64,000 nucleotides of DNA from a candidate division WOR-3 bacterium 4484_18 (GTDB lineage Bacteria; Hydrothermota; UBA3073; NMUJ01). The position numbers were made by a program, and so were the translations under genes. Below the pieces are notes generated by a model that made no database searches, was not told where the DNA came from, and saw only the letters and a list, made by a program, of their open reading frames with translations. Location: NCBI GenBank assembly GCA_002256535.1, contig NMUJ01000007.1, positions 3,648 to 67,647 of the forward strand. The letters run 5' to 3'. Below, one piece after another: positions 1-64,000 of the stretch; the stretch's first letter is position 1; the number at the start of each line of letters is the position of its first letter.

Positions 1-289
1 TCTCCTTTTCTATCCATCGCAATAATTTAGGTCTCGCCTTACCACCGGTAAGTTGCCTAACCCCCAAAAGCCTCAGTATCCGCAGCAGGTCGAGCGACTC
101 AGTAAAACACACATCCTTAACAACGAGTAACGAATCATCATACGCATAGTAAGCACCAGGTTTGGGTGTCAAAACCACCGGTTCGTATCCATATTCAAGG
201 AGGTATTTCTCAAACCTCACCACCCTATGTACACCTGATAACCCCAATGGCGGGTGATAGTAAGCGATCAACAACACCCTACGCATCAT
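1..289 (-). CDS. Glycosyltransferase (GT-B/GT4-like) N-terminal fragment; the gene continues beyond the window start
   Basis: Minus-strand reading frame from ATG at 289-287 with no stop before position 1 (MMRRVLLIAYYHPPLGLSGVHRVVRFEKYLLEYGYEPVVLTPKPGAYYAYDDS...). This resembles the start of GT4 glycosyltransferases. It is absent from the ORF track because it is cut by the window edge. Confidence 0.4.
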   Translation of the reverse strand, partial: MMRRVLLIAYYHPPLGLSGVHRVVRFEKYLLEYGYEPVVLTPKPGAYYAYDDSLLVVKDVCFTESLDLLRILRLLGVRQLTGGKARPKLLRWIEKE

Positions 290-2352
290 TTTGTAACCGC
301 GAGCTTACCCCGTACCCAACGTCCATCAGCCAACTTAACAACAACTTGATATACCCCCACCGGTATAGTATCTAACCCCTTTACATGTATTATTGGGGAA
401 TCACCCTGTCCAGCAACAGAATATATTAACCTTCCACTCAACGTGTATAGATACATGGTTTGCCACACGTAAGGGGTGACAATCGTCAACGTACTGTGTT
501 TACCCACAACAAAAGGATTAGGATATATTTCAACTTTCGTAACCTCCCAGGTTGGTGACAACGTAACCTTTGATATACCCCCACGTGTGGGTATCCATAT
601 TGAAAACCTCTCATTATCCCATACGATATCACGTGTGAAGTCCACATATTCCGAAGCCACCAACCCATCACCTGTTGTGTAATTGATGAGCTCACCCGAA
701 CTTGGGTTAAGTACACTCACACCCTGCATGTTAACCAGCATCCAGATTCTACCTTCCCAATCTTCCTCCAATGCCAGTATGTCATTGCTCGGTAGCTCAC
801 TATTAGTTGAGCTATATTCATCAATCACCCTACCATCCCTTATCCGGAATACACCCGCACGTGTAGCCACCCATATATCACCAGCCCTATCACATATGAT
901 GTCCGTAACCCATGTAGTAGGTAGTAGGTCACTCAGTACTTCAAGCTCCCCATCTTTATGTATGCATGCAATACCATACATGTGGCTACCTACCCACACA
1001 TTTCCATAGCAATCTTTGGCAAACGCACCGGGTGTAACAAATTGCCACGTGTTGATAACTGAATCATCCGCAATCTCAAAGATATATCCACCATTTGTAC
1101 CCACCCACAGGTGATCATTTGCATCCACGTACATACCCCAAACTATATTTGAGCCACTACCCGGTAAATAGAACTTTTTTAAGGAATCGCCCCTCGGTAT
1201 GTATTTTACTAACCCTACATCACCACCCCAAAAGCTTATCCATAAATTACCTTTACTATCACTCACGATATACCTTGCACGCTTAATTGCAGCTTCCCCC
1301 TCAAGATAATGCGCATAATACCATTTACCCTTTACCTCATATATTCGGGTGATAGCAGGCTCCCATGCCGTAAAATGTACCGCCCATATGTCACCGTTGG
1401 GGCTCAACGCTATACTGCTTGTGATATTGCTTACCATCGATGTGGGGAAACTATCCTTCAACAACGTATCCGTTGTCCAAGCTACCAACCCACATCTGAA
1501 GCTACCCACCCACACCACGCTATCTAAAATTATCAAACGACCCTGCCCCCTCGGTGCATAAAGTAACGGCGTAAGTGATGGCCACCATGTACCGTTCCAC
1601 TTTTTAACCCCCCACCTCGTAGAAGCTAACAGCAAGGTATCACCCTTACAGAAATCGAGCACCCCCGGATATGCATTCACAAGTTGCGAACTTCCCCTTA
1701 CATACATCACTATTCCAGAGTCTGTACCTATCCACAAGGTATCTTTACACCACTCTAATGCCGTAATCCCAGCTTCCCTAACTTCACCCGGTAGCTCCGT
1801 CTTTGGTATCACATGCCAGCTGTTACCTTCAACATCCGTTATACCGATACCGTCTTCTGTACAGAACCACAACGAACCGTCATGATAATAAACACGTAAT
1901 ACTTTGTTACCCAACGCTACAGGTAGATTCCAATAGCTTATCCTCTCAATATTAGATAGGTTAGCAGTAAGCTCTAATACCGTGACAGGTGCATCATCCT
2001 CAGTAGCTATCCACACTTTTCTACCTACTACTACTATTGAAGAGAACCTGTCACTTTGTGGTAACCCCTGTGCGTTCGTGTAACTGTACGATATACCATG
2101 CGTGAATATTACCAACCCCTTACTACGTGTAAGACACCACACCCCAACCGAATCCACAAATATATCCTGTACGTTATTTTCGGTGAGCCCATCCACATTT
2201 GTTAAACGTTGTAACCCATCCGTATCAGGGTCATAAATTACCACACCACCCTCAGTTGCCGCATAAATACAAGGTTCGTAATAAAAAATATCATTCACTT
2301 TATAAGTAGATAGGAAGCTCTCCCAGACGATCCCCAATACAAACAATATCAT
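286..2352 (-). CDS. Secreted beta-propeller repeat protein with a C-terminal T9SS-type (Por secretion) sorting domain
   Basis: 688 aa with an N-terminal hydrophobic signal-like segment. It carries repeated W/G-rich propeller-like blades (WIGT, WVGT, WFCTEDG motifs) as in two-component-regulator propeller / Y_Y_Y repeat proteins. The last ~80 aa (IYPNPFVVGKHSTLTI...VYQVVVKLADGRWVRGKLAVTK) match the T9SS CTD / FlgD-Ig-like pattern. Confidence 0.5.
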   Translation of the reverse strand: MILFVLGIVWESFLSTYKVNDIFYYEPCIYAATEGGVVIYDPDTDGLQRLTNVDGLTENNVQDIFVDSVGVWCLTRSKGLVIFTHGISYSYTNAQGLPQSDRFSSIVVVGRKVWIATEDDAPVTVLELTANLSNIERISYWNLPVALGNKVLRVYYHDGSLWFCTEDGIGITDVEGNSWHVIPKTELPGEVREAGITALEWCKDTLWIGTDSGIVMYVRGSSQLVNAYPGVLDFCKGDTLLLASTRWGVKKWNGTWWPSLTPLLYAPRGQGRLIILDSVVWVGSFRCGLVAWTTDTLLKDSFPTSMVSNITSSIALSPNGDIWAVHFTAWEPAITRIYEVKGKWYYAHYLEGEAAIKRARYIVSDSKGNLWISFWGGDVGLVKYIPRGDSLKKFYLPGSGSNIVWGMYVDANDHLWVGTNGGYIFEIADDSVINTWQFVTPGAFAKDCYGNVWVGSHMYGIACIHKDGELEVLSDLLPTTWVTDIICDRAGDIWVATRAGVFRIRDGRVIDEYSSTNSELPSNDILALEEDWEGRIWMLVNMQGVSVLNPSSGELINYTTGDGLVASEYVDFTRDIVWDNERFSIWIPTRGGISKVTLSPTWEVTKVEIYPNPFVVGKHSTLTIVTPYVWQTMYLYTLSGRLIYSVAGQGDSPIIHVKGLDTIPVGVYQVVVKLADGRWVRGKLAVTK

Positions 2353-2741
2353 TTACCTACCCTGTTACGTATGAATTCTATCACCTGCTCTTTATTATCA
2401 CTAAACCTCACGTACATACCACGAAAGTTTTCCAACCTGTTGGGTTCATCAAACGGGCTAAGCAATACACCATATTTATCAACATAGTAGCTCTTGATCG
2501 ACTCCCAGCGCTTGAATTGTGTCACAAAGAACCCCTTTTTATAGACACCCCTGTCATCCATCACATAGGTGGTTGGCAAAAAATACGACAATATATTTAC
2601 AACAACCAAAAACGTACCAAATAATGTCCACCACACTCCCCACGTATAGTAAAGACCGACCGCCAAAACCACAATAAAAGCTATTAAATACGCTGTTTTA
2701 CGTGGCTCCTCCTTAGCGGGTAACGACCGCCATTCTATCAT
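2349..2741 (-). CDS. Small hypothetical membrane protein
   Basis: 130 aa with two hydrophobic helices (LIAFIVVLAVGLYY, LFGTFLVVVNILSYF) followed by a soluble tail. It overlaps the upstream and downstream genes by 4 nt each, which looks operon-like. No recognisable family. Confidence 0.35.
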   Translation of the reverse strand: MIEWRSLPAKEEPRKTAYLIAFIVVLAVGLYYTWGVWWTLFGTFLVVVNILSYFLPTTYVMDDRGVYKKGFFVTQFKRWESIKSYYVDKYGVLLSPFDEPNRLENFRGMYVRFSDNKEQVIEFIRNRVGK

Positions 2742-3844
2742 AACTTAAGTTTATCAAACTCAGGTTTCAACATCCCATAGATTTTATCGAGTGCCGCTGA
2801 TACCACCTTTGTATCACCAATCACTGGCATAAAGTTGGTATCCCCCAACCACCTTGGCACAATATGCACATGTATATGGTCGACCACACCCGCACCTGCC
2901 ACTTTACCCACATTTATACCGATGTTGAACCCATGGGGATGCATCACCTTACGCAATATCTCCACAGAGGCTTGCACCAAACGCCCAACCTCCACCAGCT
3001 CTTCTGTAGTCAACTCTCTCAGTTCACCTATGTGACGTGTAGGTGCTACCATCAAATGTCCGTTATTATAAGGGAAGATATTCATGACAACAAAAGCCCA
3101 TTCACTACAATACAGTACATAGCTTTTGCCCATATTTTTGAGCGCCTCACAAAATATGCATCCCCCCTTACGTGGCCCCGTTATATACTCTACACGCCAA
3201 GGTGCCCACAACCTATGTGGTGCAGTTGTCAACAGCTTTTCAGTTGTCTTAAAATGTAACTTCGCCACCCTACCCAATGCGTGTTCACCCTTTGTTAAAA
3301 CAAATTCCTTACCTACCAGCTCCACTTCTGTAGAGGCACCCTTGGGTAACACCACACCTTCGCTTTCCGATAATTTATTTAGTTGCTCCAAAAATGTAGC
3401 ACGTGCCAAAAGTGACGCCAGCATCACCGCAAGCTCCTCCTCCCCATGTGGATGTATCACCAACGGTACCTCTTTCGGGAAATACGTTTTTATAAAATCT
3501 GGATCCGCAAACTGATCTATCACTATACGGTCGCAACTACCTACACTGTTAAGTAGCTTCATCACAACCCTACTATGTAGCCATGCCAAGATATGGTTGA
3601 GATTAGGTGTCCTACTATAGAGCTTATTGTATTCCGTAGGCGCCAGATAGCATATCTCATGTACACACAAATTTTTAATCTCTTCGCTCAAGTATATAGC
3701 TTGTGCATCGGTTACCTTTTTGCTCTCCTTTATCGGTAATTTCTCCAGTTCTGGTAGCTTCTCGTCATCCAAAAATACTGCCGCAACTGCTAATCCACCA
3801 AAATAGTCTCCCTTACCAGCTTCGTCGCTACCTATCCACCTCAT
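2738..3844 (-). CDS. RNase HIII/HII-like nuclease domain fused to a HIT-family (HxHxHxx) nucleotide hydrolase domain
   Basis: The N-terminal ~200 aa contain IGSDEAGKGDYFGGLAVAAV, the RNase HIII-type DE(A/S)GKGDYFGP catalytic motif. The C-terminal ~165 aa contain LWAPWRVEYI...CIFC...HIHVHIVPRW, an Ap4A-hydrolase-like HIT domain with the histidine triad. It is a single uninterrupted 368-aa ORF. Confidence 0.6.
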   Translation of the reverse strand: MRWIGSDEAGKGDYFGGLAVAAVFLDDEKLPELEKLPIKESKKVTDAQAIYLSEEIKNLCVHEICYLAPTEYNKLYSRTPNLNHILAWLHSRVVMKLLNSVGSCDRIVIDQFADPDFIKTYFPKEVPLVIHPHGEEELAVMLASLLARATFLEQLNKLSESEGVVLPKGASTEVELVGKEFVLTKGEHALGRVAKLHFKTTEKLLTTAPHRLWAPWRVEYITGPRKGGCIFCEALKNMGKSYVLYCSEWAFVVMNIFPYNNGHLMVAPTRHIGELRELTTEELVEVGRLVQASVEILRKVMHPHGFNIGINVGKVAGAGVVDHIHVHIVPRWLGDTNFMPVIGDTKVVSAALDKIYGMLKPEFDKLKL

Positions 3845-6022
3845 TTTGTAACTATGTTTATAAGCTTTTTAGGTACCACGATGATACGTTTCACCTGCTT
3901 ACCCATAATATGTTGCCGTATTTTGGGATGTTCCAGTGCCATCTTACGTATATCGTCTTCTGTCACATCAAACGATACCTGCAGACGTGCCCTAAGCTTA
4001 CCATCAACCTGCACCGGTATCTCAATTTCTGGTAGGTATACTTTCCCTGGATCATACTGAGGCCAACTTGCGTGGAAAATAGATCCCTCACCTCCAATCT
4101 TATGCCATAACTCTTCCGCCAAATACGGTGCAAATGGTGCGATCAGCTTCACCAACGTATAAAGCCCATAACCGAGCGTCTCGTCCTTCCCAGACTTATA
4201 GAATTCATTGACAAGTTCCATCAATGTCGCTATCGCAGTATTATAGTGGAAATGTTCAATATCCTCCGTAACCTTCTTTATCGTGTAGTTAATCCTACGC
4301 AATAATATACTATCATTAGCTGGTACATTCTCCGTGATTATATCGGTGTTCTCCGTCACAATCCTATAGACTCGGTCAAGGAACCGCCGTGCACCTTCAA
4401 CTACACGTTCGCTCCATATACCTTCTTTTTCCGGTGGCCCCAGAAACAGCACCCCCACACGTGCAACGTCTGCACCCACCAAATATTTCGTTATCGTTAT
4501 GTGGATCGGTATATCGCAGTTGATACCAAGACGAATCCACGAACGTATCCATCGTATCAGGGTCACGCTTTGCATCCCCTCCACACTGTGGACACTTTGT
4601 ATTTATAAATTCAGGTACCGACTCAAGTGGCGATTTACCTTTAGGAGCGTAATCTACCACTTCAGGTAATTTCACCGGCAACTCTTCCTCCGGTACAGGT
4701 ACCACACCACAACGTGGACAATGTACCATAGGGATTGGTGCACCCCAATAACGTTGCCTCGACACAAGCCAATCCCTAAGATGGAATTGCACCTCCCCAC
4801 CACCCAACCCCATCACCTTGAGCTCATCCGCCACTGCCCAAATACCATCTTCAGATGTAAGCCCCGTAAATTTATCAGATTCTACCATCACCCCATACTC
4901 TTCATAAGCTTTATCGAGCGGTTCACTTAATTCACCATCTACGGGTTTAATCACTACCTTTATCGGTAAGCCATACTTTTTAGCAAACTCAAAATCACGT
5001 TGATCATGTGCAGGTACACCCATTACGATACCTGTCCCGTACGTAGCAAGCACATAATCACATACATAGATCGGAATACGTTCACCCGTAAACGGATGTA
5101 CCGCATATAGGCCTGTGAATACCCCAGTCTTTTCGCGTTCACGTGATGTACGCTCTATTTCCGAAATCCTAAGCGACCTCTCGATATATTGGTGAACCTC
5201 CTCGCTTAAGGGTAAGCCCTCCAATATCTCATGTTCTGGTGCTATCGCAATAAATGTTACCCCAAACACAGTATCAGCACGCGTTGTAAACACCGGTAAC
5301 TGTTTATCGAACTCTGGTAGCTTAAACACGATACGTACACCCTCGCTCTTGCCGAGCCAATTTCGTTGCAGGTTTATCACCTCATCAGGCCATTTACCTT
5401 CGAGATACTTCAGGTCATCCAGCAACCTCTCCGCATATGCGGTAATTTTGAAGAACCATTGGGTTAACTTACGTTTAACCACAAGGCTGCTACAACGCCA
5501 ACATTTGCCATCACTTACCTGTTCGTTAGCTAACACTGTCTGACACCTTGGGCACCAGTTCACATATGCAGGTTTACGATAGGCCAACCCTCTCTTGTAA
5601 AGTAGAAGGAATATCCATTGCGTCCATTTGTAGTACTCCGGTTCGCACGTCAGCACCTCACGTGTCCAATCATAACTTATACCCATGAGTCGATAGCTTT
5701 CACGTGATATCTCGATATTCTTCATTGTCCAATCTCTTGGGTGTATACCATGCCGTATTGCTGCATTCTCTGCGGGTAGGCCAAACGCATCCCAACCCAC
5801 CGGATGCAACACCTGATACCCCTGCATCATTTTATACCGGGTTAGCACATCACCCAACACATAGTTACGTAGATGCCCTATGTGTAAGTCACCTGATGGA
5901 TACGCGAACATCTCCAGTACGTAGAATTTTCTGGCCGGATCCGGTCTATCCGTAGTTCTATAAATACCCTGGGTCTCCCACCACTTACGCCATCTATCCT
6001 CTATTTCATGAATCGGGTACAT
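3841..6022 (-). pseudogene. leuS: Leucyl-tRNA synthetase, disrupted by an internal deletion of ~105 codons (losing the KMSKS region) plus a frameshift near 4486-4490
   Basis: ORF 4397..6022 encodes the LeuRS N-terminus (HIGH motif as PSGDLHIGHLRNY, editing domain, DTFVDSSWYQLRY). ORF 3841..4584 encodes the C-terminus (YLVGADVARVGVLFLGPPEKEG...KLRARL). Manual translation shows the frames join at gataacgaaatatttggtggg. Only ~10 codons separate SSWYQLRY from GADVAR, versus ~125 in E. coli LeuRS, and no KMSKS is present in any frame. Confidence 0.7.
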
Positions 6023-6046
6023 CGAATTTATAACTAAAACTACAGA

Positions 6047-6658
6047 TTAAGGGTTGAAGTCAACCCACCATTTCTTGCCTTTTGTGAGTTCACACAGTTT
6101 TACCACATTCTTACCGACCAATGTTGCATAATGTACCGCTTCACGATCTTTTGTAACATCCTCAAACCCTATCGAGTATGTAAACCCATACGGTGGGAAT
6201 AACAGACCCATATCGTTAAGTGTACCCATCAACCCCAATATAGTTTGCATCGCACCATCCTCCGTACCGGTTACGACTATGCCACCAACTTTACCATCGA
6301 GTAACTTACCTTCGTTCTCAAGCGCTGTTAGCCTATCTATGAGGTTCTTCATCATCCCTGACATCGCGTACCAGTACACTGGGGTGACGAAAATCAAGAT
6401 ATCCGCCTCCAATATCTTTTCAAATATCCAAACCATATCATCACGCAGATCGTCCGATGTACATGTGCGGCGGGTACATTTTTTCGGATCTTCCGACCCA
6501 CACCCCTTACATGGATGGATATCGCAATCTACAAGATGTAAGATTTCCACTTCATAACCACTTTCTTCTATTGTTTCAATCACCACACGAGCTAATTCCA
6601 TGGTTATACCATCTTTACGAGGTGACCCATTTATAACAAGCGCTTTACCCATTGTCAC
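6047..6658 (-). CDS. Iron-sulfur flavoprotein / NADPH-dependent FMN reductase (flavodoxin-like fold)
   Basis: 203 aa. N-terminal LVINGSPRKDG...PVYWYAMSGMMKNLIDR is typical of NADPH-dependent FMN reductase / Isf. A compact Cys cluster (CDIHPCKGCGSEDPKKCTRRTC) resembles Isf 4Fe-4S ligands. Confidence 0.55.
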   Translation of the reverse strand: MTMGKALVINGSPRKDGITMELARVVIETIEESGYEVEILHLVDCDIHPCKGCGSEDPKKCTRRTCTSDDLRDDMVWIFEKILEADILIFVTPVYWYAMSGMMKNLIDRLTALENEGKLLDGKVGGIVVTGTEDGAMQTILGLMGTLNDMGLLFPPYGFTYSIGFEDVTKDREAVHYATLVGKNVVKLCELTKGKKWWVDFNP

Positions 6659-6696
6659 CTCCCACTTTCACGGTAATATTATCAATAAGCCTTGCC

Positions 6697-7301
6697 TTAC
6701 CGAGATATGCAGCAATAGCTATAAGGGCTTCCCTGTTCCACAAGGTTTTTGGCCAACAATAGCGATTGATAAATAGCAGGTGCTACCTTACGTTCTTCCT
6801 CAGTAAGATATTCGTTTCTTGAGCTCATCGCCAGTCCATCTGGTTCACGTACGGTGGGCCCCACGATTATTTTGACGGGAAAGTTAAGGTCACGCACCAT
6901 CCGTTTTATTATTATTGCCTGTTGTGCATCTTTCTCACCAAATACTGCAATATCTGGCATAACGATATTGACTTCACCTCGACATATGTGGTAAACCCCT
7001 TAGGATACAGGTCATCAACCGATGGGTAAAACATTATATCTACCCCCATCTTCTCAAGTATCTCTTTGTCACGCTTAATATCCCTGGGATATCTATCGTA
7101 ATCTTCACTTGGTCCAAACTGAATGGGGTTGACAAATATACTCACAACCACAATATCAGCATGCTTGCGTGCTATATTTATAAGAGAAGTATGTCCCTCA
7201 TGCAGATACCCCATAGTGGGTACGAACCCCACCGTCTTACCCCGTCTTTTATATTCAAGCGATAGTCGCTGCATATCTTCTAACCGTGTCACGATCCTCA
7301 T
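6697..7301 (-). pseudogene. panC: Pantoate--beta-alanine ligase, disrupted by an internal deletion of ~26 codons plus a frameshift around 6960-6975
   Basis: ORF 6912..7301 encodes the PanC N-terminus ([18 protein letters not shown]). ORF 6697..6960 encodes the C-terminus ([13 protein letters not shown]...AMSSRN). Only ~17 nt separate YVEV from [10 protein letters not shown], versus ~32 codons in E. coli PanC. The conserved RPGHFRGV segment is absent in all frames. Confidence 0.65.
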
Positions 7302-7752
7302 CGCTGAGCTCCTTCACTAACTCATACACTGTTTTCTTAAGAACGGGATGCACCAAATTAGGTGCTATATCAGCCAGCGGTATCAACACAAACGGCCGTA
7401 CATGTAAATATGGGTGTGGTATCTTAAGTTCAGGTGTATCGAGTATCAATTCATCGTAAAATAAGATGTCAATATCTATCTCACGTGGCCCCCAACGTGG
7501 TGACGGTTGACGTCCTACCCGTTGTTCTATCGCTTTTATCTCACGAAGAAGTAACAATGGTGCAAGCTCCGTCACCATCCTTATCACAGCGTTTAAAAAT
7601 CGTGGTTGTACCATCTGACCCCATGCTTCTGTCTCATAAACTGGCGATATTGTGATTAGTTTTCCTACTTTGTGAAGCTCACCTATTGCACGTTTAAGAT
7701 AGATTAACCTTTCCCCTTTGTTCGATCCTAACCCCAGATATACTTCATTCAC
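7255..7752 (-). CDS. folK: 2-amino-4-hydroxy-6-hydroxymethyldihydropteridine pyrophosphokinase (HPPK)
   Basis: 165 aa (VYLGLGSNKGERL...PREIDIDILFYDE...PHPYLHVRPFVLIPL). Canonical HPPK motifs and length. Confidence 0.8.
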   Translation of the reverse strand: MNEVYLGLGSNKGERLIYLKRAIGELHKVGKLITISPVYETEAWGQMVQPRFLNAVIRMVTELAPLLLLREIKAIEQRVGRQPSPRWGPREIDIDILFYDELILDTPELKIPHPYLHVRPFVLIPLADIAPNLVHPVLKKTVYELVKELSDEDRDTVRRYAATIA

Positions 7753-8767
7753 TACCCAATTCTTTGGCTTTGTTCATATCCTGGATAGATGCATCCTTAT
7801 TACCTAACTTCCAATGTATACCCGATCGTATAGTATAATACTCTGCTTTGTTGGGGTTTATCTCGATTGCTTTCGAAATCGCATCGAGCGCCTTCTCGTA
7901 ATTCTCCGCCTGTATACACATCACTGCCAGCAGATACCAAGCCTCTTCATCGTCGGGGTTAAGCTCTGTAGCTTTCGCAAACTCTTCTATAGCCTTATCG
8001 TATTGTTTAAGCTGTGCGTAAAGGTTACCCAAGTTGTAATAGGTATCGCTATTGTTAGGGTTAAGCCTGAGCGACTCCTCAAAATACACTATGGCACTAT
8101 CAGCATACTCTTTATCTTGTGTATCATTGTATTTATTTGCATAGATAACACCCATGAAGTAATGTGCATCTCCACTGGTGTCGATTGCTATCCACTTCCT
8201 AAGTATAGAGAGAGCTTCGTCCCATTTCTTCTCTCTTGTGTAGCGATTAACCAGTATTTCCGCAGACTTCGATATCCATTCCGCTCGTGGGGAGTGTTCA
8301 ATTATCCCTATGAGAGTGGATTCAGCAAGCGCCTCTTCACCACCCTGCAGGTATGCTTGTGCTAGGTAAAAATGTGCTGAGAACGAGTCAGGTTCTAACT
8401 CTATAGCGCGTTTAAACCGCTCTATCGCCTTATCCCACTCCTTTTCGTTGAAACACAGAGCACCAGCGTTGAAATATACACCCCAATAGAAGCCAATATC
8501 TTTCTCCATATCCTTAAATGCATATGCTGAATCGAGCTCTATAGCGTGCTCCCATGCATCACTTGCATTCAGATATTCTTTCTTCATAGCATACGCACGA
8601 CCCAACCACATGTAAGCGTCAGCGTTCGGGTTCTCGCTAATCTCGAGTTGAAACTGTTCGATCGCCTTATCCCAGTTCTGTTGTTGCATGTAAACCTTAC
8701 CACCGGTCATATGTTCAGATGCACACCCAACGATTAACAGGCTTAAAAGAATAGGCCAGCGCTTCAT
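7745..8767 (-). CDS. TPR-repeat lipoprotein
   Basis: 340 aa with a lipoprotein signal (LLSLLIVGCASE), then repeated 34-aa units with the W-LG-Y / A-F-A-L TPR pattern. Confidence 0.55.
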   Translation of the reverse strand: MKRWPILLSLLIVGCASEHMTGGKVYMQQQNWDKAIEQFQLEISENPNADAYMWLGRAYAMKKEYLNASDAWEHAIELDSAYAFKDMEKDIGFYWGVYFNAGALCFNEKEWDKAIERFKRAIELEPDSFSAHFYLAQAYLQGGEEALAESTLIGIIEHSPRAEWISKSAEILVNRYTREKKWDEALSILRKWIAIDTSGDAHYFMGVIYANKYNDTQDKEYADSAIVYFEESLRLNPNNSDTYYNLGNLYAQLKQYDKAIEEFAKATELNPDDEEAWYLLAVMCIQAENYEKALDAISKAIEINPNKAEYYTIRSGIHWKLGNKDASIQDMNKAKELGSE

Positions 8768-8869
8768 TCTACCCCCTTCTGGATTTAAAATACCTGTAAA
8801 TCTTAGGTGTCAACATACTTCACAATATATGGGAACCGAATCCATCTGGCACATAGCTTCGATCCACAG

Positions 8870-10243
8870 TTAAGCTACACACTTTCTGTAAGTAAGTTGT
8901 ATCATTATCACGAGCAATGACACCACAACCCCAGGTATGAACCCATGTATCCCATATGGATTTCTTAGTATAAGCCATACCAATGAGGTGACAAACCCAC
9001 CCAGCATCGAATATATCACACGTATACGGTAGGGTTCCCTCATGTATATACCAAAAATTAATGGAAACAATGTAATAGACGCAACCACTGCCCATGCGAA
9101 TGCACACAGTGTAAGCACAAGAGCGGGCGGCTTAAGCGCGATACCTAATGAGATCAGCCCTATCATTACACTCCATAACCTACCATGTAGGAGACCCCTT
9201 TCTTTGTAACGTACAAGATCCTTTACGATGCTGCTGGATAGTATTATCAAGATCGCAGAGAAAGTCGACATCCCTGCAGCTATAACACCCACAAGAAATA
9301 TGGCCTCACCAAACGGGCTAAGAACCAGTTTAACCAAACTTGGTATCGCCAAATCTGGTGACTTTAAGTGTGGAAATAATATACGAGCTATCGTACCGTT
9401 AAAATATGGAAGCACTGCCATACTGCAGCCCAAAGTTGCTAATATGGCACCCACACGTATGAGTTCCTTGCGTTTAATTGAATAAAATCGTACAATAAGT
9501 TGTGGCATGCCCCACACCCCGAGACTCACCACTAATGCGAACGAAAACAACCCCTTAGCTCCCCATATCCCAGGGGTGGTGACTAATCCCTCATTTATAA
9601 GGCGCAACTTCTCATGTACGATGGTGACCCCACCCGTATATCGTAGTGCCATCCCCGTAATCATAACGAGTGCCACCATCATTATAATAGCTTGTACGAA
9701 ACCAGTCCATACCACTGCAAAGTAACCACCAAGTACCACATAAATAAGGATTATCAAACCCGATAATATTACACCCACCCAGTACGGCATATCCATAAGC
9801 ACTTCAAATGAATGTCCCATACCTTTGAGGATACTCACGTTGTAGACTATCATAAACAGCACGATGACAATAGCGGAGAATATCTTTGCCATCTCACTGT
9901 TGTATAATTTACCGAGGAAATCTGGCAACGTAATACTATTGTAACGATGTGTCAACTCGCGTATACGTTCACCAAGCAATATCCAACATAACGTGCCACC
10001 AAACAGCACGTTGAATGCACCTATCCATATGGTGGCCATCCCGTATTTATAGCCATAGCCCGCACCTCCCACAATTACGACTGATGAAAAATAAGCTGCT
10101 ACATATGAGAGTGCAGTCACCCACACTCCTATACGACGGCCACCAAGATAATAATCTTCATCACCCTTTGTACGTTTATGCCATAATAATCCGATTACCA
10201 ATAACAATCCAAGGTATAAGCAAAGTACAACCACATATATCAT
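8870..10243 (-). CDS. Sodium:solute symporter (SSS) family transporter (PanF/PutP-like)
   Basis: 457 aa with ~12-13 predicted TM helices. N-terminal DYYLGGRRIG and the following GGAGYGYKYG region are typical of SSS family members. Confidence 0.7.
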   Translation of the reverse strand: MIYVVVLCLYLGLLLVIGLLWHKRTKGDEDYYLGGRRIGVWVTALSYVAAYFSSVVIVGGAGYGYKYGMATIWIGAFNVLFGGTLCWILLGERIRELTHRYNSITLPDFLGKLYNSEMAKIFSAIVIVLFMIVYNVSILKGMGHSFEVLMDMPYWVGVILSGLIILIYVVLGGYFAVVWTGFVQAIIMMVALVMITGMALRYTGGVTIVHEKLRLINEGLVTTPGIWGAKGLFSFALVVSLGVWGMPQLIVRFYSIKRKELIRVGAILATLGCSMAVLPYFNGTIARILFPHLKSPDLAIPSLVKLVLSPFGEAIFLVGVIAAGMSTFSAILIILSSSIVKDLVRYKERGLLHGRLWSVMIGLISLGIALKPPALVLTLCAFAWAVVASITLFPLIFGIYMREPYRIRVIYSMLGGFVTSLVWLILRNPYGIHGFIPGVVVSLLVIMIQLTYRKCVA

Positions 10244-10375
10244 CGATGCCGTATGTACCAGATTACACTATATATAATGCACGCCAGGATCAAAGCATAC
10301 GCACCAAATGTAGATGGTGGACAACCCATCGTAACTAAGATGCAGTCTCATCATAGAAGGTCAACTCCTCACCCC

Positions 10376-10403
10376 TTGTCTAACACTAAAAATGCTGTAT
10401 ATT
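10376..10403 (+). promoter_or_regulatory. Sigma70-like promoter for rnpB (TTGTCT - 16 nt - TATATT)
   Basis: TTGTCT at 10376-10381 and TATATT at 10398-10403, placing a start site ~7 nt downstream at the first base of the rnpB P1 helix. Confidence 0.4.
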
Positions 10404-10408
10404 ATTAA

Positions 10409-10754
10409 GTGACCGGGTGGATCGGGTGGTCGCTCCGATCCGGGGAGGAAAGTCCGGGCACCATAGGGCAGGGTACCCCGTGATAAGCGGGGGCTCTAGG
10501 AGCGATATCTCTTAGAGACGGAAAGTGCCACAGAAAACAGACCGCCAGCGGTCCCGTTCTATGGGATGCGGGCAAGGGTGAAAAGGTGGAGTAAGAGCCC
10601 ACCGCTCTGGTGGTAACACCAGAGGCATGGCAAACCCTACCCGGTGCAAGGCCAAATAGGGGGAGAGGTAGCCCGCCTCGTCATCACCCCGGGTAGGCCG
10701 CTGAGATAGATGACCACCCTCGACAGAACCCGGCTTACAGATCCACCCGGTCAC
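10409..10754 (+). ncRNA. rnpB: RNase P RNA, bacterial type A
   Basis: Contains the universally conserved GGGAGGAAAGTCCGGGC (P4 5' strand) followed by ACCATAGGGCAGGG. Also GGGCAAGGGTGAAAAGGTGGAGTAAGAGCCCACC, CAAACCCTACCCGGTGCAAGGCCAAATAGGGGG and AGATAGATGACCACCCTCGACAGAACCCGGCTTA, all matching E. coli M1 RNA blocks. The terminal P1 helix is GTGACCGGGTGGATC paired with GATCCACCCGGTCAC. Confidence 0.85.
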
Positions 10755-11737
10755 ATCTTGTAGTATGTAGGATAGACCAGTATATAATCACCGAACCCAT
10801 GTTCGTCCACAAATATGAACACCATATTACGTGAATAGTAATACCATATCTCATAGGGCTTATATTCAAGTTCGAATGGGTGTGATTCCACCTCATCCGG
10901 TGGCCCCAATAGTATATAAACTCTACCTCTATCGGTACGCCATCCTTCCCGGGTTTCACGAAAATGTGTATTCGCATACTCTACACGTTCGAGATATGTC
11001 TCCTTATATTCATTATGTGGGGTGCCGGGAGTGGGGTCACGTTTTTTCCAGAACTTCTTCCATAACTGTTCACGCTCGGAGCGAGTTTTGGCCTTCCTGA
11101 ACGCATCCATTTCCTCACCCGTCGCTATGTAAGATAGTACCTCATAGTTATCGATGTACTTCCAATCAAGATATGGACCAAACAGTAACGTATCCTTATA
11201 GACTTTATCACCCAGCCTTAACTGATATATACCCTGCTCTTCGTCAGCCCTCACATATAACGTGCATGGGTAAGTAACTTTATCTCCACTCAAAATTATG
11301 CTGTCAGTTCTATCCCCTATTTTATACCAAACCGTAAAGGGCGCTTTATTTTCACGAAAATCATATACATTGAAAATCAGGTATCCCAAAAGCACACTAT
11401 CTTCTGTTGCTATAAAAATAGGTGACGAAAATGTCAACATACTTTCCGGTTTATCTGGAATCCTGATAGTCTCTCGCTGCTTGGACACAGTTTGTGTCTG
11501 TAGATCACGTAGCTCCACTTCCAACGTATATTCACCTGGTTCAAACGGCCCTATTTTCAGCTCACTTCTGAGCTCATAATACGATACGGTGGTTTCATAT
11601 TCTGGGAACACTCTATGGTCTATGTGGATGTCGCCAATCTCAACTACAAGCAGATATGGGTGCCCATCTTCCCATATAAGGGTTTTTTGGTAACTAAACC
11701 CCACCATAAAAAGGAGTAATACACACCACATACTCAC
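10751..11737 (-). CDS. GWxTD domain-containing protein, secreted
   Basis: 328 aa with an N-terminal signal-like segment. The C-terminal region has GWRTDRGRVYILLGPPDE, the diagnostic GWxTD motif. Confidence 0.7.
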   Translation of the reverse strand: MSMWCVLLLFMVGFSYQKTLIWEDGHPYLLVVEIGDIHIDHRVFPEYETTVSYYELRSELKIGPFEPGEYTLEVELRDLQTQTVSKQRETIRIPDKPESMLTFSSPIFIATEDSVLLGYLIFNVYDFRENKAPFTVWYKIGDRTDSIILSGDKVTYPCTLYVRADEEQGIYQLRLGDKVYKDTLLFGPYLDWKYIDNYEVLSYIATGEEMDAFRKAKTRSEREQLWKKFWKKRDPTPGTPHNEYKETYLERVEYANTHFRETREGWRTDRGRVYILLGPPDEVESHPFELEYKPYEIWYYYSRNMVFIFVDEHGFGDYILVYPTYYKM

Positions 11738-11742
11738 TTATA

Positions 11743-11889
11743 AGTTACTGGATAAATACGTTTATGCAATATCATTCGTGTGTCCCGAATATCTCCAAGA
11801 ATTTCACAATAAGGTTGATATTTCGCCATAGGAATATCAACCCTATAAGCAGAAATATTAGCACAATTATAGGGGTCCATGCAGGTCTT
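11743..11889 (-). CDS. Possible small protein (48 aa, Cys-containing), unannotated
   Basis: ATG at 11889 is preceded by GGAGGA 7 nt upstream. It encodes MDPYNCANISAYRVDIPMAKYQPYCEILGDIRDTRMILHKRIYPVTYK. Too short for the ORF track. There is no homology evidence. Confidence 0.15.
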
Positions 11890-11916
11890 ATCCTCCTATA
11901 CCGTACAAATTTATAG

Positions 11917-12690
11917 TTAGGCCATTTCATTCACAATTTTATTCCCAAATGTAAGATAACCCGTATGACATATCATAAACTCCCTTGGCCGTGTTTTACC
12001 CTCACGTACCAATATTTCACGTTCTATAACCTCCACCGTACGCAACCTTACGAAGTAACCCTTCAACGCCTCATATGCCTTCTGTACCTGTTCGATATTG
12101 GGTGAAAGTGATACCCAAAATCCACCGGGTTCTAACACCTCATATACTGGACGGACGAATTCCCATGGTTCAGGTACATCCACAAAAGCAGCCTCCACCA
12201 CAGGTATATTGAACCCTTCCTTTGTAGGGTCACACAGTAAGAATTCCACCCTATCTGCTAAGTTGGCCCTCCTCACATTGTTTATTGCATTATCCAGAAA
12301 CTCCTTACGACGCTCAAATGAGTATACTTTACCTGTTGTACCCACGATAGTAGCGAGCACTATGGTGAATGCACCCGATCCCGTACCCACTTCAAGTACA
12401 CGGCTACCACACCCTATAGACGTATATAACAACATAAGGCCAGCATCTTTTGGATATATGATGGTTGTCACCCTACGTACCTTAAGCATCAGATCGCGGG
12501 TGGCTGGCTTTATCACATAGAATGTGGTTCCAGACGAGGAGACAATCTTCTCACCCCATTTCAAACCTTCAGGTAGGGTAATCTCCCCCTTATGTGTGGA
12601 AAATTTAACCCCTGGTTTATAAACAAGCAGAAACTTTGCCTTCGATCCACTGTACAATAGGATTTGATCACCTTCGTGCAATGATTGCAT
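11917..12690 (-). CDS. trmI: tRNA (adenine-N1)-methyltransferase, TrmI/Gcd14 family
   Basis: 257 aa with the SAM-binding motif VLEVGTGSGAFT and a TrmI-like C-terminal region. It overlaps the upstream degT by 1 nt. Confidence 0.7.
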   Translation of the reverse strand: MQSLHEGDQILLYSGSKAKFLLVYKPGVKFSTHKGEITLPEGLKWGEKIVSSSGTTFYVIKPATRDLMLKVRRVTTIIYPKDAGLMLLYTSIGCGSRVLEVGTGSGAFTIVLATIVGTTGKVYSFERRKEFLDNAINNVRRANLADRVEFLLCDPTKEGFNIPVVEAAFVDVPEPWEFVRPVYEVLEPGGFWVSLSPNIEQVQKAYEALKGYFVRLRTVEVIEREILVREGKTRPREFMICHTGYLTFGNKIVNEMA

Positions 12691-13823
12691 TACCTGAAGA
12701 ATCCAACAATCGTATCTATAACGTAATCAACCTCATCTTCGGATAAATACTGGAAAATAGGCAAAGATAGTACCTCCTTGCTAACTTTTTCAGAAACTGG
12801 TAGATCGCCCCCCCTATAACCAAGATATGATAATGCCGGCTGTAAGTGACACGGTATGGGATAATGTATTGCAGTTTCTATCCCTTTTTCTTGTAGGAAC
12901 TTACGTAGATTATCACGTTCTGGTGTCCTTATAGTGTACTGGTGATAGATATGGGTTCTATCATGCTTTTTAGCTGGTGTTTCCACAACCGCCTGTAGTT
13001 TCGCATCATATTTGGCTGCGATAGCTTTTCGACGTTCGTTCCACTCTTCAAGATGTTTGAAATTCACACTAAGTATAGCAGCCTGTATAGCATCGAGCCG
13101 CGAGTTATACCCCCAATCTGGATAGTAATACTTCTTTGTTGCCCCATGTATTCTATATGTCTTAATCTTCTCATAAAGTGTAGAATCGTCAGTAAATATC
13201 ATACCTGCATCACCAAATGCAGGTAGATTTTTTGTAGGGAAGAAGCTCACCCCCCCTAATAAGCCGAACGAGCCCACCTTCTTACCTTTGTATTCGGCAC
13301 CTAATGCCTGTGCAAGATCCTCTACCACGGGTACCCCATACTTTGTGGCAATCCCCGTAATTTCATCCATATCTGCACTCTGGCCATAAAGATGTACAGG
13401 TATGATCGCCTTCAATCGTGAGCGTACGGATGGTGGCAGATGTTTAATCACAATATCAAGGTGTTCGGGATCCATGTTGTAGGTTTGGGGTTCAATATCC
13501 ACAAATATGGGTGTAGCACCTAACCTTATTATAACCTCAGGTGTCGCAAAAAACGTAAATGTAGTAGTTATGACGAAATCACCCTGTCCCACACCTATCA
13601 CACGTAGTGCCAGTAATAACGCATCTGTGCCACTCGCTACCCCCAACGCATATGAGGTACCTACATAATGTGCTAATGTTTGTTCAAGTTGTGCTACAAC
13701 ATCACCCAGTATAAACCTACCGCTATTAAGTACCGAACCGATTGCTGCATCTATATCGGGTTTCAGATCTTCATACAATCGTCGAAGATTAATCAACGGT
13801 ACATGCATCTCATACCCCCTCAT
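12690..13823 (-). CDS. DegT/DnrJ/EryC1/StrS-family PLP-dependent sugar aminotransferase
   Basis: 377 aa with GDVVAQLEQTLAHYVGTSYALGVASGTDALLLAL and a downstream Lys region typical of DegT-family aminotransferases. It is translationally coupled to efp (ATGA overlap). Confidence 0.75.
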   Translation of the reverse strand: MRGYEMHVPLINLRRLYEDLKPDIDAAIGSVLNSGRFILGDVVAQLEQTLAHYVGTSYALGVASGTDALLLALRVIGVGQGDFVITTTFTFFATPEVIIRLGATPIFVDIEPQTYNMDPEHLDIVIKHLPPSVRSRLKAIIPVHLYGQSADMDEITGIATKYGVPVVEDLAQALGAEYKGKKVGSFGLLGGVSFFPTKNLPAFGDAGMIFTDDSTLYEKIKTYRIHGATKKYYYPDWGYNSRLDAIQAAILSVNFKHLEEWNERRKAIAAKYDAKLQAVVETPAKKHDRTHIYHQYTIRTPERDNLRKFLQEKGIETAIHYPIPCHLQPALSYLGYRGGDLPVSEKVSKEVLSLPIFQYLSEDEVDYVIDTIVGFFR

Positions 13824-14380
13824 TTTACACGTTCAATATATTCGCCAGTACGTGTATCAACTTTGATGATATCACCTTCCTTAATAAACAATGGTACCGT
13901 AATGGTGAGCCCCGTCTCCAGTTTGGCAGGTTTACTGCCACCCGTTGCTGTATCACCACGTACACCAGGTGGTGTCTCAACTACTCTAAGTTCGACGAAG
14001 TTTGGCAATTTCACACCTACAGGTTCGCCATCCGCATAAATTATGTTAACATCCATATTCTCCGTAAGGTAATTACGTGCTTCACCTACAACTTCAATAG
14101 ATAGCGGAAGCTGATCATATGTTTCCATATCCATGAAATAGAATGTATCGCCTTCGCGGTATATATACTGGAAGCTCTTCTCCTCCAGATGTACGATATC
14201 TATCTTATCACCCGCTTTGAAGGTACGCTCAAGCACCACACCGGTTTTGAGGTTTTTGAGCCTTGTTCGCACAAAAGCGCCACCTCTACCCAGCTTCACA
14301 TGTTGAAAATCCACAACTGTGTAGAGGTCACCTTCCAGCTTTATTGTTGTACCTTTTCTTAGATCAGATGTTGTAGCCAT
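13820..14380 (-). CDS. efp: Elongation factor P
   Basis: 186 aa, full-length alignment to EF-P (KOW-like N domain, then two OB domains ending GEYIERVK). The loop residue equivalent to E. coli Lys34 is Arg (VKLGRGGAF). Confidence 0.85.
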   Translation of the reverse strand: MATTSDLRKGTTIKLEGDLYTVVDFQHVKLGRGGAFVRTRLKNLKTGVVLERTFKAGDKIDIVHLEEKSFQYIYREGDTFYFMDMETYDQLPLSIEVVGEARNYLTENMDVNIIYADGEPVGVKLPNFVELRVVETPPGVRGDTATGGSKPAKLETGLTITVPLFIKEGDIIKVDTRTGEYIERVK

Positions 14381-14381
14381 A

Positions 14382-15119
14382 TCACCCCCTTGTTATATTA
14401 AAAGTCGCCAAATACTGTTTAATAAGTGGTATGTTGGAGGTTTTGAACCCTTCAATATCGCCCTCGAAGATTATCTTACCTTCCGCCAACATCGCTATTT
14501 TATCCGCTACGGTAAACGTACACTGTAGATCATGTGTCACGATTATTGCCGTAAGTCCAAGCGTCTTCTGTAGGTCTTTTATTAACTCATTGATCTTTTG
14601 TGCAGTGAGTGGATCCAATCCCGTCGTGGGTTCATCAAATAACAGATATTTGGGTTCTATTGCCAACGCACGTGCAATAGCTACACGTTTTTTCATACCA
14701 CCTGATAGCTCCGATGGCATAAATTCTTCGCTACCTGCCATCTCAACGAGTGTGAGTTTATCACATGCTATACGACGTAGATCTTCCTCCGGCAAATGGT
14801 CGTGCACTCTCAATGCAAGTGTAACATTCTCCCATACAGGTAGCGAATCGAGTAATGCCGACCCCTGAAACACCATAGCCATTCTCTTACGTACATTCCA
14901 AAGCTCTCTACTGGATGCTCTTGTTATATCTATACCATCTATAAATATATTACCGCTGTCAGGTTTAAGTAACCCTATAATGTGTTTCAGTAATACACTT
15001 TTGCCCACCCCTGAACGCCCCAATATTACAGTGATCTTCTTTTCTGGGATTGTGAGGTTTACACCCCTTAACACATGGTTATCACCGAAAGATTTGTGTA
15101 GATCCTTGATCTCTATCAT
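14382..15119 (-). CDS. mlaF: ABC transporter ATP-binding protein, MlaF/Ttg2A-like
   Basis: 245 aa with Walker A GRSGVGKS, the ABC signature LSGGMKKRVAIARAL and Walker B LLFDEPT. Confidence 0.65.
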   Translation of the reverse strand: MIEIKDLHKSFGDNHVLRGVNLTIPEKKITVILGRSGVGKSVLLKHIIGLLKPDSGNIFIDGIDITRASSRELWNVRKRMAMVFQGSALLDSLPVWENVTLALRVHDHLPEEDLRRIACDKLTLVEMAGSEEFMPSELSGGMKKRVAIARALAIEPKYLLFDEPTTGLDPLTAQKINELIKDLQKTLGLTAIIVTHDLQCTFTVADKIAMLAEGKIIFEGDIEGFKTSNIPLIKQYLATFNITRG

Positions 15120-15122
15120 AGA

Positions 15123-15890
15123 TTAAATAGGGTAATTAAACATCAACACACCAACAATGTTGTCAAACAACAATACAAGCACAGAAGCAGCTACTACACT
15201 TTGAGTAGCACATTTACCTACACTTTCGGCACCCCCCATAGCCTTCATACCATAGAAGGTACCGATAATACCTATTATTACACCGAATACAGCACTCTTG
15301 ACAAGGCTACCCGCAAACTCCATGGGTATGAAATTAAACCTCAATCCCTCTACATAGTTGATCAATTTTATGTGAAGTAAAGTAACTGCACATATCCCAC
15401 CACCTATCATGGCGGAGACTTCACCCACCATCGTCAATATCGGGGTAGCAATCAATGTCGCCATTATCCTTGGCAATATTATGTAATGATAAGGATCTAT
15501 GGCAAGCGTCTCAAGCGCATCTATCTGCTCGGTAACCCTCATGCTACCTATCTCTGCTGCTAAAGCTGACGTCACCTTACCTGCAAGTAGCAGCCCCGTC
15601 AATAATGGACCTAACATTATAAAGAACGCTTTTGCTACTGCCATACCTATGTATACTTCAGGGAGATACCCCTCACCCTGAGTAGCAGCCGTATACGCAG
15701 TGGCGAATCCACCCAAAAAAAGTGTTATCAATATGATGGATAACGAACCTACACCAAGCTTCCAAACTTCACTGATAATATATGGTATCACACTGAAAAC
15801 CCTCGGTAAACGCTTTAGCACCTCCCATATAAATAGTGTAAGCTCCCCTACATAACTAAGTGCCTTCATATTGCCTCTCAAGTTCCACAA
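15123..15890 (-). CDS. mlaE: ABC transporter permease, MlaE/Ttg2B-like
   Basis: 255 aa, multi-TM, MlaE-like organisation, located directly upstream of the mlaF-like ATPase. Confidence 0.65.
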   Translation of the reverse strand: MWNLRGNMKALSYVGELTLFIWEVLKRLPRVFSVIPYIISEVWKLGVGSLSIILITLFLGGFATAYTAATQGEGYLPEVYIGMAVAKAFFIMLGPLLTGLLLAGKVTSALAAEIGSMRVTEQIDALETLAIDPYHYIILPRIMATLIATPILTMVGEVSAMIGGGICAVTLLHIKLINYVEGLRFNFIPMEFAGSLVKSAVFGVIIGIIGTFYGMKAMGGAESVGKCATQSVVAASVLVLLFDNIVGVLMFNYPI

Positions 15891-17196
15891 ACCGTGTATA
15901 ATCTTCCTGAAAATATAGCTGTGTTATACCCACAGGACCATTACGATTCTTACCAATAATTACCTGGAAGATATTCTGTTCAGCTTCTGTCTCCGGTTTG
16001 TGTAAAAATATCACAATATCTGCATCTTGCTCTATAGCACCGGATTCACGTAAATCCGATAACTTTGGTGGCCTCTTCTCACGCGCAGCAGCCCTCGATA
16101 GCTGCGATACTGCAATCACCGGTAAGTCTAACTCTTTGGCTAAATCTTTCAACGATCTGGATATAAAACTTATCTCCTGTTGACGATTCTCCATTCTACG
16201 GTGTGATGTAATAAGCTGTAGATAATCGATTATTATTAGCTTGACATCTTCTCGTGATTTAAGTCTACGTGCCTTTGCACGCAATTCCAGTATAGATATT
16301 GCCGGTGTATCATCAATAAAGATGGGAGATTCGGAGAGATTACCCGATGCAGTGTATAGTCGGGAGAGATCCTCCTGTGTTATGTTACCGGTTCGTACTT
16401 TATGGATACCCACCTGTGCATGCATACATAGTAGACGCTGTACAACATGCTCTTTTGACATCTCTAAACTGAAGAATGCAACCGGCACAGATGGATCCGA
16501 ACGTACCGCGAGATGCTCTATAATGTTAAGTGCAAATGCTGTTTTACCCATACCCGGGCGTGCTGCTAAGACAATAAACTCACTATCATGGAAACCAGCA
16601 GTATATTTATCAAGATCATTGAACCCAGAAGGTATACCAGTGACGAACCTCCTTTCCCTGTACGCTTTCTCTATCATCTCGAACACATCCGTAAGCACCG
16701 CACGTACAGGTATGAACCCCTTCTTTATTCTCTTCTCTTTAATAGAGAATATGAGCCTCTCCGCCTCATCCAACGTCTCATCCACATCCTCAGGCATAGC
16801 ATACGCTGCCTCTATGATCCTCTTACCCGCCCGTATCATCTCACGTAAAACAGCCTTGTCTGCAACTATACGCGCATAATACTCAATATTCGCCAGAGAG
16901 GCGACACTTTCCAACAAATTGGCTAAAAACTCCTTTCCACCAATTTCCTCTAATATCCCTTTATTTCTCAGTTTTTCAGCCAATGTAACGACATCGACAA
17001 CCTCATTTGATTCATACATTTCGACTATTGTTTCAAAGATTTGGCGATGCGATTTGAGGTAGAATGCATTAGGTGTAAGTATGGTTATCATCTTCTCTAT
17101 AGCGTCTTTACTCATCATCATAGCACCCAGCAGGCTACGTTCTGCATCTACTGAGTGTGGTTCGTATGCCTCAATTTGTTCTTTCTTCTCTTTCAT
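15856..17196 (-). CDS. dnaB: Replicative DNA helicase DnaB
   Basis: 446 aa with Walker A GARPGMGKT, Walker B IIDYLQL, a DnaB N-domain and the conserved FFSLEMS segment. Normal length with no intein. Confidence 0.85.
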   Translation of the reverse strand: MKEKKEQIEAYEPHSVDAERSLLGAMMMSKDAIEKMITILTPNAFYLKSHRQIFETIVEMYESNEVVDVVTLAEKLRNKGILEEIGGKEFLANLLESVASLANIEYYARIVADKAVLREMIRAGKRIIEAAYAMPEDVDETLDEAERLIFSIKEKRIKKGFIPVRAVLTDVFEMIEKAYRERRFVTGIPSGFNDLDKYTAGFHDSEFIVLAARPGMGKTAFALNIIEHLAVRSDPSVPVAFFSLEMSKEHVVQRLLCMHAQVGIHKVRTGNITQEDLSRLYTASGNLSESPIFIDDTPAISILELRAKARRLKSREDVKLIIIDYLQLITSHRRMENRQQEISFISRSLKDLAKELDLPVIAVSQLSRAAAREKRPPKLSDLRESGAIEQDADIVIFLHKPETEAEQNIFQVIIGKNRNGPVGITQLYFQEDYTRFVELERQYEGT

Positions 17197-17521
17197 CGTA
17201 AAGTCTCTTTAGTAATTTAAGGTGTTCCCATGCCTCTTTTTTCCAACCTCCGTGTCTAAGCAGTGCTGCTGGGTGGAATGTTGGCAACACCTTAATCCCC
17301 TTCCAATCGCATATTTTACCTCGTAGTCTACTGAATTCATACCTACTCTTCTCCAATATTACCGATGTAGCAAACTTACCCAATGTCAATATTATGCTGG
17401 GCTTTATAATTTCGATCTGACGTATTAGATAATCTTTACATGCTATTATCTCCCCCGGTAGGGGATCCCGGTTCCCCGGTGGTCTGCATTTCAGTACATT
17501 CGCTATATAGAAACTCTTCAC
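17171..17521 (-). pseudogene. Family-4 uracil-DNA glycosylase, C-terminal fragment only (N-terminal ~80 aa absent)
   Basis: 116 aa beginning mid-domain (NVLKCRPPGNRDP...HPAALLRHGGW, the family-4 UDG motif B region). The N-terminal GE(G/A)PG motif A region is missing. Only 23 nt separate the ORF start from the coaBC stop, so the missing part cannot be encoded. Confidence 0.5.
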
Positions 17522-17544
17522 TCTTAAAGTATTGCTTTAATTTA

Positions 17545-18732
17545 TCAATTTTCATCAAAAAATAAAAAATTTTCCACCTTATCTACAATTATTTTGCCCA
17601 ATTTTCTTTTCGATGTTCTACCAATATCCCAAATTTCAAGCTCTCTATCCACAATTATTGCCTCAATATCATCTCTACCAAATGTCTTTGGGTTATTAAC
17701 AACTATCATATCGAGCCCCTTTTTTTTCAGCTTCTCTACCCCATTCCATACCATAAATTCTGTCTCCAATGCGAATCCAACCATAATCTTATCTGGATAT
17801 CGCTTTCTTGTGATTTCCAGCACATCGGGTGTAGGTTCGAACTTAGGCTCAAATTTCACATCTTTTTTAAACTTCTTCTCATATCTCTTGACCGGCCTAA
17901 AATCTGTGGGTGCTGCACACATTATCAATGCTGTCCCCTTTTCTAAGTTTTCGATAACCGCATTGAGCATCTCCTCGGTTGATTCCACTTGCACAGTTTC
18001 AACTCCTATCGGTTTCTCCAACCCTGTTGGTCCAGATACCAGTATAACATGTCCTCCCCTATCTCTAACCTCTTCCGCTATAGTGTAGCCCATCTTACCT
18101 GAAGCTGGGTTCGATATGAATCTCACCGCGTCTATATACTCTCTGGTAGGTCCCGCTGTCACCACTATAGTTCTACCTGCTAAACTCTTTTTATCCAGAA
18201 TTTCTTTCACAAATCTCACTATCTCTTCGGGATTACGCATCCTACCCTTACCAATCTTACCGGATGCCAGCTCACCCTCCTCCGGCTCTATTATCTTATA
18301 CCCCATAACTTCCGACAACTTTCTGATATTTTCCTGCAACACTTTATTTTCCCATAACCTTTCTTCCATGGCAGGTGCCAACACCACCGGCGCCCTTGTT
18401 GTTGCAACTGTTGCCAATAACACATTATCTGCAATACCAGCCGCCACTTTGTTAATAAAATCGTAACTGGCGGGTGCCACTAACACCAAGTCAGCATCTG
18501 TCAATTTCACATGTATTGGTACAGTTTGTGGCACAAAAAACTCACTGTAAACCTCATTATTGCTCAGCACCCCCGCTACAAGTGGCGAAACAAACTGTTT
18601 AGCATCCGGTGTTAATATAACTTTCACGTCATACCCTTCTTTTCTGAGCAACCTCACAACCTCCAACCCTTTATATGCAGCAATACTCGCAGTAATACCG
18701 AGTATCACCTCTCCTTTTTTTTCTCTTTCCAT
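17545..18732 (-). CDS. coaBC: Bifunctional phosphopantothenoylcysteine decarboxylase / phosphopantothenate-cysteine ligase
   Basis: 395 aa. The N-terminal flavoprotein domain (ILGITASIAAYKGLEVVRLL) and the C-terminal CoaB domain (IVVTAGPTREYIDAVRFISNPASGKMG) are both present. Confidence 0.85.
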   Translation of the reverse strand: MEREKKGEVILGITASIAAYKGLEVVRLLRKEGYDVKVILTPDAKQFVSPLVAGVLSNNEVYSEFFVPQTVPIHVKLTDADLVLVAPASYDFINKVAAGIADNVLLATVATTRAPVVLAPAMEERLWENKVLQENIRKLSEVMGYKIIEPEEGELASGKIGKGRMRNPEEIVRFVKEILDKKSLAGRTIVVTAGPTREYIDAVRFISNPASGKMGYTIAEEVRDRGGHVILVSGPTGLEKPIGVETVQVESTEEMLNAVIENLEKGTALIMCAAPTDFRPVKRYEKKFKKDVKFEPKFEPTPDVLEITRKRYPDKIMVGFALETEFMVWNGVEKLKKKGLDMIVVNNPKTFGRDDIEAIIVDRELEIWDIGRTSKRKLGKIIVDKVENFLFFDEN

Positions 18733-18935
18733 ACCACCTTCTTCTCAATGAGCCTCCTCAAGCTTTCGAGGCTAAAGTTTCGCAACTCACCCCCCATTAT
18801 CTCACCACCTAACATCTTAAAATCACGAAATATCCTATGCGCCTCCTTAGCTGCTATTACTATCGCCTTATATTTGTTATCCGCAACTTTCTCCAGATCC
18901 TCAATCGCTACAAATGGCCTCTTTTTCTCTACCAT
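18705..18935 (-). CDS. rpoZ: DNA-directed RNA polymerase subunit omega
   Basis: 76 aa with the NKYKAIVIAAKEAHRI motif typical of RpoZ. Conserved rpoZ-coaBC adjacency. Confidence 0.55.
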   Translation of the reverse strand: MVEKKRPFVAIEDLEKVADNKYKAIVIAAKEAHRIFRDFKMLGGEIMGGELRNFSLESLRRLIEKKVVWKEKKKER

Positions 18936-18951
18936 TTTTATCCCGTTAAGT

Positions 18952-19923
18952 CTAACTCCTTCTATAAAAAGGTAGTTTCACCATCTCTGCATTCACGCGT
19001 TTCCCTCTTATATCCACCTCCACTTTGGTCCCCACCCCATACGCTATATTGACGTATCCCATACCAATTCCACATCCCAACGTGGGCGAATATCCCCCAC
19101 TCGTAATGTATCCTATCTCCTCATCCCCGAAATATAAGAGCTGCCCCTTCCTCGGTACGGCCTTTGCTTCTCTCACTACTATCCCTACTCTATGTTTTGT
19201 TATCTTCTCCTTCTTCAACTTCAAACTCTCCTTACCTATAAATTCACCCTTGTTGAGTTTCACAACCCATCCTAACTTTGCTTCCCATGGTGTGGTGGCC
19301 TCATTAATATCATTCCCATACAGTGGTAACCCAGCCTCTAACCTCAACACATCCCGTGCAATCAACCCACATACTGCCATATTGTACCTTTTACCCCCTT
19401 CTATCAACCTATCCCATACCTTCACACTTTCTTCGGATAATATGTAAATCTCCACCCCATCCTCCCCAGTATATCCTGTACGAGATACCATCACCTCCAC
19501 ATTATCGATCTCCTCCACCTCCACATTAAATCTTCTGCTATTCTCCCTCACCCATTCATAATCTTTACTTATGTTTGTAGCGTTAACCACCAACATAAAC
19601 TCATCCCCTTCCAACCTGTATACGATTAGATCATCTACAATACCACCTTCCGTATTACACATCATCGAATACTGTGCTGAAAATGGTCTCAGTTTACCCA
19701 CGTCATTTACTGTAATGTAGTTAACGAACTCAACCGCCTCCTTCCCTTTGATACTGAACTCACCCATATGGGATACATCAAACATCCCCACTTTCTCCCT
19801 AACCGCCCGTACCTCTTCTATCACCCCACGATAATACATGGGCATGTAGAAACCCGCAAACTCACCCATCTTCGCACCCAGCTCCACGTGCCTCTCATGG
19901 AGAGGCAACCGCTTCAACATCAC
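18952..19923 (-). CDS. gcvT: Glycine cleavage system T protein (aminomethyltransferase), possibly carrying an in-frame ~35-codon deletion
   Basis: 323 aa with MFDVSHMGEF, VSRTGYTGEDGVEIY and a C-terminal barrel. It is ~40 aa shorter than typical GcvT. The region between NVEVMVS and RTGYTGE that normally holds ~35 residues is missing. Confidence 0.75.
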   Translation of the reverse strand: MMLKRLPLHERHVELGAKMGEFAGFYMPMYYRGVIEEVRAVREKVGMFDVSHMGEFSIKGKEAVEFVNYITVNDVGKLRPFSAQYSMMCNTEGGIVDDLIVYRLEGDEFMLVVNATNISKDYEWVRENSRRFNVEVEEIDNVEVMVSRTGYTGEDGVEIYILSEESVKVWDRLIEGGKRYNMAVCGLIARDVLRLEAGLPLYGNDINEATTPWEAKLGWVVKLNKGEFIGKESLKLKKEKITKHRVGIVVREAKAVPRKGQLLYFGDEEIGYITSGGYSPTLGCGIGMGYVNIAYGVGTKVEVDIRGKRVNAEMVKLPFYRRS

Positions 19924-21020
19924 TCTTCTGGTACGAATCTATCTTTGAGCTTCTCCATAACCTGTGGTAACGTTGTATATTCCATTTCGGCAAGCCCTAA
20001 CCTATGTGGCTCAAACGGTCCATGTGCCCTCATATAGTTTGCGATAACGTTCGCCATACGACGTGCCTCATCGAAACTCGTGTCATCAAACATATCACGT
20101 GGCCCCACAAGCATCCCATCCTGCGTTATTTGTAAGCCTGCTGCTATAACTCGTGGTGGGCCATCAAACCTTGCTGGATTGGCCTGCCCAAATCCCACAG
20201 GCATAAGCGGTCCATGATGAGACCCCCTCATCCATCCTGCCACCAGATGTGGATTCGTAAATGGCTCCAACACCTCACCTACTGCTGGGAAGCCACTCTG
20301 TGTCCTCACTATAAGTACCGGATCGTCCTTCCCTACATATCTACCAGCCATCATCGATAGCTTCTGAGTCGATGACACAGCCGCTATCTTACCATCCTTT
20401 CTGAAGACTCGCTTTATTATGTAATGCTCCATTGCCCCTATTAAAACAAGCATATCGTACATCTCTTCAGGTATATCAAACACTATCTTCTTGTGCTCAT
20501 ACACATCCAAAACCTCAAACTTAAACCCACTATGAAGTTTAGGATCTATCACCAACCCCGCCGTGTTGAACGGATCCGCAAAAATCTTATATAGGATGAA
20601 ATTCCATGCCCCCGGTGATGTTTTATCCGCCATAAAAACAATCACAGGTTCGCTGGGTCTTACCTCTATTTCCATCTCCGCCACACCCGGTCCCATACCC
20701 TTCACATTGCCTGAGAATGCCTCACTAAGTATATCCTGACCCGCTCCGTATAAGCCCATCTTCTTTGCAATCTCCGTACATGCGGTAAATATATCCCATG
20801 CTGTTTTATGGATATCCGGGTTATCTTCACCCTTCGTATGTGTCATTATGAGTTCCAGATCGTCTCCACAATGCAATACCCTATAATCTTTGATGATCCC
20901 TCTCTCTTTTGCCTTAGCTAATTCCTCCTTCGCTTCATCCATAAGCGCTGGATGCATAGAAGAGTGGCCAACATATCCACCAATATCCGCTTTTATCACT
21001 GATAATGTAACCTTACCCAT
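19920..21020 (-). CDS. fbp: Bifunctional fructose-1,6-bisphosphate aldolase/phosphatase (archaeal-type FBPase V)
   Basis: 366 aa, N-terminal TLSVIKADIGGYVGH typical of FBP aldolase/phosphatase. Full length. Confidence 0.8.
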   Translation of the reverse strand: MGKVTLSVIKADIGGYVGHSSMHPALMDEAKEELAKAKERGIIKDYRVLHCGDDLELIMTHTKGEDNPDIHKTAWDIFTACTEIAKKMGLYGAGQDILSEAFSGNVKGMGPGVAEMEIEVRPSEPVIVFMADKTSPGAWNFILYKIFADPFNTAGLVIDPKLHSGFKFEVLDVYEHKKIVFDIPEEMYDMLVLIGAMEHYIIKRVFRKDGKIAAVSSTQKLSMMAGRYVGKDDPVLIVRTQSGFPAVGEVLEPFTNPHLVAGWMRGSHHGPLMPVGFGQANPARFDGPPRVIAAGLQITQDGMLVGPRDMFDDTSFDEARRMANVIANYMRAHGPFEPHRLGLAEMEYTTLPQVMEKLKDRFVPEE

Positions 21021-21031
21021 TTTTTCCTCCT

Positions 21032-21325
21032 TTATTTAATCTCTGACACCATACTTATGGCGCCAAACGGGCACTCCACCGCACATATGCCACATCCCTT
21101 ACAATACTCATAATCTATCACAAAACGCTCATTTTCTATCACAATAGCAGGTTCGGGACAGTACTTCCAACATATTCCACAGTTTTTACATTTCCCATAG
21201 TCGATCACTGGTCGCATCTGGCGCCATGTTCCAGTTTTGTTAACTCGCATACTACTTAATGACACAGCCAATGGTGGCATATCTTCAACACCTGCCCATT
21301 CTATCTTCTTAGCTTCCTTCTTCAT
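21032..21325 (-). CDS. porD: 2-oxoacid:ferredoxin oxidoreductase delta subunit (2x[4Fe-4S] ferredoxin)
   Basis: 97 aa with two CxxCxxCxxxCP motifs (CKNCGICWKYCP, CKGCGICAVECP). Confidence 0.7.
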   Translation of the reverse strand: MKKEAKKIEWAGVEDMPPLAVSLSSMRVNKTGTWRQMRPVIDYGKCKNCGICWKYCPEPAIVIENERFVIDYEYCKGCGICAVECPFGAISMVSEIK

Positions 21326-21882
21326 CTCAACCTCTTCTTCATAATTTCATAAGCCTCTTCAGCTGCCTTCACATTCTCCTCTTTTTTGACGGGTGCAAGC
21401 TTATGGACTGCCTTAAGTATCGCCTCTTTCGACACTACACCTGACCACGCAGCAAATGCACCCACCATCGGTGTATTCACGATAGGTGCAGTTTTTGATC
21501 CCAACCCATACTTAACAGCTATACTGGTAGCATCAATAGTTGCTATACTGTAGTTCACGTTTAGGTTAAGTTCACTTGGCTCCCGTGGTGTATTGATAAG
21601 CACCTTACCACCATCTTTTAACCCTTCAAACACATTAACACCACCTTCAATAAGTGTGGGATCAAGTACCACCACCATATCTGGGTGATATATTTTGCAT
21701 CTTAAAAATATCCTACAGTCGTTCACCCTCAAAAACGTAGCCACCGGTCTACCTCTTCTCTCAACCCCATACTCCGGAAACGCCTGTGCAAACTTACCTT
21801 CTTTTACCAATGCATCCGCAAGTATCTTAGACGCTACCACTGTACCTTGTCCACCCCTACCGTGCATCCTTATTTCTATCAT
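21322..21882 (-). CDS. porG: Pyruvate/2-oxoacid:ferredoxin oxidoreductase gamma subunit
   Basis: 186 aa, IRMHGRGGQGTVVASKILA motif typical of PorG. No porA/porB follow porD. Confidence 0.75.
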   Translation of the reverse strand: MIEIRMHGRGGQGTVVASKILADALVKEGKFAQAFPEYGVERRGRPVATFLRVNDCRIFLRCKIYHPDMVVVLDPTLIEGGVNVFEGLKDGGKVLINTPREPSELNLNVNYSIATIDATSIAVKYGLGSKTAPIVNTPMVGAFAAWSGVVSKEAILKAVHKLAPVKKEENVKAAEEAYEIMKKRLR

Positions 21883-22803
21883 TTTGCCCTCCCTGCCAGT
21901 TCTATCACCTTCATTGCACCCTCCTTCATAGATCGTACCGTGATAAGGTTTGCACTTTCGAGTATCTTCAACGCCTTATCCTCATTCGTCCCAGTCAACC
22001 TAACCATAGCCTTCATCACCTTCTCAGGGCTCGAACTTCCACCAATATCCAAGAAATTAGCAGGCTCCCCCCCATATCGCTTTATTATATCCATAGTAGC
22101 CATAGCGAGACCAGCCCCATTCACTACACACCCTATGTTGCCGTCCAATTTTATATAGCTCAGCCCATACTTTTTGGCTTCCCATTCCTTGACCTCATCT
22201 TCCTCTGGCTCACGCATAAGTTCTTGCCTTCTATACAACCCATTGTCATCGATTATAACTTTAGCATCACACGCATATATTTTACTTGCTGTATCAACTG
22301 CTAATGGGTTGATCTCCACAAGCGTAGCATCGTTCTCCTTGAATGCCCTGAATAGGTTCAAATATATCCTTGTGGCTTGCTTCCTAAGTTCAGGTTCCCC
22401 AAATACCTTAAACGCCAGCTGCCTCGCCTGATACGGCATAAGTTCAAACAACCCCATATCGATTGTCGTCTTGTATATCTTCTCAGGTTTCTCTCTCGCT
22501 ACCTCTTCAATATCCACACCACCCTCATCACTTGCCATAACTGTTACACTTTGACGTGCACGGTCCAACACCACCCCTATATAAGTCTCCCTTGTAATGT
22601 CGATCGCCCTTGCCACCAGTACCTTTTTAACTGTTATACCTACCTCTACCACCTACTAACACTTGTGCTTTGATCACTACTGGTAACCCCACCTCTTTCG
22701 CTACTTCTACTGCTTCATCTTTGGAAGTCACCACCTTACCTTCACCAAACGGTATCCCATATTTTTTTAGTAACTCTCTACTCAAATATTCCGGTAGCTT
22801 CAT
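21879..22803 (-). pseudogene. sucC: Succinyl-CoA synthetase remnant: sucC with a ~35-codon deletion plus frameshift, then an in-frame deletion fusing sucC to the last ~30 codons of sucD
   Basis: Frame 1 (ATG 22803) reads MKLPEYLSRELLKKYGIPFGEGKVV...AQVLVGGRG then stops. A second frame from 22652 continues VKKVLVARAIDITRETYIGVVLDR...LDIGGSSSPEKVMKAMVRL (SucC). It then runs directly into TGTNEDKALKILESANLITVRSMKEGAMKVIELAG, which matches the SucD C-terminus ([26 protein letters not shown]). About 1 kb of sucC 3' plus sucD is absent. Confidence 0.6.
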
Positions 22804-22820
22804 TTCTCATTAAAATACGT

Positions 22821-24067
<1,247 letters not shown>

Positions 24068-24076
24068 ATCATCTCC

Positions 24077-24574
24077 TTAAAACTTATACCCTATCTTACG
24101 TAGAAGTTGCTTACGCTTAGCTATCTCCGTGTCATCTTCCACACCTATTGGGGTGAACCCATCCACCACACCTAACACTCCCCTACCTTGTTCTGTTCTC
24201 ACCACAATGACTTCGAGCGGGTTGGCGGTTGCTGCAAAAATCTGGCATATCTCCGGTACGCGCTTCAGGTGTGGCATTATATTTATCGGGTACGCATCCC
24301 TCATGATAAGCACAAAGGTATGACCTGCCCCTATCTTACTAGCATTCTCCTTCGCAACCTCTATCAATTCATCATCATTACCCGCATATCTTATAAGGCG
24401 TGCACCCGATGCTTCATTAAATGCAAGCCCCCATTTTACACCCGGTACCGCACTTGCGACTGCTTCACCGATATCCTCCACACTTTTGATAAAATGTGTT
24501 TGCCCCACGATTATATTGGCATCCTTTGGTATGTTCAACTTCACAACCTCGAGTTCCATCTTTACCTCCTCCAT
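24077..24574 (-). CDS. Adenosine-specific kinase-like protein (PF04008-like)
   Basis: 165 aa with an overall pattern resembling the small archaeal/bacterial adenosine-specific kinase family. Assigned on pattern only. Confidence 0.4.
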   Translation of the reverse strand: MEEVKMELEVVKLNIPKDANIIVGQTHFIKSVEDIGEAVASAVPGVKWGLAFNEASGARLIRYAGNDDELIEVAKENASKIGAGHTFVLIMRDAYPINIMPHLKRVPEICQIFAATANPLEVIVVRTEQGRGVLGVVDGFTPIGVEDDTEIAKRKQLLRKIGYKF

Positions 24575-24644
24575 CTATTTAATTTCTTATGGATATCGAT
24601 ACCGTCAACATTTACCAAACTCAACCTCACCTTATATTATCACC

Positions 24645-25514
24645 ATGGCCATGGTGAAGATAAGGTTAGCATACCCTCGTGATGCGGGACACATTACACA
24701 GATACATCTATCGGATGCACCTTCACAAGTTGTTGCAGCCACCGACCCATACACCCGTTGGTATCATGGTGGCCCCTGGATGCATCCACTTACCGCATGC
24801 AAGTATATCAAACGTGTCACCCATCGTGGTGGTAAGATCTTTCTCGCCGTAGCTAAATACCCCATAGGGGAAGCGGACGTGTGGGAGAGCCATGAATGGC
24901 ACACCCGCATATTACATATCTCATTGTTATGGGTACACTTAAAGTATCGAAATAGAGGGGTTGGTAGCAGCTTGATGAACCACATAGTACAGTATGCAAG
25001 TCGAATAGGTGTAACTTACATAACTACCTGGCCAGAAGAGTCTGCGTTGAGCTTTTACGACAAATGGGGGTTCAGATTACACTTACCTCAAACCTATGTA
25101 AAGCTGCATGCCAGGAACTGGCACCTAAAATACGAGAGGCTACCCTTCACCCCACGTAAATTACCCACCACATTCACCCTATTGCTGGGTAAAACCCAAT
25201 GTTCACGTGAGCATTGGGAAATAGTACCCTGGGAGGTAAAGCTACTCAACCGCTACAAAGTAACACGTTTCTTCGCATTACATGGAACCGTACAGAACCT
25301 GCCATATTATCTCTACCTCACAAAATGGCCATGGGACGACCGCTACAGGGCTTATCTATGGGTCAAAGAGAAAGATCCAATCTTCATACCATTTATCCAG
25401 CAACTCGCCCATGATAATGGATGGCACTACATCACAACGGTGGTACCGAACAAGTTACTACCACGTAATAACTGTACAAGAATAAAACCCATCAACCTGT
25501 GGCGTAGGGGATGA
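24645..25514 (+). CDS. GNAT-family N-acetyltransferase with a Trp/His/Tyr-rich C-terminal extension
   Basis: Start chosen at MAMVKIRLAYP (24645) rather than track start 24486, which overlaps the upstream minus-strand gene. GNAT acetyl-CoA motif LLWVHLKYRNRGVGSSLMNHIVQYA. The C-terminal 150 aa are unusually rich in W, H and Y. Confidence 0.45.
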   Translation: MAMVKIRLAYPRDAGHITQIHLSDAPSQVVAATDPYTRWYHGGPWMHPLTACKYIKRVTHRGGKIFLAVAKYPIGEADVWESHEWHTRILHISLLWVHLKYRNRGVGSSLMNHIVQYASRIGVTYITTWPEESALSFYDKWGFRLHLPQTYVKLHARNWHLKYERLPFTPRKLPTTFTLLLGKTQCSREHWEIVPWEVKLLNRYKVTRFFALHGTVQNLPYYLYLTKWPWDDRYRAYLWVKEKDPIFIPFIQQLAHDNGWHYITTVVPNKLLPRNNCTRIKPINLWRRG

Positions 25515-25579
25515 TCTTTCACCCCCCCATATCATTGACAGCCCACATTCTTTAGTAACTTATAAAGATAGGAGGTAAT

Positions 25580-27286
25580 ATGGACTATAGACCAATACAT
25601 GCACCCCGTGGTACTCAACTCAGTTGCAAATCGTGGCTACTCGAAGCCCCCCTACGTATGTTGATGAACAACGTCGATCCCGACGTAGCTGAGATACCTG
25701 AGGAGCTCATCGTCTATGGAGGTGCCGGCAAAGCCGCCCGTAACTGGGAGTGCTTCTGGGCAATCGTCGAGAGTCTCAAGAATATGGATGAAGACGAGAC
25801 CTTACTCGTACAATCCGGTAAACCGGTCGCCATATTCCATACATCCACATGGGCACCAAGGGTGTTGATCGCCAACTCATTACTTGTACCTAACTGGGCA
25901 GATTGGGATCACTTTCGTAAACTTGAAGCTATGGGATTGATAATGTACGGTCAGATGACTGCCGGTAGCTGGATCTACATTGGTACCCAGGGCATAATAC
26001 AGGGTACCTACGAGACGTTTGCTGCCGCTGCCAGCAAACACTTTGATGGTACACTTCGTGGCAAATTTGTACTCACTGCAGGTATGGGCGGTATGAGTGG
26101 CGCACAACCTCTTGCTATCACCATGAACGGTGGTGTTGCCCTCGTTGTGGAGGTCAACCCCGCACGTATCGAACGTCGTCTAAAACAGGGTTTTGTCGAT
26201 ACCATGGTATGGGATCTTGACGAAGCCCTAAAGCTTGTTGATAAACATGTAAAAGCGAAAAAACCATATTCAATAGGGCTTGTAGGTAACGCATCCGACA
26301 CACATCCAGAGCTTGTACGTCGTGGCATAATACCGGATCTGTTGACGGATCAAACCTCTGCCCATGATACACTTAACGGCTACGTACCCGGTGGTATGAC
26401 GTACGAGGAGGCGATTGCCCTACGTCACCGTGACCCCGATACCTACGTTAAACTTGCGTATGAATCGATCGCCCGCCAGATGGAAGCTATGCTCGATATG
26501 CAACGTCAAGGTGCAGTAGCTTTCGACTACGGTAATAACATACGTGGACAAGCCGTTAAGGCAGGCGTCAAAGATGCATTCAACATACCCGGCTTTGTAC
26601 TCGAATATATACGGCCACTATTTTGTGAAGGACGTGGCCCATTTAGGTGGGTAGCCCTATCCGGTGATCCCGAAGACATCTACCGTACAGATCGTGCCGT
26701 GCTGGAACTGTTCCCCGAGAATGACATACTTACACGGTGGATCAAGCTTGCCGAGGAGAAGGTCCCCTTCCAGGGGTTACCTGCACGTGTCTGCTGGTTA
26801 GGCTATGGTGAACGTGCTGAGTTTGGTTTACGTATCAATCACATGGTATGTAAAGGTCAGCTCAAAGCCCCCATAGTGATAGGGCGTGACCATTTGGATG
26901 CTGGGTCGGTTGCCTCCCCCTATCGTGAAACTGAGCAGATGAAGGACGGTTCCGATGCGATAGCGGATTGGCCTATCCTCAATGGGTTGCTGAACACTGC
27001 ATCGGGTGCAACCTGGGTCTCAGTACACCATGGTGGCGGTGTAGGTATAGGTTACTCCATTCATGCAGGTCAGGTTATAGTAGCTGATGGCACAAAAATG
27101 TCAGACCTCAAACTCGAACGTGTGCTCACCAACGACCCAGGTATCGGTATCGCACGTCATGCAGATGCAGGTTACTCCAAAGCTATAGAGGTAGCACAAT
27201 CCAAACATATAAGGATACCGATGATAGAGTTTCGCTCCCAGCTACAAGAAATACTGACCAAGGAGCAACCCACCGAAGTAAGTTAA
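25580..27286 (+). CDS. hutU: Urocanate hydratase
   Basis: 568 aa, full-length match to the urocanase family including the NAD-binding GMGGMSGAQ and GxSxHxGGG regions. Confidence 0.9.
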
Positions 27287-27304
27287 CGAGTAAAAGGAGT
27301 CCAC

Positions 27305-28627
27305 ATGGGGTACGTCGAGGCATCAAGGGATAAAATTTTAAATCGCCGTTCGAAGATCGGCATAATAGGGTTAGGTTATGTGGGGTTACCGCTTGCACGT
27401 GAATTCCTGAAGAAAGGGTTCAAGGTACTCGGGTTCGATATTGACGAGGCTAAAGTTAACATGATAAACGCAGGCCAAAGTTACATCAAACACATAGATT
27501 CTGATTTCATAAGCCACTACAGGGAGAAGGGATACCTCGAGGCAACCACTGACTTCACCCGGTTAAGAGAGGCCGATCACATCCTAATCTGTGTACCAAC
27601 CCCACTTGGTAAGCACAACGAACCTGACCTATCTTACGTATTGAACACCACCCATACCATCAGCCATAACTTACGGCCGGGTCATCATATAGTACTGGAG
27701 AGTACAACCTATCCTGGTACAACGGAAGAGGAGCTGCTACCTATACTTGAGGAATCAGGTCTAAAAGTAGGTGAAACGTTCTTTTTAGGGTATTCTCCCG
27801 AACGTGAGGATCCTGGCAATAAAGAGTACACCACAGCCAATATACCCAAAGTTGTGAGCGGTGTCACCCCATCCTGCCTGGAAATTACGAAGTTACTCTA
27901 CGATCAAATTGTTAAGGAGACCGTCCCTGTATCATCACCCCGTATAGCGGAATCGACAAAACTACTTGAAAACATCTACCGTGCAGTCAACATAGCACTT
28001 GTAAACGAGTTGAAGATCATATTTGATCGCATGGGTATCGACATATGGGAAGTCATCAAGGCAGCTTCTACGAAACCGTTTGGTTTCCACCCTTTCTACC
28101 CAGGACCTGGGCTTGGCGGCCACTGTATACCAATCGACCCATTTTATCTCACATGGAAGGCACGTGAATACGGGCTCAATACCCACTTCATCGAGCTTGC
28201 AGGTGAAATTAATACCTCAATGCCATATTTTGTGGTGGATAAAACCATCCACGCACTCAACCAACATGGTAAATCATTAAAAGGTGCCAATATACTAATA
28301 CTCGGGGTAGCTTACAAACCGGACGTGGATGATATGCGTGAGAGTCCCGCACTTAAAATTATCGAACTATTGTGCGAACATGGTGCTATTGTGGATTATA
28401 ACGACCCACATATACCTGAATTACCACCCACCCGCAAGTATCGTTACAAAATGCGTTCTGTAGCGCTTACTCCTGAGACGTTCAAAAAGTATGATGCTGT
28501 CATCATAACAACAAATCATACCGCTTACGATTATGGGATGATCGCACAGCATGCCAAATTGATAGTTGATACACGTAACGCAATGGCCGGTATATCCGAC
28601 ATACGTGCCGAACTTGTAAAGGCCTAA
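27305..28627 (+). CDS. UDP-sugar (UDP-glucose/UDP-ManNAc/GDP-mannose family) 6-dehydrogenase
   Basis: 440 aa with the N-terminal Rossmann IGIIGLGYVGLPLA and catalytic Cys region GFHPFYPGPGLGGHCIP. Substrate not assignable. Confidence 0.8.
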   Translation: MGYVEASRDKILNRRSKIGIIGLGYVGLPLAREFLKKGFKVLGFDIDEAKVNMINAGQSYIKHIDSDFISHYREKGYLEATTDFTRLREADHILICVPTPLGKHNEPDLSYVLNTTHTISHNLRPGHHIVLESTTYPGTTEEELLPILEESGLKVGETFFLGYSPEREDPGNKEYTTANIPKVVSGVTPSCLEITKLLYDQIVKETVPVSSPRIAESTKLLENIYRAVNIALVNELKIIFDRMGIDIWEVIKAASTKPFGFHPFYPGPGLGGHCIPIDPFYLTWKAREYGLNTHFIELAGEINTSMPYFVVDKTIHALNQHGKSLKGANILILGVAYKPDVDDMRESPALKIIELLCEHGAIVDYNDPHIPELPPTRKYRYKMRSVALTPETFKKYDAVIITTNHTAYDYGMIAQHAKLIVDTRNAMAGISDIRAELVKA

Positions 28628-29391
28628 CCTTCACGTTTGATATAAGCGTAAGCGTTGTGATTGTGAATACTTTCCAGGCTCTCAACCTCTATTTCATATC
28701 CAAGTACACGCTCGTCATTGTTTAACTTAACTGCTACGTTACGGGCTACATCCTCAACAAATGAAGGATGTTCATACGCCCATTCAGTGACGTACTTCTC
28801 GTCTTCACGCTTGAGCAACGCATATACAGGGGCGGATGCACAATCCTCCACCATCTTGATAAGATCTTCTATCCACAGCAACCCACGAAAGTGCACCTTC
28901 ACCCCTATGTAAGCACGTTGGTTATGTGCACCCTTTTCTGAAATCTCCTTAGAGCATGGACATACTGTATTTACTGGTACTTCCACCCACAGGTAAAGTT
29001 TGATTCTATCCTTGAACCTACCGATAATCCCACAGTTATAACCCATCAAACTCTTAAGATTAGATGTAGGTGCTTGCTTTTCAATAAAATATGGGAAAAA
29101 CAGCTCTATATGCGCAGATTCGGCATCGAACATCTCTTTCATACGGTGTAAAATCTTTCCAATATTTTGTATCGCTATTTCACCCCTATACTCGTTAAGT
29201 ATTTCAACAAACCTACTCATATGGGTGCCACGAAAATTATGTGGCAAATTCACGTACATGTTCACCCTTGCAATAGTGTGTTGAAATTCATGCGCCTTGT
29301 CACGCAAAAGTATAGGATACGATAGGCCACGTACACCTACTTTATCAATGGGTATGCATCGATCGTCATTCTCACGTTGCACATCCTTCAT
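28624..29391 (-). CDS. folE2: GTP cyclohydrolase I type 2 (FolE2/MptA family)
   Basis: 255 aa with the FolE2 metal site CPCSKEIS. Full length. Confidence 0.8.
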   Translation of the reverse strand: MKDVQRENDDRCIPIDKVGVRGLSYPILLRDKAHEFQHTIARVNMYVNLPHNFRGTHMSRFVEILNEYRGEIAIQNIGKILHRMKEMFDAESAHIELFFPYFIEKQAPTSNLKSLMGYNCGIIGRFKDRIKLYLWVEVPVNTVCPCSKEISEKGAHNQRAYIGVKVHFRGLLWIEDLIKMVEDCASAPVYALLKREDEKYVTEWAYEHPSFVEDVARNVAVKLNNDERVLGYEIEVESLESIHNHNAYAYIKREG

Positions 29392-29740
29392 AGTAGCGTA
29401 CCCCCTGACGTTCGTCCTCCCAAACTTCTACATGTATCAATTTTAAATTATCTGGTATTTTGCGGTTCAAGTTTGTAAAAATGTACTTCGCGATATTCTC
29501 GACGGTTGGTGGGTTCACTTTGAAATAGGGTAAATCGTTCAAATACCTATGATCTAACTCTTTAAGTATCTCAGTTAACCACCTTCTTAACACGCGTAGA
29601 TCGACGACCATCCCATTGGTGTCTAAATTATCGCCCTCAACAGTCACCCACACACGGAAATTATGCCCATGTAGCTCCTCACCACAAATACTAAGCTTAT
29701 GTGCAGCAGCAAACCTATCCCCAACTATGAGCCTAAACAT
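29372..29740 (-). CDS. queD: 6-pyruvoyl-tetrahydropterin synthase family protein (QueD / PTPS-III-like)
   Basis: 122 aa with the CGEELHGHNF zinc/catalytic motif (CxxxHGH) and an EVWEDE C-terminal region. Confidence 0.75.
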   Translation of the reverse strand: MFRLIVGDRFAAAHKLSICGEELHGHNFRVWVTVEGDNLDTNGMVVDLRVLRRWLTEILKELDHRYLNDLPYFKVNPPTVENIAKYIFTNLNRKIPDNLKLIHVEVWEDERQGVRYYEGCAT

Positions 29741-29741
29741 A

Positions 29742-30638
29742 TCAAACCCTCAAACGTATTGTGATTGTGCTTACGTATCCCAGGTTATAGTGCCATCCAC
29801 CCAACATGTAAGAAAAGGTGATAGGTATATCCTTAGCGGTTAAGTTATAATCGAACCCTACATTCCAGACCCTTGTCCTATGTGCGATAGGTATCCCCAC
29901 ATTGATTTTCAAATCCGACGTCACCTCCATCTTCCCACTGATGATATAGAACAATGGTGTATCACTATCTTTACGTAGTTCAAGATTACCTGTAAAGTTG
30001 CTCCCTTTATAACTTAGATCTATCGCCAACACGATAGGTAACCGCACCCTGTAGTATCTTTCCGGAGTGTAGTATCCAATGGGTCCCAGGTTATCAACCA
30101 CAAATCCAATCTCCCATTTTTCACTGGGTCTGTGTGTTATACCTATTCCTATCGCCCAATGCGTAATGCTCGACACGTATATCTTCTCGTAGATCAATTT
30201 AGGTACAATACCAACCATTGTATTATCCCATACACGTGTATAACCACAGGTAAGCACAACTTGATATACACCATAGTAAGCTTGTAGCCATCTTCCAGTT
30301 TCATCCCGTAACTCCATATCTGCAATACCTGTACCTAATCCACTTACTTTGTAAAGATTACGGTTGTTCTTACGTACCCATTTAAATGCAAAGCAATCGT
30401 CTCCCATAAAGTATCGTGTGTACGAAGAATATAACCCTTCATCAACATCTTCAGCTGGGTTTGAATATTTGCACCACTCATAAGTTGTGGTTGGCAATTT
30501 AATAAACGCCAACCCCACATCAGGTTCGATCCTTTGTGTCCAATTATAGATTTTATGTATTGTATCTTCCAACCAATCCCTGAAACGATCCCATCCACTA
30601 CCGGATACCAGTATCAACAATAATAGGGTATAACTCAT
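29742..30638 (-). CDS. Hypothetical outer-membrane beta-barrel-like protein
   Basis: 298 aa, N-terminal signal peptide, alternating hydrophobic pattern with many Y/G and an aromatic-rich C-terminus. No family match. Confidence 0.3.
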   Translation of the reverse strand: MSYTLLLLILVSGSGWDRFRDWLEDTIHKIYNWTQRIEPDVGLAFIKLPTTTYEWCKYSNPAEDVDEGLYSSYTRYFMGDDCFAFKWVRKNNRNLYKVSGLGTGIADMELRDETGRWLQAYYGVYQVVLTCGYTRVWDNTMVGIVPKLIYEKIYVSSITHWAIGIGITHRPSEKWEIGFVVDNLGPIGYYTPERYYRVRLPIVLAIDLSYKGSNFTGNLELRKDSDTPLFYIISGKMEVTSDLKINVGIPIAHRTRVWNVGFDYNLTAKDIPITFSYMLGGWHYNLGYVSTITIRLRV

Positions 30639-31612
30639 ACAAGGTTGAGCAATTTTTCGACAACCATATCGCTTGTTACACCTTCAGCTTCAGCTGCAAA
30701 GTTAAGTATGAGCCTATGTCTCAATACAGGTAGCGCCACACTTCTTACGTCATCCCATGACGGTACCGGTCGCCCTTCGAGCAACGCACGTGCCTTTGCC
30801 CCTAATATCAAGTATTGTGATGCACGTGGGCTTGCACCCCAGCTTACCCACTCTTTTATAAATTTGGGTACACTGCTGTTTTCTGATGGCCTGGTGAGGT
30901 TGACAAACTGTACTACCTCTTCGATAAGCTTAGGTGCTACCGGCATGCGACGTACAACATCCATTAGTTTCAATATTTCTTCACGTGTGAGGACGGACGA
31001 AACTTCAGGTTCATACCCTATGGTTGTGGTCTCTACAATTTTGACCTCTTCGTTTTCGGTTGGATAGTATATATTCACTTGGAACATAAACCTATCTTTC
31101 TGTGCCTCTGGCAACGGATACGTACCCTCATGTTCGATAGGATTCTGTGTAGCTAATACAAAAAACGGGCGTGGCAAATCATAGTCCTTACCAGCCACTG
31201 TAACTTTATATTCCTGCATTGCCTCAAGTAGCGCTGATTGTGTCTTGGGTGGTGTACGATTTATTTCATCCGCCAGTATAATGTTAGCAAAAATGGGACC
31301 TTTCACAAACCTAAAATAGCGTTCACCCGATGCGGTTTCCTCCAGTATCTCCGTACCAGTGATATCTGATGGCATAAGATCGGGTGTAAACTGTATCCTT
31401 GAAAACGACAACGATAACACACGTGCTAACGTCTTAACTATCAGAGTTTTAGCCAACCCCGGCACCCCTACAATGAGTATGTGGCCACCCGACAACAATG
31501 CTATCAGTATTTCTTCAATAACACGATCCTGTCCCACTATGATTTTATGTATTTCGTTTAATATTTTTTCTTTCGTATTGCCGATACGTTCCAATATCTC
31601 AGTATCGTTCAT
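30635..31612 (-). CDS. MoxR-family AAA+ ATPase
   Basis: 325 aa with GHILIVGVPGLAKT (Walker A), ILADEINRTPPKTQSALLEAMQE (Walker B / sensor) and a conserved MoxR C-terminal region. Confidence 0.8.
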   Translation of the reverse strand: MNDTEILERIGNTKEKILNEIHKIIVGQDRVIEEILIALLSGGHILIVGVPGLAKTLIVKTLARVLSLSFSRIQFTPDLMPSDITGTEILEETASGERYFRFVKGPIFANIILADEINRTPPKTQSALLEAMQEYKVTVAGKDYDLPRPFFVLATQNPIEHEGTYPLPEAQKDRFMFQVNIYYPTENEEVKIVETTTIGYEPEVSSVLTREEILKLMDVVRRMPVAPKLIEEVVQFVNLTRPSENSSVPKFIKEWVSWGASPRASQYLILGAKARALLEGRPVPSWDDVRSVALPVLRHRLILNFAAEAEGVTSDMVVEKLLNLV

Positions 31613-31953
31613 TAACTTACCACTTCCTCCACCAGCGCACGAAATGCATCAGGTTGATTTTCAGCCAATTCTGCTAACACTTTACGGTTAAGATCTATCC
31701 CCTTCTCTTTTAGCTTGTGTATGAGCTGACTATAAGTTATACCATGTTGTCGACATGCAGCGTTGATCTTCACTATTTGTAAGCGTCGCATATCGCGTTT
31801 CTTCTGTCGTCTATGAATATAGCTGTACATAAGTGCTTTCATGGCTGCATTCTTCGCCACCCTATACAAGTGACCACGTCCGCCAACGTATCCTTTCGCA
31901 AGTTTCATCCATTTCTTCTTACGGGTCTTGGGGCTGGATTTAGCTCTCGGCAT
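31612..31953 (-). CDS. rplT: 50S ribosomal protein L20
   Basis: 113 aa, MPRAKSSPKTRKKKW...GYVGGRGHLYRVAKNAAMKAL is canonical L20. Confidence 0.9.
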   Translation of the reverse strand: MPRAKSSPKTRKKKWMKLAKGYVGGRGHLYRVAKNAAMKALMYSYIHRRQKKRDMRRLQIVKINAACRQHGITYSQLIHKLKEKGIDLNRKVLAELAENQPDAFRALVEEVVS

Positions 31954-31961
31954 ATTACCTC

Positions 31962-32159
31962 CTATCCATACGGTAAAAGTCGTCGTATCCGTTGCTTTTC
32001 TGCTGGACTGACTACATCTTTCTTACGTAGTGCACGTCGCCTTTTAGCTGTCTTCTTACGCATAAGGTGGCTACCACCTGCACGTAACCGCAATATCTTG
32101 CCGCTTCTTGTGATCCTAAATCTTTTCGTCACCGCTTTCTTAGTTTTAAGTTTGGGCAT
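31962..32159 (-). CDS. rpmI: 50S ribosomal protein L35
   Basis: MPKLKTKKAVTKRFRITRSGKILR... matches L35. Start taken at the internal Met at 32159 rather than the longer track ORF. Confidence 0.8.
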   Translation of the reverse strand: MPKLKTKKAVTKRFRITRSGKILRLRAGGSHLMRKKTAKRRRALRKKDVVSPAEKQRIRRLLPYG

Positions 32160-32166
32160 CTTCACC

Positions 32167-32709
32167 TCACTTTCTCTTGGATTTAGGTACAATCACTGCC
32201 ACCATATTGCGATAACTTTCCATAGCTGGTGGATGCTCCACCTTAGCAATATCAGACAATGCATCTATGAACTGTTCCAGTACCTTCCTACCATCATCCA
32301 TATGTATAGCCTGTCTACCACGAAACCTAACCACTATTCGTACCTTGTCACCCTCTTCTAAGAATTCACGTGCCTTACGTAGCTTAACCTCAAAATCGTG
32401 GTCCTCGATCTGTGGTGAAAACTTCAATTCCTTCACTTTTATTGTGGTAGATTTCTTTTCCTTCTTCTCCTTCTGATATTTATATTTCCCATAGTCCATA
32501 ATCCGACAGACTGGAGGAAACTGGTTTGGTGCTACCTCAACCAAATCGAGCCCCGCCTCCTCCGCACGTCGTAAAGCCTCTTGTATACTCACAATACCCA
32601 CCAATCTACCATTCTCATCTACCAGTTTCACCTTACTTACTCTTATCTGTTCATTTATTCGTGGACCTTTTTTCTTAGGTCTTCGTAGCGGTCCGCGGTA
32701 ATATCCCAT
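32167..32709 (-). CDS. infC: Translation initiation factor IF-3
   Basis: Both IF-3 N and C domains are present (INEQIRVSKVKLVDENG...RIMDYGKYKYQ...VRFRGRQAIH). The true start is probably a non-ATG codon (AUU/AUA) internal to the track ORF, as usual for infC. Conserved thrS-infC-rpmI-rplT order. Confidence 0.8.
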   Translation of the reverse strand: MGYYRGPLRRPKKKGPRINEQIRVSKVKLVDENGRLVGIVSIQEALRRAEEAGLDLVEVAPNQFPPVCRIMDYGKYKYQKEKKEKKSTTIKVKELKFSPQIEDHDFEVKLRKAREFLEEGDKVRIVVRFRGRQAIHMDDGRKVLEQFIDALSDIAKVEHPPAMESYRNMVAVIVPKSKRK

Positions 32710-34601
32710 CAGGTAAGCGGATTCTCCTCACTTCTTAAGAGCTCCATAAATGTATCCCATTCCATAGAACCGAGATCGCCTTCACCACGTTTGCGAACCG
32801 CAACCTGCCTACTTTCCATCTCCTTCTTCCCTACAATCACCATGTAGGGTATCTTTTTCCCAGCTACCATACGCACTTTATAAGATATTTTCTCGTTACT
32901 TGTGTCAAGCTCAACCCTATAATTTAAGCTTGTCAATCTCTTGTAAATCTTCTGTGCATATGGGATTGCAGTATCAGTAATGGTGGCCACCACTATCTGC
33001 ACGGGTGCTAACCAAAACGGCATCGCCCCTTTATGATGCTCGACTAACGTACCCATAAATCGCTCCATTGCCCCCAATATTGCACGATGTATCATGATCA
33101 CATGATGTGGTGTATTGTCAGCTCCTATGTAGGTTACGTCAAACCTCTCAGGTAGATTAAAATCAAACTGTATCGTAGGACCTTGCCATTTTCTACCCAT
33201 CGCATCACGCAAGTGTATGTCAATTTTGGGTCCATAAAATGCAGCTTCCCCTACCATACGTTCGTAAGGTATATTGAGTTTATTCAAAACGCTTTCAAGT
33301 GCCGCTTCTGCATGCTGCCAATCTTCATCCCTTCCTGCAAATGACTTCTTATCTGCTGGGTCTCTTACCGATAATGTAACGTCGTACTCCTTGAACCCGA
33401 ATCTCTCCATCATATAGCGTGCAAGCTCTATTATTTCACAAATTTCTGTCTCCACCTGATCGGGCCGACAGAAGATATGTGCATCATCTTGGGTAAACCC
33501 TCGCACCCTCAACAACCCATGTAATACACCACTACGTTCATATCGGTAAACCGTACCTAACTCCGCGTATTTAATCGGTAAATCGCGATAACTACGTACT
33601 TTCGATTTGTATATAAGGATATGGAAAGGGCAGTTCATTGGCTTCAAAACATAGTCTTCCTGTCCCATCTTAAATGTGATCATATTCTCACGATAATACT
33701 CAAAATGTCCAGATATCTGCCACAGCTCCGCCTTTGCAATATGTGGTGTATAGACAAGTTGGTATCCACGTTTGATATGCTCTTTTATCCAAAATTCTTC
33801 AATTATCCTACGTATTGTTGCACCTTTAGGGTGCCACAACACTAATCCAGGACCTGGCTCACCAATACTAAAATACTCCAGTTGTGTACCTAATTTACGG
33901 TGATCACAAGCTTCTGCCTCTTTCAGCAGCTGCAGAAAATGTACCAATCTTTCCTGGGTGGTAAATGATATTCCATAAATCCTTTGTAGACGTTCGCGCG
34001 TCTCGTCACCCCGCCAGTAACTACCTGAAGTAGATAATAGTTTGAAATACTTTATCCTACCCGTAGATGGCACATGTGGCCCCCTACAAAGGTCGATAAA
34101 ATTTCCCTGTTTGTAGCAACTAACCACATCATCCGTTATCTCATCGATAAGCTCTACTTTGAACTTCTCGCCCAGCTCCTCAAACATCCTTCGTGCTTCA
34201 TCTCGCGGTAATTCAAGCCTTTCAAACGTAAGATCTTTCGCTATAATTTCGTACATCTTAGCCTCAATTTTATCCAAATCCTCTGTCGTAAATGGCCTAT
34301 CAACTTCGAAGTCATAATAAAACCCATGCTCAATGGCTGGCCCTATTGCGAGCTTTGCGTTAGGGAATAACTCCTTAACCGCCTGTGCCATGATATGTGC
34401 GGTGGAGTGCCAATATACTTGTTTACCATCGTTGTCATCAAATGTTATGGGTTCAATTATATCACCTTCTTGCGGTTGGTACGACAAATCTACCAGCTTA
34501 CCATTAACCCTTGCTGCAATAATTTCTGGTTCTGACAGTATTGAAATTAAACGTTCACCCTCTTCTATTTCCTTTACTTCGCCTTTGATTTTTACTTTCA
34601 T
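32709..34601 (-). CDS. thrS: Threonyl-tRNA synthetase
   Basis: 630 aa with TGS, editing and class II catalytic motifs and an anticodon-binding domain. Intact. Confidence 0.9.
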   Translation of the reverse strand: MKVKIKGEVKEIEEGERLISILSEPEIIAARVNGKLVDLSYQPQEGDIIEPITFDDNDGKQVYWHSTAHIMAQAVKELFPNAKLAIGPAIEHGFYYDFEVDRPFTTEDLDKIEAKMYEIIAKDLTFERLELPRDEARRMFEELGEKFKVELIDEITDDVVSCYKQGNFIDLCRGPHVPSTGRIKYFKLLSTSGSYWRGDETRERLQRIYGISFTTQERLVHFLQLLKEAEACDHRKLGTQLEYFSIGEPGPGLVLWHPKGATIRRIIEEFWIKEHIKRGYQLVYTPHIAKAELWQISGHFEYYRENMITFKMGQEDYVLKPMNCPFHILIYKSKVRSYRDLPIKYAELGTVYRYERSGVLHGLLRVRGFTQDDAHIFCRPDQVETEICEIIELARYMMERFGFKEYDVTLSVRDPADKKSFAGRDEDWQHAEAALESVLNKLNIPYERMVGEAAFYGPKIDIHLRDAMGRKWQGPTIQFDFNLPERFDVTYIGADNTPHHVIMIHRAILGAMERFMGTLVEHHKGAMPFWLAPVQIVVATITDTAIPYAQKIYKRLTSLNYRVELDTSNEKISYKVRMVAGKKIPYMVIVGKKEMESRQVAVRKRGEGDLGSMEWDTFMELLRSEENPLT

Positions 34602-34614
34602 GGATAAAAATAAA

Positions 34615-34688
34615 TGGGCGGTACTGGACTCGAACCAGTGACCTCCACGATGTCAACGTGGCGCTCTTACCAACTGAGCTAACCGCCC
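34615..34688 (-). tRNA. tRNA-Val (anticodon GAC)
   Basis: Reverse complement GGGCGGTTAGCTCAGTTGGTAAGAGCGCCACGTTGACATCGTGGAGGTCACTGGTTCGAGTCCAGTACCGCCCA folds as a cloverleaf: 7-bp acceptor, D loop AGTTGGTA, anticodon loop TTGACAT, T-loop TTCGAGT. Confidence 0.85.
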
Positions 34689-34692
34689 ATAG

Positions 34693-34764
34693 AGCGGGCA
34701 ACGGGATTCGAACCCGCGACCACCGGCTTGGGAAGCCGGCACTCTACCGCTGAGTTATGCCCGC
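34693..34764 (-). tRNA. tRNA-Gly (anticodon CCC)
   Basis: Reverse complement GCGGGCATAACTCAGCGGTAGAGTGCCGGCTTCCCAAGCCGGTGGTCGCGGGTTCGAATCCCGTTGCCCGCT has acceptor GCGGGCA/TGCCCGC, anticodon loop TTCCCAA and T-loop TTCGAAT. Confidence 0.85.
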
Positions 34765-34879
34765 TTCTTTGATAAAATATCAACATGCTTGAACCCGTCA
34801 AGCAGCTATTTTTGCACTCTTAGCATCCAAATTGAAGTTGACAACGTTTACTTCACCCTAATTTTAAGGTATCTTAATA

Positions 34880-36691
34880 ATGATGGATAAACAAGCCCTT
34901 ACCAAGTTTATCAAATCTGCCATACTACCGGGATGGTGTCATGGGCTACGTGGATGGACAGTTACGGGGTTACCCAACCATAGCGAGAAAGTTCTACGTG
35001 GTGTTGATGGCTCAATTATGGCAACCACATGGAATTTCTATTTAAACTTCTGGTTATGGATAGACGACGAGCTGATCACACCGGAGACCCTACCTCTGAA
35101 CAAAATTGAACATCATCTTGACAGTGGTCACTTACCTATATCGATATTTGAGTTCCATCATAAGGATATATTGATGCGTAACACCTTAACCGTAATCGAT
35201 GGTGCCACCAATGGCATAGGTCTCATAAATGTAGATGTTGAAAACCTCTCCCCCACCCGACATAAAGTAGTATTGGGTTTAGTAGTACGTCCGTTTAGGG
35301 TTAACGAGCAGATGGGCGCTATTTCTCACCTCTCTTACGCCGATCGTATATTATCGATCAATGATAAATTCCATATATTTGTAGAAGGTAACCCGCAGTT
35401 TGTTATAACTTCGTTGTTCGAAGGTAATGAACTATCACCCAAAGGTGACGATAAGGTACCCCAATTACTAAGTGGTGCCTTGATGTACAACCTAAGGATG
35501 GCACCAGGTGCCGGCAAACATATCAAATTTCGCTTCAATATCGACCCCATGGACCGTCGCTCTGCCGTCACTCTGTTGCATAGGTTACCCATTTATTTAC
35601 CCATAGATAAGGTACGTACGTACTGGAGGACATTACTTTACAGGACACGTTGGCATATACCAGCACCGTTACCTGATGCAATCTATGCATCGCTCGCTTA
35701 CATTCTTATCAACATGGCCGATAACCAATTACGTCCCGGACTTACGTTTTACAACTATTTCTGGTATCGTGACGCCGCATATATTGTGGCTGCCCTGTTA
35801 CGCTATGGGTATGCAGATTTTGTGAAACGCACTTTACCAACTTTTATGGAAGGTCAATTACCTACTGGAGAGTTTCCCCCTATATTGGACGACAGGTTAC
35901 GCCCTGTAAAACCCATCAAACGTCTAAAGGAATGGGATTCACAAGGTCAAGCCATCTTCGCCATCGCTGAATACTATAGATTTACAGGTGATAAGGAAAT
36001 GCTCAAAACTTACTATCCACACATCCAACGTGCTGCCGAATATATTTTAAAACAGCGTACTCGTCGGCTCAAGGAACGTCTACGTAACACCCCTTACTAT
36101 GGATTGTTACCACCGTCGTGGTCGGCGGAAGACCTCGGTTCTGACAAATGGCATCATTACTGGGACGATTTCTGGTGTGTCATAGGGTTACGTGATGCTG
36201 CATTCATAAGCAGGATATTGGGCAAACAGGATAGCCACCGATACGAAGCTGCTGCATCGGAGCTACTTAACTCGGTCTTTAATTCCATACAGATACTTAT
36301 AAGACGTAAAAAAATCAAATGGATACCGAATGGTCCAGAGGATTTGAACTCCTCATCAATGGCACGTGGTACATCACCATTATTGTGGCCTGGTAGGCTG
36401 GTGGATACTTCCAACACCTTAGTACGCGAATCGTTCGATTACTACTTCAAGAAGTGGATACAACCTTATGGTGGTGGATACTACCACCAGAAGCATTTTT
36501 GGCCATATGGGTTAGAATTGGCCACCTGCTATCTTATACTTAGGCAACCACAGCGTGCACATATGATATTAGATTGGTACCTACAGCATCAAACCGTACC
36601 CGGTACGTATGCATGGGCTGAGGTTATTGATGATATCAACCCATGGTGGTCGAGAATCTACCCACGTATTTTGGACAAATCGATGCCATAA
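34880..36691 (+). CDS. Six-hairpin (alpha/alpha)6 glycosidase-like protein (GH15/GH63-related)
   Basis: 603 aa. The motif YNYFWYRDAAYIVAALLRYGY resembles the WxRD signature of GH15-type glucoamylase/glucodextranase catalytic domains. Family level only. Confidence 0.4.
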   Translation: MMDKQALTKFIKSAILPGWCHGLRGWTVTGLPNHSEKVLRGVDGSIMATTWNFYLNFWLWIDDELITPETLPLNKIEHHLDSGHLPISIFEFHHKDILMRNTLTVIDGATNGIGLINVDVENLSPTRHKVVLGLVVRPFRVNEQMGAISHLSYADRILSINDKFHIFVEGNPQFVITSLFEGNELSPKGDDKVPQLLSGALMYNLRMAPGAGKHIKFRFNIDPMDRRSAVTLLHRLPIYLPIDKVRTYWRTLLYRTRWHIPAPLPDAIYASLAYILINMADNQLRPGLTFYNYFWYRDAAYIVAALLRYGYADFVKRTLPTFMEGQLPTGEFPPILDDRLRPVKPIKRLKEWDSQGQAIFAIAEYYRFTGDKEMLKTYYPHIQRAAEYILKQRTRRLKERLRNTPYYGLLPPSWSAEDLGSDKWHHYWDDFWCVIGLRDAAFISRILGKQDSHRYEAAASELLNSVFNSIQILIRRKKIKWIPNGPEDLNSSSMARGTSPLLWPGRLVDTSNTLVRESFDYYFKKWIQPYGGGYYHQKHFWPYGLELATCYLILRQPQRAHMILDWYLQHQTVPGTYAWAEVIDDINPWWSRIYPRILDKSMP

Positions 36692-36793
36692 TCTATGAAC
36701 CCGCTACTCGATCAATAAAAATACGATCATCTATCCCATACGAAAAGTTTGAACTTACCCGATCCGACCTTAAATTAGTACAATAGCAATATT

Positions 36794-37576
36794 GTGGATA
36801 GAAAAGCACTAATTTCAACATTACGTAAACTTGGCATAACTCCCACCAAACTCATGGGGCAAACTTTCCTTTTGGATGAAACAATAGCCCAAAATATTGC
36901 CATCATTGCTGTGGTTACAAATAAGGTAGCCATTGAGGTAGGGCCAGGTCTTGGTATACTTACAAATTATTTGCTACCAAAAGTGGAACACCTGATATTG
37001 GTTGAACGTGATCCGTTGCTCGCTGGCTATCTTAAGCGTACCTTAACTGCATCTAACTATACGCTTATCACGGCTGATATATTGAAACAGCATATACCGC
37101 GTCTGTATAAAAAGGGTAAAGTAAAAATCGTTTCCAACTTACCTTACTCCATAATTTCGCCATTCTTACGGTGGCTCATACATGAAAAGAACTATATTGA
37201 GGATGTTACGTTGATGTTACCCCAAGATGTGGTGGATAAATTGCTTGCCACCCCTGGTACCAAGAAATACTCTGCACTTACTGTAATATATGGAGTTTCG
37301 ACTCATATAACACGATGTTTTGTTGTACCACCGCACGTGTTTTATCCACGACCAAAAATCTTCTCAGAGGTCATCAAGATAGAGTTCAACGAACTCGATC
37401 TACCACGGGGGTTCATAAAGTTTGTAGAACATGGGTTCACCGCACGTCGTAAGAAGCTCAAAAATATCTTCACACAATATAAGTTCGATAATTCCGGTGA
37501 TAAACGGCCGGATCAACTCACCCCAGACGAATGGCTCACGATATACAGTAGATTGAGTAGATATGATAACCACTAA
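36794..37576 (+). CDS. rsmA: 16S rRNA (adenine1518/1519-N6)-dimethyltransferase
   Basis: 260 aa with LMGQTFLLDE and the SAM motif VAIEVGPGLGILT, plus the NLPYSI catalytic motif. Confidence 0.8.
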   Translation: MDRKALISTLRKLGITPTKLMGQTFLLDETIAQNIAIIAVVTNKVAIEVGPGLGILTNYLLPKVEHLILVERDPLLAGYLKRTLTASNYTLITADILKQHIPRLYKKGKVKIVSNLPYSIISPFLRWLIHEKNYIEDVTLMLPQDVVDKLLATPGTKKYSALTVIYGVSTHITRCFVVPPHVFYPRPKIFSEVIKIEFNELDLPRGFIKFVEHGFTARRKKLKNIFTQYKFDNSGDKRPDQLTPDEWLTIYSRLSRYDNH

Positions 37577-40140
37577 TGGTGGTGTACCTTTTATTAGCGC
37601 TTAACCTGTGGCAACTGAAGGTGATCAAAACTACGCATTATAAGGTATTTTATCCACCGGGTTACCACCAATCCGCCATCGAGCTCGCATATTATCTTGA
37701 ATCCTATCACGATAGTGTGATCAACTTCATAGGCTACGATCCCGGTATAGTTTGTGTCGGTATACAGGATTTGGGATTGTTAACCACAGGGTTTGCTGAC
37801 CCAATATCCAATCGCATCATGGTTATGGCATCCACACCGTTACCTTACAATTTCCATATTGGGTCGCTACGTAACTGGTGGCGTTTAGTAGGTATACATG
37901 AGTTCACCCATATATCGCATCTACGTATGGTGTATGGTTGGAACAGATTCCTGTATTATCTGTTTGGTGCAATAGCGTTACCAAATATGATATCACCCGG
38001 CTGGATAATAGAAGGTATTACAGTGTTTACTGAATCACAATATGTACCATACGAGGGTAGGCTAAACGATGGCCTTTATCATGATTATATGAAGGTGCTT
38101 GCATATCACGAGCGTGTACCATCGTTGGCTGAAATCACACATTATCCCTATGAATTTCCATTAGACAACATCTACCTGTTCGGTGGTACACTCTTCGACT
38201 ATATAGGTTATCGCTATGGTAAGCATACATTTAGAGAGTTTTTTAGATCTTACTCAAGTAAAGCTTGCAGGGTACCAATATTACCCTACTTCGATCTCGA
38301 CCGTATTGCAAGGTCCACATTTGGCAAAAGTTGGCCCGCTATATGGAGGGATTGGCGATCTTATTTACGAACATCGACGTACAAATTTAATGGTATTAGG
38401 CTTACCAATGATGGCTGGTATGTAGCATATCCAGTGATGAAGGATGGTAGGATTTTCTACTTACGCAGATACGGATATAAAGATGCACCACTTCACACGA
38501 GGCAGGTTTGGACCCTAACTGCATATGAGATAAAAACTGGCCAAGAGAAATCGTTACTCACAAACCTACCATTTATGCCGCTACTCAGCGTAGAGGGTGA
38601 TTCACTCTACTATGCAATCTACAAATTGCGTTTCGGCTACCCTAATACATATGATGATAGTTGGGGTTACGAATCCGAAATATGGGTCTATAACCTACGT
38701 ACAGGTGAACGTCATCCTGTTTTACAAGATGCGTTATGTTGCTTCACTGTAGATGATGGCACCATCTACTATGTAAAGAATTGTGGCCACACGTGCGATA
38801 TTTACAAATATGAAGGTGATCGTATCACCCACATATCACATCATAATGCGAATATTGGTGAACTCATTGCCACACCTACGGGATTGATCGTATCATACAA
38901 ACGATATAACACCAGCTGGAATATTGGTATTTTGGACCAACAGACACATACCATCAAACCATTGATAGCAACACCATGGGTTGAAAAATCACCCATCTTA
39001 CAGGATAGCCTACTTTTCTATGTCGCTAATTATGGTAAAACCTACAGAATATATGCGTATAGCCTTAACGGTGGTCACCTCTATAAGGTCTGTAATACGG
39101 GTGTAGCTTTGTATCCGGTACCACACGGTGATACACTTTATTACGTGAGCCTGTACCCAGAAGGGTTCGACTTGACAAAGGTTAAGCTCATCCTAATCAA
39201 ATTAGGTACTTTATCTTCTCTATATTCTTTAGAAGAGGAAGCACCTCGGGTGCCATCCTTTAACAAGAGTGTGGTCATCCGAACTGGTTGCTTTGTCGAA
39301 AATTGCGTCCCATTGCTTATCCCACAGGTGAGGTTACCTATAGCATACCATAACACGATAGCGGGTTGGAATATAGGGTTGCTCACATATAGTAGCGATG
39401 TTATGGGGTATTCAACATTACTCACGTATTGGGGCTACTCATTGAAAACACATAAAGTAACCCCATATTTGGAACTATGGTTGATGCTACCCGTGCCTAT
39501 CTCATGGACAGTAATATACGATGCCGGCTTAAGTGTGGAAGTGAACATCCCCTATCATATGGCGCTTTCATCATTATGGCGGTATGGTAGCATAAGCTTA
39601 TCTTATAATAATTATAATAAAGGTGTGGTAGGAGCAGAGTTACAGCTGGACTTTTCGAGTGGTATAAATTGTTATCGTTTCACAATAGGTAAACGTGGGG
39701 TAGATTATTGGGCTGATATCACCATACAGCGTCACTTCCCTACGCACAAAATATGGGTACGACTTTCTCATGGATACGGTAGCCCAGATTTGTCTAAGAT
39801 AAACATTGGTGGTTTACATCACTATTTTGCAGTAGAATGCGAGTTACCCCATAGGGTATTCAAACTACGTAAGGGATGGTGGAACCCCAACTTTTACATT
39901 GAGGATATATTTCTAATACCGTTTGGCTATTATGCACAAATAGGAGGCCATACCTCACGCTGGATGTTGGGGCTCCTTGTATCACCTGAATTGGGGATAT
40001 TGTATCAACCTCGAATTATAGCACCAACTTTCGGTATAGCCTATACGAGCGAAGCTAACTGGCAAACACTGTTTGAGATACGGGTGCCAGCTTTATCCAA
40101 AAGACCTAACCAACCGTATTATCGAGTATATCCACGGTAG
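37576..40140 (+). CDS. Large hypothetical protein with an HExxH zinc-metallopeptidase-like motif, a beta-propeller-like middle region and a beta-rich C-terminal region
   Basis: 854 aa. The N-terminal hydrophobic segment is followed by VGIHEFTHISH (HExxH). The middle has TolB/WD-like repeats with many Y/W/G. The C-terminal 300 aa show an alternating beta pattern. No named family. Confidence 0.4.
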   Translation: MVVYLLLALNLWQLKVIKTTHYKVFYPPGYHQSAIELAYYLESYHDSVINFIGYDPGIVCVGIQDLGLLTTGFADPISNRIMVMASTPLPYNFHIGSLRNWWRLVGIHEFTHISHLRMVYGWNRFLYYLFGAIALPNMISPGWIIEGITVFTESQYVPYEGRLNDGLYHDYMKVLAYHERVPSLAEITHYPYEFPLDNIYLFGGTLFDYIGYRYGKHTFREFFRSYSSKACRVPILPYFDLDRIARSTFGKSWPAIWRDWRSYLRTSTYKFNGIRLTNDGWYVAYPVMKDGRIFYLRRYGYKDAPLHTRQVWTLTAYEIKTGQEKSLLTNLPFMPLLSVEGDSLYYAIYKLRFGYPNTYDDSWGYESEIWVYNLRTGERHPVLQDALCCFTVDDGTIYYVKNCGHTCDIYKYEGDRITHISHHNANIGELIATPTGLIVSYKRYNTSWNIGILDQQTHTIKPLIATPWVEKSPILQDSLLFYVANYGKTYRIYAYSLNGGHLYKVCNTGVALYPVPHGDTLYYVSLYPEGFDLTKVKLILIKLGTLSSLYSLEEEAPRVPSFNKSVVIRTGCFVENCVPLLIPQVRLPIAYHNTIAGWNIGLLTYSSDVMGYSTLLTYWGYSLKTHKVTPYLELWLMLPVPISWTVIYDAGLSVEVNIPYHMALSSLWRYGSISLSYNNYNKGVVGAELQLDFSSGINCYRFTIGKRGVDYWADITIQRHFPTHKIWVRLSHGYGSPDLSKINIGGLHHYFAVECELPHRVFKLRKGWWNPNFYIEDIFLIPFGYYAQIGGHTSRWMLGLLVSPELGILYQPRIIAPTFGIAYTSEANWQTLFEIRVPALSKRPNQPYYRVYPR

Positions 40141-40707
40141 ACTAATAACGAACCAACCAATGGGCCTATGTAATGCTATACAGCTCAACCCATATGTCTT
40201 ATCACATAGTTTCACACCTAAGGGTACCATAACCGTGCCAGCCATCGCAAACATTGTACCCTGCACCCCTATGTAGTTTATCACCTGCGGAAGCCCACCC
40301 ACCCAATGTGGATGTTGAACCAGATAGGTTATAGTCAAGCTGAACGTTATCGCCGATAGGTAACCAGTGGAGAAACCCACAACTACAGGATAGTAGTTAC
40401 GTGAGCTATGCCTACGCCATAAAATACGTGATATATCGTAGCTCACCCCTATAAGGAAAATTGCTACCATATGACATGCATAGAATGGGTGGTTCATAAA
40501 CTTGAACAACATAGCGATTGCAGAGATGATCGCACCTGAACCTATCGGTAATCTCATACTTACACCAAGCAATAGAAGTGCACCTGCTGTGAGATATACT
40601 GAGGATTTCGGTATATGGTATCCATAGAGCCACCCACCAACCGCAAATTCGTAGATACCCCACAAGGTTGCACACACTAAAAGTGTGAAAATGTGGCATC
40701 GCATCAC
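40093..40707 (-). CDS. Hypothetical polytopic membrane protein (about 6 TM helices)
   Basis: 204 aa, hydrophobic throughout. It overlaps the 3' end of the convergent 854-aa gene by ~48 nt, so the exact boundary is uncertain. Confidence 0.3.
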   Translation of the reverse strand: MMRCHIFTLLVCATLWGIYEFAVGGWLYGYHIPKSSVYLTAGALLLLGVSMRLPIGSGAIISAIAMLFKFMNHPFYACHMVAIFLIGVSYDISRILWRRHSSRNYYPVVVGFSTGYLSAITFSLTITYLVQHPHWVGGLPQVINYIGVQGTMFAMAGTVMVPLGVKLCDKTYGLSCIALHRPIGWFVISLPWIYSIIRLVRSFG

Positions 40708-40802
40708 TTAGTTAATATGGGAAGATCCGTCTTTGTCAAGCTCACTAAGCCCACCACAGATTATAGGGTTGTCATTTCTCAACCAGCGCTTATTATAAAA
40801 GG

Positions 40803-42008
40803 ATGGTTGGCAAGGATTCATCCATGTTAGAAAAAGGAGCCAAAATGCGTGTATGGTGGATATTAAGCTTATCCTTTATTATAGCATGTGCGACAGTACC
40901 ACCAGAGGAGACGAAACCACCTACACCTCCCACCGCACCTGAGGAAGCGGCACGTCCCAGTAAGGCCACATTATATTTCTCGTTTGGTTACGACTACTAT
41001 CAGAAGAAAATGTACCCAGATGCAGTCAAGAATTTCGCCAAAGCTATAGAAGAAAGTACGTCCTATGTATCAGCATATGTGATGTTGGCCAGATCCTACA
41101 CCAATATGGGTGAATTTGCGAAAGCCGAATCTGTCTATTTTGCACTACTGGAGGCTGTACCTGGTGAGCTCAAAGCTTACTATGGGTTGGGTAAACTTCA
41201 CACTATAATGGGGGATTACGGACGTGCTATCGAGTATTACAATAAAGCGATTGAGCTCAACCCTTCCTATGGTGAAGCCTATTATGGGTTGGGTTATGCG
41301 TATGAAAAATTGGGTAATACCGAGAAAGCACTCGAATATTATCAAAAAACATTAGAATGTGAACCCAACCTCGCAGGCGTTAAATACAGGATGGCGAAGA
41401 TCTACGAAGCACTCTCCGAATACGATAAGGTGGTGGAAATGTTAGCATCGCTGGTAGAGGAACATCCAGAGGATATCGATTCACGTAAGTTGCTTGCCGA
41501 TGCATATATAGAATTGGAGCAGTTTGATAAGGCCTTACCGCATATGCAATTTCTGCATGAGAGATTTACGGATAATCTCGAATATTGTGTGAAGCTCGCA
41601 CGCTGCTACGAAGGTACCGCTAACTATGAAGCTGCACGTAACCTATATCTAACCGCTATAGAGAAAGATTCCACTTATGCGCCAGCTTATTACCAGCTTA
41701 TACGTATGGATATAAAGATAAAGGCATTTGGGGAAGCTGAAAGATATATAGGAATAGCTAAAGCACATGGCATTAAAACACCTATAATATTTGCACTTGA
41801 GGGTGACCTTTTCCGCGAACGTGGTGACTCGGCTTACAAACAGAAAAGATTACGTGAAGCGCTCGACCTCTATAGGCGTTCGAGATCGATATTCACTAAT
41901 GTAGTGAATATGGGCGACCCTGACTGGGCTGAATATGCACGTAAGAATATCGATGTACTCAATAAGAAGATAAAGCGTACGGAAGATGAAATCTGGTGGG
42001 AGCAGTAA
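40803..42008 (+). CDS. TPR-repeat protein, secreted or lipoprotein
   Basis: 401 aa with a signal peptide ending IIACAT and at least 8 TPR units (AYYGLG..Y...A...Y.KA.EL.P pattern). Confidence 0.55.
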
Positions 42009-42676
42009 TGCAGATATTCCTCGATACTGCCAACCTTGACGAGATTCGTAAAGGGGTAGAGTGGGGTATCGTGGATGGTGTAACCACAAACCCTACCCTA
42101 TTAGCGAGGGAGATAAAACGCACCAGTAGAAAGAAAGAGGATATACTCTATGAGATTTGTGAGCTGGTCAACGGCCCTGTAAGTGCAGAAGGTGTATCAC
42201 TCGATTTTGACGGCATGGTTAGGGATGCAAAATACCTATCCTCCATACATCCCAACATCATCGTGAAGATACCTGTGACAACCACCGGTGTACGTGCAAT
42301 CCGCAAGCTACATGAACTCAACATAAAGGTGAACGCCACCTTAGTGTTCTCACCCAACCAAGCCATACTTGCAGCTAAGGCGGGTGCCAATTTTGTGAGC
42401 CCATTCATAGGGCGGCTTGATGACATAGGTGACGCCGGTATGCGTATAGTTGAACAGATTGTCACTATATTCGAGAATTACAGATTTATCAGTAAGGTGA
42501 TTGTCGCTTCAGTACGTCACCCGATGCATGTGGTAGAGGCTGCTCTTATAGGTGCAGATATTGTGACGATGCCGTTCAATGTGCTCGAGAAGATGTTCAG
42601 ACATCAGCTTACAGATGTGGGGATAGAGCGGTTTATCAAGGATTGGGAAGAAGCCGCCCGTATATTGGGTGAATGA
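42008..42676 (+). CDS. tal: Transaldolase / fructose-6-phosphate aldolase (short Tal/FSA subfamily)
   Basis: Start at [14 protein letters not shown] plus the catalytic Lys region IIVKIPVT and the TTNP motif. Confidence 0.8.
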
Positions 42677-43668
42677 TAGAACGTTACACGTTACCACCGT
42701 TTGATAAGCTATGGAGTTTGGAAAACAAGTATAATGTTTGGCTAAAAGTGGAGCTTGCCTTTCTCGAGGCACGTGCAGAGCTGGGTGAAGTCGATCGTGA
42801 TACCGTAGAGCTGATAAAGGAACGTGCAAAATTTGACATCCAGGAGATTGCGAAAATCGAACGTCAGGTGCAACACGATGTTATAGCGTTTCTCACAAAT
42901 GTAGCCTCCTATGTAGGTGAACCTGCAAAAGAGCTACATTATGGGTTAACATCGTACGATATGGTCGATACTGCACTTGCAATCCTTATGCTGGAAGCGG
43001 GTGAAGCCATCCGATCTGCATTAGAGGAGTTACTGGAGAGTTTGAAGAAGAAAGCACTAATGGCGACATCACTTGAAAAGATAGCAACTGAGTTACGTCA
43101 GCTACAACGTACGGAGATACATGAGGTGGAGGAGCTCTTCGGTACACGCCAGAAGGGGTCATCCGCCATGCCGCATAAGAAGAACCCCATCCTAAGTGAA
43201 CGTATGTGTGGGTTAGCACGTATCGTACGTAGCCACATAATGGCAGCCTTACAGAATATGGTGTTGTGGAACGAACGTGACATATCGAACTCATGTGTTG
43301 AACGGATAATTTTACCTGAAAGTACCACATTGGTATACTATATGCTCAAGAAAACAAAAGACAATATCGATAACTTACGAATTCTGCGTGACAATATGGA
43401 GCGTAACTTAGAATTAACGAAGGGTGTGATATTTTCGGAAGCTGTCATGTTGGCACTCATAAAGAAAGGGCTCACCCGCCAATCCGCATATGATATGGTG
43501 CAACGTGCCGCTTTTAGGAGCTACGAAACTGGTAAGCATTTCAAGCATGTGTTGATGGAGGATACTAACATACGTGAATATTTGGACGAAAACGAGATCG
43601 ATTCACTGTTCGATCTTCAACATTACTTCCGTCATATAGATGCAATCTACAAGAAGGTGTTGGGTTGA
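42673..43668 (+). CDS. purB: Adenylosuccinate lyase carrying an in-frame ~100-codon internal deletion (junction ~43050-43065), probably inactive
   Basis: 331 aa versus ~430 expected. It has [13 protein letters not shown] and the signature [11 protein letters not shown]. The segment between ...[12 protein letters not shown] and [17 protein letters not shown] lacks the ~100 residues that include the catalytic GRTHGQ.A.PTTFG motif. Confidence 0.7.
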
Positions 43669-44509
43669 TCATCTCAAGTGCTGGCGTATACATAACGCAA
43701 TAATAGGGGTAGCTACAGTATTCGTAGCTGCTTATATTGCAAAATTTCCATGGAACTCGATAAACCCATATCTGGCTGCTATATTCACATTTTTGGCAAT
43801 AAGTGCTACCAATCTTATGAACGATGCACGTGATGTAGATATCGATCGCATTGTTCATCCCACACGCCCGATACCACAGGGTAAGGTTACACGTGCGGCT
43901 GCACTCACTGAGAGCCTTATATTATGGATTTGTGCACTTGCAGTGGCATGGTTTATATCGTTCAATTTCTACGTCATAGCTATTATAACGTTGTTACTTG
44001 TGGTGCTATATAATTTCTACTTACGTAGGTATGGGGTGGCGGGTAACTTTATAGTAGCAATAACGGGCGGGTTGCCCTTCATATATGGGGGGTTGAGTGT
44101 AGATAACCCAAAATTTGTGCTACCTTTTTACCTGTTAGCGGTAGCACTACACCTGGCACGTGAATTGATGAAGGATGGTGAAGACATAGAAGGTGATCGT
44201 GCTGCTGGTATCAAAAGTCTACCCATAATTTCAACAAAGTTAACCCTTGTGATTATAGGTATCGGTATAGCAGGCTTCATAGTGATGTCAATCTTCATAT
44301 TCTTTAAGGTATTTCATACACATTACTTTTTGATATCAATATTGCCACTGGATGCACTGTTATGCCTCGTATACTATCGGCTTATACGATCTCCGGTTAC
44401 CATAGTGTTTAAGATAGCTCAACGTACCACCAAACTGGTGATGTTGCTCACACTGAGTGCATTGTACATCGGTAAGCTATCCACCATGAGATATGTACTT
44501 ACACGTTAA
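43640..44509 (+). CDS. UbiA-family prenyltransferase (DGGGP-synthase-like pattern)
   Basis: Motif 1 NLMNDARDVDIDRIVHPTRPIPQG and motif 2 KDGEDIEGDRAAG, with ~8 TM helices. The true start is probably internal, since the track ORF overlaps the purB 3' end. Confidence 0.6.
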   Translation: MQSTRRCWVDHLKCWRIHNAIIGVATVFVAAYIAKFPWNSINPYLAAIFTFLAISATNLMNDARDVDIDRIVHPTRPIPQGKVTRAAALTESLILWICALAVAWFISFNFYVIAIITLLLVVLYNFYLRRYGVAGNFIVAITGGLPFIYGGLSVDNPKFVLPFYLLAVALHLARELMKDGEDIEGDRAAGIKSLPIISTKLTLVIIGIGIAGFIVMSIFIFFKVFHTHYFLISILPLDALLCLVYYRLIRSPVTIVFKIAQRTTKLVMLLTLSALYIGKLSTMRYVLTR

Positions 44510-45221
44510 TAATATTCTATGGCTGGCGGCATTTTTCATACTTGGTGCTATATTCGGTAGCTTCTTCAATGTATGTATCTACAGGATACCAAGGAAAAAG
44601 TCGATCATTTCACCACGCTCACACTGTCCAATGTGTGGCCACACCATCCCATGGTACGATAATATACCTATAATCTCCTACATTTTATTGAAAGGTAAGT
44701 GTCGCTTCTGTGGTGCTACCATACCATTAAGATACCTCACCGTGGAGCTACTCACTGCATGTATGTTCAGCTTATGTTTTTACATATTTGGGGTTGGATT
44801 GAAATTACTTATTACTCTTGTCCTGCTATCGTTTTTACTTGTAACAGCTTTCATAGATATAGAAATGGGTATCATACCGAACACAATAGTATTACCCGGT
44901 ATGGCTATCGGTGTCATCCTCAACACCGTACAGGGTAAAATCATCGATTCATTACTTGGACTCTTGACAGGTGGAATAGTGGTTTATATTTTAAGTGTGA
45001 TGGGTAAAATCTTGTTTAAGAAAGATGCAATAGGTGGTGGTGACATGAAGTTACTCGCGATGATAGGTGCTTATATAGGTTGGTATCTTACGTTATGGGT
45101 GTTATTTCTTGCATCTTTCATCGGTCTAATTTATGCCATTTTTTCACGTAAGCGTAAATTGATGTTCGCACCCTTCCTCGCGATTGCCACATTCATATTG
45201 TTGATACTACGCCATCCTTAG
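44493..45221 (+). CDS. pilD: Type IV prepilin peptidase (A24 family)
   Basis: 242 aa with the N-terminal Zn-binding CPMCGHTIPWYDNIPIISY...CRFCGA tetracysteine, catalytic Asp regions and a GGGDMKLLAMIGAYIG motif. Confidence 0.8.
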   Translation: MYLHVNNILWLAAFFILGAIFGSFFNVCIYRIPRKKSIISPRSHCPMCGHTIPWYDNIPIISYILLKGKCRFCGATIPLRYLTVELLTACMFSLCFYIFGVGLKLLITLVLLSFLLVTAFIDIEMGIIPNTIVLPGMAIGVILNTVQGKIIDSLLGLLTGGIVVYILSVMGKILFKKDAIGGGDMKLLAMIGAYIGWYLTLWVLFLASFIGLIYAIFSRKRKLMFAPFLAIATFILLILRHP

Positions 45222-45255
45222 ATGTGTCCTTTGACAATTACGGGAGACTTTAACA

Positions 45256-46419
45256 ATGGCAGGGCGTGAAGAAGAAAGCGTAATACGGTCAATTTGTGAC
45301 AACCTTGATGTTGCAATCCACATCGTGGGTCGTGACATGAAGATAATTTATGCAAACAAATACTGGGATAAACTAACCCGTGGCAATTTACAATCAGCCA
45401 ATATGGTAGGTAAATCACTTTATGAGCTATTTCCTTTCCTTCTTGAGCGTGGTGTAGATCAGGAGTACAAACAAGTGTTCGAAACCGGCAACCCACTAAT
45501 TACTGAGGAAGCTACCGAATACCAAGGTGAGCTCATCCACACCCGTACAAAGAAATTGCCTATCAAAGATGCGCACGGCAACGTCCAGTATGTCATAACA
45601 GTTATCCAGGATATAACCGAAGACGCACAACTGCGGGAAACTTTACATCGCAAGTTATCCGAAATCTCCACCGTGCTTGAGATAGACCGTTTACTTATTA
45701 TAACCCCTGATGTTGACCGTGTTGTAAAGTTGGCCACCTCACGTGTACATGAGTTGCTGAATGCCGATCGTACCGTCTTCTCGCTATTTGATAAATCCAC
45801 GAATGTTATCAAACCCGTAGCTGTGGAGGGCCTTTACAAGAGGCAAATACTTGCGCTCACACTTAAGCCAGGTGATGGGTTTACAGGTAAGGTGATTTTA
45901 TCCCGCAAAGGTGCCATACTGAATGATGCGCATCTCAGCGATATAGCTATGGAGGTACCAGATACACCACCTGTAGTAGAATCTCTCCTGTGTGTACCTC
46001 TCATATTTAAAGACGAAGTCCTTGGTGCATTAACCATTAGCCGGATGGGTGAAGGTAAGCATTTCACAGATGATGATCTTAACTTCTGTGAAATCATAGC
46101 TGCACAGGTTGCTATAGCACTACAGAATGCACGTTTACATGGACAGCTAAAACAGCTCGTAGATGAACGTACGAAGGAGCTACAAGCTGCATATGATAAC
46201 CTCAAAGCACTCGAACGTGAACGTCGTGAATATGTTTCAAAAATAATGGCTGAGGTGACACCTACATTGAACATTATCAGAGACTGTGTATCTACCTTAC
46301 TTGTAGACAAAGCTGCCCGCCAGCATTACGATAAGATTCTAAACCGCATAAGGGACAAGCTTGATATTCTCGCTAAAACGATTAATAAATTAACGAAAGC
46401 TGAGGGGATCAACAAATGA
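45256..46419 (+). CDS. PAS-GAF sensor protein (no output domain)
   Basis: 387 aa with an N-terminal PAS fold, a central GAF domain ([51 protein letters not shown]) and a C-terminal coiled coil. Its stop overlaps the start of the kinase gene. Confidence 0.6.
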
Positions 46420-49400
46420 AAGGGGATACCAACAACATTATACCGATGCTATTGGAGATTTCACCACATAATTTCATGTTGTTGGATAACACCGGTAAAA
46501 TACTGCAGATCAGCAAAGCGGTAGAGCGATCACTCGGATATAAATCGAACTCTATTGTAGGTAAGAATTTCGCCACACTTATACCCAAGAAATACCATAA
46601 AGCATTTATTGATACTCTTGATAAGCGCACAAACTCTACGTTGATGTTGGAAGTTAAATCTCACGCCGGTAATCTCATACCAGTTGAATTATCATTATTA
46701 TGGCTACCCACAAAGGAACCACAGATATTACTGAATCTACGTGACGTTAGTGAATTAAACCGTCTCGAGAACATGCTCGTCTCTCTACGTAGAAAATATA
46801 TTTCACGTTACAGGTTTTATCGCAAATTACTGGAAATATGTCCAGTAGGTGTGATAGAACTCGACTCCCACCTACGTATCGTATATGAGAATCCCGAAAT
46901 GAAGCGGATCCTTGGTGTACCACCCGGCGAAGAATCATCCGCTATAGGTATGGATATTAGAGAACTTCCTTCGGTTAAAGAGACAGGATTGTCTGAGCTG
47001 TTTGATGATTTACTCAAAGGTAAGAAGATACAAAAAATAGGGTGGTTCAAGTCAATTTATGAAAGAGAGTCCCACTTGCTACTGACTGGCATCCCAGTCG
47101 TTGAAGATGGTAAATTCCAAGGTGCGGTGCTCTTCATAGAGGATTTAACCGAGTTAAAGCGTTCGGAGGAACAGCGTCGTAAACAGATCGAGAGTGTCCT
47201 CAACATAACTGGTAAATTGTTATTAGAACGCGATCTAAATAAATTATTACAGCTTATATGTGATACGATCACAAACGAACTCGGTTGGCGTCAGGTGATA
47301 CTTTCACTTCGTGACTATGATACGATGACGTCAAGACCTGTTGCCGTAGCGGGTTACGATGCAAAGACTGTAGCTGAAAGCCGCTCCTACTACATAGATC
47401 ACACACACTGGGAGGAGCTTAAAAAATATCCAAGCAAATTATACATAACACCCGTAAAAGAGATTACACCTGGTGGTTGGCACGAAAAGGACCTACTACT
47501 TATACCAATTTATGGAAAAGATGACAAAATATTGGGGTTCATTTCACCCGATAACCCAGTAACTGGTAAACGGCCAACTCTTGAGGATATTAAACTGCTC
47601 GAGATATTCGCTGACCAAGCTGCGATTGCAATAGAGAATCTGCGTAAAATTGAGCTCTTTTTACAGACTTCTACGCTCATTAACTTAGGGATAGGGTTAA
47701 AGGAAACATTAGAAAAAATAATAGATGCTATAGTTGAGATTATGGGGTCCTGCTGTTGCTCATTACGGTTAGTTGATAAAGACAGAAATGTGCTTGTAAC
47801 AAAAGTAGTACGAGGGTTGGGCAAAGAATATTTAAAATATAGAAAAGAAGTACCCATTGGTAAACATTCATATGATATAAGTGGATTGGCGGCGATGGAC
47901 GGCAAGATCCATTATGTACGAGATCTCAGTAAACTCGGCCTCCCGCGGGAAGTGGAAGAACACATTATAAAGAAATACAACTTAAAATCGTACATTGCTA
48001 TACCGATTAAAGCAGGTAAGGAAGTGTTAGGTGTCGCCAGTGTCATGCTACACGAGTGTAAAGAGTTCGCCGAGGATGAACTGAAACTACTTTCAGTATT
48101 TACTGAACAAGCTGCACTGGCCATCACTAAAGCACGCATGTATGATATGGTTAAAGAATCGGAAAAGAAGTATCGAGTTATGTTTGAGAGCACCGGTACT
48201 GCGATGATGGTTCTTGAAGAAGACACCACTATCTCCATGGTAAATGCTGAGTTCGAAAAACTATCTGGTTACTCACGGGCTGAAATCGAAGGTAAAATGA
48301 GCTGGACAGTATTTGTACATCCAGACGATGTTGAGCGTATGAAACGTTACCACTATGAACGAAGGAAGAAGGGGGGTAAAGCACCAGGGAATTACGAGTT
48401 TAGGTTCATCGACCGTCACGGTAACCTCAAATACATGTATATAACCGTCAGTATGATACCTGGGACCAAGCAAAGCATTGCATCACTTATTGATATAACC
48501 GAACTTAAACGAGCAGAAGAAGCATTACGTGAGAGTGAAGCCCGTTATATGGATCTGTATGATAACGCTCCTGATATGTACTTCACAATAGCAGAGGACG
48601 GTACAATTCTATCAGTTAATCGCCTGGGTGCAGAGATGTTAGGTTATAAGAAGGAAGAATTAATTGGAAAACATATATCGATAATATTCCATCCAGATGA
48701 TGCTCCATTAGTGGAACGACAAATCGATGAGATCCTGAGAAAGAAAGAAGGGGTTTCGAAGCTTGAATTTCGAAAAGTTCGTAAGGATGGCAGTATAATG
48801 TATGTCAGTGAACGTGCTTCTGTACATTGTGGGCCACAAGGAAAGCGTGTAGTTCGTATTATTTGTCGAGATATCACCAAACGTAAGCAAATCGAGAAGG
48901 AGCTCAAAAGCCGCAAAGAGTTTCTGCAAACTATCCTTGATAGCACACCAGACCTTATCTTTACAGTAAAGAAGGATGGTACAATCGGATTCGCAAATAA
49001 GCGGTTAAGGGAGATACTCGGGTATGAACTCGATGAAGTAAAAGGTAGACATTTCTTTGAAGCCGTCCCAAAGGAGTTACACCCCTACATGCAGAAAAAA
49101 TGGGAAGAAGTTCAAAACGGTATCTCCGGTGTTTACGAGACAAAAGTCATAAAGAAAGATGGCTCTATAGTAGATTGCCTTGTATCACATGTACCCCTTA
49201 CGGGTATGGATGAATATGTTGCTATACTTAAAGATGTTAGCGAGCTTAAGCATATACAACAGGAACTTGAGTTACGTAAATTATATCTCGAAAGCTTAAT
49301 AAATAGCGCCCCTAACGCCATAATAACACAGGATAACGAAGGTAGGGTCTGCGAATGGAACGCAGCCGCTGAGAAGCTATTCGGCTATAAAGCTGAAGAA

Positions 49401-50696
49401 GCAATAGGTAAACAGCTTGACGACCTTATAGCTAAATTTGGCCTTGACACTTTCAAAGAGGCGACTGGTTACACACGAGAGATATTAAAAGGTAAACCCG
49501 TTGTAGCTGAAACTATAAGGTGCCGTAAAGATGGTACCCCTGTAAATGTTGCGATGTCAGCTACCCCGATTATAATGAATGATAAGATTATCGGCGTTAT
49601 AGCCACATACGTTGATATAACTGATAGGGTTAAGCTCGAACGTGCGCTACGTGAATCAGAGGAACGCTATCGTAAGTTGGTTGAAACCATCGATGAAAGC
49701 GTATGTCTTCTATATAAAAACAAGATAGTCTTTTCCAACCCTGCTTTTGAGAAGCTTACTGGTTACATAAAGGATGAGATACAGTTGATGGACATTTACG
49801 ATATACTACCATCTTATGATGAACTTATATCGAAATCCACACAACAGCATGAAATGCAATTGATCACAAAGTTCAACACCGTAAGGATCGTGAAGGCTAC
49901 CTTAACACCCATTAAATTAGGAAATAAAACGTTCACTCTGCTCACCCTGCATGATATAACACCTCAGAAAGAGGCTGATCGCATGAAGTCGGCGTTTATT
50001 GCAAACATCTCACATGACATAAGGACACCACTGGCATCGGCTAAGGAAGCGATATCGCTCCTACTCGATGGTGTCGTGGGTGAGCTATCCGATGCACAAC
50101 GCCGGTTCTTATCAATAGCGATTGAGAATATAGACTCACTTAATTCGCTTCTTAACGAATTGCTTGAAGTTTCAAGACTTGAGAGCCACAAACTTTCATA
50201 TGAATATAAACTTATAACAATTGAACCAATTATAGAAAAAGTGATAGAATCACAATCACCAATAGCCAACCGCAAACATATTGAAATAGTGAAGAATCTG
50301 AACCCCACACCCGCAATCTATGCTGACCCTATCCGCATTAGACGAGTGGTATTCAATATCGTCTCAAATGCGATAAAGTTCACCTCCGAAGGCGGTCGTG
50401 TGGAGATATCCACCTGCACTGTAGATGAAAATTCACCGATAGTCAAGCAACATAGCCTAACACCTAAAAAGTACGTGCTGGTATCTGTATCCGATACGGG
50501 TCCTGGTATAGCACCTGAAGATATGAAGCGCATATTTAAGCGGTTTGTCAAACTTGATAACACTACACCCCATGTAGGTGTAGGGTTAGGTCTATCAATA
50601 TCGAAGGAGATAGTTGAAGCACATGGTGGTAAAATCTGGGTAGAAAGTGAATTAGGTAAAGGTAGCACATTTTCATTCCTAATACCTGCAGCATGA
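46416..50696 (+). CDS. Multi-sensor (about 7 PAS and 2 GAF domains) histidine kinase
   Basis: 1426 aa. Repeated PAS blocks with the NxAxE...GY...EE..G pattern, two GAF blocks, a HisKA H-box [13 protein letters not shown] and an HATPase_c domain with the N-box [13 protein letters not shown]1 DTGPGI and G2 GVGLGLSI. No receiver domain. Confidence 0.75.
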
Positions 50697-51082
50697 TGGC
50701 TAACAAATATCGTATATTAGTGATTGAGGACGAACCTCAGATGGTGGAGTTGCTCAAAATAAGGCTTGAAGCCAACAACTACGAGGTCATAATCGCTTAC
50801 AATGGTATCGATGGATGGCGTAAATTACGTGCAGAGAAGCCAGATCTCATCTTACTCGATGTGATGCTACCCGGTATGGATGGATTTCAGATCTGTAAAC
50901 TCATCAAGCATCACACTCAATACAGAAATATACCCGTTATAATGTTAACCGCACGTACCGATAAGGAAGATATCAAGACCGGTAAAGAAGCGGGTGCCGA
51001 TGCGTATATTGCCAAACCATTTGATGCAAATATTTTATTACAGAAAATACGTGAACTCCTTGGGGGTGGCTATGAAAGATAA
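50693..51082 (+). CDS. Single-domain response regulator (CheY-like receiver)
   Basis: 129 aa with the Asp pocket VIEDE...[13 protein letters not shown] and Thr/Lys LTAR...AKPF. ATGA overlap with the kinase gene. Confidence 0.75.
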
Positions 51083-53033
51083 GCCAAAACCCGAAGACCT
51101 CGAACGTGCATATGGTGTGCCATTTGTTGAGTTAAGTAAATTCTCGCTCAACCCCACATTGATAAAGATGTTTGACGAACATACATTACGTAAGCTTAAA
51201 TTCATACCATTATTCAAATCTGGTAACACACTCGCCGTTGCTATGGTGAACCCTTCTGATGTTAAGACGATCGACGAAATAGCACGTATGACTAATATGG
51301 AGATAGAACCCATGGTATGTGATGAACGTGAACTACACAATGTACTGAATAGCATATTCATAGATTCACAACCAGCAACCCCACCTACAGTTAAGCCATC
51401 GATGGGGTCGGATCATTTCACTGTGGTTGACACCAAAGGTAAGACCACAGATGATGTGGACAAACTAATAGCTGACGAACTCGAATCCAAATACGGTGTA
51501 CCATTTGTTAGGTTGTCCGACTTTATGATAGAACCATCACTTGTGAAGATGTTTGGTGAAGATACCTTACGGCGGTTGAAATTCATCCCGCTTTTTAAGT
51601 CAGATAATGTATTGACAATAGCGATGGTAAACCCCTCAGACGTAAAAGCTATAGATGAGATACGACGGTTGGCCAATATGGATATCGAAACAATGGTATG
51701 TGAGGAAGATGACCTCGAACAAACATTAAATACTATCTTTTCACCTATAAAAAGTGAATCACGCTGGCGCTACATATCAGCTGATGAATTAAAGAAGCAA
51801 GTAGAGGAGGAGCCCACAATCTCCGAGAAGATAGAAGTAAAACCTGAACCCCTACCCCAGGAGGTGTTACCAGAAGTAATCGCCGAAGATGCTGAAGTCA
51901 TCCGGTATCTTAACGAGCTACTCACACGTGCCGTACGTGAACGTGCAAGTGACTTACACATCGAACACACTCAAGACGGTATCGCAATAAGGATACGTGT
52001 AGATGGTATACTGCACTTGATGCGACAACCACCATCACATATCCATAACGCCATTATACCGCGTATAAAGGTGATGAGCAATCTCAACATTGCTGAACAT
52101 AGGATACCACAAGATGGTAGGTGTAGCTTTGTTGTCGATGGTAAAGAAGTTGACCTACGTATATCTACATTACCTACGATATATGGTGAAAGTGCCGTCA
52201 TACGTATACTGGATAAATCTACCGGCTTGTTATCAGTAGAGGAGCTTGGCTTATCATCCAATGAATTGGAACTGTTCGAAAAGCTGCTCAGCATCCCATA
52301 CGGGATGATACTTGTTACGGGGCCAACAGGTTCAGGTAAGACAACCACCTTATATGCGATGTTGAGACGCTTGATATCCACAGAGAAGAACATTGTAACA
52401 ATTGAAGATCCTGTCGAGTACCGCATACCGGGTATCCGACAGACACAAGTTAACATAAGAGCTGGCTACACATTTGCTAACGGGTTACGTGCAATATTGC
52501 GACAGGATCCTGACATCGTTATGGTGGGTGAGATACGTGATAAGGAAACCGCCAACATAGCTGTACATGCAGCACTTACAGGGCATCTGGTGTTGAGTAC
52601 ACTTCACACAAACGATGCACCTGGTGCATTGCCCAGGTTGATCGATATGGGTGTGGAGCCATTCCTCGTAGCGTCATCTGTTGTAGGTGTAATCGCACAA
52701 CGTCTGATACGTAAGATATGTCCACGTTGCCGTGAACCATTTACACCGTCGCCTGAGCTCATAGAAGCTGAAAATCTACCCCCAAACGTGACACTACATC
52801 GTGGAAAGGGTTGCAACTACTGTCGTCGTACAGGTTATCGTGGTAGAACAGGTGTCTTTCAGATCATGCTCGTGGATGATAAAATACGTAATCTGGTGGT
52901 ATCCAAAGCACCTGCAAGCGAGATCGCTCAATCTGCAACTGCCAACGGTATGCTGTCATTACGCGAATCCGGTATGCAGAAAGTATTTGACGGTATCACA
53001 ACACTTGAAGAAGTTTTAAGGGTAACACAATGA
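51072..53033 (+). CDS. pilB: Type IV pilus assembly ATPase PilB (GspE family) with two tandem N-terminal T2SSE_N domains
   Basis: Start taken at ATG 51072 ([21 protein letters not shown]). Two ~85-aa T2SSE_N-like domains, then Walker A LVTGPTGSGKTTT, Asp box, Walker B, His box and the tetracysteine CPRC...CNYC. Confidence 0.85.
   Translation: MKDKPKPEDLERAYGVPFVELSKFSLNPTLIKMFDEHTLRKLKFIPLFKSGNTLAVAMVNPSDVKTIDEIARMTNMEIEPMVCDERELHNVLNSIFIDSQPATPPTVKPSMGSDHFTVVDTKGKTTDDVDKLIADELESKYGVPFVRLSDFMIEPSLVKMFGEDTLRRLKFIPLFKSDNVLTIAMVNPSDVKAIDEIRRLANMDIETMVCEEDDLEQTLNTIFSPIKSESRWRYISADELKKQVEEEPTISEKIEVKPEPLPQEVLPEVIAEDAEVIRYLNELLTRAVRERASDLHIEHTQDGIAIRIRVDGILHLMRQPPSHIHNAIIPRIKVMSNLNIAEHRIPQDGRCSFVVDGKEVDLRISTLPTIYGESAVIRILDKSTGLLSVEELGLSSNELELFEKLLSIPYGMILVTGPTGSGKTTTLYAMLRRLISTEKNIVTIEDPVEYRIPGIRQTQVNIRAGYTFANGLRAILRQDPDIVMVGEIRDKETANIAVHAALTGHLVLSTLHTNDAPGALPRLIDMGVEPFLVASSVVGVIAQRLIRKICPRCREPFTPSPELIEAENLPPNVTLHRGKGCNYCRRTGYRGRTGVFQIMLVDDKIRNLVVSKAPASEIAQSATANGMLSLRESGMQKVFDGITTLEEVLRVTQ
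51109..51360 (+). repeat. Intragenic tandem duplication, copy 1 (pilB N-terminal domain)
   Basis: Encodes YGVPFVELSKFSLNPTLIKMFDEHTLRKLKFIPLFKSGNTLAVAMVNPSDVKTIDEIARMTNMEIEPMVCDERELHNVLNSIF. It is ~65% identical to the copy 2 product, and DNA similarity is visible (aaattcataccattattcaaatc vs aaattcatcccgctttttaagtc). Confidence 0.6.
51490..51740 (+). repeat. Intragenic tandem duplication, copy 2 (pilB N-terminal domain)
   Basis: Encodes YGVPFVRLSDFMIEPSLVKMFGEDTLRRLKFIPLFKSDNVLTIAMVNPSDVKAIDEIRRLANMDIETMVCEEDDLEQTLNTIF. Confidence 0.6.
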
Positions 53034-54244
53034 CCTACAGATATGTAGCCAAGAGCTTTTCTGGTCGTGTTATAACCGGTACAATTGAAGCGAATGATAT
53101 TACCACAGTACGTGAAAATCTCAACAAACTCGGCTTCATACCCATACAGATAAAGGAAGTACCAGTTCGCAAGGAGAGCAAATTTTCGTTTACAAGTAGG
53201 GTGAAAGATGTTGAACTCATCAACCTAACACGTCAGTTCGCAACCCTACATCGTGCGGGGCTGCCGATGTTAACAATCATACGTACGCTGGCCGAACAGG
53301 CTACTAACAGGTACTTAAAATCTGTACTCGAATCCATAGCAAAGGATATCAACGAGGGGGTATCACTCTCAGACGCTATGGCAAAACATCCACAAGTATT
53401 CTCTAACTATTACGTAAGCTGCATAAAGGCTGGCGAAAAGGGAGGTGTACTCGATCAGGTGTTCGACCAGCTACTTGTGTTACTCGACAGGCAACGCCAA
53501 ACCCGTAGCGAGATAAAAGCAGCCACCCGCTACCCCATGATGGTCATTTTCGGTATAATAATTGCATTTGTGGTGCTTGTTGGCTTCGTATTACCAAGGT
53601 TTACACAGATGTTTACTGCACTTGGGGTAGAGTTACCCTTACCTGCACGTATACTCGTGGGTATCAACTACATGTTTCAACATTACTGGTTTGTGATACT
53701 TGGTACAATCGCCGGGCTTGCACTCATATGGTGGCTATGGATAAACTCACCACCGGGTCGCATGTGGTGGGATAGGATAAAGTTAAGGTTACCACTGGTT
53801 GGACGTATCATATATTACGATCTTATGACGAGATTCAGCCGCATGTTCGCTACACTTGACGCAAGTGGTTTACCCATACTTGAGACACTAAACACTGTTG
53901 CTACAACCGCTAATAACAAGCACTTTGAGCAACACATCCAATCGATAAGAAAATCCGTGTACGATGGTACACCTTTGGCTGAAGCCATGCGTGGTAGTAG
54001 GTTGTTTCCACCACTTGTGATCGAAATGATACATGCAGGTGAGGAGTCTGGTTCGCTCGACGATATGCTGAATAAGGTTGGCGACCATTACGAACGTGAG
54101 CTTACATATTCACTAAAGGGGCTTACAGGTATTATTGAGCCAATCCTCACAGTTATACTTGGTGGTGTGATCGTCTTCTTCTTTCTTGCAGTATTTCTAC
54201 CATACCTCAACTTGCTACAGGGTATCTCCGCTGGTGCATATTGA
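53030..54244 (+). CDS. pilC: Type IV pilus inner-membrane platform protein PilC (GspF family)
   Basis: 404 aa with two GspF repeats and 3 TM segments. ATGA overlap with pilB. Confidence 0.85.
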   Translation: MTYRYVAKSFSGRVITGTIEANDITTVRENLNKLGFIPIQIKEVPVRKESKFSFTSRVKDVELINLTRQFATLHRAGLPMLTIIRTLAEQATNRYLKSVLESIAKDINEGVSLSDAMAKHPQVFSNYYVSCIKAGEKGGVLDQVFDQLLVLLDRQRQTRSEIKAATRYPMMVIFGIIIAFVVLVGFVLPRFTQMFTALGVELPLPARILVGINYMFQHYWFVILGTIAGLALIWWLWINSPPGRMWWDRIKLRLPLVGRIIYYDLMTRFSRMFATLDASGLPILETLNTVATTANNKHFEQHIQSIRKSVYDGTPLAEAMRGSRLFPPLVIEMIHAGEESGSLDDMLNKVGDHYERELTYSLKGLTGIIEPILTVILGGVIVFFFLAVFLPYLNLLQGISAGAY

Positions 54245-54269
54245 CATACAACAAAGTTAGTTATATTAA
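54241..54269 (+). promoter_or_regulatory. Putative sigma70-type promoter upstream of the major pilin gene (TTGACA - 17 nt - TATTAA)
   Basis: TTGACA at 54241-54246 overlaps the pilC stop, and TATTAA sits at 54264-54269. A strong RBS AAGGAGG lies 7 nt before the pilin ATG. No obvious sigma54 GG-N10-GC element. Confidence 0.3.
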
Positions 54270-54323
54270 GCTATGCATGTACAGAAAACAAGCAATACCA
54301 ATAAGCTATAAAAAGGAGGTAGC

Positions 54324-54782
54324 ATGAAGCTACTAAAACGTAATGAGGGGTTTACCCTCATTGAGCTTATCATGGTGATAGTGATCATCGGTATCCTCGC
54401 AGCGGTGGTGATACCGAGATATTTCGGGTTACAGACACGAGCACGTAGGGCAGCATTCGAAGGCACTGTAGGAGCACTACGTAGCGGTATACAGGCATTC
54501 CACTACAATGCGCTGATACACGAAGAGACAGGTGACACTGTATTCGGTACCGGTGCAGCCGCTGGTTCCACGTACATTTTCTCGGCAAATGTATTATGGC
54601 CAGAAAGGCTCGACGGTGCACCAGATAATGCTACAGCCAGCGACAGCGTTCCATTCTTCTGGATAGTGCTTGACCCACCCATCACGAAGGATTGGACGAA
54701 AGTGAACGATACCACGTACATAGGGCCAGGTAGTATTGATACATTTTACTATCATCCCAACGACGGTACAATAACCTATTAA
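54324..54782 (+). CDS. pilA: Type IV pilin (prepilin-type N-terminal cleavage/methylation domain), probable major pilin
   Basis: 152 aa. MKLLKRNEGFTLIELIMVIVIIGILAAVVIP is a class III signal with the G/F cleavage site and Glu+5. It is the first gene after the intergenic promoter/RBS. Confidence 0.7.
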   Translation: MKLLKRNEGFTLIELIMVIVIIGILAAVVIPRYFGLQTRARRAAFEGTVGALRSGIQAFHYNALIHEETGDTVFGTGAAAGSTYIFSANVLWPERLDGAPDNATASDSVPFFWIVLDPPITKDWTKVNDTTYIGPGSIDTFYYHPNDGTITY

Positions 54783-54783
54783 T

Positions 54784-55239
54784 ATGTATGATCGTGTTGG
54801 GTTTACGCTGACTGAGCTACTGATGGTGATCGTATTACTCGGTATACTTGCGGCATTTGTTGCCCCACGCATGTTTAGGCTACACGAGGCAGCTCGTATC
54901 AATACCACTAAAGAAGAGCTACTACAGCTACGACGTGCAATAGTTGGCAATCCCGACGCCATAAGCGGGGGGCAATACACCGATGTAGGTTATCTCGGTG
55001 ATGTAGGTAGCCCCCCGCCTAACCTTGAAGCACTCGCCCGTAAGCCTGACAACGTACCTGAATGGAACCCCTACACACGTATCGGCTGGCATGGCCCCTA
55101 TATTGATACACTTGCAGGCGACTACCTGCACGATGCGTGGGGTAACGAATACATCTACGACCCCGATCGTCGCATAATAAGAAGTAAAGGTCCTGATGGT
55201 ATAAACGATACCGACGACGATATAATTGTTGGGTTTTAA
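54784..55239 (+). CDS. Prepilin-type protein (minor pilin)
   Basis: 151 aa. VGFTLTELLMVIVLLGILAAFVAP prepilin N-terminus with Glu+5. Confidence 0.6.
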   Translation: MYDRVGFTLTELLMVIVLLGILAAFVAPRMFRLHEAARINTTKEELLQLRRAIVGNPDAISGGQYTDVGYLGDVGSPPPNLEALARKPDNVPEWNPYTRIGWHGPYIDTLAGDYLHDAWGNEYIYDPDRRIIRSKGPDGINDTDDDIIVGF

Positions 55240-56374
55240 GATGCTTAGGAAAATTAAAAATAGTGAAGGGTTTACACTTGCTGAACTACTCGTAGTTATT
55301 GTAATACTGGGCATCATAGCTGCAGTAGCTACACGTTCGGTTATAGGTGCCTTACAACAGGGTCGTACACAGGCGACCATGAAAGAGATGGAATCCATAG
55401 CACATGCTATAGTGGGTAACCCCGACCTTATCGCAAACGGTGAACGTATCGACTTTGGCTTCGTTGGCGATGTTGGTAGGTTACCGAATTCACTTAATGA
55501 GCTTGTCCAAGATCCAGGTGACCCCAACTGGCATGGCCCATACTTAGATGTACCGTTTGCAGGTGATACCCATGGCTACAGGTACGATGCGTGGGGAGAG
55601 GAATATAGCTATGATAATAATAACCTTACACTCACAAGTGTAGGTGGCCCCGACACCATAGTATACAGAATAGCATCCAGCCATTCAGATATACTCAATA
55701 ACCACATACTTGTAACAGTTGTCGATCGTGCTGATAACCCACCCGGTGCAGCACATGATTCGATAACCATCTCACTGTATCGTGCACCTGATGGAATTTT
55801 TGAGAATTCCCTACAACCCACCCCCCACGGTATAGCAGATTTTGACTCAGTAACCATCGGTAGATACTATCTACGTGCTATGTATGGCAGTGATACAGTA
55901 GTAAAGGTCGTAACCGTACCACCACGTGCTATGGTTGATGTCACTGTGAGGTTCGTCAATGCATCCTGGGTATCTACAGCGGGTGCTGGTAACCTCGTCT
56001 ACGTTGATGGTACAGCTCGAGCATTTCCAGTGTTGGGACGTGATAATGTCAGATTTGAAATACGTAACGTATCATCTGATACCATATATTACACCTCCAT
56101 GTGTTGCACATACGATGAGACCGCATGGTACGAACGTGTAAGGATTGACGGCTTCACAGTATGGAATTATGGTGGCGGTTCACGTGCAGCCAGTGGCCAA
56201 ACCATATCACTTACAGGTAACCGCTACATACCACCCAGTGCTGTAGATACAATACAAATACGCAATTTCCGCGATAACATACTTGGGTTCGCATTTCCAG
56301 TTGATATGCGTGGTGCAAACTTTACGGTCCAATTTAACGATGGTTCAATAGTTAGGTTCACGGTACCATTCTAA
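55226..56374 (+). CDS. Large prepilin-type protein (minor pilin / possible tip adhesin)
   Basis: 382 aa. N-terminal EGFTLAELLVVIVILGIIAAVA prepilin motif followed by a ~340-aa beta-rich domain. Confidence 0.55.
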   Translation: MLGFKMLRKIKNSEGFTLAELLVVIVILGIIAAVATRSVIGALQQGRTQATMKEMESIAHAIVGNPDLIANGERIDFGFVGDVGRLPNSLNELVQDPGDPNWHGPYLDVPFAGDTHGYRYDAWGEEYSYDNNNLTLTSVGGPDTIVYRIASSHSDILNNHILVTVVDRADNPPGAAHDSITISLYRAPDGIFENSLQPTPHGIADFDSVTIGRYYLRAMYGSDTVVKVVTVPPRAMVDVTVRFVNASWVSTAGAGNLVYVDGTARAFPVLGRDNVRFEIRNVSSDTIYYTSMCCTYDETAWYERVRIDGFTVWNYGGGSRAASGQTISLTGNRYIPPSAVDTIQIRNFRDNILGFAFPVDMRGANFTVQFNDGSIVRFTVPF

Positions 56375-57942
56375 TGCCAGTATATCGTCGTAAATCAGGT
56401 TTACAAGTAACACCAACCATAGTAAAGTATGTAGTGGTGCGGCCACATCGTCATACCTATCGTGTATTACATACCACAAAACTGGCAATAAAAACAGATG
56501 CTGACAAATCACGTGCATTTGAGATCATCCGCCGCGGTAATTTTGTTCCATCCGATAAACTCGTGGTCTCCTATCCAACCGACATACATCATGTGGAGGC
56601 AATCTTCCCCAAGCTATCCGATAGGGAATTACTCCATGCAATAGAATTAAATGCTGAGAAATACCTTACAGATAGACCAGAATCTGTTGCTTATGACTTT
56701 AAAGTTACACACAAATTCATAGAGGATCATACCCTAAAACAGCGTGTGTTCATTTTCTCACTACCAAAGGATAAACTCGAATCCGAACTCTCATTACTTC
56801 ATACAGCTCACATATTCCCGTATAGGTTAAGCGATGCATCATTTGCACTTTGGAACCTCGCTTCATGTACACCTGAGCTACCACCAAACACCTTACTCGT
56901 AAACATAGATACAGACTATACGATTATGGTTTACATCCGTGAAGGTAGGTTATGGTTCAGCCGCACCATACCGCTTGGTGTATCAAGCTTATTAAAAGAC
57001 CTTCAATTAACGATAAGCTTACCCGAAGGCCGTGTAGTGGTAATTGACGCCGATCGTGCCAGTGAGTTACTTGAGAAATATGGTATACCGGAGCCATCAG
57101 ATGAGACCACTGAGGAAGGTATACCATTCTCGATGTTCAGAACATTTCATCGTCCATTTATTGAGAAAATATCTATTGAGCTAAACCGTACCCTTAACTA
57201 CATATCGTCAACTTTCAATCGCAACATAGATGCTATTTTCATAACCGGTGATGGTGCCAGCGTCAAAAACCTTGTTCAATCCATATCAGAGGAGTTCACC
57301 ATCCCTTGCAATGAGTACAACATCGACCGCATATTTCCAGCAGAATCGAAGTCTACTTTACATGAATTCGCTATACCACTTGGATTCGCAATAGATGTTA
57401 ATAATGTTAACCTATTACCTCGTGCACTCGAATACGAATGGCATGCTATCCTGTATCGACGTTATGTTAAACTACTTGCAGTGCTATCAATACCTGTACT
57501 AATATCAGTATATGGGTTGTTATACCTTCAAGAGTCTATACTCAAGGAACGTATGACTTCACTTTCGATCCAGTATAATAATGCCAAAATTACAGCAAAT
57601 GAATTCATCTCACTCGTAGAGAGGCGTGACAATCTACGTAAACACTTACAATCATTACCAGATGTACCACGTACCCCTCCATATGTTGGGATATTGAAAC
57701 TTCTATCTAACATTACACCTCCTAATTTGCAGTTGACAAAGCTGGAATTATCCGATCATCACGTCTTAATCTCAGGTATGGTGGTAGGTACCGATGTGGG
57801 GTTGGAATTACAGCTATCACAATTTTTGCTCAACCTTAATCAATCCCCCTACCTCTCAGCGATCACACTACTGAATAAATCACACACCTCCATTGATAGA
57901 ATTCCTTGCCTGATATTCGACATAGAGTGTGAGATAAAATGA
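56374..57942 (+). CDS. pilM: PilM-PilN fusion protein (actin-like ATPase-fold PilM N-terminal part; TM helix plus PilN-like C-terminal part)
   Basis: 522 aa. Residues ~1-350 are PilM-like (IDTDYTIMVYIREGRLWFSRTIPLG, IFITGDGASVKNLVQSISEEF). A TM helix LLAVLSIPVLISVYGLLYL and a ~150-aa periplasmic domain, as in PilN, follow. Confidence 0.65.
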   Translation: MPVYRRKSGLQVTPTIVKYVVVRPHRHTYRVLHTTKLAIKTDADKSRAFEIIRRGNFVPSDKLVVSYPTDIHHVEAIFPKLSDRELLHAIELNAEKYLTDRPESVAYDFKVTHKFIEDHTLKQRVFIFSLPKDKLESELSLLHTAHIFPYRLSDASFALWNLASCTPELPPNTLLVNIDTDYTIMVYIREGRLWFSRTIPLGVSSLLKDLQLTISLPEGRVVVIDADRASELLEKYGIPEPSDETTEEGIPFSMFRTFHRPFIEKISIELNRTLNYISSTFNRNIDAIFITGDGASVKNLVQSISEEFTIPCNEYNIDRIFPAESKSTLHEFAIPLGFAIDVNNVNLLPRALEYEWHAILYRRYVKLLAVLSIPVLISVYGLLYLQESILKERMTSLSIQYNNAKITANEFISLVERRDNLRKHLQSLPDVPRTPPYVGILKLLSNITPPNLQLTKLELSDHHVLISGMVVGTDVGLELQLSQFLLNLNQSPYLSAITLLNKSHTSIDRIPCLIFDIECEIK

Positions 57943-58478
57943 AAGCATACGAACGTCGTACCACTATCGTACTAATTTTGCTAATAGTAGTGATAATAGG
58001 TGGCGCATTTTACTTTTTCCTTATACCTAAAATGCGTTCGATCAACACCTTACAGGCTAAAGTGACCACACTTTCGAGAAGACTTTCCGAAGTACGTCAC
58101 TATCGTGATGAACTTAACCCACTCCGTGACGAAGTTAACCGCTTATCTGCACAACTTACACTTACCGAATCGCGTTTCATAACGGGCGAACAGGTGCTTA
58201 CAGTTATCAATGAGATCGCCGATTCGGCCAGATCCTACCACTTACGATTAGTAAATATAGAGCCACCCGATATCAACCTAATCAGTGATGGTAGAAGCGG
58301 CAGCCTACCTGTACATTTTAGGTTATATGGGCGCTTTATACAAATAGGTAAGTTTATCGAACAGCTTGAAAATCTCCAATACGCTATCACTATAAGGGAG
58401 ATTAAGATATCGTCATCACCTGACCTCTATCCACAGGTATTGGCAGAAATAACTTTTGACTTATATAAATTAAGATGA
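57939..58478 (+). CDS. pilO: Type IV pilus assembly protein PilO
   Basis: 179 aa: N-terminal TM helix, coiled coil and a C-terminal ferredoxin-like domain. Position after pilMN. Confidence 0.65.
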   Translation: MKAYERRTTIVLILLIVVIIGGAFYFFLIPKMRSINTLQAKVTTLSRRLSEVRHYRDELNPLRDEVNRLSAQLTLTESRFITGEQVLTVINEIADSARSYHLRLVNIEPPDINLISDGRSGSLPVHFRLYGRFIQIGKFIEQLENLQYAITIREIKISSSPDLYPQVLAEITFDLYKLR

Positions 58479-58888
58479 CACGTAAATTGTTACTTATAGT
58501 GCTGCTGGGTGCGTTAGGTTATGCGGTATATGTGTGGTTTATGAAACCACCATCCAGCAGAAAATTAGCCTTTAAACCCACTCCGAAAAAGCCTCCAACA
58601 GAGCTAAAACTTCATGAGGAGCCAACTCCATCCGTTAAATACGTTGAATATAGTTGGGACGAAGATCCATTTGCAAAGTTATCAACGGTTTCACCTACAT
58701 TATCTCAAGGGGCACAATTACAACTACGTGGCATACTCTGGGATAATAAAGGAGGTCTTGCCATGATAAACGATAATTTAGTAAAAGTAGGTGACACCAT
58801 CGGTGGTTGGCATGTGATACGTATCACCCCTTCATACGTGATCCTCAAACAGGGTGAAATGGAGATAAAACTAACTCCTACAGAATGA
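58475..58888 (+). CDS. pilP: Type IV pilus assembly lipoprotein PilP-like
   Basis: 137 aa with a signal/TM, a Pro-rich linker and a C-terminal beta domain (LRGILWDNKGGLAMINDNLVKVGDTIGGWHVIRI) resembling PilP. Confidence 0.55.
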   Translation: MTRKLLLIVLLGALGYAVYVWFMKPPSSRKLAFKPTPKKPPTELKLHEEPTPSVKYVEYSWDEDPFAKLSTVSPTLSQGAQLQLRGILWDNKGGLAMINDNLVKVGDTIGGWHVIRITPSYVILKQGEMEIKLTPTE

Positions 58889-60221
58889 TGATCACTTATT
58901 TGATCGCATTTCTTTTAATTCCATCCATGGCAACGGGGGTAACTTTAACTTCTGTCGATACTGATAAGATAAAGGATGTAACCTTAGTTACCATCTACGG
59001 TGACGATACCCTCAGGATGGACATTGGCTACCCAACTATCAAGCCAAACGTCACCCGTATCGTGATGGATGTCACAAACATACAGGGTTACAGTGTGTTA
59101 GAACGCGATACGTCTATAACTGTAGGGATTGTCCCACTTCATGTCGAAAAACTATACCCTAAGGAAATTGCTAAACTACGTAAAGCGCCACTCATCACAC
59201 TTGACTTAACGAATGCCGATATCCGCAATGTGCTCAAAATGTTGGCTGATAGATACAACTTGAACATAGTAATAAGTGAAGCTGTAACTGGATTCATAAC
59301 CGTACATCTGAAGAAAGTTACCCCTTTGGAAGCATTTCAATCCATCCTTCAGGCAGCAGGTTGCACATTTGTGGAATCCGAAGGCATACTTATTGTCAAA
59401 CCACTTGCTGAGACACAAACTATTGAGATGGATACTCGCATATTTAAGCTCGAACATCTTGATGCTACTGATGCGAAGGAAAGTATTAAAAACCTCTTAT
59501 CCCTGTATTGAAAGAAATGGATAAACCCTTACCTCAGGTTAGTATCGAAGCGAGGTTCATCGAAACACGGCTCACCAAAGACGAAGCTATGGGGATCGAC
59601 TGGTCTATGCGGTTACGTATGGCAGGCGTAACTACACCGTTACCATTTATACCAGCCATGCACTGGGAAGAAATGACGATTGCTACATTGTCACCAGCTG
59701 AACTCACTGCGCTGCTCGAAATACTCCAACGTGAAGGTAGATCGCGCTTGCTATCCAACCCACATGTGGCAACCCTTGAGAACCAACCTGCTGTGATAAC
59801 GGTTGGTACAACTGTACCAATACGTCAGGTGATGATAGAACCCGCAACTGGTAGGGAGATAGTAACCTACGTTGAACGTTATATTCCCATATCATTAAAA
59901 GTCACCCCACGTATCAGCGAAGATAAATATATTACCATGACGATAACGCCATCTGTTGAGGAGATCGTCGAATGGCGTGGCCCACCTGGTGAGGAGCGCC
60001 CTGTTACCTCCAAACGTGAAGCTACCACCCAGATAACCGTTAGAGATGGTGAAACCATAACGATTGGTGGGTTGATAAAAGAAGATCGCATAAGGACAAC
60101 TGGCAAAATACCGATATTAGGTGATATACCCATACTCAGTCGTCTATTCCGTTACGATAAAATAGAAAGAAAGCGTTCTGAGTTACTTATATTGATCACA
60201 CCACATATACTGTCACGATAA
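58885..60221 (+). pseudogene. pilQ: Type IV pilus secretin PilQ, split by a ~35-codon deletion plus frameshift at ~59490-59511
   Basis: ORF 58885..59511 has a signal peptide, an AMIN-like region, N0 (ITLDLTNADIRNVLKMLADRYNLNIVI) and the start of N1 (IFKLEHLDATDAKESIKNLLS). ORF 59508..60221 has the secretin domain (LPQVSIEARFIE...GKIPILGDIPILSRLF). The second frame has a stop at 59487-59489, so the missing N1-to-secretin linker cannot be encoded. Confidence 0.65.
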
Positions 60222-61291
60222 TGGAGAAGACTCCATCGCTCTCACAATTATTGCAACTTGCTGTTAAACATGAAGCTTCAGACCTACATTTGAGTGTAGG
60301 TTATCCACCTATACTTAGGGTTAATGGTGTGCTCACCACACTTCCATTACCACCATATACAAATGATAGGTTAGAAAATGAGCTGCTATCGCTTTTGGAT
60401 ACACATCAACGGCAACGGCTGCAAGTTGATAAAAATATAGATTTTGCATTCTCTACACCTGATGCACGCTTCCGGGTGAATATATTCTATCAACTTGCAG
60501 GCATAGCAGCCGCTGTTAGAGTGTTATCCACCCGTATTCGCACATTGGAGGATTTACCTGCACCACCAGCTTTAGCCGATCTCGTAAGGAAAAAGCAGGG
60601 CCTTATATTAGTGACCGGGCCAACGGGTTGCGGTAAGTCCACTACACTTGCAGCAATGATCGATCGCATCGATTCCGAGCGTCATGCACATATAATAACG
60701 ATTGAGGATCCAATCGAATACATATTCGAAGGCAGGAACTGCCTCATAAATCAACGTGAAATAGGTAGACATGCGAAATCGTTCGCCGAAGCATTACGTA
60801 GTGCATTACGTGAAGATCCCGATGTTATACTTGTGGGTGAGATGCGTGACCTTGAAACGATATCACTTGCATTAACTGCTGCTGAAACAGGTCATCTTGT
60901 GTTATCAACTTTACACACAAATAATGTTGCTGAAACTGTTGATAGGGTGATAAATGTATTTCCGGGTGAGCAACAGAATTTCATTCGCCACATATTTGCC
61001 AACGTCATACAGGGTATAATTTCACAGAGCCTCGTCTCTAAGCGTGACGGTACACGTAGGATTGCTGTGATGGAGGTGCTAATTGCCACACCCGCAATCA
61101 GGAACCTCATCCGTGAGAACAAATCACACCAGATACTCTCCGTTGTACAGATGAGCACACAAGAGAAGATGCAAACCTTTGATCAGGCGTTGATCAGTCT
61201 CTACAATGAAGGGCTCATCTCGTACGATACTGTTATCTCATTTGCACGTGACCCAGCATTTGTAGAAAGTTCGGTTAAGATGTCTAAATAA
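60221..61291 (+). CDS. pilT: Twitching-motility ATPase PilT
   Basis: 356 aa with Walker A GPTGCGKSTT, Asp box, Walker B VILVGEMRD and the His box. PilT-specific length, lacking the N-terminal extension and Zn site of PilB. Confidence 0.85.
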   Translation: MEKTPSLSQLLQLAVKHEASDLHLSVGYPPILRVNGVLTTLPLPPYTNDRLENELLSLLDTHQRQRLQVDKNIDFAFSTPDARFRVNIFYQLAGIAAAVRVLSTRIRTLEDLPAPPALADLVRKKQGLILVTGPTGCGKSTTLAAMIDRIDSERHAHIITIEDPIEYIFEGRNCLINQREIGRHAKSFAEALRSALREDPDVILVGEMRDLETISLALTAAETGHLVLSTLHTNNVAETVDRVINVFPGEQQNFIRHIFANVIQGIISQSLVSKRDGTRRIAVMEVLIATPAIRNLIRENKSHQILSVVQMSTQEKMQTFDQALISLYNEGLISYDTVISFARDPAFVESSVKMSK

Positions 61292-61350
61292 CCGCACCAC
61301 ACACGACTTAAGCTTGACTTGATAAAAAATCAACTTATAATTATTTCGAT

Positions 61351-62940
61351 ATGCGTGCCATCTGGAGGGGAACAATAACGTTTGCCTTAGTTAATATACC
61401 TGTTAAACTCTACACTGCTGTACATAGTCGTGCAATATCGTTCAAAAGCCTATGTCCGGATTGCCGTTCACCCTTAAGATACAAAAAGTGGTGTGATCAC
61501 TGTAATAAAGAAGTCCACAAGCCGCTCAAGGGGTACGAAATCTCCAAAGGTGAATACGTTATCGTTGAAGATACTGATTTCGAAAGTGTAAAGATAAAGT
61601 CCACCCATATGATAGAAATTATGGAGTTTGTCCCACGTGAGTTGTTATCAATGATTTTCCACGAGAAGTCATTTTATATCGCACCTGACGGCGAATCTGC
61701 CAAGGTTTACTCCGTATTTTATCATGCATTAAGGGAACTCAACCGCATAGCGATTGGTAGGTTCACTTTCCACAATCGTGAATACATAGTGGCTATAGAA
61801 GCTGGTGATAACTGCCTATACTTACATTTTGTGTATTATCCAATGGAGGTGAAGCCCTCCATGGGCATTACAGAGGTCATATCACTACCGAGCCCAAATT
61901 CTGAAGAATTAGCACTTGCAAAAGAGCTCATCACTCGACTTACCAAAGAAAAGCTCGATCTCACCAAATTCAAAGATCGCTACACAGAGGGATTGCTTAA
62001 AATAATCAAATCCAAAGCCAAGGGTGAACGTTTGTTAGAAAGTAACGACTATCTTTTTGAACCCAAGCTCGACGGCATACGAGCGATTATCGAGAAATGT
62101 GGCACCTCGATTAATATAATTAACCGCCGTGGTAATACTGTCACATACAAATATCCTGAAATTGCCAGGGATATTGACTTACATGGAGATACGGCCGTAC
62201 TTGATGGTGAAATCGTAATCGTAGAGGGTGGCAGACCTAACTTCTATAGGATCGAGGAGCGTGAACTTATCTCCGATCCCCTAAGGATAGAGGTATTATC
62301 GGAACTCCACCCAGCTACTTACTATGTGTTCGATATCCTTTATGCCAACGATGAATCACTCCTATGTAAGCCACTTGAGGAACGTAAGGAGTTACTCAAA
62401 ATCATCGTCCAACCCCACCCCCGTGTTGATCTATGTCTATATACAGAGGATGGTAAAGCGCTCTTCAATTCCATAAAATCGTTCAATCTTGAAGGAGTAA
62501 TAGCCAAATTGAAAGGCAGCCCATACGAACCCGGTAAACGCTCACGGTGCTGGTTAAAAATCAAGAATTATAAAACAATCGATGCCATCATCTGTGGTTA
62601 TACGTATGGTAAAGGTATACGTAGCCCATATTTTGGTGCACTTGTGCTCGGCTTATATAAAGGGAGTAAACTGGTGTATATTGGTAAGGTAGGTACTGGC
62701 TGGACTGAACCCCAGCTTAAACGTTTACTTGAAATTCTAAAAACACTACAGATAAATACGCCACATTTCGATATACCCTATGAAGTTACCTGGGTACGTC
62801 CTTGTCTGGTTGCTGTGATCCAATATATCGAATGGACGCAAGACCTACGTTTACGTAACCCTTCATTTAAACGCCTGCGGTTTGATAAATCACCTGAGGA
62901 TTGTAAATTTAACGAAGCAATCACTACGGTTAAAGGATAG
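61351..62940 (+). CDS. Ku-like DNA end-binding domain fused to an ATP-dependent DNA ligase (LigD ligase-type) domain
   Basis: 529 aa. Residues 1-~250 are the Ku core (MRAIWRGTITFALVNIPVKLYTA...) with an inserted Cys4 ribbon CPDC...CDHC. Residues ~255-529 are a ligase with motif I EPKLDGIR, motif III YYVFDIL, motif IV DLEGVIAK and motif V WLKIKN. Confidence 0.75.
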   Translation: MRAIWRGTITFALVNIPVKLYTAVHSRAISFKSLCPDCRSPLRYKKWCDHCNKEVHKPLKGYEISKGEYVIVEDTDFESVKIKSTHMIEIMEFVPRELLSMIFHEKSFYIAPDGESAKVYSVFYHALRELNRIAIGRFTFHNREYIVAIEAGDNCLYLHFVYYPMEVKPSMGITEVISLPSPNSEELALAKELITRLTKEKLDLTKFKDRYTEGLLKIIKSKAKGERLLESNDYLFEPKLDGIRAIIEKCGTSINIINRRGNTVTYKYPEIARDIDLHGDTAVLDGEIVIVEGGRPNFYRIEERELISDPLRIEVLSELHPATYYVFDILYANDESLLCKPLEERKELLKIIVQPHPRVDLCLYTEDGKALFNSIKSFNLEGVIAKLKGSPYEPGKRSRCWLKIKNYKTIDAIICGYTYGKGIRSPYFGALVLGLYKGSKLVYIGKVGTGWTEPQLKRLLEILKTLQINTPHFDIPYEVTWVRPCLVAVIQYIEWTQDLRLRNPSFKRLRFDKSPEDCKFNEAITTVKG

Positions 62941-64000
62941 TTTTTCTATGTTTGCCACGGCACAGGTGCATCAGAGCCATCCCCAACGCGAAAATTATGC
63001 CCCCTATGGGTAATATATCACCATAACGTGCGTAGAAGGTTTCCCCTTTCCTTATAGGCACATTCGCTACTATCACAGCTTCTGTGAACAACTTACTCTC
63101 GTAAGGTACCTCACCGTTGGGTAACACATACATCGATATACCCGTGTTCGCACATCGGAGCACAGGTATACGAAATTCTATCGCACGTATGATCGGCATG
63201 GCAGCATGTTGATAAGGTCCCCACGAACGGCCAAACCATGCATCTTCAGTTATATTCACAAGAAGATTGGCTCCATTCAACACAAACTTACGGACTAACC
63301 TTGGGAATATCGACTCGAAGCATATCAATACAGCGATATTGTATCCATCCAAGTGAAATACTTTGAATTCACTTCCTTTCGCGAAATTACCTTGCCCAAA
63401 CCTAAATATACGCTGTAAGACAGGAAAGTATTGATCGAACGGCAACCTTTCTGCAAATGGCACCAGATAAATTTTATCATAATAGTCCATACCATTATTA
63501 GGGACCAAAAATATAGCCGAGTTGTACACCTTACCATTATCTAACCTTGTAGCCCCAAATATCAACGGCGTATTAATAGAGTCGACAAACTCCACGATAT
63601 TGTGATAATAGCTGCTATTGGTATCAAGTATAAACGGGAAGGCGGTTTCTGGCCATATGATCAGGTCTACATTCAAGTCGTTACACATATTTTTAAGCTT
63701 ATCGATACGTTCACCAAGCGGTAATCGTTTAGCGTAAGGTTCGACGTTCGGCTGTATAATCGCAACTCTAAACTTAGGTGAGTATTGTAATGCCACCTTT
63801 TTAACCCCGTACAAATATATGCACACAAACAGTGTAATTATGGGAATGATCATCCATCTACGACGCAAAAATAGAAAATAATAGAGTAGCAGGTTGACCA
63901 GCATCACTATAAAGCTTATCCCGTAAATACCCACCAGATCTGCAACCTGTACTATCCTTAGGTATGGTACAAGCGCATATCCCACGAGCCCCCACGCAAA
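62930..64000 (-). CDS. lnt: Apolipoprotein N-acyltransferase, 3' two-thirds; the N-terminus lies beyond the window end
   Basis: C-N hydrolase domain with IIQPNVEP (catalytic Glu), a Lys region and the catalytic Cys in VLICFESIFP. It is preceded by TM helices, and the ORF is still open at 64000. Confidence 0.7.
   Translation of the reverse strand, partial: FAWGLVGYALVPYLRIVQVADLVGIYGISFIVMLVNLLLYYFLFLRRRWMIIPIITLFVCIYLYGVKKVALQYSPKFRVAIIQPNVEPYAKRLPLGERIDKLKNMCNDLNVDLIIWPETAFPFILDTNSSYYHNIVEFVDSINTPLIFGATRLDNGKVYNSAIFLVPNNGMDYYDKIYLVPFAERLPFDQYFPVLQRIFRFGQGNFAKGSEFKVFHLDGYNIAVLICFESIFPRLVRKFVLNGANLLVNITEDAWFGRSWGPYQHAAMPIIRAIEFRIPVLRCANTGISMYVLPNGEVPYESKLFTEAVIVANVPIRKGETFYARYGDILPIGGIIFALGMALMHLCRGKHRKTIL

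Follow-up and report, generated by a model that had tools for sequence, protein, structure and literature searches.

Bacterial RNase HIII is structurally represented by the enzymes of Geobacillus stearothermophilus (2D0A), Thermovibrio ammonificans (Ta; 4PY5) and Aquifex aeolicus (3VN5). These have a common catalytic fold with a D-E-D-E active site, a G(K/T)GD motif, a Tyr/His phosphate pocket, a C-terminal helical extension and an N-terminal TBP-like domain that binds the hybrid and is regarded as a hallmark of the family. In the Ta enzyme, Tyr147 and His263 form the DNA-phosphate-binding pocket and Glu84 is the acidic residue that binds the 2'-OH; the RNases HIII studied so far bind their substrate less well, and perform less well in vivo, once the N-domain is lost (PMC4132731). 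On hybrids RNase HIII behaves like a type-1 enzyme, and it needs Mn2+ to cut at a single embedded ribonucleotide (PMC9719913).

HIT (histidine triad) proteins include Rv2613c (3ANO/3WO5; M. avium 6AF2), a mycobacterial Ap4A phosphorylase, and aprataxin (APTX/Hnt3), a eukaryotic HIT-zinc-finger 5'-deadenylase acting on RNA-DNA and DNA. To our knowledge, no bacterial 5'-deadenylase equivalent to aprataxin has been described, and bacterial ligases should likewise abort on damaged or RNA-containing nicks. Aprataxin is conceptually tied to the nicks that result from RNase H-type and BER-type incision (PMC6043908). The HIT relatives closest to the protein described below that have been characterised cleave dinucleoside polyphosphates such as Ap4A by phosphorolysis (PMC7705103). 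Our literature search found no paper joining RNase HIII (or ribonuclease HIII) with a HIT domain (or histidine triad).

The window analyzed here, a stretch of 64,000 nucleotides from the candidate division WOR-3 bacterium 4484_18 (Guaymas Basin reads), codes for both kinds of domain in a single predicted polypeptide. This had been proposed in a preliminary description of the same DNA, and it holds: one 368-aa ORF has Pfam, NCBIfam and PDB domain matches to an RNase HIII-type half and a HIT half. The motifs quoted in that description are all present (GSDEAGKGDYFG at aa 5-16, LWAPWRVEYI at aa 212-221, CIFC at aa 229-232, and HIHVHIV). The features of the locus are as follows (window positions).

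2738..3844, minus strand: entire ORF of the fusion (368 aa and the stop codon); protein identical to NCBI OYV03376.1 / UniRef100_A0A257LWN7
3230..3844, minus strand: RNase HIII catalytic domain, aa 1-205, by Pfam, TIGR00716, alignment to Bst RNase HIII and Foldseek; no TBP-like N-terminal domain
3821..3826, minus strand: catalytic D7-E8 (= Bst D97-E98), in motif GSDEAGKGDYFG; alignment to Bst, invariant
3515..3517, minus strand: catalytic D110 (= Bst D202); alignment to Bst, invariant
3440..3442, minus strand: catalytic E135 (= Bst E232); alignment to Bst, invariant
3212..3244, minus strand: inter-domain linker, about aa 201-211; fusion alignment and low pLDDT
2741..3214, minus strand: HIT domain of the Rv2613c/Ap4A-phosphorylase-like subfamily, aa 211-368; Pfam, NCBIfam, PDB and Foldseek
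3194..3211, minus strand: LWAPWR motif, aa 212-217, the N-terminal signature of the HIT subfamily (RLWTPYR in Rv2613c)
2858..2878, minus strand: histidine triad HIHVHIV, aa 323-329; read directly from the sequence, invariant
3841..6022, minus strand: leuS, upstream, split by a ~238-bp deletion at about 4480; context only, outside the enzyme
2349..2741, minus strand: 130-aa protein (mem130), downstream, in ATGA overlap with the fusion; two putative N-terminal TM helices

The fusion gene overlaps both of its neighbors. Its start codon overlaps the leuS stop codon (ATGA, 3841-3844), and its stop codon overlaps the start of the downstream gene (ATGA, 2738-2741), an arrangement by which mem130 appears to be translationally coupled to the fusion. 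Two N-terminal segments of mem130 are apparently hydrophobic, as read by eye, and the protein has no family match in Pfam or NCBIfam. The DNA upstream of the fusion ORF is leuS coding sequence; because the fusion start overlaps the leuS stop, there is no room upstream for a missing N-terminal domain. The ORF begins 6 residues ahead of the catalytic Asp, and its homologs begin 3-6 residues ahead of the D-E pair. The NCBI record OYV03376.1 (WOR-3 bacterium 4484_18) bears the name "ribonuclease HIII". Current database names cover only half of the fusion protein, being either 'ribonuclease HIII' or 'HIT domain-containing protein' depending on the record.

The assignment of the N-terminal half is based on both profile and structure comparisons. 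Pfam RNase_HII (PF01351) matches aa 4-201 (E 3e-30), and the NCBIfam rnhC model TIGR00716 scores 170.2 bits (cutoff 161.2), while the NCBIfam models of RNase HII score far under their own cutoffs. Since TIGR00716 matches at profile positions 84-284 only, the N-terminal ~83 positions, corresponding to the TBP-like domain, are absent; in Pfam, the fusion protein has no match to this substrate-binding domain (PF11858/DUF3378). Thus, the estimate that the nuclease is about 100 aa shorter than usual is explained by the loss of the N-terminal substrate-binding domain (~70-85 aa), and both remaining domains are full length. A PDB sequence search aligned residues 94-309 of Bst RNase HIII with aa 4-211 (E 3e-28), and the alignment used for the catalytic residues covers Bst residues 94-306. 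Foldseek, run with the AlphaFold2 model, returned the same two best targets as the PDB sequence search, the 3asm match having an rmsd of 2.2 Å over 220 columns.

Residues D7, E8, D110 and E135 are invariant across 21 fusion proteins. The preliminary description had asked whether the DEDD residues are complete: all four catalytic residues are indeed there, but they form the D-E-D-E set of RNase HIII and not the DEDD set of RNase HII. In addition, Y76 and D13 align with Y147 and E84 of the Ta enzyme, respectively (Bst likewise has Asp at the latter position). H197 corresponds to Ta H263 by the position of the KLHF motif only, as the 4PY5 alignment stops short of H197. Both Y76 and H197 are invariant in the fusion proteins. 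Judging from these comparisons, the nuclease half appears to be an N-domain-less ('short-form') RNase HIII with a complete catalytic domain. Its predicted level of activity is uncertain, because N-domain loss weakens the RNases HIII that have been studied. The closest relatives of the nuclease half are uncharacterized short-form RNases HIII from metagenomes. These nearest stand-alone matches are mostly about 205-250 aa long and have the D-E motif at most 30 residues from the N-terminus; since they are mostly short too, the short form seems to be older than the fusion.

The HIT half is matched by Pfam HIT at aa 241-331 (E 2.7e-15) and, in the PDB sequence search, by the Ap4A phosphorylases 6af2 and 3ano at aa 210-364 (E 1e-32 to 1e-34). 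By fold, Foldseek matches it to Rv2613c, Fhit and Hint proteins. Among HIT subfamily models the ATP adenylyltransferase equivalog NF052622 scores best, yet with 138 bits against a cutoff of 290. The triad, H323-I-H325-V-H327-I-V, fits HxHxHxx. H325 presumably serves as the nucleophile, as H96 does in Fhit and H112 in HINT1. N311 is conserved, and A318/G319 occur where Rv2613c has G146/S147, as in at least 95% of the subfamily. In Rv2613c, N139, G146 and S147 were reportedly implicated in phosphorylase activity by Mori et al. in 2011, S147 being the position mutated in 3WO5. Because A318/G319 replace G146/S147, neither the true substrate nor the choice between phosphorolysis and hydrolysis is readable from the sequence. 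Comparison with 46 stand-alone homologs revealed no fusion-specific substitutions or extra positive charge of note in the HIT half. Elsewhere, members of the subfamily are fused to NUDIX and CYTH domains, and their genes adjoin dGTPase-like HD and Metallophos_2 genes.

The linker between the two halves is short in the window protein and reaches ~100 aa of low-complexity sequence in homologs P0016 and P0019. In the AlphaFold2 model, pLDDT is mostly >90 in the nuclease half and falls to <50 at aa 208-215, and the pTM is 0.57. The variable length, the low pLDDT and the pTM value together suggest that the linker is a flexible tether.

The architecture is found in other genomes as well, in ~20 fusion clusters of 44-92% identity that differ in linker length, and the fusion alignment has 100+ invariant columns spread across both halves. 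Purifying selection acts on the nuclease half (dN/dS 0.06) as well as on the HIT half (dN/dS 0.23). Among 1.84 billion representatives, the fusion architecture makes up one 50%-identity cluster, and it is conserved in a narrow clade of uncultured WOR-3/Stahlbacteria bacteria. The preliminary description had also considered that deletions in the window might have brought neighboring rnhC and hit genes into one reading frame; an assembly error could have the same effect, or the gene could be decaying. Compared with a 98%-identical strain, the window does lack sequence at three places (about 4480, 6735 and 6971), so that leuS and panC are split, and in a relative (L093) the fusion gene is truly disrupted by a YhcG/DUF1016 gene inserted in its 5' end. 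However, the 4480 bp in which the ORF lies align gap-free with the independent assembly of the 98%-identical strain (L088; the near-identical P0134 stood in for the window protein in this contig comparison), and the protein is present in NCBI. Moreover, the length of 368 aa recurs in about 30 members of the cluster, which come from many samples, homologs at 44-55% identity have the identical architecture, and dN/dS is far below 1. Based on these observations, we consider an artefactual or decaying fusion to be practically ruled out.

To describe the genomic context, species-representative genomes were scanned with the fusion alignment, using HIT-derived patterns only, which yielded at least 80 loci; those listed all have stand-alone HIT genes. 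A tblastn search with the nuclease half found no RNase HIII gene within 6 kb of the HIT gene at the 80 stand-alone loci listed, and rnhC-hit adjacency outside the clade was therefore rejected. A different partner stands out: the HIT subfamily gene directly adjoins the gene of the lesion-nicking endonuclease Q (endoQ) in at least eight loci from several phyla. The two genes are on the same strand, mostly at most 62 nt apart, and occur in both orders. They include stand-alone hit genes (L002, L003, L007, L052, L072, L077) and two fusion lineages, in which the order is endoQ, fusion, mem130 (L081, L089, L090). EndoQ nicks DNA 5' of dU, dI and AP sites (PMC4858679, PMC4357722). In six further loci the neighbor of the HIT gene is MutS. 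Across WOR-3, Stahlbacteria and Cloacimonadota, the HIT gene, whether part of a fusion or not, has mem130 as a conserved partner, and hit is followed by mem130 without the nuclease in L001, L003 and L072. Otherwise, the neighborhood of the HIT gene varies widely between phyla (EF-G, Metallophos_2, HD, LapA), and the gene upstream of the fusion is leuS in the window, ruvB in L091 and a TPR gene in L082. In several lineages the fusion lies in or beside repair genes (endoQ, ruvB, recA); the endoQ link is absent from some fusion lineages, including that of the window.

Two additional associations were set aside. At two loci with a stand-alone short RNase HIII (L086, L087), a 114-aa Hint-type HIT gene lies ~5 kb off, past dnaG-rpoD; we judged this a coincidence, since the HIT subfamily is different and the two loci are related. 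In P0212, a LigA domain-Ia fragment precedes the HIT domain, with a Gly/Arg/Pro-rich segment in between. The arrangement was rejected as evidence of a ligase link, as this segment looks like an out-of-frame read-through of a truncated ligA.

Taken as a whole, the explanation we favor, with somewhat better than even confidence, is that of a genuine, selectively maintained and predicted bifunctional protein of a narrow WOR-3/Stahlbacteria clade. A flexible tether would join a short-form RNase HIII to an ordinary Rv2613c-like HIT member, which would break nucleoside-5'-phosphoryl anhydride bonds via a covalent H325-NMP intermediate. For the HIT half, free or small substrates (NpnN) are somewhat more likely than nucleotidylated nucleic-acid ends; small-nucleotide chemistry is supported by the Ap4A phosphorylase relatives, the NUDIX/CYTH fusions and the HD and Metallophos_2 neighbors. 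As to the origin, hit-mem130 occurs without the nuclease, endoQ lies beside hit, and the order endoQ-fusion-mem130 is found; the fusion may thus have arisen within an older cluster of endoQ, hit and the small-membrane-protein gene, when a short rnhC came to lie ahead of hit and was joined to it. HIT domains are obligate dimers, so the fusion is probably dimerized through HIT into a two-headed nuclease. The avidity of such a dimer could partly make up for the lost substrate-binding N-domain. The fusion might also tie hybrid removal stoichiometrically to the clearing of nucleotide adducts or alarmones within the same damage-repair module.

It might be argued that the HIT half instead acts as aprataxin does: where RNase HIII or the neighboring EndoQ has made a nick with a 5'-phosphate and ligation has aborted, it would remove the resulting 5'-AMP. 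The nuclease domain would then supply the nucleic-acid binding that the zinc finger provides in aprataxin; in a variant of this explanation, the HIT half would act on the hybrid's RNA and strip off an Np(n) cap attached by a pyrophosphate linkage. The chemistry is suitable, as the His-AMP intermediate of HIT proteins would serve deadenylation and the tether would hold the HIT site within reach of a newly cut 5' end, but the characterized relatives work on free Ap4A. The protein has no zinc finger or other DNA-binding element, no aprataxin is among its best 50 structural matches, and its HIT domain is indistinguishable from those of stand-alone homologs without a nucleic-acid-binding partner. 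The genomic evidence is likewise divided. Adjacency to endoQ, shared by two fusion lineages, provides a circumstantial link to nick-generating repair, EndoQ itself being a nicking enzyme, and the MutS neighbors also speak in favor. On the other hand, RNase HIII genes are missing near the listed stand-alone HIT loci, no EndoQ-HIT fusion was found among the best 120 EndoQ homologs, and RNase HIII is not the main nickase at single ribonucleotides, where it needs Mn2+ (PMC9719913). On balance, we regard deadenylation by the fusion protein as possible but doubtful. More broadly, HIT proteins of the Rv2613c-like subfamily could represent the prokaryotic aprataxin counterpart that has been missing, a 5'-end 'cleaner' removing AMP or Np(n) caps at the nicks of lesion- and RNA-specific endonucleases; this proposal seems to us rather unlikely. 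If true, it would explain both the endoQ operons in several phyla and the RNase HIII fusion in WOR-3/Stahlbacteria, and the nuclease domain of the fusion would both make the nick and dock the HIT site there.

At the other extreme, the protein could combine two unrelated housekeeping enzymes, one for hybrid removal and one for Ap4A/NpnN clearance, that were joined by a chance rearrangement. Such a fusion would be kept as harmless and for co-expression, with no physical or kinetic cooperation between the halves and no role for HIT dimerization. The restriction of the architecture to a single 50%-identity cluster would fit, as would the unstructured linker of variable length; nevertheless, the fusion has survived while the sequences diverged to about 45% identity, and both halves have stayed under constraint. 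Similarly, rnhC and HIT families are not neighbors outside the clade at the loci examined and the surroundings of the HIT gene differ greatly by phylum, yet repair genes are at or beside the fusion in several lineages. A nuclease without a substrate-binding domain of its own also makes compensation by the partner plausible. We therefore find a chance union improbable and retain the predicted bifunctional protein as the preferred explanation.

Even if the HIT half clears only Ap4A-type nucleotides, RNase HIII occurs widely without its 'hallmark' N-terminal domain, and another module can be attached to such a shortened enzyme. In uncultured thermophilic lineages, DNA-repair operons are moreover associated with an enzyme for alarmones or nucleotide adducts. 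As for an aprataxin-like activity, this HIT enzyme, RNase HIII-fused in one clade and endoQ-adjacent in several phyla, is a concrete candidate for a bacterial deadenylase.

Compared with the known RNases HIII, the fusion protein retains the catalytic fold, the D-E-D-E site, the G(K/T)GD motif, the phosphate pocket and the C-terminal helical extension, and differs in lacking the TBP-like domain and in carrying a HIT domain after the C-terminus. For the HIT half, the best solved relative is of the Rv2613c type, with 36-42% identity over about 125-140 columns (E about 1e-32). The two have in common the RLW-P-R N-terminal motif, the Asn (N139 = N311), the PRW-GD-NF tail and an Asn-to-triad spacing that is one residue longer than in Hint/Fhit. 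They differ at A318/G319 and in the score under the equivalog cutoff. The region ahead of the RLW motif in the mycobacterial chains (3ANO residues before ~44, part of which may be an expression tag) has no counterpart, its place being taken by the nuclease and linker. With aprataxin, the fusion shares the HIT fold and the histidine triad; the C2H2/C2HE zinc finger, the FHA domain and the N-terminal helical wedge are absent. Neither Pfam nor NCBIfam gives a zinc-finger family match, and the C-terminus of the HIT half aligns end to end with Rv2613c-type proteins. Both sequence and fold group the HIT half with Rv2613c and Fhit-like proteins and not with aprataxin, and its subfamily is not known to act on adenylated nucleic acids. 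In worms and flies, NitFhit (1EMS, which is among the PDB matches of the HIT half) likewise is a 'Rosetta-stone' fusion, in which a HIT dinucleoside-polyphosphate enzyme (Fhit) is covalently joined to an unrelated enzyme that is a separate protein elsewhere. Its partner is a nitrilase-family enzyme, the domain order is different, and the functional link is likewise indirect. Finally, M. tuberculosis Rv2228c joins RNase HI and a CobC-type acid phosphatase in one protein. Although its RNase H is of type 1, its partner is a histidine phosphatase, and neither its architecture nor its partner is homologous to those described here, it provides a precedent for a bacterial RNase H fused to a phosphoryl-transfer enzyme.

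The preliminary description placed an RNase HIII-type nuclease and a HIT (histidine triad) hydrolase in one polypeptide. This is confirmed by Pfam, NCBIfam and PDB sequence searches and by Foldseek, and all the motifs it quoted are found in place in a single open reading frame:

2738-3844, minus strand: whole fusion gene, single ORF, 368 aa

Pfam assigned residues 4-201 to RNase_HII (E = 3e-30) and residues 241-331 to HIT (E = 3e-15). With NCBIfam, the nuclease half scored above the cutoff of the rnhC equivalog TIGR00716 (170 bits versus 161), while the best model for the HIT half, ATP adenylyltransferase/Ap4A phosphorylase, remained well below its own (138 versus 290 bits). PDB sequence searches aligned residues 94-309 of Bst RNase HIII with fusion residues 4-211, and mycobacterial Ap4A phosphorylases 3ANO and 6AF2 with residues 210-364. 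In AlphaFold2, a model based on 21 homologues reached a mean pLDDT of 84 and a pTM of 0.57. Since both domains are confident and residues 208-215 are disordered, the model depicts two rigid units joined by a flexible linker. The best Foldseek matches are Bst RNase HIII for the nuclease half (rmsd 2.2 Å over 220 columns) and Rv2613c, a mycobacterial Ap4A phosphorylase, for the HIT half; none of the matches is a solved structure spanning both.

In the alignments, fusion residues D7, E8, D110 and E135 correspond to the catalytic D97, E98, D202 and E232 of Bst RNase HIII. Y76 corresponds to Tyr147 of Thermovibrio RNase HIII (DNA-phosphate pocket), and D13 to its 2′-OH-binding Glu84, which is Asp also in Bst. 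H197 is matched to Thermovibrio His263 by motif position (KLHF), as the alignment stops short of it (for the roles of the Thermovibrio residues see PMC4132731). All seven residues and the triad H323/H325/H327 are invariant in 21 fusion proteins. Nei-Gojobori dN/dS, computed with a 92%-identical relative, is 0.06 in the nuclease half and 0.23 in the HIT half, which indicates purifying selection on both. These comparisons establish the fusion as a real, constrained two-domain protein in which the catalytic residues of both RNase HIII and HIT enzymes are complete.

The alternative that a deletion or assembly error had joined adjacent rnhC and hit genes is refuted. A 4480 bp segment including the fusion ORF aligns without gaps to L088, a near-identical relative; comparison with a second relative, L083, agrees, and both code for the same 368-residue fusion. 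Over its whole length the protein matches P0123 (OYV03376.1, ‘ribonuclease HIII [candidate division bacterium WOR-3 4484_18]’, UniRef100_A0A257LWN7) at 100% identity. The 90%-identity cluster to which it belongs has 30 members from many assemblies; of the 15 listed, 14 have 368 residues and one is a 243-residue partial. Twenty further clusters at 44-55% identity share the architecture with linkers of about 10 to about 100 residues, which a recent in-frame deletion cannot explain.

Elsewhere, the window does carry three deletions relative to L088, which comes from a different sample and is 97-98% identical:

~4480: ~238 bp deletion in leuS (L088 7127-7364), leaving ORFs 4397-6022 and 3841-4584
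~6731-6740: ~119 bp deletion with 10-bp microhomology in or next to panC (L088 4746-4864)
~6971: 76 bp deletion in or next to panC (L088 4429-4504)

After the latter two, the panC region is left with ORFs 6697-6960 and 6912-7301. Directly upstream of the fusion, leuS is intact (806 aa) in both relatives; panC is intact in L088, and L083 ends before it. Since an essential gene is split, the leuS and panC deletions are probably misassemblies of the MAG, not biological events. Broken essential genes are not peculiar to this assembly, as the pheT region of L088 (12688-14288) is called as four fragments (177, 116, 72 and 158 aa). The window (1-64000) has 43% G+C and strong strand asymmetry (C 15637 versus G 12120 on the plus strand); in its first 8.8 kb every long ORF that corresponds to a recognisable gene is on the minus strand.

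The RNase HIII-HIT architecture is rare, and its distribution is narrow. An exhaustive HMMER scan covered 1.84 billion 50%-identity representatives; a single one, P0002, matched both halves, the remaining top matches being single-domain proteins throughout. Where the source of a member is named, it is a WOR-3 or ‘Candidatus Stahlbacteria’ assembly, and the literature searched yielded no paper on RNase HIII together with a HIT domain or histidine triad. The domain architecture is new, both enzyme families are known, and the proteins are already in databases under names covering one half, ‘ribonuclease HIII’ or ‘HIT domain-containing protein’ (the latter, in P0121 and P0021, denoting internal-start calls of the fusion gene). 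In one Candidatus Stahlbacteria contig (JACQXS010000061; L093 3339-5636) the fusion gene is broken: its first ~40 codons, catalytic D-E included, are replaced by a YhcG/DUF1016 (PD-(D/E)XK-type) gene (3428-4546). The remaining ~360 codons are in frame, and the sole NCBI annotation is a 209-aa ‘HIT domain-containing protein’.

In reviews, the TBP-like N-terminal substrate-binding domain, which the fusion lacks, counts as a hallmark of RNase HIII. The stand-alone proteins closest to the nuclease half are in their great majority short RNases HIII (205-250 aa) whose D-E motif lies at most 30 residues from the N-terminus, suggesting that loss of this domain probably preceded fusion. Short forms include P0143, P0028 and P0037; at two loci (L086, L087) their genes adjoin a Zn-ribbon/CT398 gene, rpoD and dnaG. 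The catalytic domain also occurs in other contexts (P0147, P0157, P0180, P0210, P0226, P0264, P0270): as the C-terminus of 585-790-aa proteins with RnlA-toxin-like/DUF3378 repeats or a Lon_C protease domain at the N-terminus and, in one protein, followed by TPR repeats.

Rv2613c-like HIT genes, fused or not, have recurrent neighbours. One is a TIGR00375 protein of ~410 aa matching Pyrococcus endonuclease Q (EndoQ) structures (PDB 5ZB8/7K30, E = 1e-60), found directly upstream or downstream; another is a gene for a ~130-aa protein following the HIT gene in WOR-3, Stahlbacteria and Cloacimonadota loci:

L003 4464-6181; L052 4689-6492; L072 3461-5231: stand-alone HIT gene, endoQ upstream
L002 2344-4040; L007 4931-6627; L077 6001-7664: stand-alone HIT gene, endoQ downstream
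L081 6699-9140; L089 4440-7149 (likewise L090): fusion gene, endoQ homologue immediately upstream
L001 1085-1489; L003 6168-6620; L072 5234-5629; L081 9171-9581; L082 10251-10652: ~130-aa protein, conserved HIT partner
Window 2349-2741, minus strand: 130-aa protein directly downstream of the fusion

HIT and endoQ genes share a strand, mostly at most 62 nt apart, in loci from WOR-3, Cloacimonadota, Omnitrophota and unclassified bacteria. The lineage of the window itself has leuS, not endoQ, upstream of the fusion, and the 64-kb window contains no endoQ. Near its N-terminus the 130-aa protein has two hydrophobic stretches, putatively TM helices, and neither Pfam nor NCBIfam gave a match; its ATGA overlap with the fusion indicates translational coupling. 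None of the 80 loci listed has an RNase HIII gene within 6 kb of a stand-alone HIT gene, and there is no EndoQ-HIT fusion among the best 120 EndoQ homologues. The simplest history would be insertion of a short rnhC into an endoQ - hit - membrane-protein cluster and its fusion to hit. In other lineages, proteins of the HIT subfamily carry a CYTH triphosphate-tunnel domain (P0144, P0026-P0053) or a NUDIX domain (P0179, P0208), and P0138 is a tandem HIT protein. A LigA domain-Ia fragment joined to HIT (P0212) was rejected as a probable frameshifted chimera; the joining stretch is Gly/Arg/Pro-rich.

This context points two ways. EndoQ, which nicks DNA 5′ of dU, dI and AP sites (PMC4858679, PMC4357722), MutS genes neighbouring at least six more HIT loci, and ruvB and recA near the fusion in other loci point to DNA repair. 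The NUDIX and CYTH fusions, the dGTPase-like HD, Metallophos_2 and EF-G-like neighbours, and the free Ap4A on which characterised relatives act (PMC7705103) point to small-nucleotide metabolism. RNase HIII cuts single embedded ribonucleotides weakly at best, with Mn2+ (PMC9719913), and from family knowledge the nuclease half would do the same. The HIT half would form a His325-NMP intermediate on a nucleoside-5′-phosphoanhydride substrate, in either phosphorolysis or hydrolysis; its dimerisation would produce a two-headed nuclease, which may offset the missing hybrid-binding domain.

A free NpnN or small molecule is the somewhat more likely substrate of the HIT half, in which case the fusion would bring no more than co-expression or co-localisation, perhaps with a tie to damage signalling. 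The preliminary description had proposed instead that the HIT half, like aprataxin, de-adenylates nicks. Action on a nucleotidylated nucleic-acid 5′ end would fit the association of the subfamily with EndoQ and, by fusion, with RNase HIII, but the HIT half has no DNA-binding element and is unchanged: fusions and 46 stand-alone homologues have in common ~34 residues conserved to at least 95% in each set, and no position conserved in fusions differs in the stand-alone proteins. We consider such activity rather unlikely; coupling of ribonucleotide excision to de-adenylation is plausible but unproven. Should the HIT half prove a prokaryotic 5′-deadenylase, interest in the fusion would rise substantially.

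The HIT half is an unremarkable member of its subfamily. It shares with Rv2613c the RLW-P-R N-terminal motif, the Asn (Asn311, N139 in Rv2613c) and an Asn-to-triad spacing one residue longer, but has A318/G319 in place of G146/S147, S147 being the position mutated in the Rv2613c structure 3WO5.

What the first reader, a model, noticed from the sequence alone, without database searches (positions are those of the whole stretch)
3841..60221. Window-wide pattern: at least ten conserved genes carry internal deletions of tens to hundreds of codons (with or without frameshift), while very long ORFs are intact
Manual translation across junctions shows leuS, panC, udg, sucC/sucD, tsaE, buk, purB, pilQ and probably gcvT each lack a contiguous block of conserved sequence (about 25 to about 340 codons). 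About half also have a frame change exactly at the junction. The por operon likewise lacks porA/porB. In contrast the 1426-aa kinase, the 854-aa HExxH protein, pilB (679 aa), thrS (630 aa) and hutU (568 aa) read through with no frameshift, so random base-level indel error is unlikely. The options are (i) a real lineage undergoing deletion-driven gene decay, (ii) chimeric or collapsed assembly (for example MDA chimeras in a single-cell genome, or population deletions collapsed in a MAG), or (iii) something stranger. Several losses hit essential functions (LeuRS KMSKS region, PurB catalytic His region), so if real the organism must have second copies or depend on a partner.
Basis: seen in the sequence. 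Interest (0 to 1): 0.7.

Follow-up and report, generated by a model that had tools for sequence, protein, structure and literature searches.

The report
Lost scaffold gaps mimic gene deletions
The many "internal deletions" are real in this deposited sequence, but they are almost certainly places where short assembled pieces were butted together and the 34-302 bases between them were lost. Every other assembly of the same microbe has the genes whole, so this is an assembly artefact and not gene decay.

Summary
The window is a 68-kb scaffold of the GenBank MAG "candidate division WOR-3 bacterium 4484_18" (Guaymas Basin; IDBA-UD scaffolds, 2x125-bp reads, 360-420-bp inserts). Near-identical contigs (99-100%) from other assemblies of Guaymas metagenomes cover window 1-63899. 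Against them the window lacks 18 segments of 34-302 bp and never has extra sequence.

The gaps hit leuS, panC (twice), a GWxTD protein, udg, gcvT, a sucC-like gene (twice), tsaE, buk (twice), one intergenic stretch, a GH78-like gene, purB, the "intact" 1426-aa kinase (really 1448 aa), pilQ (twice), and the Ku/ligase boundary, where the two genes are fused.

- The missing segments encode the expected conserved motifs.
- They are present in every other assembly checked, including relatives at about 93% identity.
- Each shortened protein checked occurs on one contig only, this MAG's.
- Junctions show chance-level microhomology and no preference for keeping the reading frame.
- Three junctions lie in or at the ends of 8 kb that has zero substitutions.
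- Pieces are at least 236 bp and gaps at most 302 bp, which fits paired-end scaffolding.

The absence of porA/porB and sucD is shared with the intact contigs, so it is not a deletion. Verdict: an assembly or deposit artefact, not biology. It matters only for database hygiene.

The parts
4480..4481 (-). Join 1, in leuS. 239 bp are missing (aa 515-594 of the 806-aa LeuRS, including the KMSKS-type loop 'VMSSS'). The frame shifts, giving ORFs 4397-6022 and 3841-4584.
   Evidence: Five other assemblies (JGI, ENA SPAdes and MEGAHIT) and the GTDB representative L033 carry the segment.
6731..6740 (-). Join 2, in panC. 129-131 bp are missing (aa about 213-256 of 287). The junction is ragged, with 1-2 odd bases.
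   Evidence: L033.
6971..6972 (-). Join 3, in panC. 76 bp are missing (aa 111-136) and the frame shifts.
   Evidence: L007, L015 and L033 keep the segment.
11645..11646 (-). Join 4, in the GWxTD-domain protein. 96 bp are missing in frame (aa 21-53 of 350).
   Evidence: L015 and L016 keep it.
17511..17512 (-). Join 5, in the family-4 uracil-DNA glycosylase gene. 302 bp are missing (aa 15-116 of 228, including the GEAPG motif).
   Evidence: L014-L018 keep it.
19508..19511 (-). Join 6, in gcvT. 117 bp are missing in frame (aa 137-176 of 361).
   Evidence: L014-L018 keep it.
22004..22006 (-). Join 7, in the sucC-like gene. 132 bp are missing in frame (aa 293-337 of 378).
22640..22641 (-). Join 8, in the sucC-like gene. 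80 bp are missing (aa 55-81) and the frame shifts. The next 294-bp piece (22641-22934) is only 95% identical to both references.
22934..22935 (-). Join 9, in tsaE. 46 bp are missing (aa 88-103 of 140) and the frame shifts.
23342..23348 (-). Join 10, in buk (an Acetate_kinase-family gene). 34 bp are missing (aa 296-307 of 356) and the frame shifts.
23677..23680 (-). Join 11, in buk. 166-167 bp are missing (aa 130-185) and the frame shifts.
34872..34873 (.). Join 12, intergenic. 206 bp are missing between the tRNA-Gly/tRNA-Val genes and the GH78-like gene. In the reference this stretch holds a called 58-aa ORF and no Rfam element.
36634..36635 (+). Join 13, in the rhamnosidase-like (GH78-like) gene. 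136 bp are missing (aa 586-631 of 680) and the frame shifts, giving a 603-aa product.
   Evidence: In one search, all the other near-full-length listed members of the 36-member cluster are 679-680 aa.
43054..43058 (+). Join 14, in purB. 297 bp are missing in frame (aa 129-228 of 430, including GRTHGIHAEP), giving a 331-aa product.
   Evidence: The junction 46-mer is absent from the JGI metagenome contigs.
47379..47380 (+). Join 15, in the PAS/GAF histidine kinase.
59023..59024 (+). Join 16, in pilQ. 108 bp are missing in frame (aa 47-83 of 516).
59503..59504 (+). Join 17, in pilQ. 106 bp are missing (aa 243-278) and the frame shifts, giving ORFs 58885-59511 and 59508-60221.
62032..62034 (+). 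Join 18, at the Ku/ligase boundary. 130-131 bp are missing (the last 28 aa of the 255-aa Ku and the first 16 aa of the 318-aa ATP-dependent ligase). This creates an artefactual 529-aa Ku-ligase fusion, OYV03428.1.
21020..21032 (-). There is no gap here. The order sucC-like, porG, porD, FBPase, with no porA/porB and no sucD, is the same in the intact contigs and in relatives.

Best explanation
The 18 "deletions" are joins between separately assembled contigs inside one IDBA-UD scaffold of the MAG WOR-3 bacterium 4484_18.

**Proposed sequence of events.**
1. Short contigs (236 bp to 11.6 kb) were ordered correctly by read pairs.
2. The 34-302 bp of unassembled sequence between them is not represented, not even as N.
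3. The flanks are therefore simply abutted.
4. Gene callers then read through the joins. They produce shortened proteins when the gap length is a multiple of 3, split ORFs when it is not, and one false Ku-ligase fusion.

**What is shown and what is inferred.**
- Shown: the gaps are private to this deposit, and the real population carries the full sequence.
- Inferred: the joins are scaffold gaps, and the gap was lost in one of two ways.
- Because all 18 joins and no run of N are seen in 64 kb, systematic stripping seems the likelier of the two. I could not test this.
For: **Source.**
- Exact protein look-ups place the window in GenBank MAG 'candidate division bacterium WOR-3 4484_18', proteins OYV03404-OYV03428, on a 68-kb contig.
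- The paper (PMC5569505) states that IDBA-UD scaffolds were used (k 75-105, seed_kmer 55), with 2x125-bp reads, 360-420-bp inserts, and reads from two depths pooled.

**The gaps are one-sided.**
- Contigs from ENA re-assemblies of two Guaymas samples, plus JGI, MEGAHIT and SPAdes contigs, cover window 1-63899 at 97-100% identity.
- The window lacks 18 segments and has no extra segment.

**The missing segments are genuine.**
- They restore full Pfam coverage and conserved motifs.
- They are present in JGI contigs at about 93% nucleotide identity and in a GTDB representative MAG. All of these align with the intact contigs without any gap at these sites.

**The shortened forms are private.**
- The 331-aa PurB, 529-aa Ku-ligase, 1426-aa kinase and 603-aa glycosidase each sit on one contig only.
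- The full-length forms occur in JGI, ENA and Logan assemblies.
- The purB junction 46-mer has 0 hits in the JGI metagenome contigs.

**The junctions look like abutted contig ends.**
- Microhomology is at chance level: the 13 clean junctions have a mean of 0.69 bp, against a simulated null of about 0.7.
- 7 of 18 gap lengths are multiples of 3, against an expected 6.
- 17 of 18 gaps fall in coding sequence, as expected from the coding density.
- All pieces are at least 236 bp. IDBA's minimum contig length is 200 (from my memory of the program).
- The largest gap, 302 bp, is close to insert size minus two 55-bp seeds (my inference).

**Natural evolution does not fit.**
- Joins 34872, 36634 and 43056 lie in or at the ends of 8.15 kb with 0 substitutions against scaffold_419.
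- Successive short pieces between 17511 and 23345 match different samples' haplotypes perfectly: sample 743, then neither, then 742, then neither (95%), then 743.
Against: - No reads could be mapped and the original scaffold.fa could not be seen. The step that lost the gaps is therefore inferred.
- As far as I recall, IDBA-UD writes N for positive gap estimates, so an extra unrecorded step (N stripping) or a systematic misestimate of gap length has to be assumed.
- I could not confirm that SAMN06251742 and SAMN06251743 are the dive-4484 samples. Only the shared study label and BioProject and the 100%-identical blocks suggest it.
- The missing segments are not unusually polymorphic between the two reference assemblies, so the reason the contigs broke at these spots is unexplained. 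Low k-mer coverage at k 75-105 is my guess.
- Mismatches between assemblies are patchy everywhere, so the haplotype switching at joins is only suggestive.
Confidence: 0.92

Rival explanations
1. Real biology: a lineage or subpopulation of this Stahlbacteria/WOR-3 organism is undergoing deletion-driven gene decay and survives through second gene copies or a partner.
For: - The deletions are truly present in the deposited sequence, and about 60% of them shift the reading frame in genes that are normally essential.
- The MAG is small and scores only 53% complete.
- No reads were checked.
Against: - The deletion alleles occur on one contig only, while intact alleles at 99-100% identity dominate every other assembly.
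- There are 18 deletions against 0 insertions.
- Three deletions lie in or at the ends of 8.15 kb without a single substitution. That is an indel-to-substitution ratio not expected from natural divergence.
- There is no microhomology and no frame bias.
- Gap sizes are capped at about 300 bp, the scale of the library insert.
- Relatives at 93% identity keep all the segments.
Confidence: 0.03
2. A different assembly error: de Bruijn graph collapse or a chimeric mis-join at short repeats, population deletion variants merged by bubble popping, or chimeras from whole-genome amplification.
For: - The sample holds several co-existing strains. Mismatch patches of 5-10% divergence over 50-350 bp are common, and one 294-bp piece is only 95% identical to both references.
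- IDBA-UD merges bubbles, and the reads were pooled from two depths.
Against: - Graph collapses need a shared k-mer (k >= 75 here) at both ends, but the junctions share 0-3 bp, which is chance level.
- The paper describes direct library preparation from 100 ng of DNA and no amplification.
- Order and orientation are perfectly collinear with the references, with no inversion or relocation.
- The missing segments are not polymorphic between the references.
Confidence: 0.05
3. The reference contigs are the wrong ones: they carry artefactual insertions and the window is correct.
For: None found. It is considered only because most of the references come from one re-assembly project.
Against: - The extra segments encode the conserved cores of LeuRS, PurB, UDG, GcvT, Buk and others, and they complete the Pfam profiles.
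- They are present in contigs from at least four assemblers or sources and in relatives at 93% identity from other samples.
Confidence: 0.003

Closest known systems
Scaffold gaps and local misassemblies in short-read metagenome-assembled genomes, such as the IDBA-UD scaffolding errors that curation scripts repair by read mapping (from my own knowledge)
   Same: - The sequence is collinear with the true genome.
- Errors sit at contig boundaries.
- Gap sizes are limited by the library insert.
- The errors are private to one assembly.
- Genes appear truncated, frameshifted or fused.
   Different: The gaps here are not marked by N, so the sequence looks continuous. The deposit's annotation has translated across them, for example OYV03411.1 and OYV03428.1.
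Pseudogene-rich genomes in reductive evolution, such as Mycobacterium leprae and recently host-restricted symbionts (from my own knowledge)
   Same: Many conserved genes are interrupted by deletions and frameshifts while their neighbours stay intact.
   Different: - Decay of that kind is shared by all members of the lineage, comes with many substitutions, and shows varied lesion types and sizes.
- Here the lesions are private to one assembly, lie in otherwise 100%-identical DNA, are all deletions of 34-302 bp, and are absent from the same population assembled in other ways.
The naturally split LeuRS (alpha/beta subunits) of Aquifex aeolicus (from my own knowledge)
   Same: leuS appears as two ORFs, an N-terminal catalytic and editing part and a C-terminal anticodon-binding part.
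   Different: - The two ORFs here overlap out of frame and lack 80 residues of the catalytic core.
- All other assemblies of this organism have a single 806-aa LeuRS.

Membership tests
Scaffold-join artefact (contigs abutted, gap sequence lost) | Differences from the true sequence run one way only (sequence is missing, never added), and order and orientation are preserved. | tested here: met
   18 missing segments, 0 extra segments, all alignments collinear.
Scaffold-join artefact (contigs abutted, gap sequence lost) | The junctions are private to the one assembly. Other assemblies of the same population carry the full sequence. | tested here: met
   - The shortened proteins sit on one contig only, while full-length forms are in JGI, ENA and Logan.
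- Intact contigs are 99-100% identical.
- The purB junction 46-mer is absent from the JGI metagenome contigs.
Scaffold-join artefact (contigs abutted, gap sequence lost) | Junctions have no sequence basis: no repeat or microhomology, no frame preference, and random placement relative to genes. | tested here: met
   - Microhomology has a mean of 0.69 bp against a null of about 0.7.
- 7 of 18 gap lengths are multiples of 3.
- 17 of 18 gaps are in coding sequence.
Scaffold-join artefact (contigs abutted, gap sequence lost) | Gap sizes and piece sizes fit the library and the assembler: gaps smaller than the insert, pieces larger than the minimum contig length. | tested here: met
   - Gaps are 34-302 bp against inserts of 360-420 bp and a seed of 55.
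- Pieces are at least 236 bp.
- The assembler's 200-bp minimum contig length is from memory.
Scaffold-join artefact (contigs abutted, gap sequence lost) | The joins coincide with contig ends in the original assembly, and no read spans them. | not testable with these tools
   Neither the raw reads nor the original scaffold.fa are available here.
Genuine pseudogenisation / reductive genome decay | The lesions are present in the organism's DNA, so they are recovered by independent assemblies of the same population. | tested here: not met
   All other assemblies are intact at all 18 sites.
Genuine pseudogenisation / reductive genome decay | The lesions are accompanied by a proportionate number of substitutions and by mixed lesion types. 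| tested here: not met
   - There are 0 substitutions in 8.15 kb that is bounded and interrupted by 3 gaps.
- The only lesion type is loss of 34-302 bp.
- There are no stand-alone small indels.
Amplification (MDA) chimera | The DNA was amplified before sequencing, and the rearrangements are mostly inversions. | tested here: not met
   - The methods describe direct libraries from extracted DNA.
- No inversions are seen.

The most novel reading that the evidence does not exclude
The 4484 sediment really held a defective clone or sub-lineage of this Stahlbacteria population that had just acquired about one 30-300-bp deletion every 3.5 kb, including in leuS, purB and tsaE. This would have happened through some burst-like, homology-independent deletion process, and IDBA-UD happened to assemble that haplotype.
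Probability: 0.02. Interest if true: 0.6.

Novelty: not a real feature. Interest (0 to 1): 0.07.

Why it matters
As biology it does not matter, because the organism's genes are whole.

It matters for data quality:
- A public GenBank MAG, and the UniProt/UniRef entries derived from it, contain shortened proteins. Examples are the 331-aa "PurB" OYV03411.1 / A0A257LXD9 and the 1426-aa kinase OYV03415.1.
- It also contains at least one false domain fusion, the Ku-ligase OYV03428.1 / A0A257LUR7.
- The gaps are unmarked, so nothing in the record warns the user.
- At roughly one join per 3.5 kb, this may help explain the MAG's low completeness score (53%). It could also mislead metabolic reconstruction, fusion-based function prediction, or models trained on such sequence.
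- Other MAGs produced by the same workflow deserve the same check.

Tried and rejected
1. **Contigs broke at hypervariable segments.** Rejected. The missing segments show 0-1 differences between the two reference samples, no more than their flanks.
2. **Microhomology at junctions.** The first BLAST overlaps (up to 10 bp) suggested it. Exact left and right extension plus 5000 simulations showed chance level. The large overlaps came from BLAST extending through mismatches.
3. **Haplotype switching exactly at joins as proof of separate contigs.** The blocks do differ, but mismatches are patchy everywhere. I keep this only as supporting evidence.
4. **Looking for the deposit's own scaffold in public collections.** I wanted to see whether N runs once stood at the joins. 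A junction search of the JGI metagenome contigs gave 0 hits. The GTDB scan returned sister MAGs but not this one.
5. **Identifying IMG metagenomes 3300005098 and 3300005099 in the literature.** No paper names them.
6. **A regulatory RNA in the lost intergenic 206 bp.** Rfam found nothing beyond the neighbouring tRNAs.
7. **The split LeuRS as a natural two-subunit enzyme.** Rejected.
8. **Loss of porA/porB and sucD as deletions.** Rejected, because the gene order is the same in the intact contigs and in relatives.

Full report
**What the window is.**
- Exact-sequence look-ups place the window's proteins in GenBank as OYV03404-OYV03428 of "candidate division bacterium WOR-3 4484_18", a metagenome-assembled genome (MAG), on one 68-kb contig.
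- The MAG (ex4484_18, Stahlbacteria/WOR-3) is 53% complete by CheckM, 0.886 Mb, in 78 scaffolds.
- It comes from Dombrowski et al. 2017 (PMC5569505). Guaymas Basin sediment DNA was sequenced directly as 2x125 bp with inserts of about 360-420 bp.
- Reads of two depths of dive 4484 were pooled and assembled with IDBA-UD (k 75-105, seed_kmer 55). The resulting scaffolds of at least 5 kb were binned.
- The window contains no N.

**Checking the observation.**
- I looked up intact window proteins (thrS, FBPase, PilC, a TPR protein, a 130-aa protein) in public assemblies. This returned near-identical contigs from other assemblies.
- Two were ENA re-assemblies labelled DOMB18-1_SAMN06251742 and DOMB18-1_SAMN06251743: scaffolds 419, 150, 13845, 13588, 6788 and 41152.
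- The others were two IMG metagenomes, a MEGAHIT contig, a SPAdes contig and a Logan contig.
- Together they cover window 1-63899 at 97-100% identity.
- In them the genes are whole:

| Gene | Length in intact contigs |
|---|---|
| LeuRS | 806 aa |
| PanC | 287 aa |
| UDG | 228 aa |
| GcvT | 361 aa |
| sucC-like | 378 aa |
| TsaE | 140 aa |
| Buk | 356 aa |
| PurB | 430 aa |
| PilQ | 516 aa |
| Kinase | 1448 aa |
| GH78-like | 680 aa |
| Ku and ATP-dependent ligase | 255 aa and 318 aa, as separate genes |

- BLASTN chaining shows that the window lacks 18 segments and never has extra sequence:

| Window position | Missing (bp) | Location |
|---|---|---|
| 4480 | 239 | leuS |
| ~6735 | 129-131 | panC |
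| 6971 | 76 | panC |
| 11645 | 96 | GWxTD protein |
| 17511 | 302 | udg |
| 19510 | 117 | gcvT |
| 22005 | 132 | sucC-like |
| 22640 | 80 | sucC-like |
| 22934 | 46 | tsaE |
| 23345 | 34 | buk |
| 23678 | 166-167 | buk |
| 34872 | 206 | intergenic |
| 36634 | 136 | GH78-like |
| 43056 | 297 | purB |
| 47379 | 66 | kinase |
| 59023 | 108 | pilQ |
| 59503 | 106 | pilQ |
| 62033 | 130-131 | Ku/ligase boundary |

- The only other indels are 1-2 bases right at junctions and one 9-bp tandem-repeat polymorphism.
- The missing pieces encode the expected conserved cores: the LeuRS KMSKS-type loop, PurB GRTHGIHAEP, UDG GEAPG and others.
- Pfam profile coverage is broken in the window's products and complete in the reference products.
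- Three details are wrong:
  1. The porA/porB and sucD "losses" (junction 21030) are the native gene order, shared by all references and relatives.
  2. The gaps are 11-101 codons long, not up to 340.
  3. The "intact" 1426-aa kinase itself carries an in-frame 66-bp gap.

**Are the gaps in the organism or only in this assembly?**
- The four shortened or fused proteins I looked up are the 331-aa PurB, the 529-aa Ku-ligase, the 1426-aa kinase and the 603-aa glycosidase. Each occurs on a single contig, the MAG's. Their 90%-identity clusters are otherwise filled with full-length forms from JGI, ENA and Logan assemblies.
- A 46-mer spanning the purB junction has no match in the JGI metagenome contigs.
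- Five JGI contigs, one at 98% and four at about 93% nucleotide identity, align with the intact scaffold_419 without any gap at these sites. Against the window they break at the same places.
- A GTDB representative MAG at about 94% identity does the same for leuS and panC.
- The segments are therefore ancestral, conserved and present in the very population sampled. Their absence is private to this deposit.

**What the junctions look like.**
- With exact left and right extension, the 13 clean junctions share 0-3 bases (mean 0.69). This is indistinguishable from 5000 sets of simulated random deletions (null mean about 0.7).
- The larger "overlaps" in the first BLAST table were extensions through mismatches.
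- Seven of 18 gap lengths are multiples of three, against an expected six.
- Seventeen of 18 fall in coding sequence, as the coding density predicts.
- There is no shared boundary motif, judged by eye from the junction sequences.
- The pieces between joins range from 236 bp to 11.6 kb.
- The largest gap is 302 bp. This is about what read pairs from 360-420-bp inserts can bridge if each read needs a seed of about 55 bp (my inference).
- Window 34872-43056 has 0 mismatches to scaffold_419 over 8.15 kb, yet it is bounded and interrupted by three gaps.
- Between 17511 and 23345, successive pieces match perfectly sample 743, then neither, then 742, then neither (95%), then 743.
- All this is what abutted, independently assembled contigs look like. 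It is not what natural deletions or k-mer-mediated graph collapses look like.

**Best explanation.**
- The joins are contig boundaries inside an IDBA-UD scaffold whose gap sequence is not represented.
- Shown: the sequence is wrong at these 18 places and the organism's genes are whole.
- Inferred: the loss happened in one of two ways. Either the scaffolder assigned non-positive gap lengths, or runs of N were removed before the file went to NCBI.
- The second seems likelier, because all 18 joins are bare and there is not one N in 64 kb.
- The loss happened before GenBank annotation, because the deposited proteins read straight across the joins.
- Why the contigs broke where they did is not explained. 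The missing segments are not hypervariable between the two references. Thin k-mer coverage at k 75-105 with 125-bp reads is my guess.

**Rivals.**
- *Real gene decay* is contradicted by four things: the gaps are private, there are no substitutions around them, their sizes are capped at the insert scale, and relatives keep the segments.
- *Amplification chimeras* are excluded by the methods and by perfect collinearity.
- *Repeat or bubble collapse* is unlikely without any shared sequence at the ends.
- *Erroneous insertions in the references* are excluded by motif content and by independent assemblers.

**Caveats.**
- I could not map reads or see the original scaffold file.
- I infer, but did not verify, that SAMN06251742 and SAMN06251743 are among the four 2017 libraries. 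The grounds are the shared study label and BioProject and multi-kb blocks of 100% identity.

**Verdict.** This is an assembly or deposit artefact, not a biological feature. Its interest is low except as a warning: unmarked gaps at roughly one per 3.5 kb have put shortened proteins and a false Ku-ligase fusion into GenBank and UniProt.

Noticed in passing
L007 14169-15468 (IMG metagenome 3300005099, contig Ga0072682_102014), in pheT/pheS just outside the window: This other public contig of the same species has its own private small indels (-8, -13, -13 and +2 bp). They break pheT/pheS into four or five ORFs. The SPAdes contig L008 and the GTDB representative L033 agree with each other and are intact there. 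This may be a second assembly from the same workflow with a similar problem, but I could not establish where that IMG data set comes from.
   Followed up: partly
window 61351-62940: The 529-aa 'Ku protein / DNA ligase (ATP)' entry (OYV03428.1, UniRef100_A0A257LUR7) is a false fusion created by join 18. The organism has separate, adjacent Ku (255 aa) and LigD-type ligase (318 aa) genes, which form an NHEJ pair.
   Followed up: yes
window 2738-3844 (- strand): A 368-aa protein joins an RNase HII-family domain to a HIT/DcpS_C domain. Unlike the Ku-ligase, this fusion is present with the same length in all seven other assemblies, so it is genuine.
   Followed up: partly
window 19920-22652 (- strand): The gene order is a sucC-like ATP-grasp/CoA-ligase gene, then porG (POR gamma), porD (ferredoxin-type delta), then a class V fructose-1,6-bisphosphate aldolase/phosphatase. 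There is no porA/porB or sucD nearby. This order is conserved in relatives at 93% identity. The role of a lone gamma-delta pair next to a sucC-like gene was not examined.
   Followed up: no
window-wide, for example 13357-13455, 19758-19864, 26034-26131, 28463-28610, 30869-31220, 45075-45128, 52217-52403: Differences between the MAG and the re-assemblies are not spread evenly. They sit in patches of 50-350 bp with 5-10% divergence, separated by kilobases of identity. This fits mosaic consensus across co-existing strains, or local recombination.
   Followed up: partly
window 24551-24575: There is a 9-bp tandem repeat (CTTTACCTC; EVK on the coding strand) at the 5' end of the adenosine-specific-kinase-like gene. 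It differs in copy number between the window and sample 743 (L003), which is a natural in-frame length polymorphism.
   Followed up: no
window 37576-40140: The 854-aa protein with an HExxH motif has no Pfam hit on record. It is conserved at 844-854 aa in many Guaymas and related assemblies, including one contig labelled 'archaeon' (RLG63182.1), which may be a binning error.
   Followed up: no
window 10414-10753: A bacterial class A RNase P RNA (253 bits) lies here intact on the + strand. The ORFs listed over it on the - strand (10512-10754, 10735-10977) are spurious.
   Followed up: no
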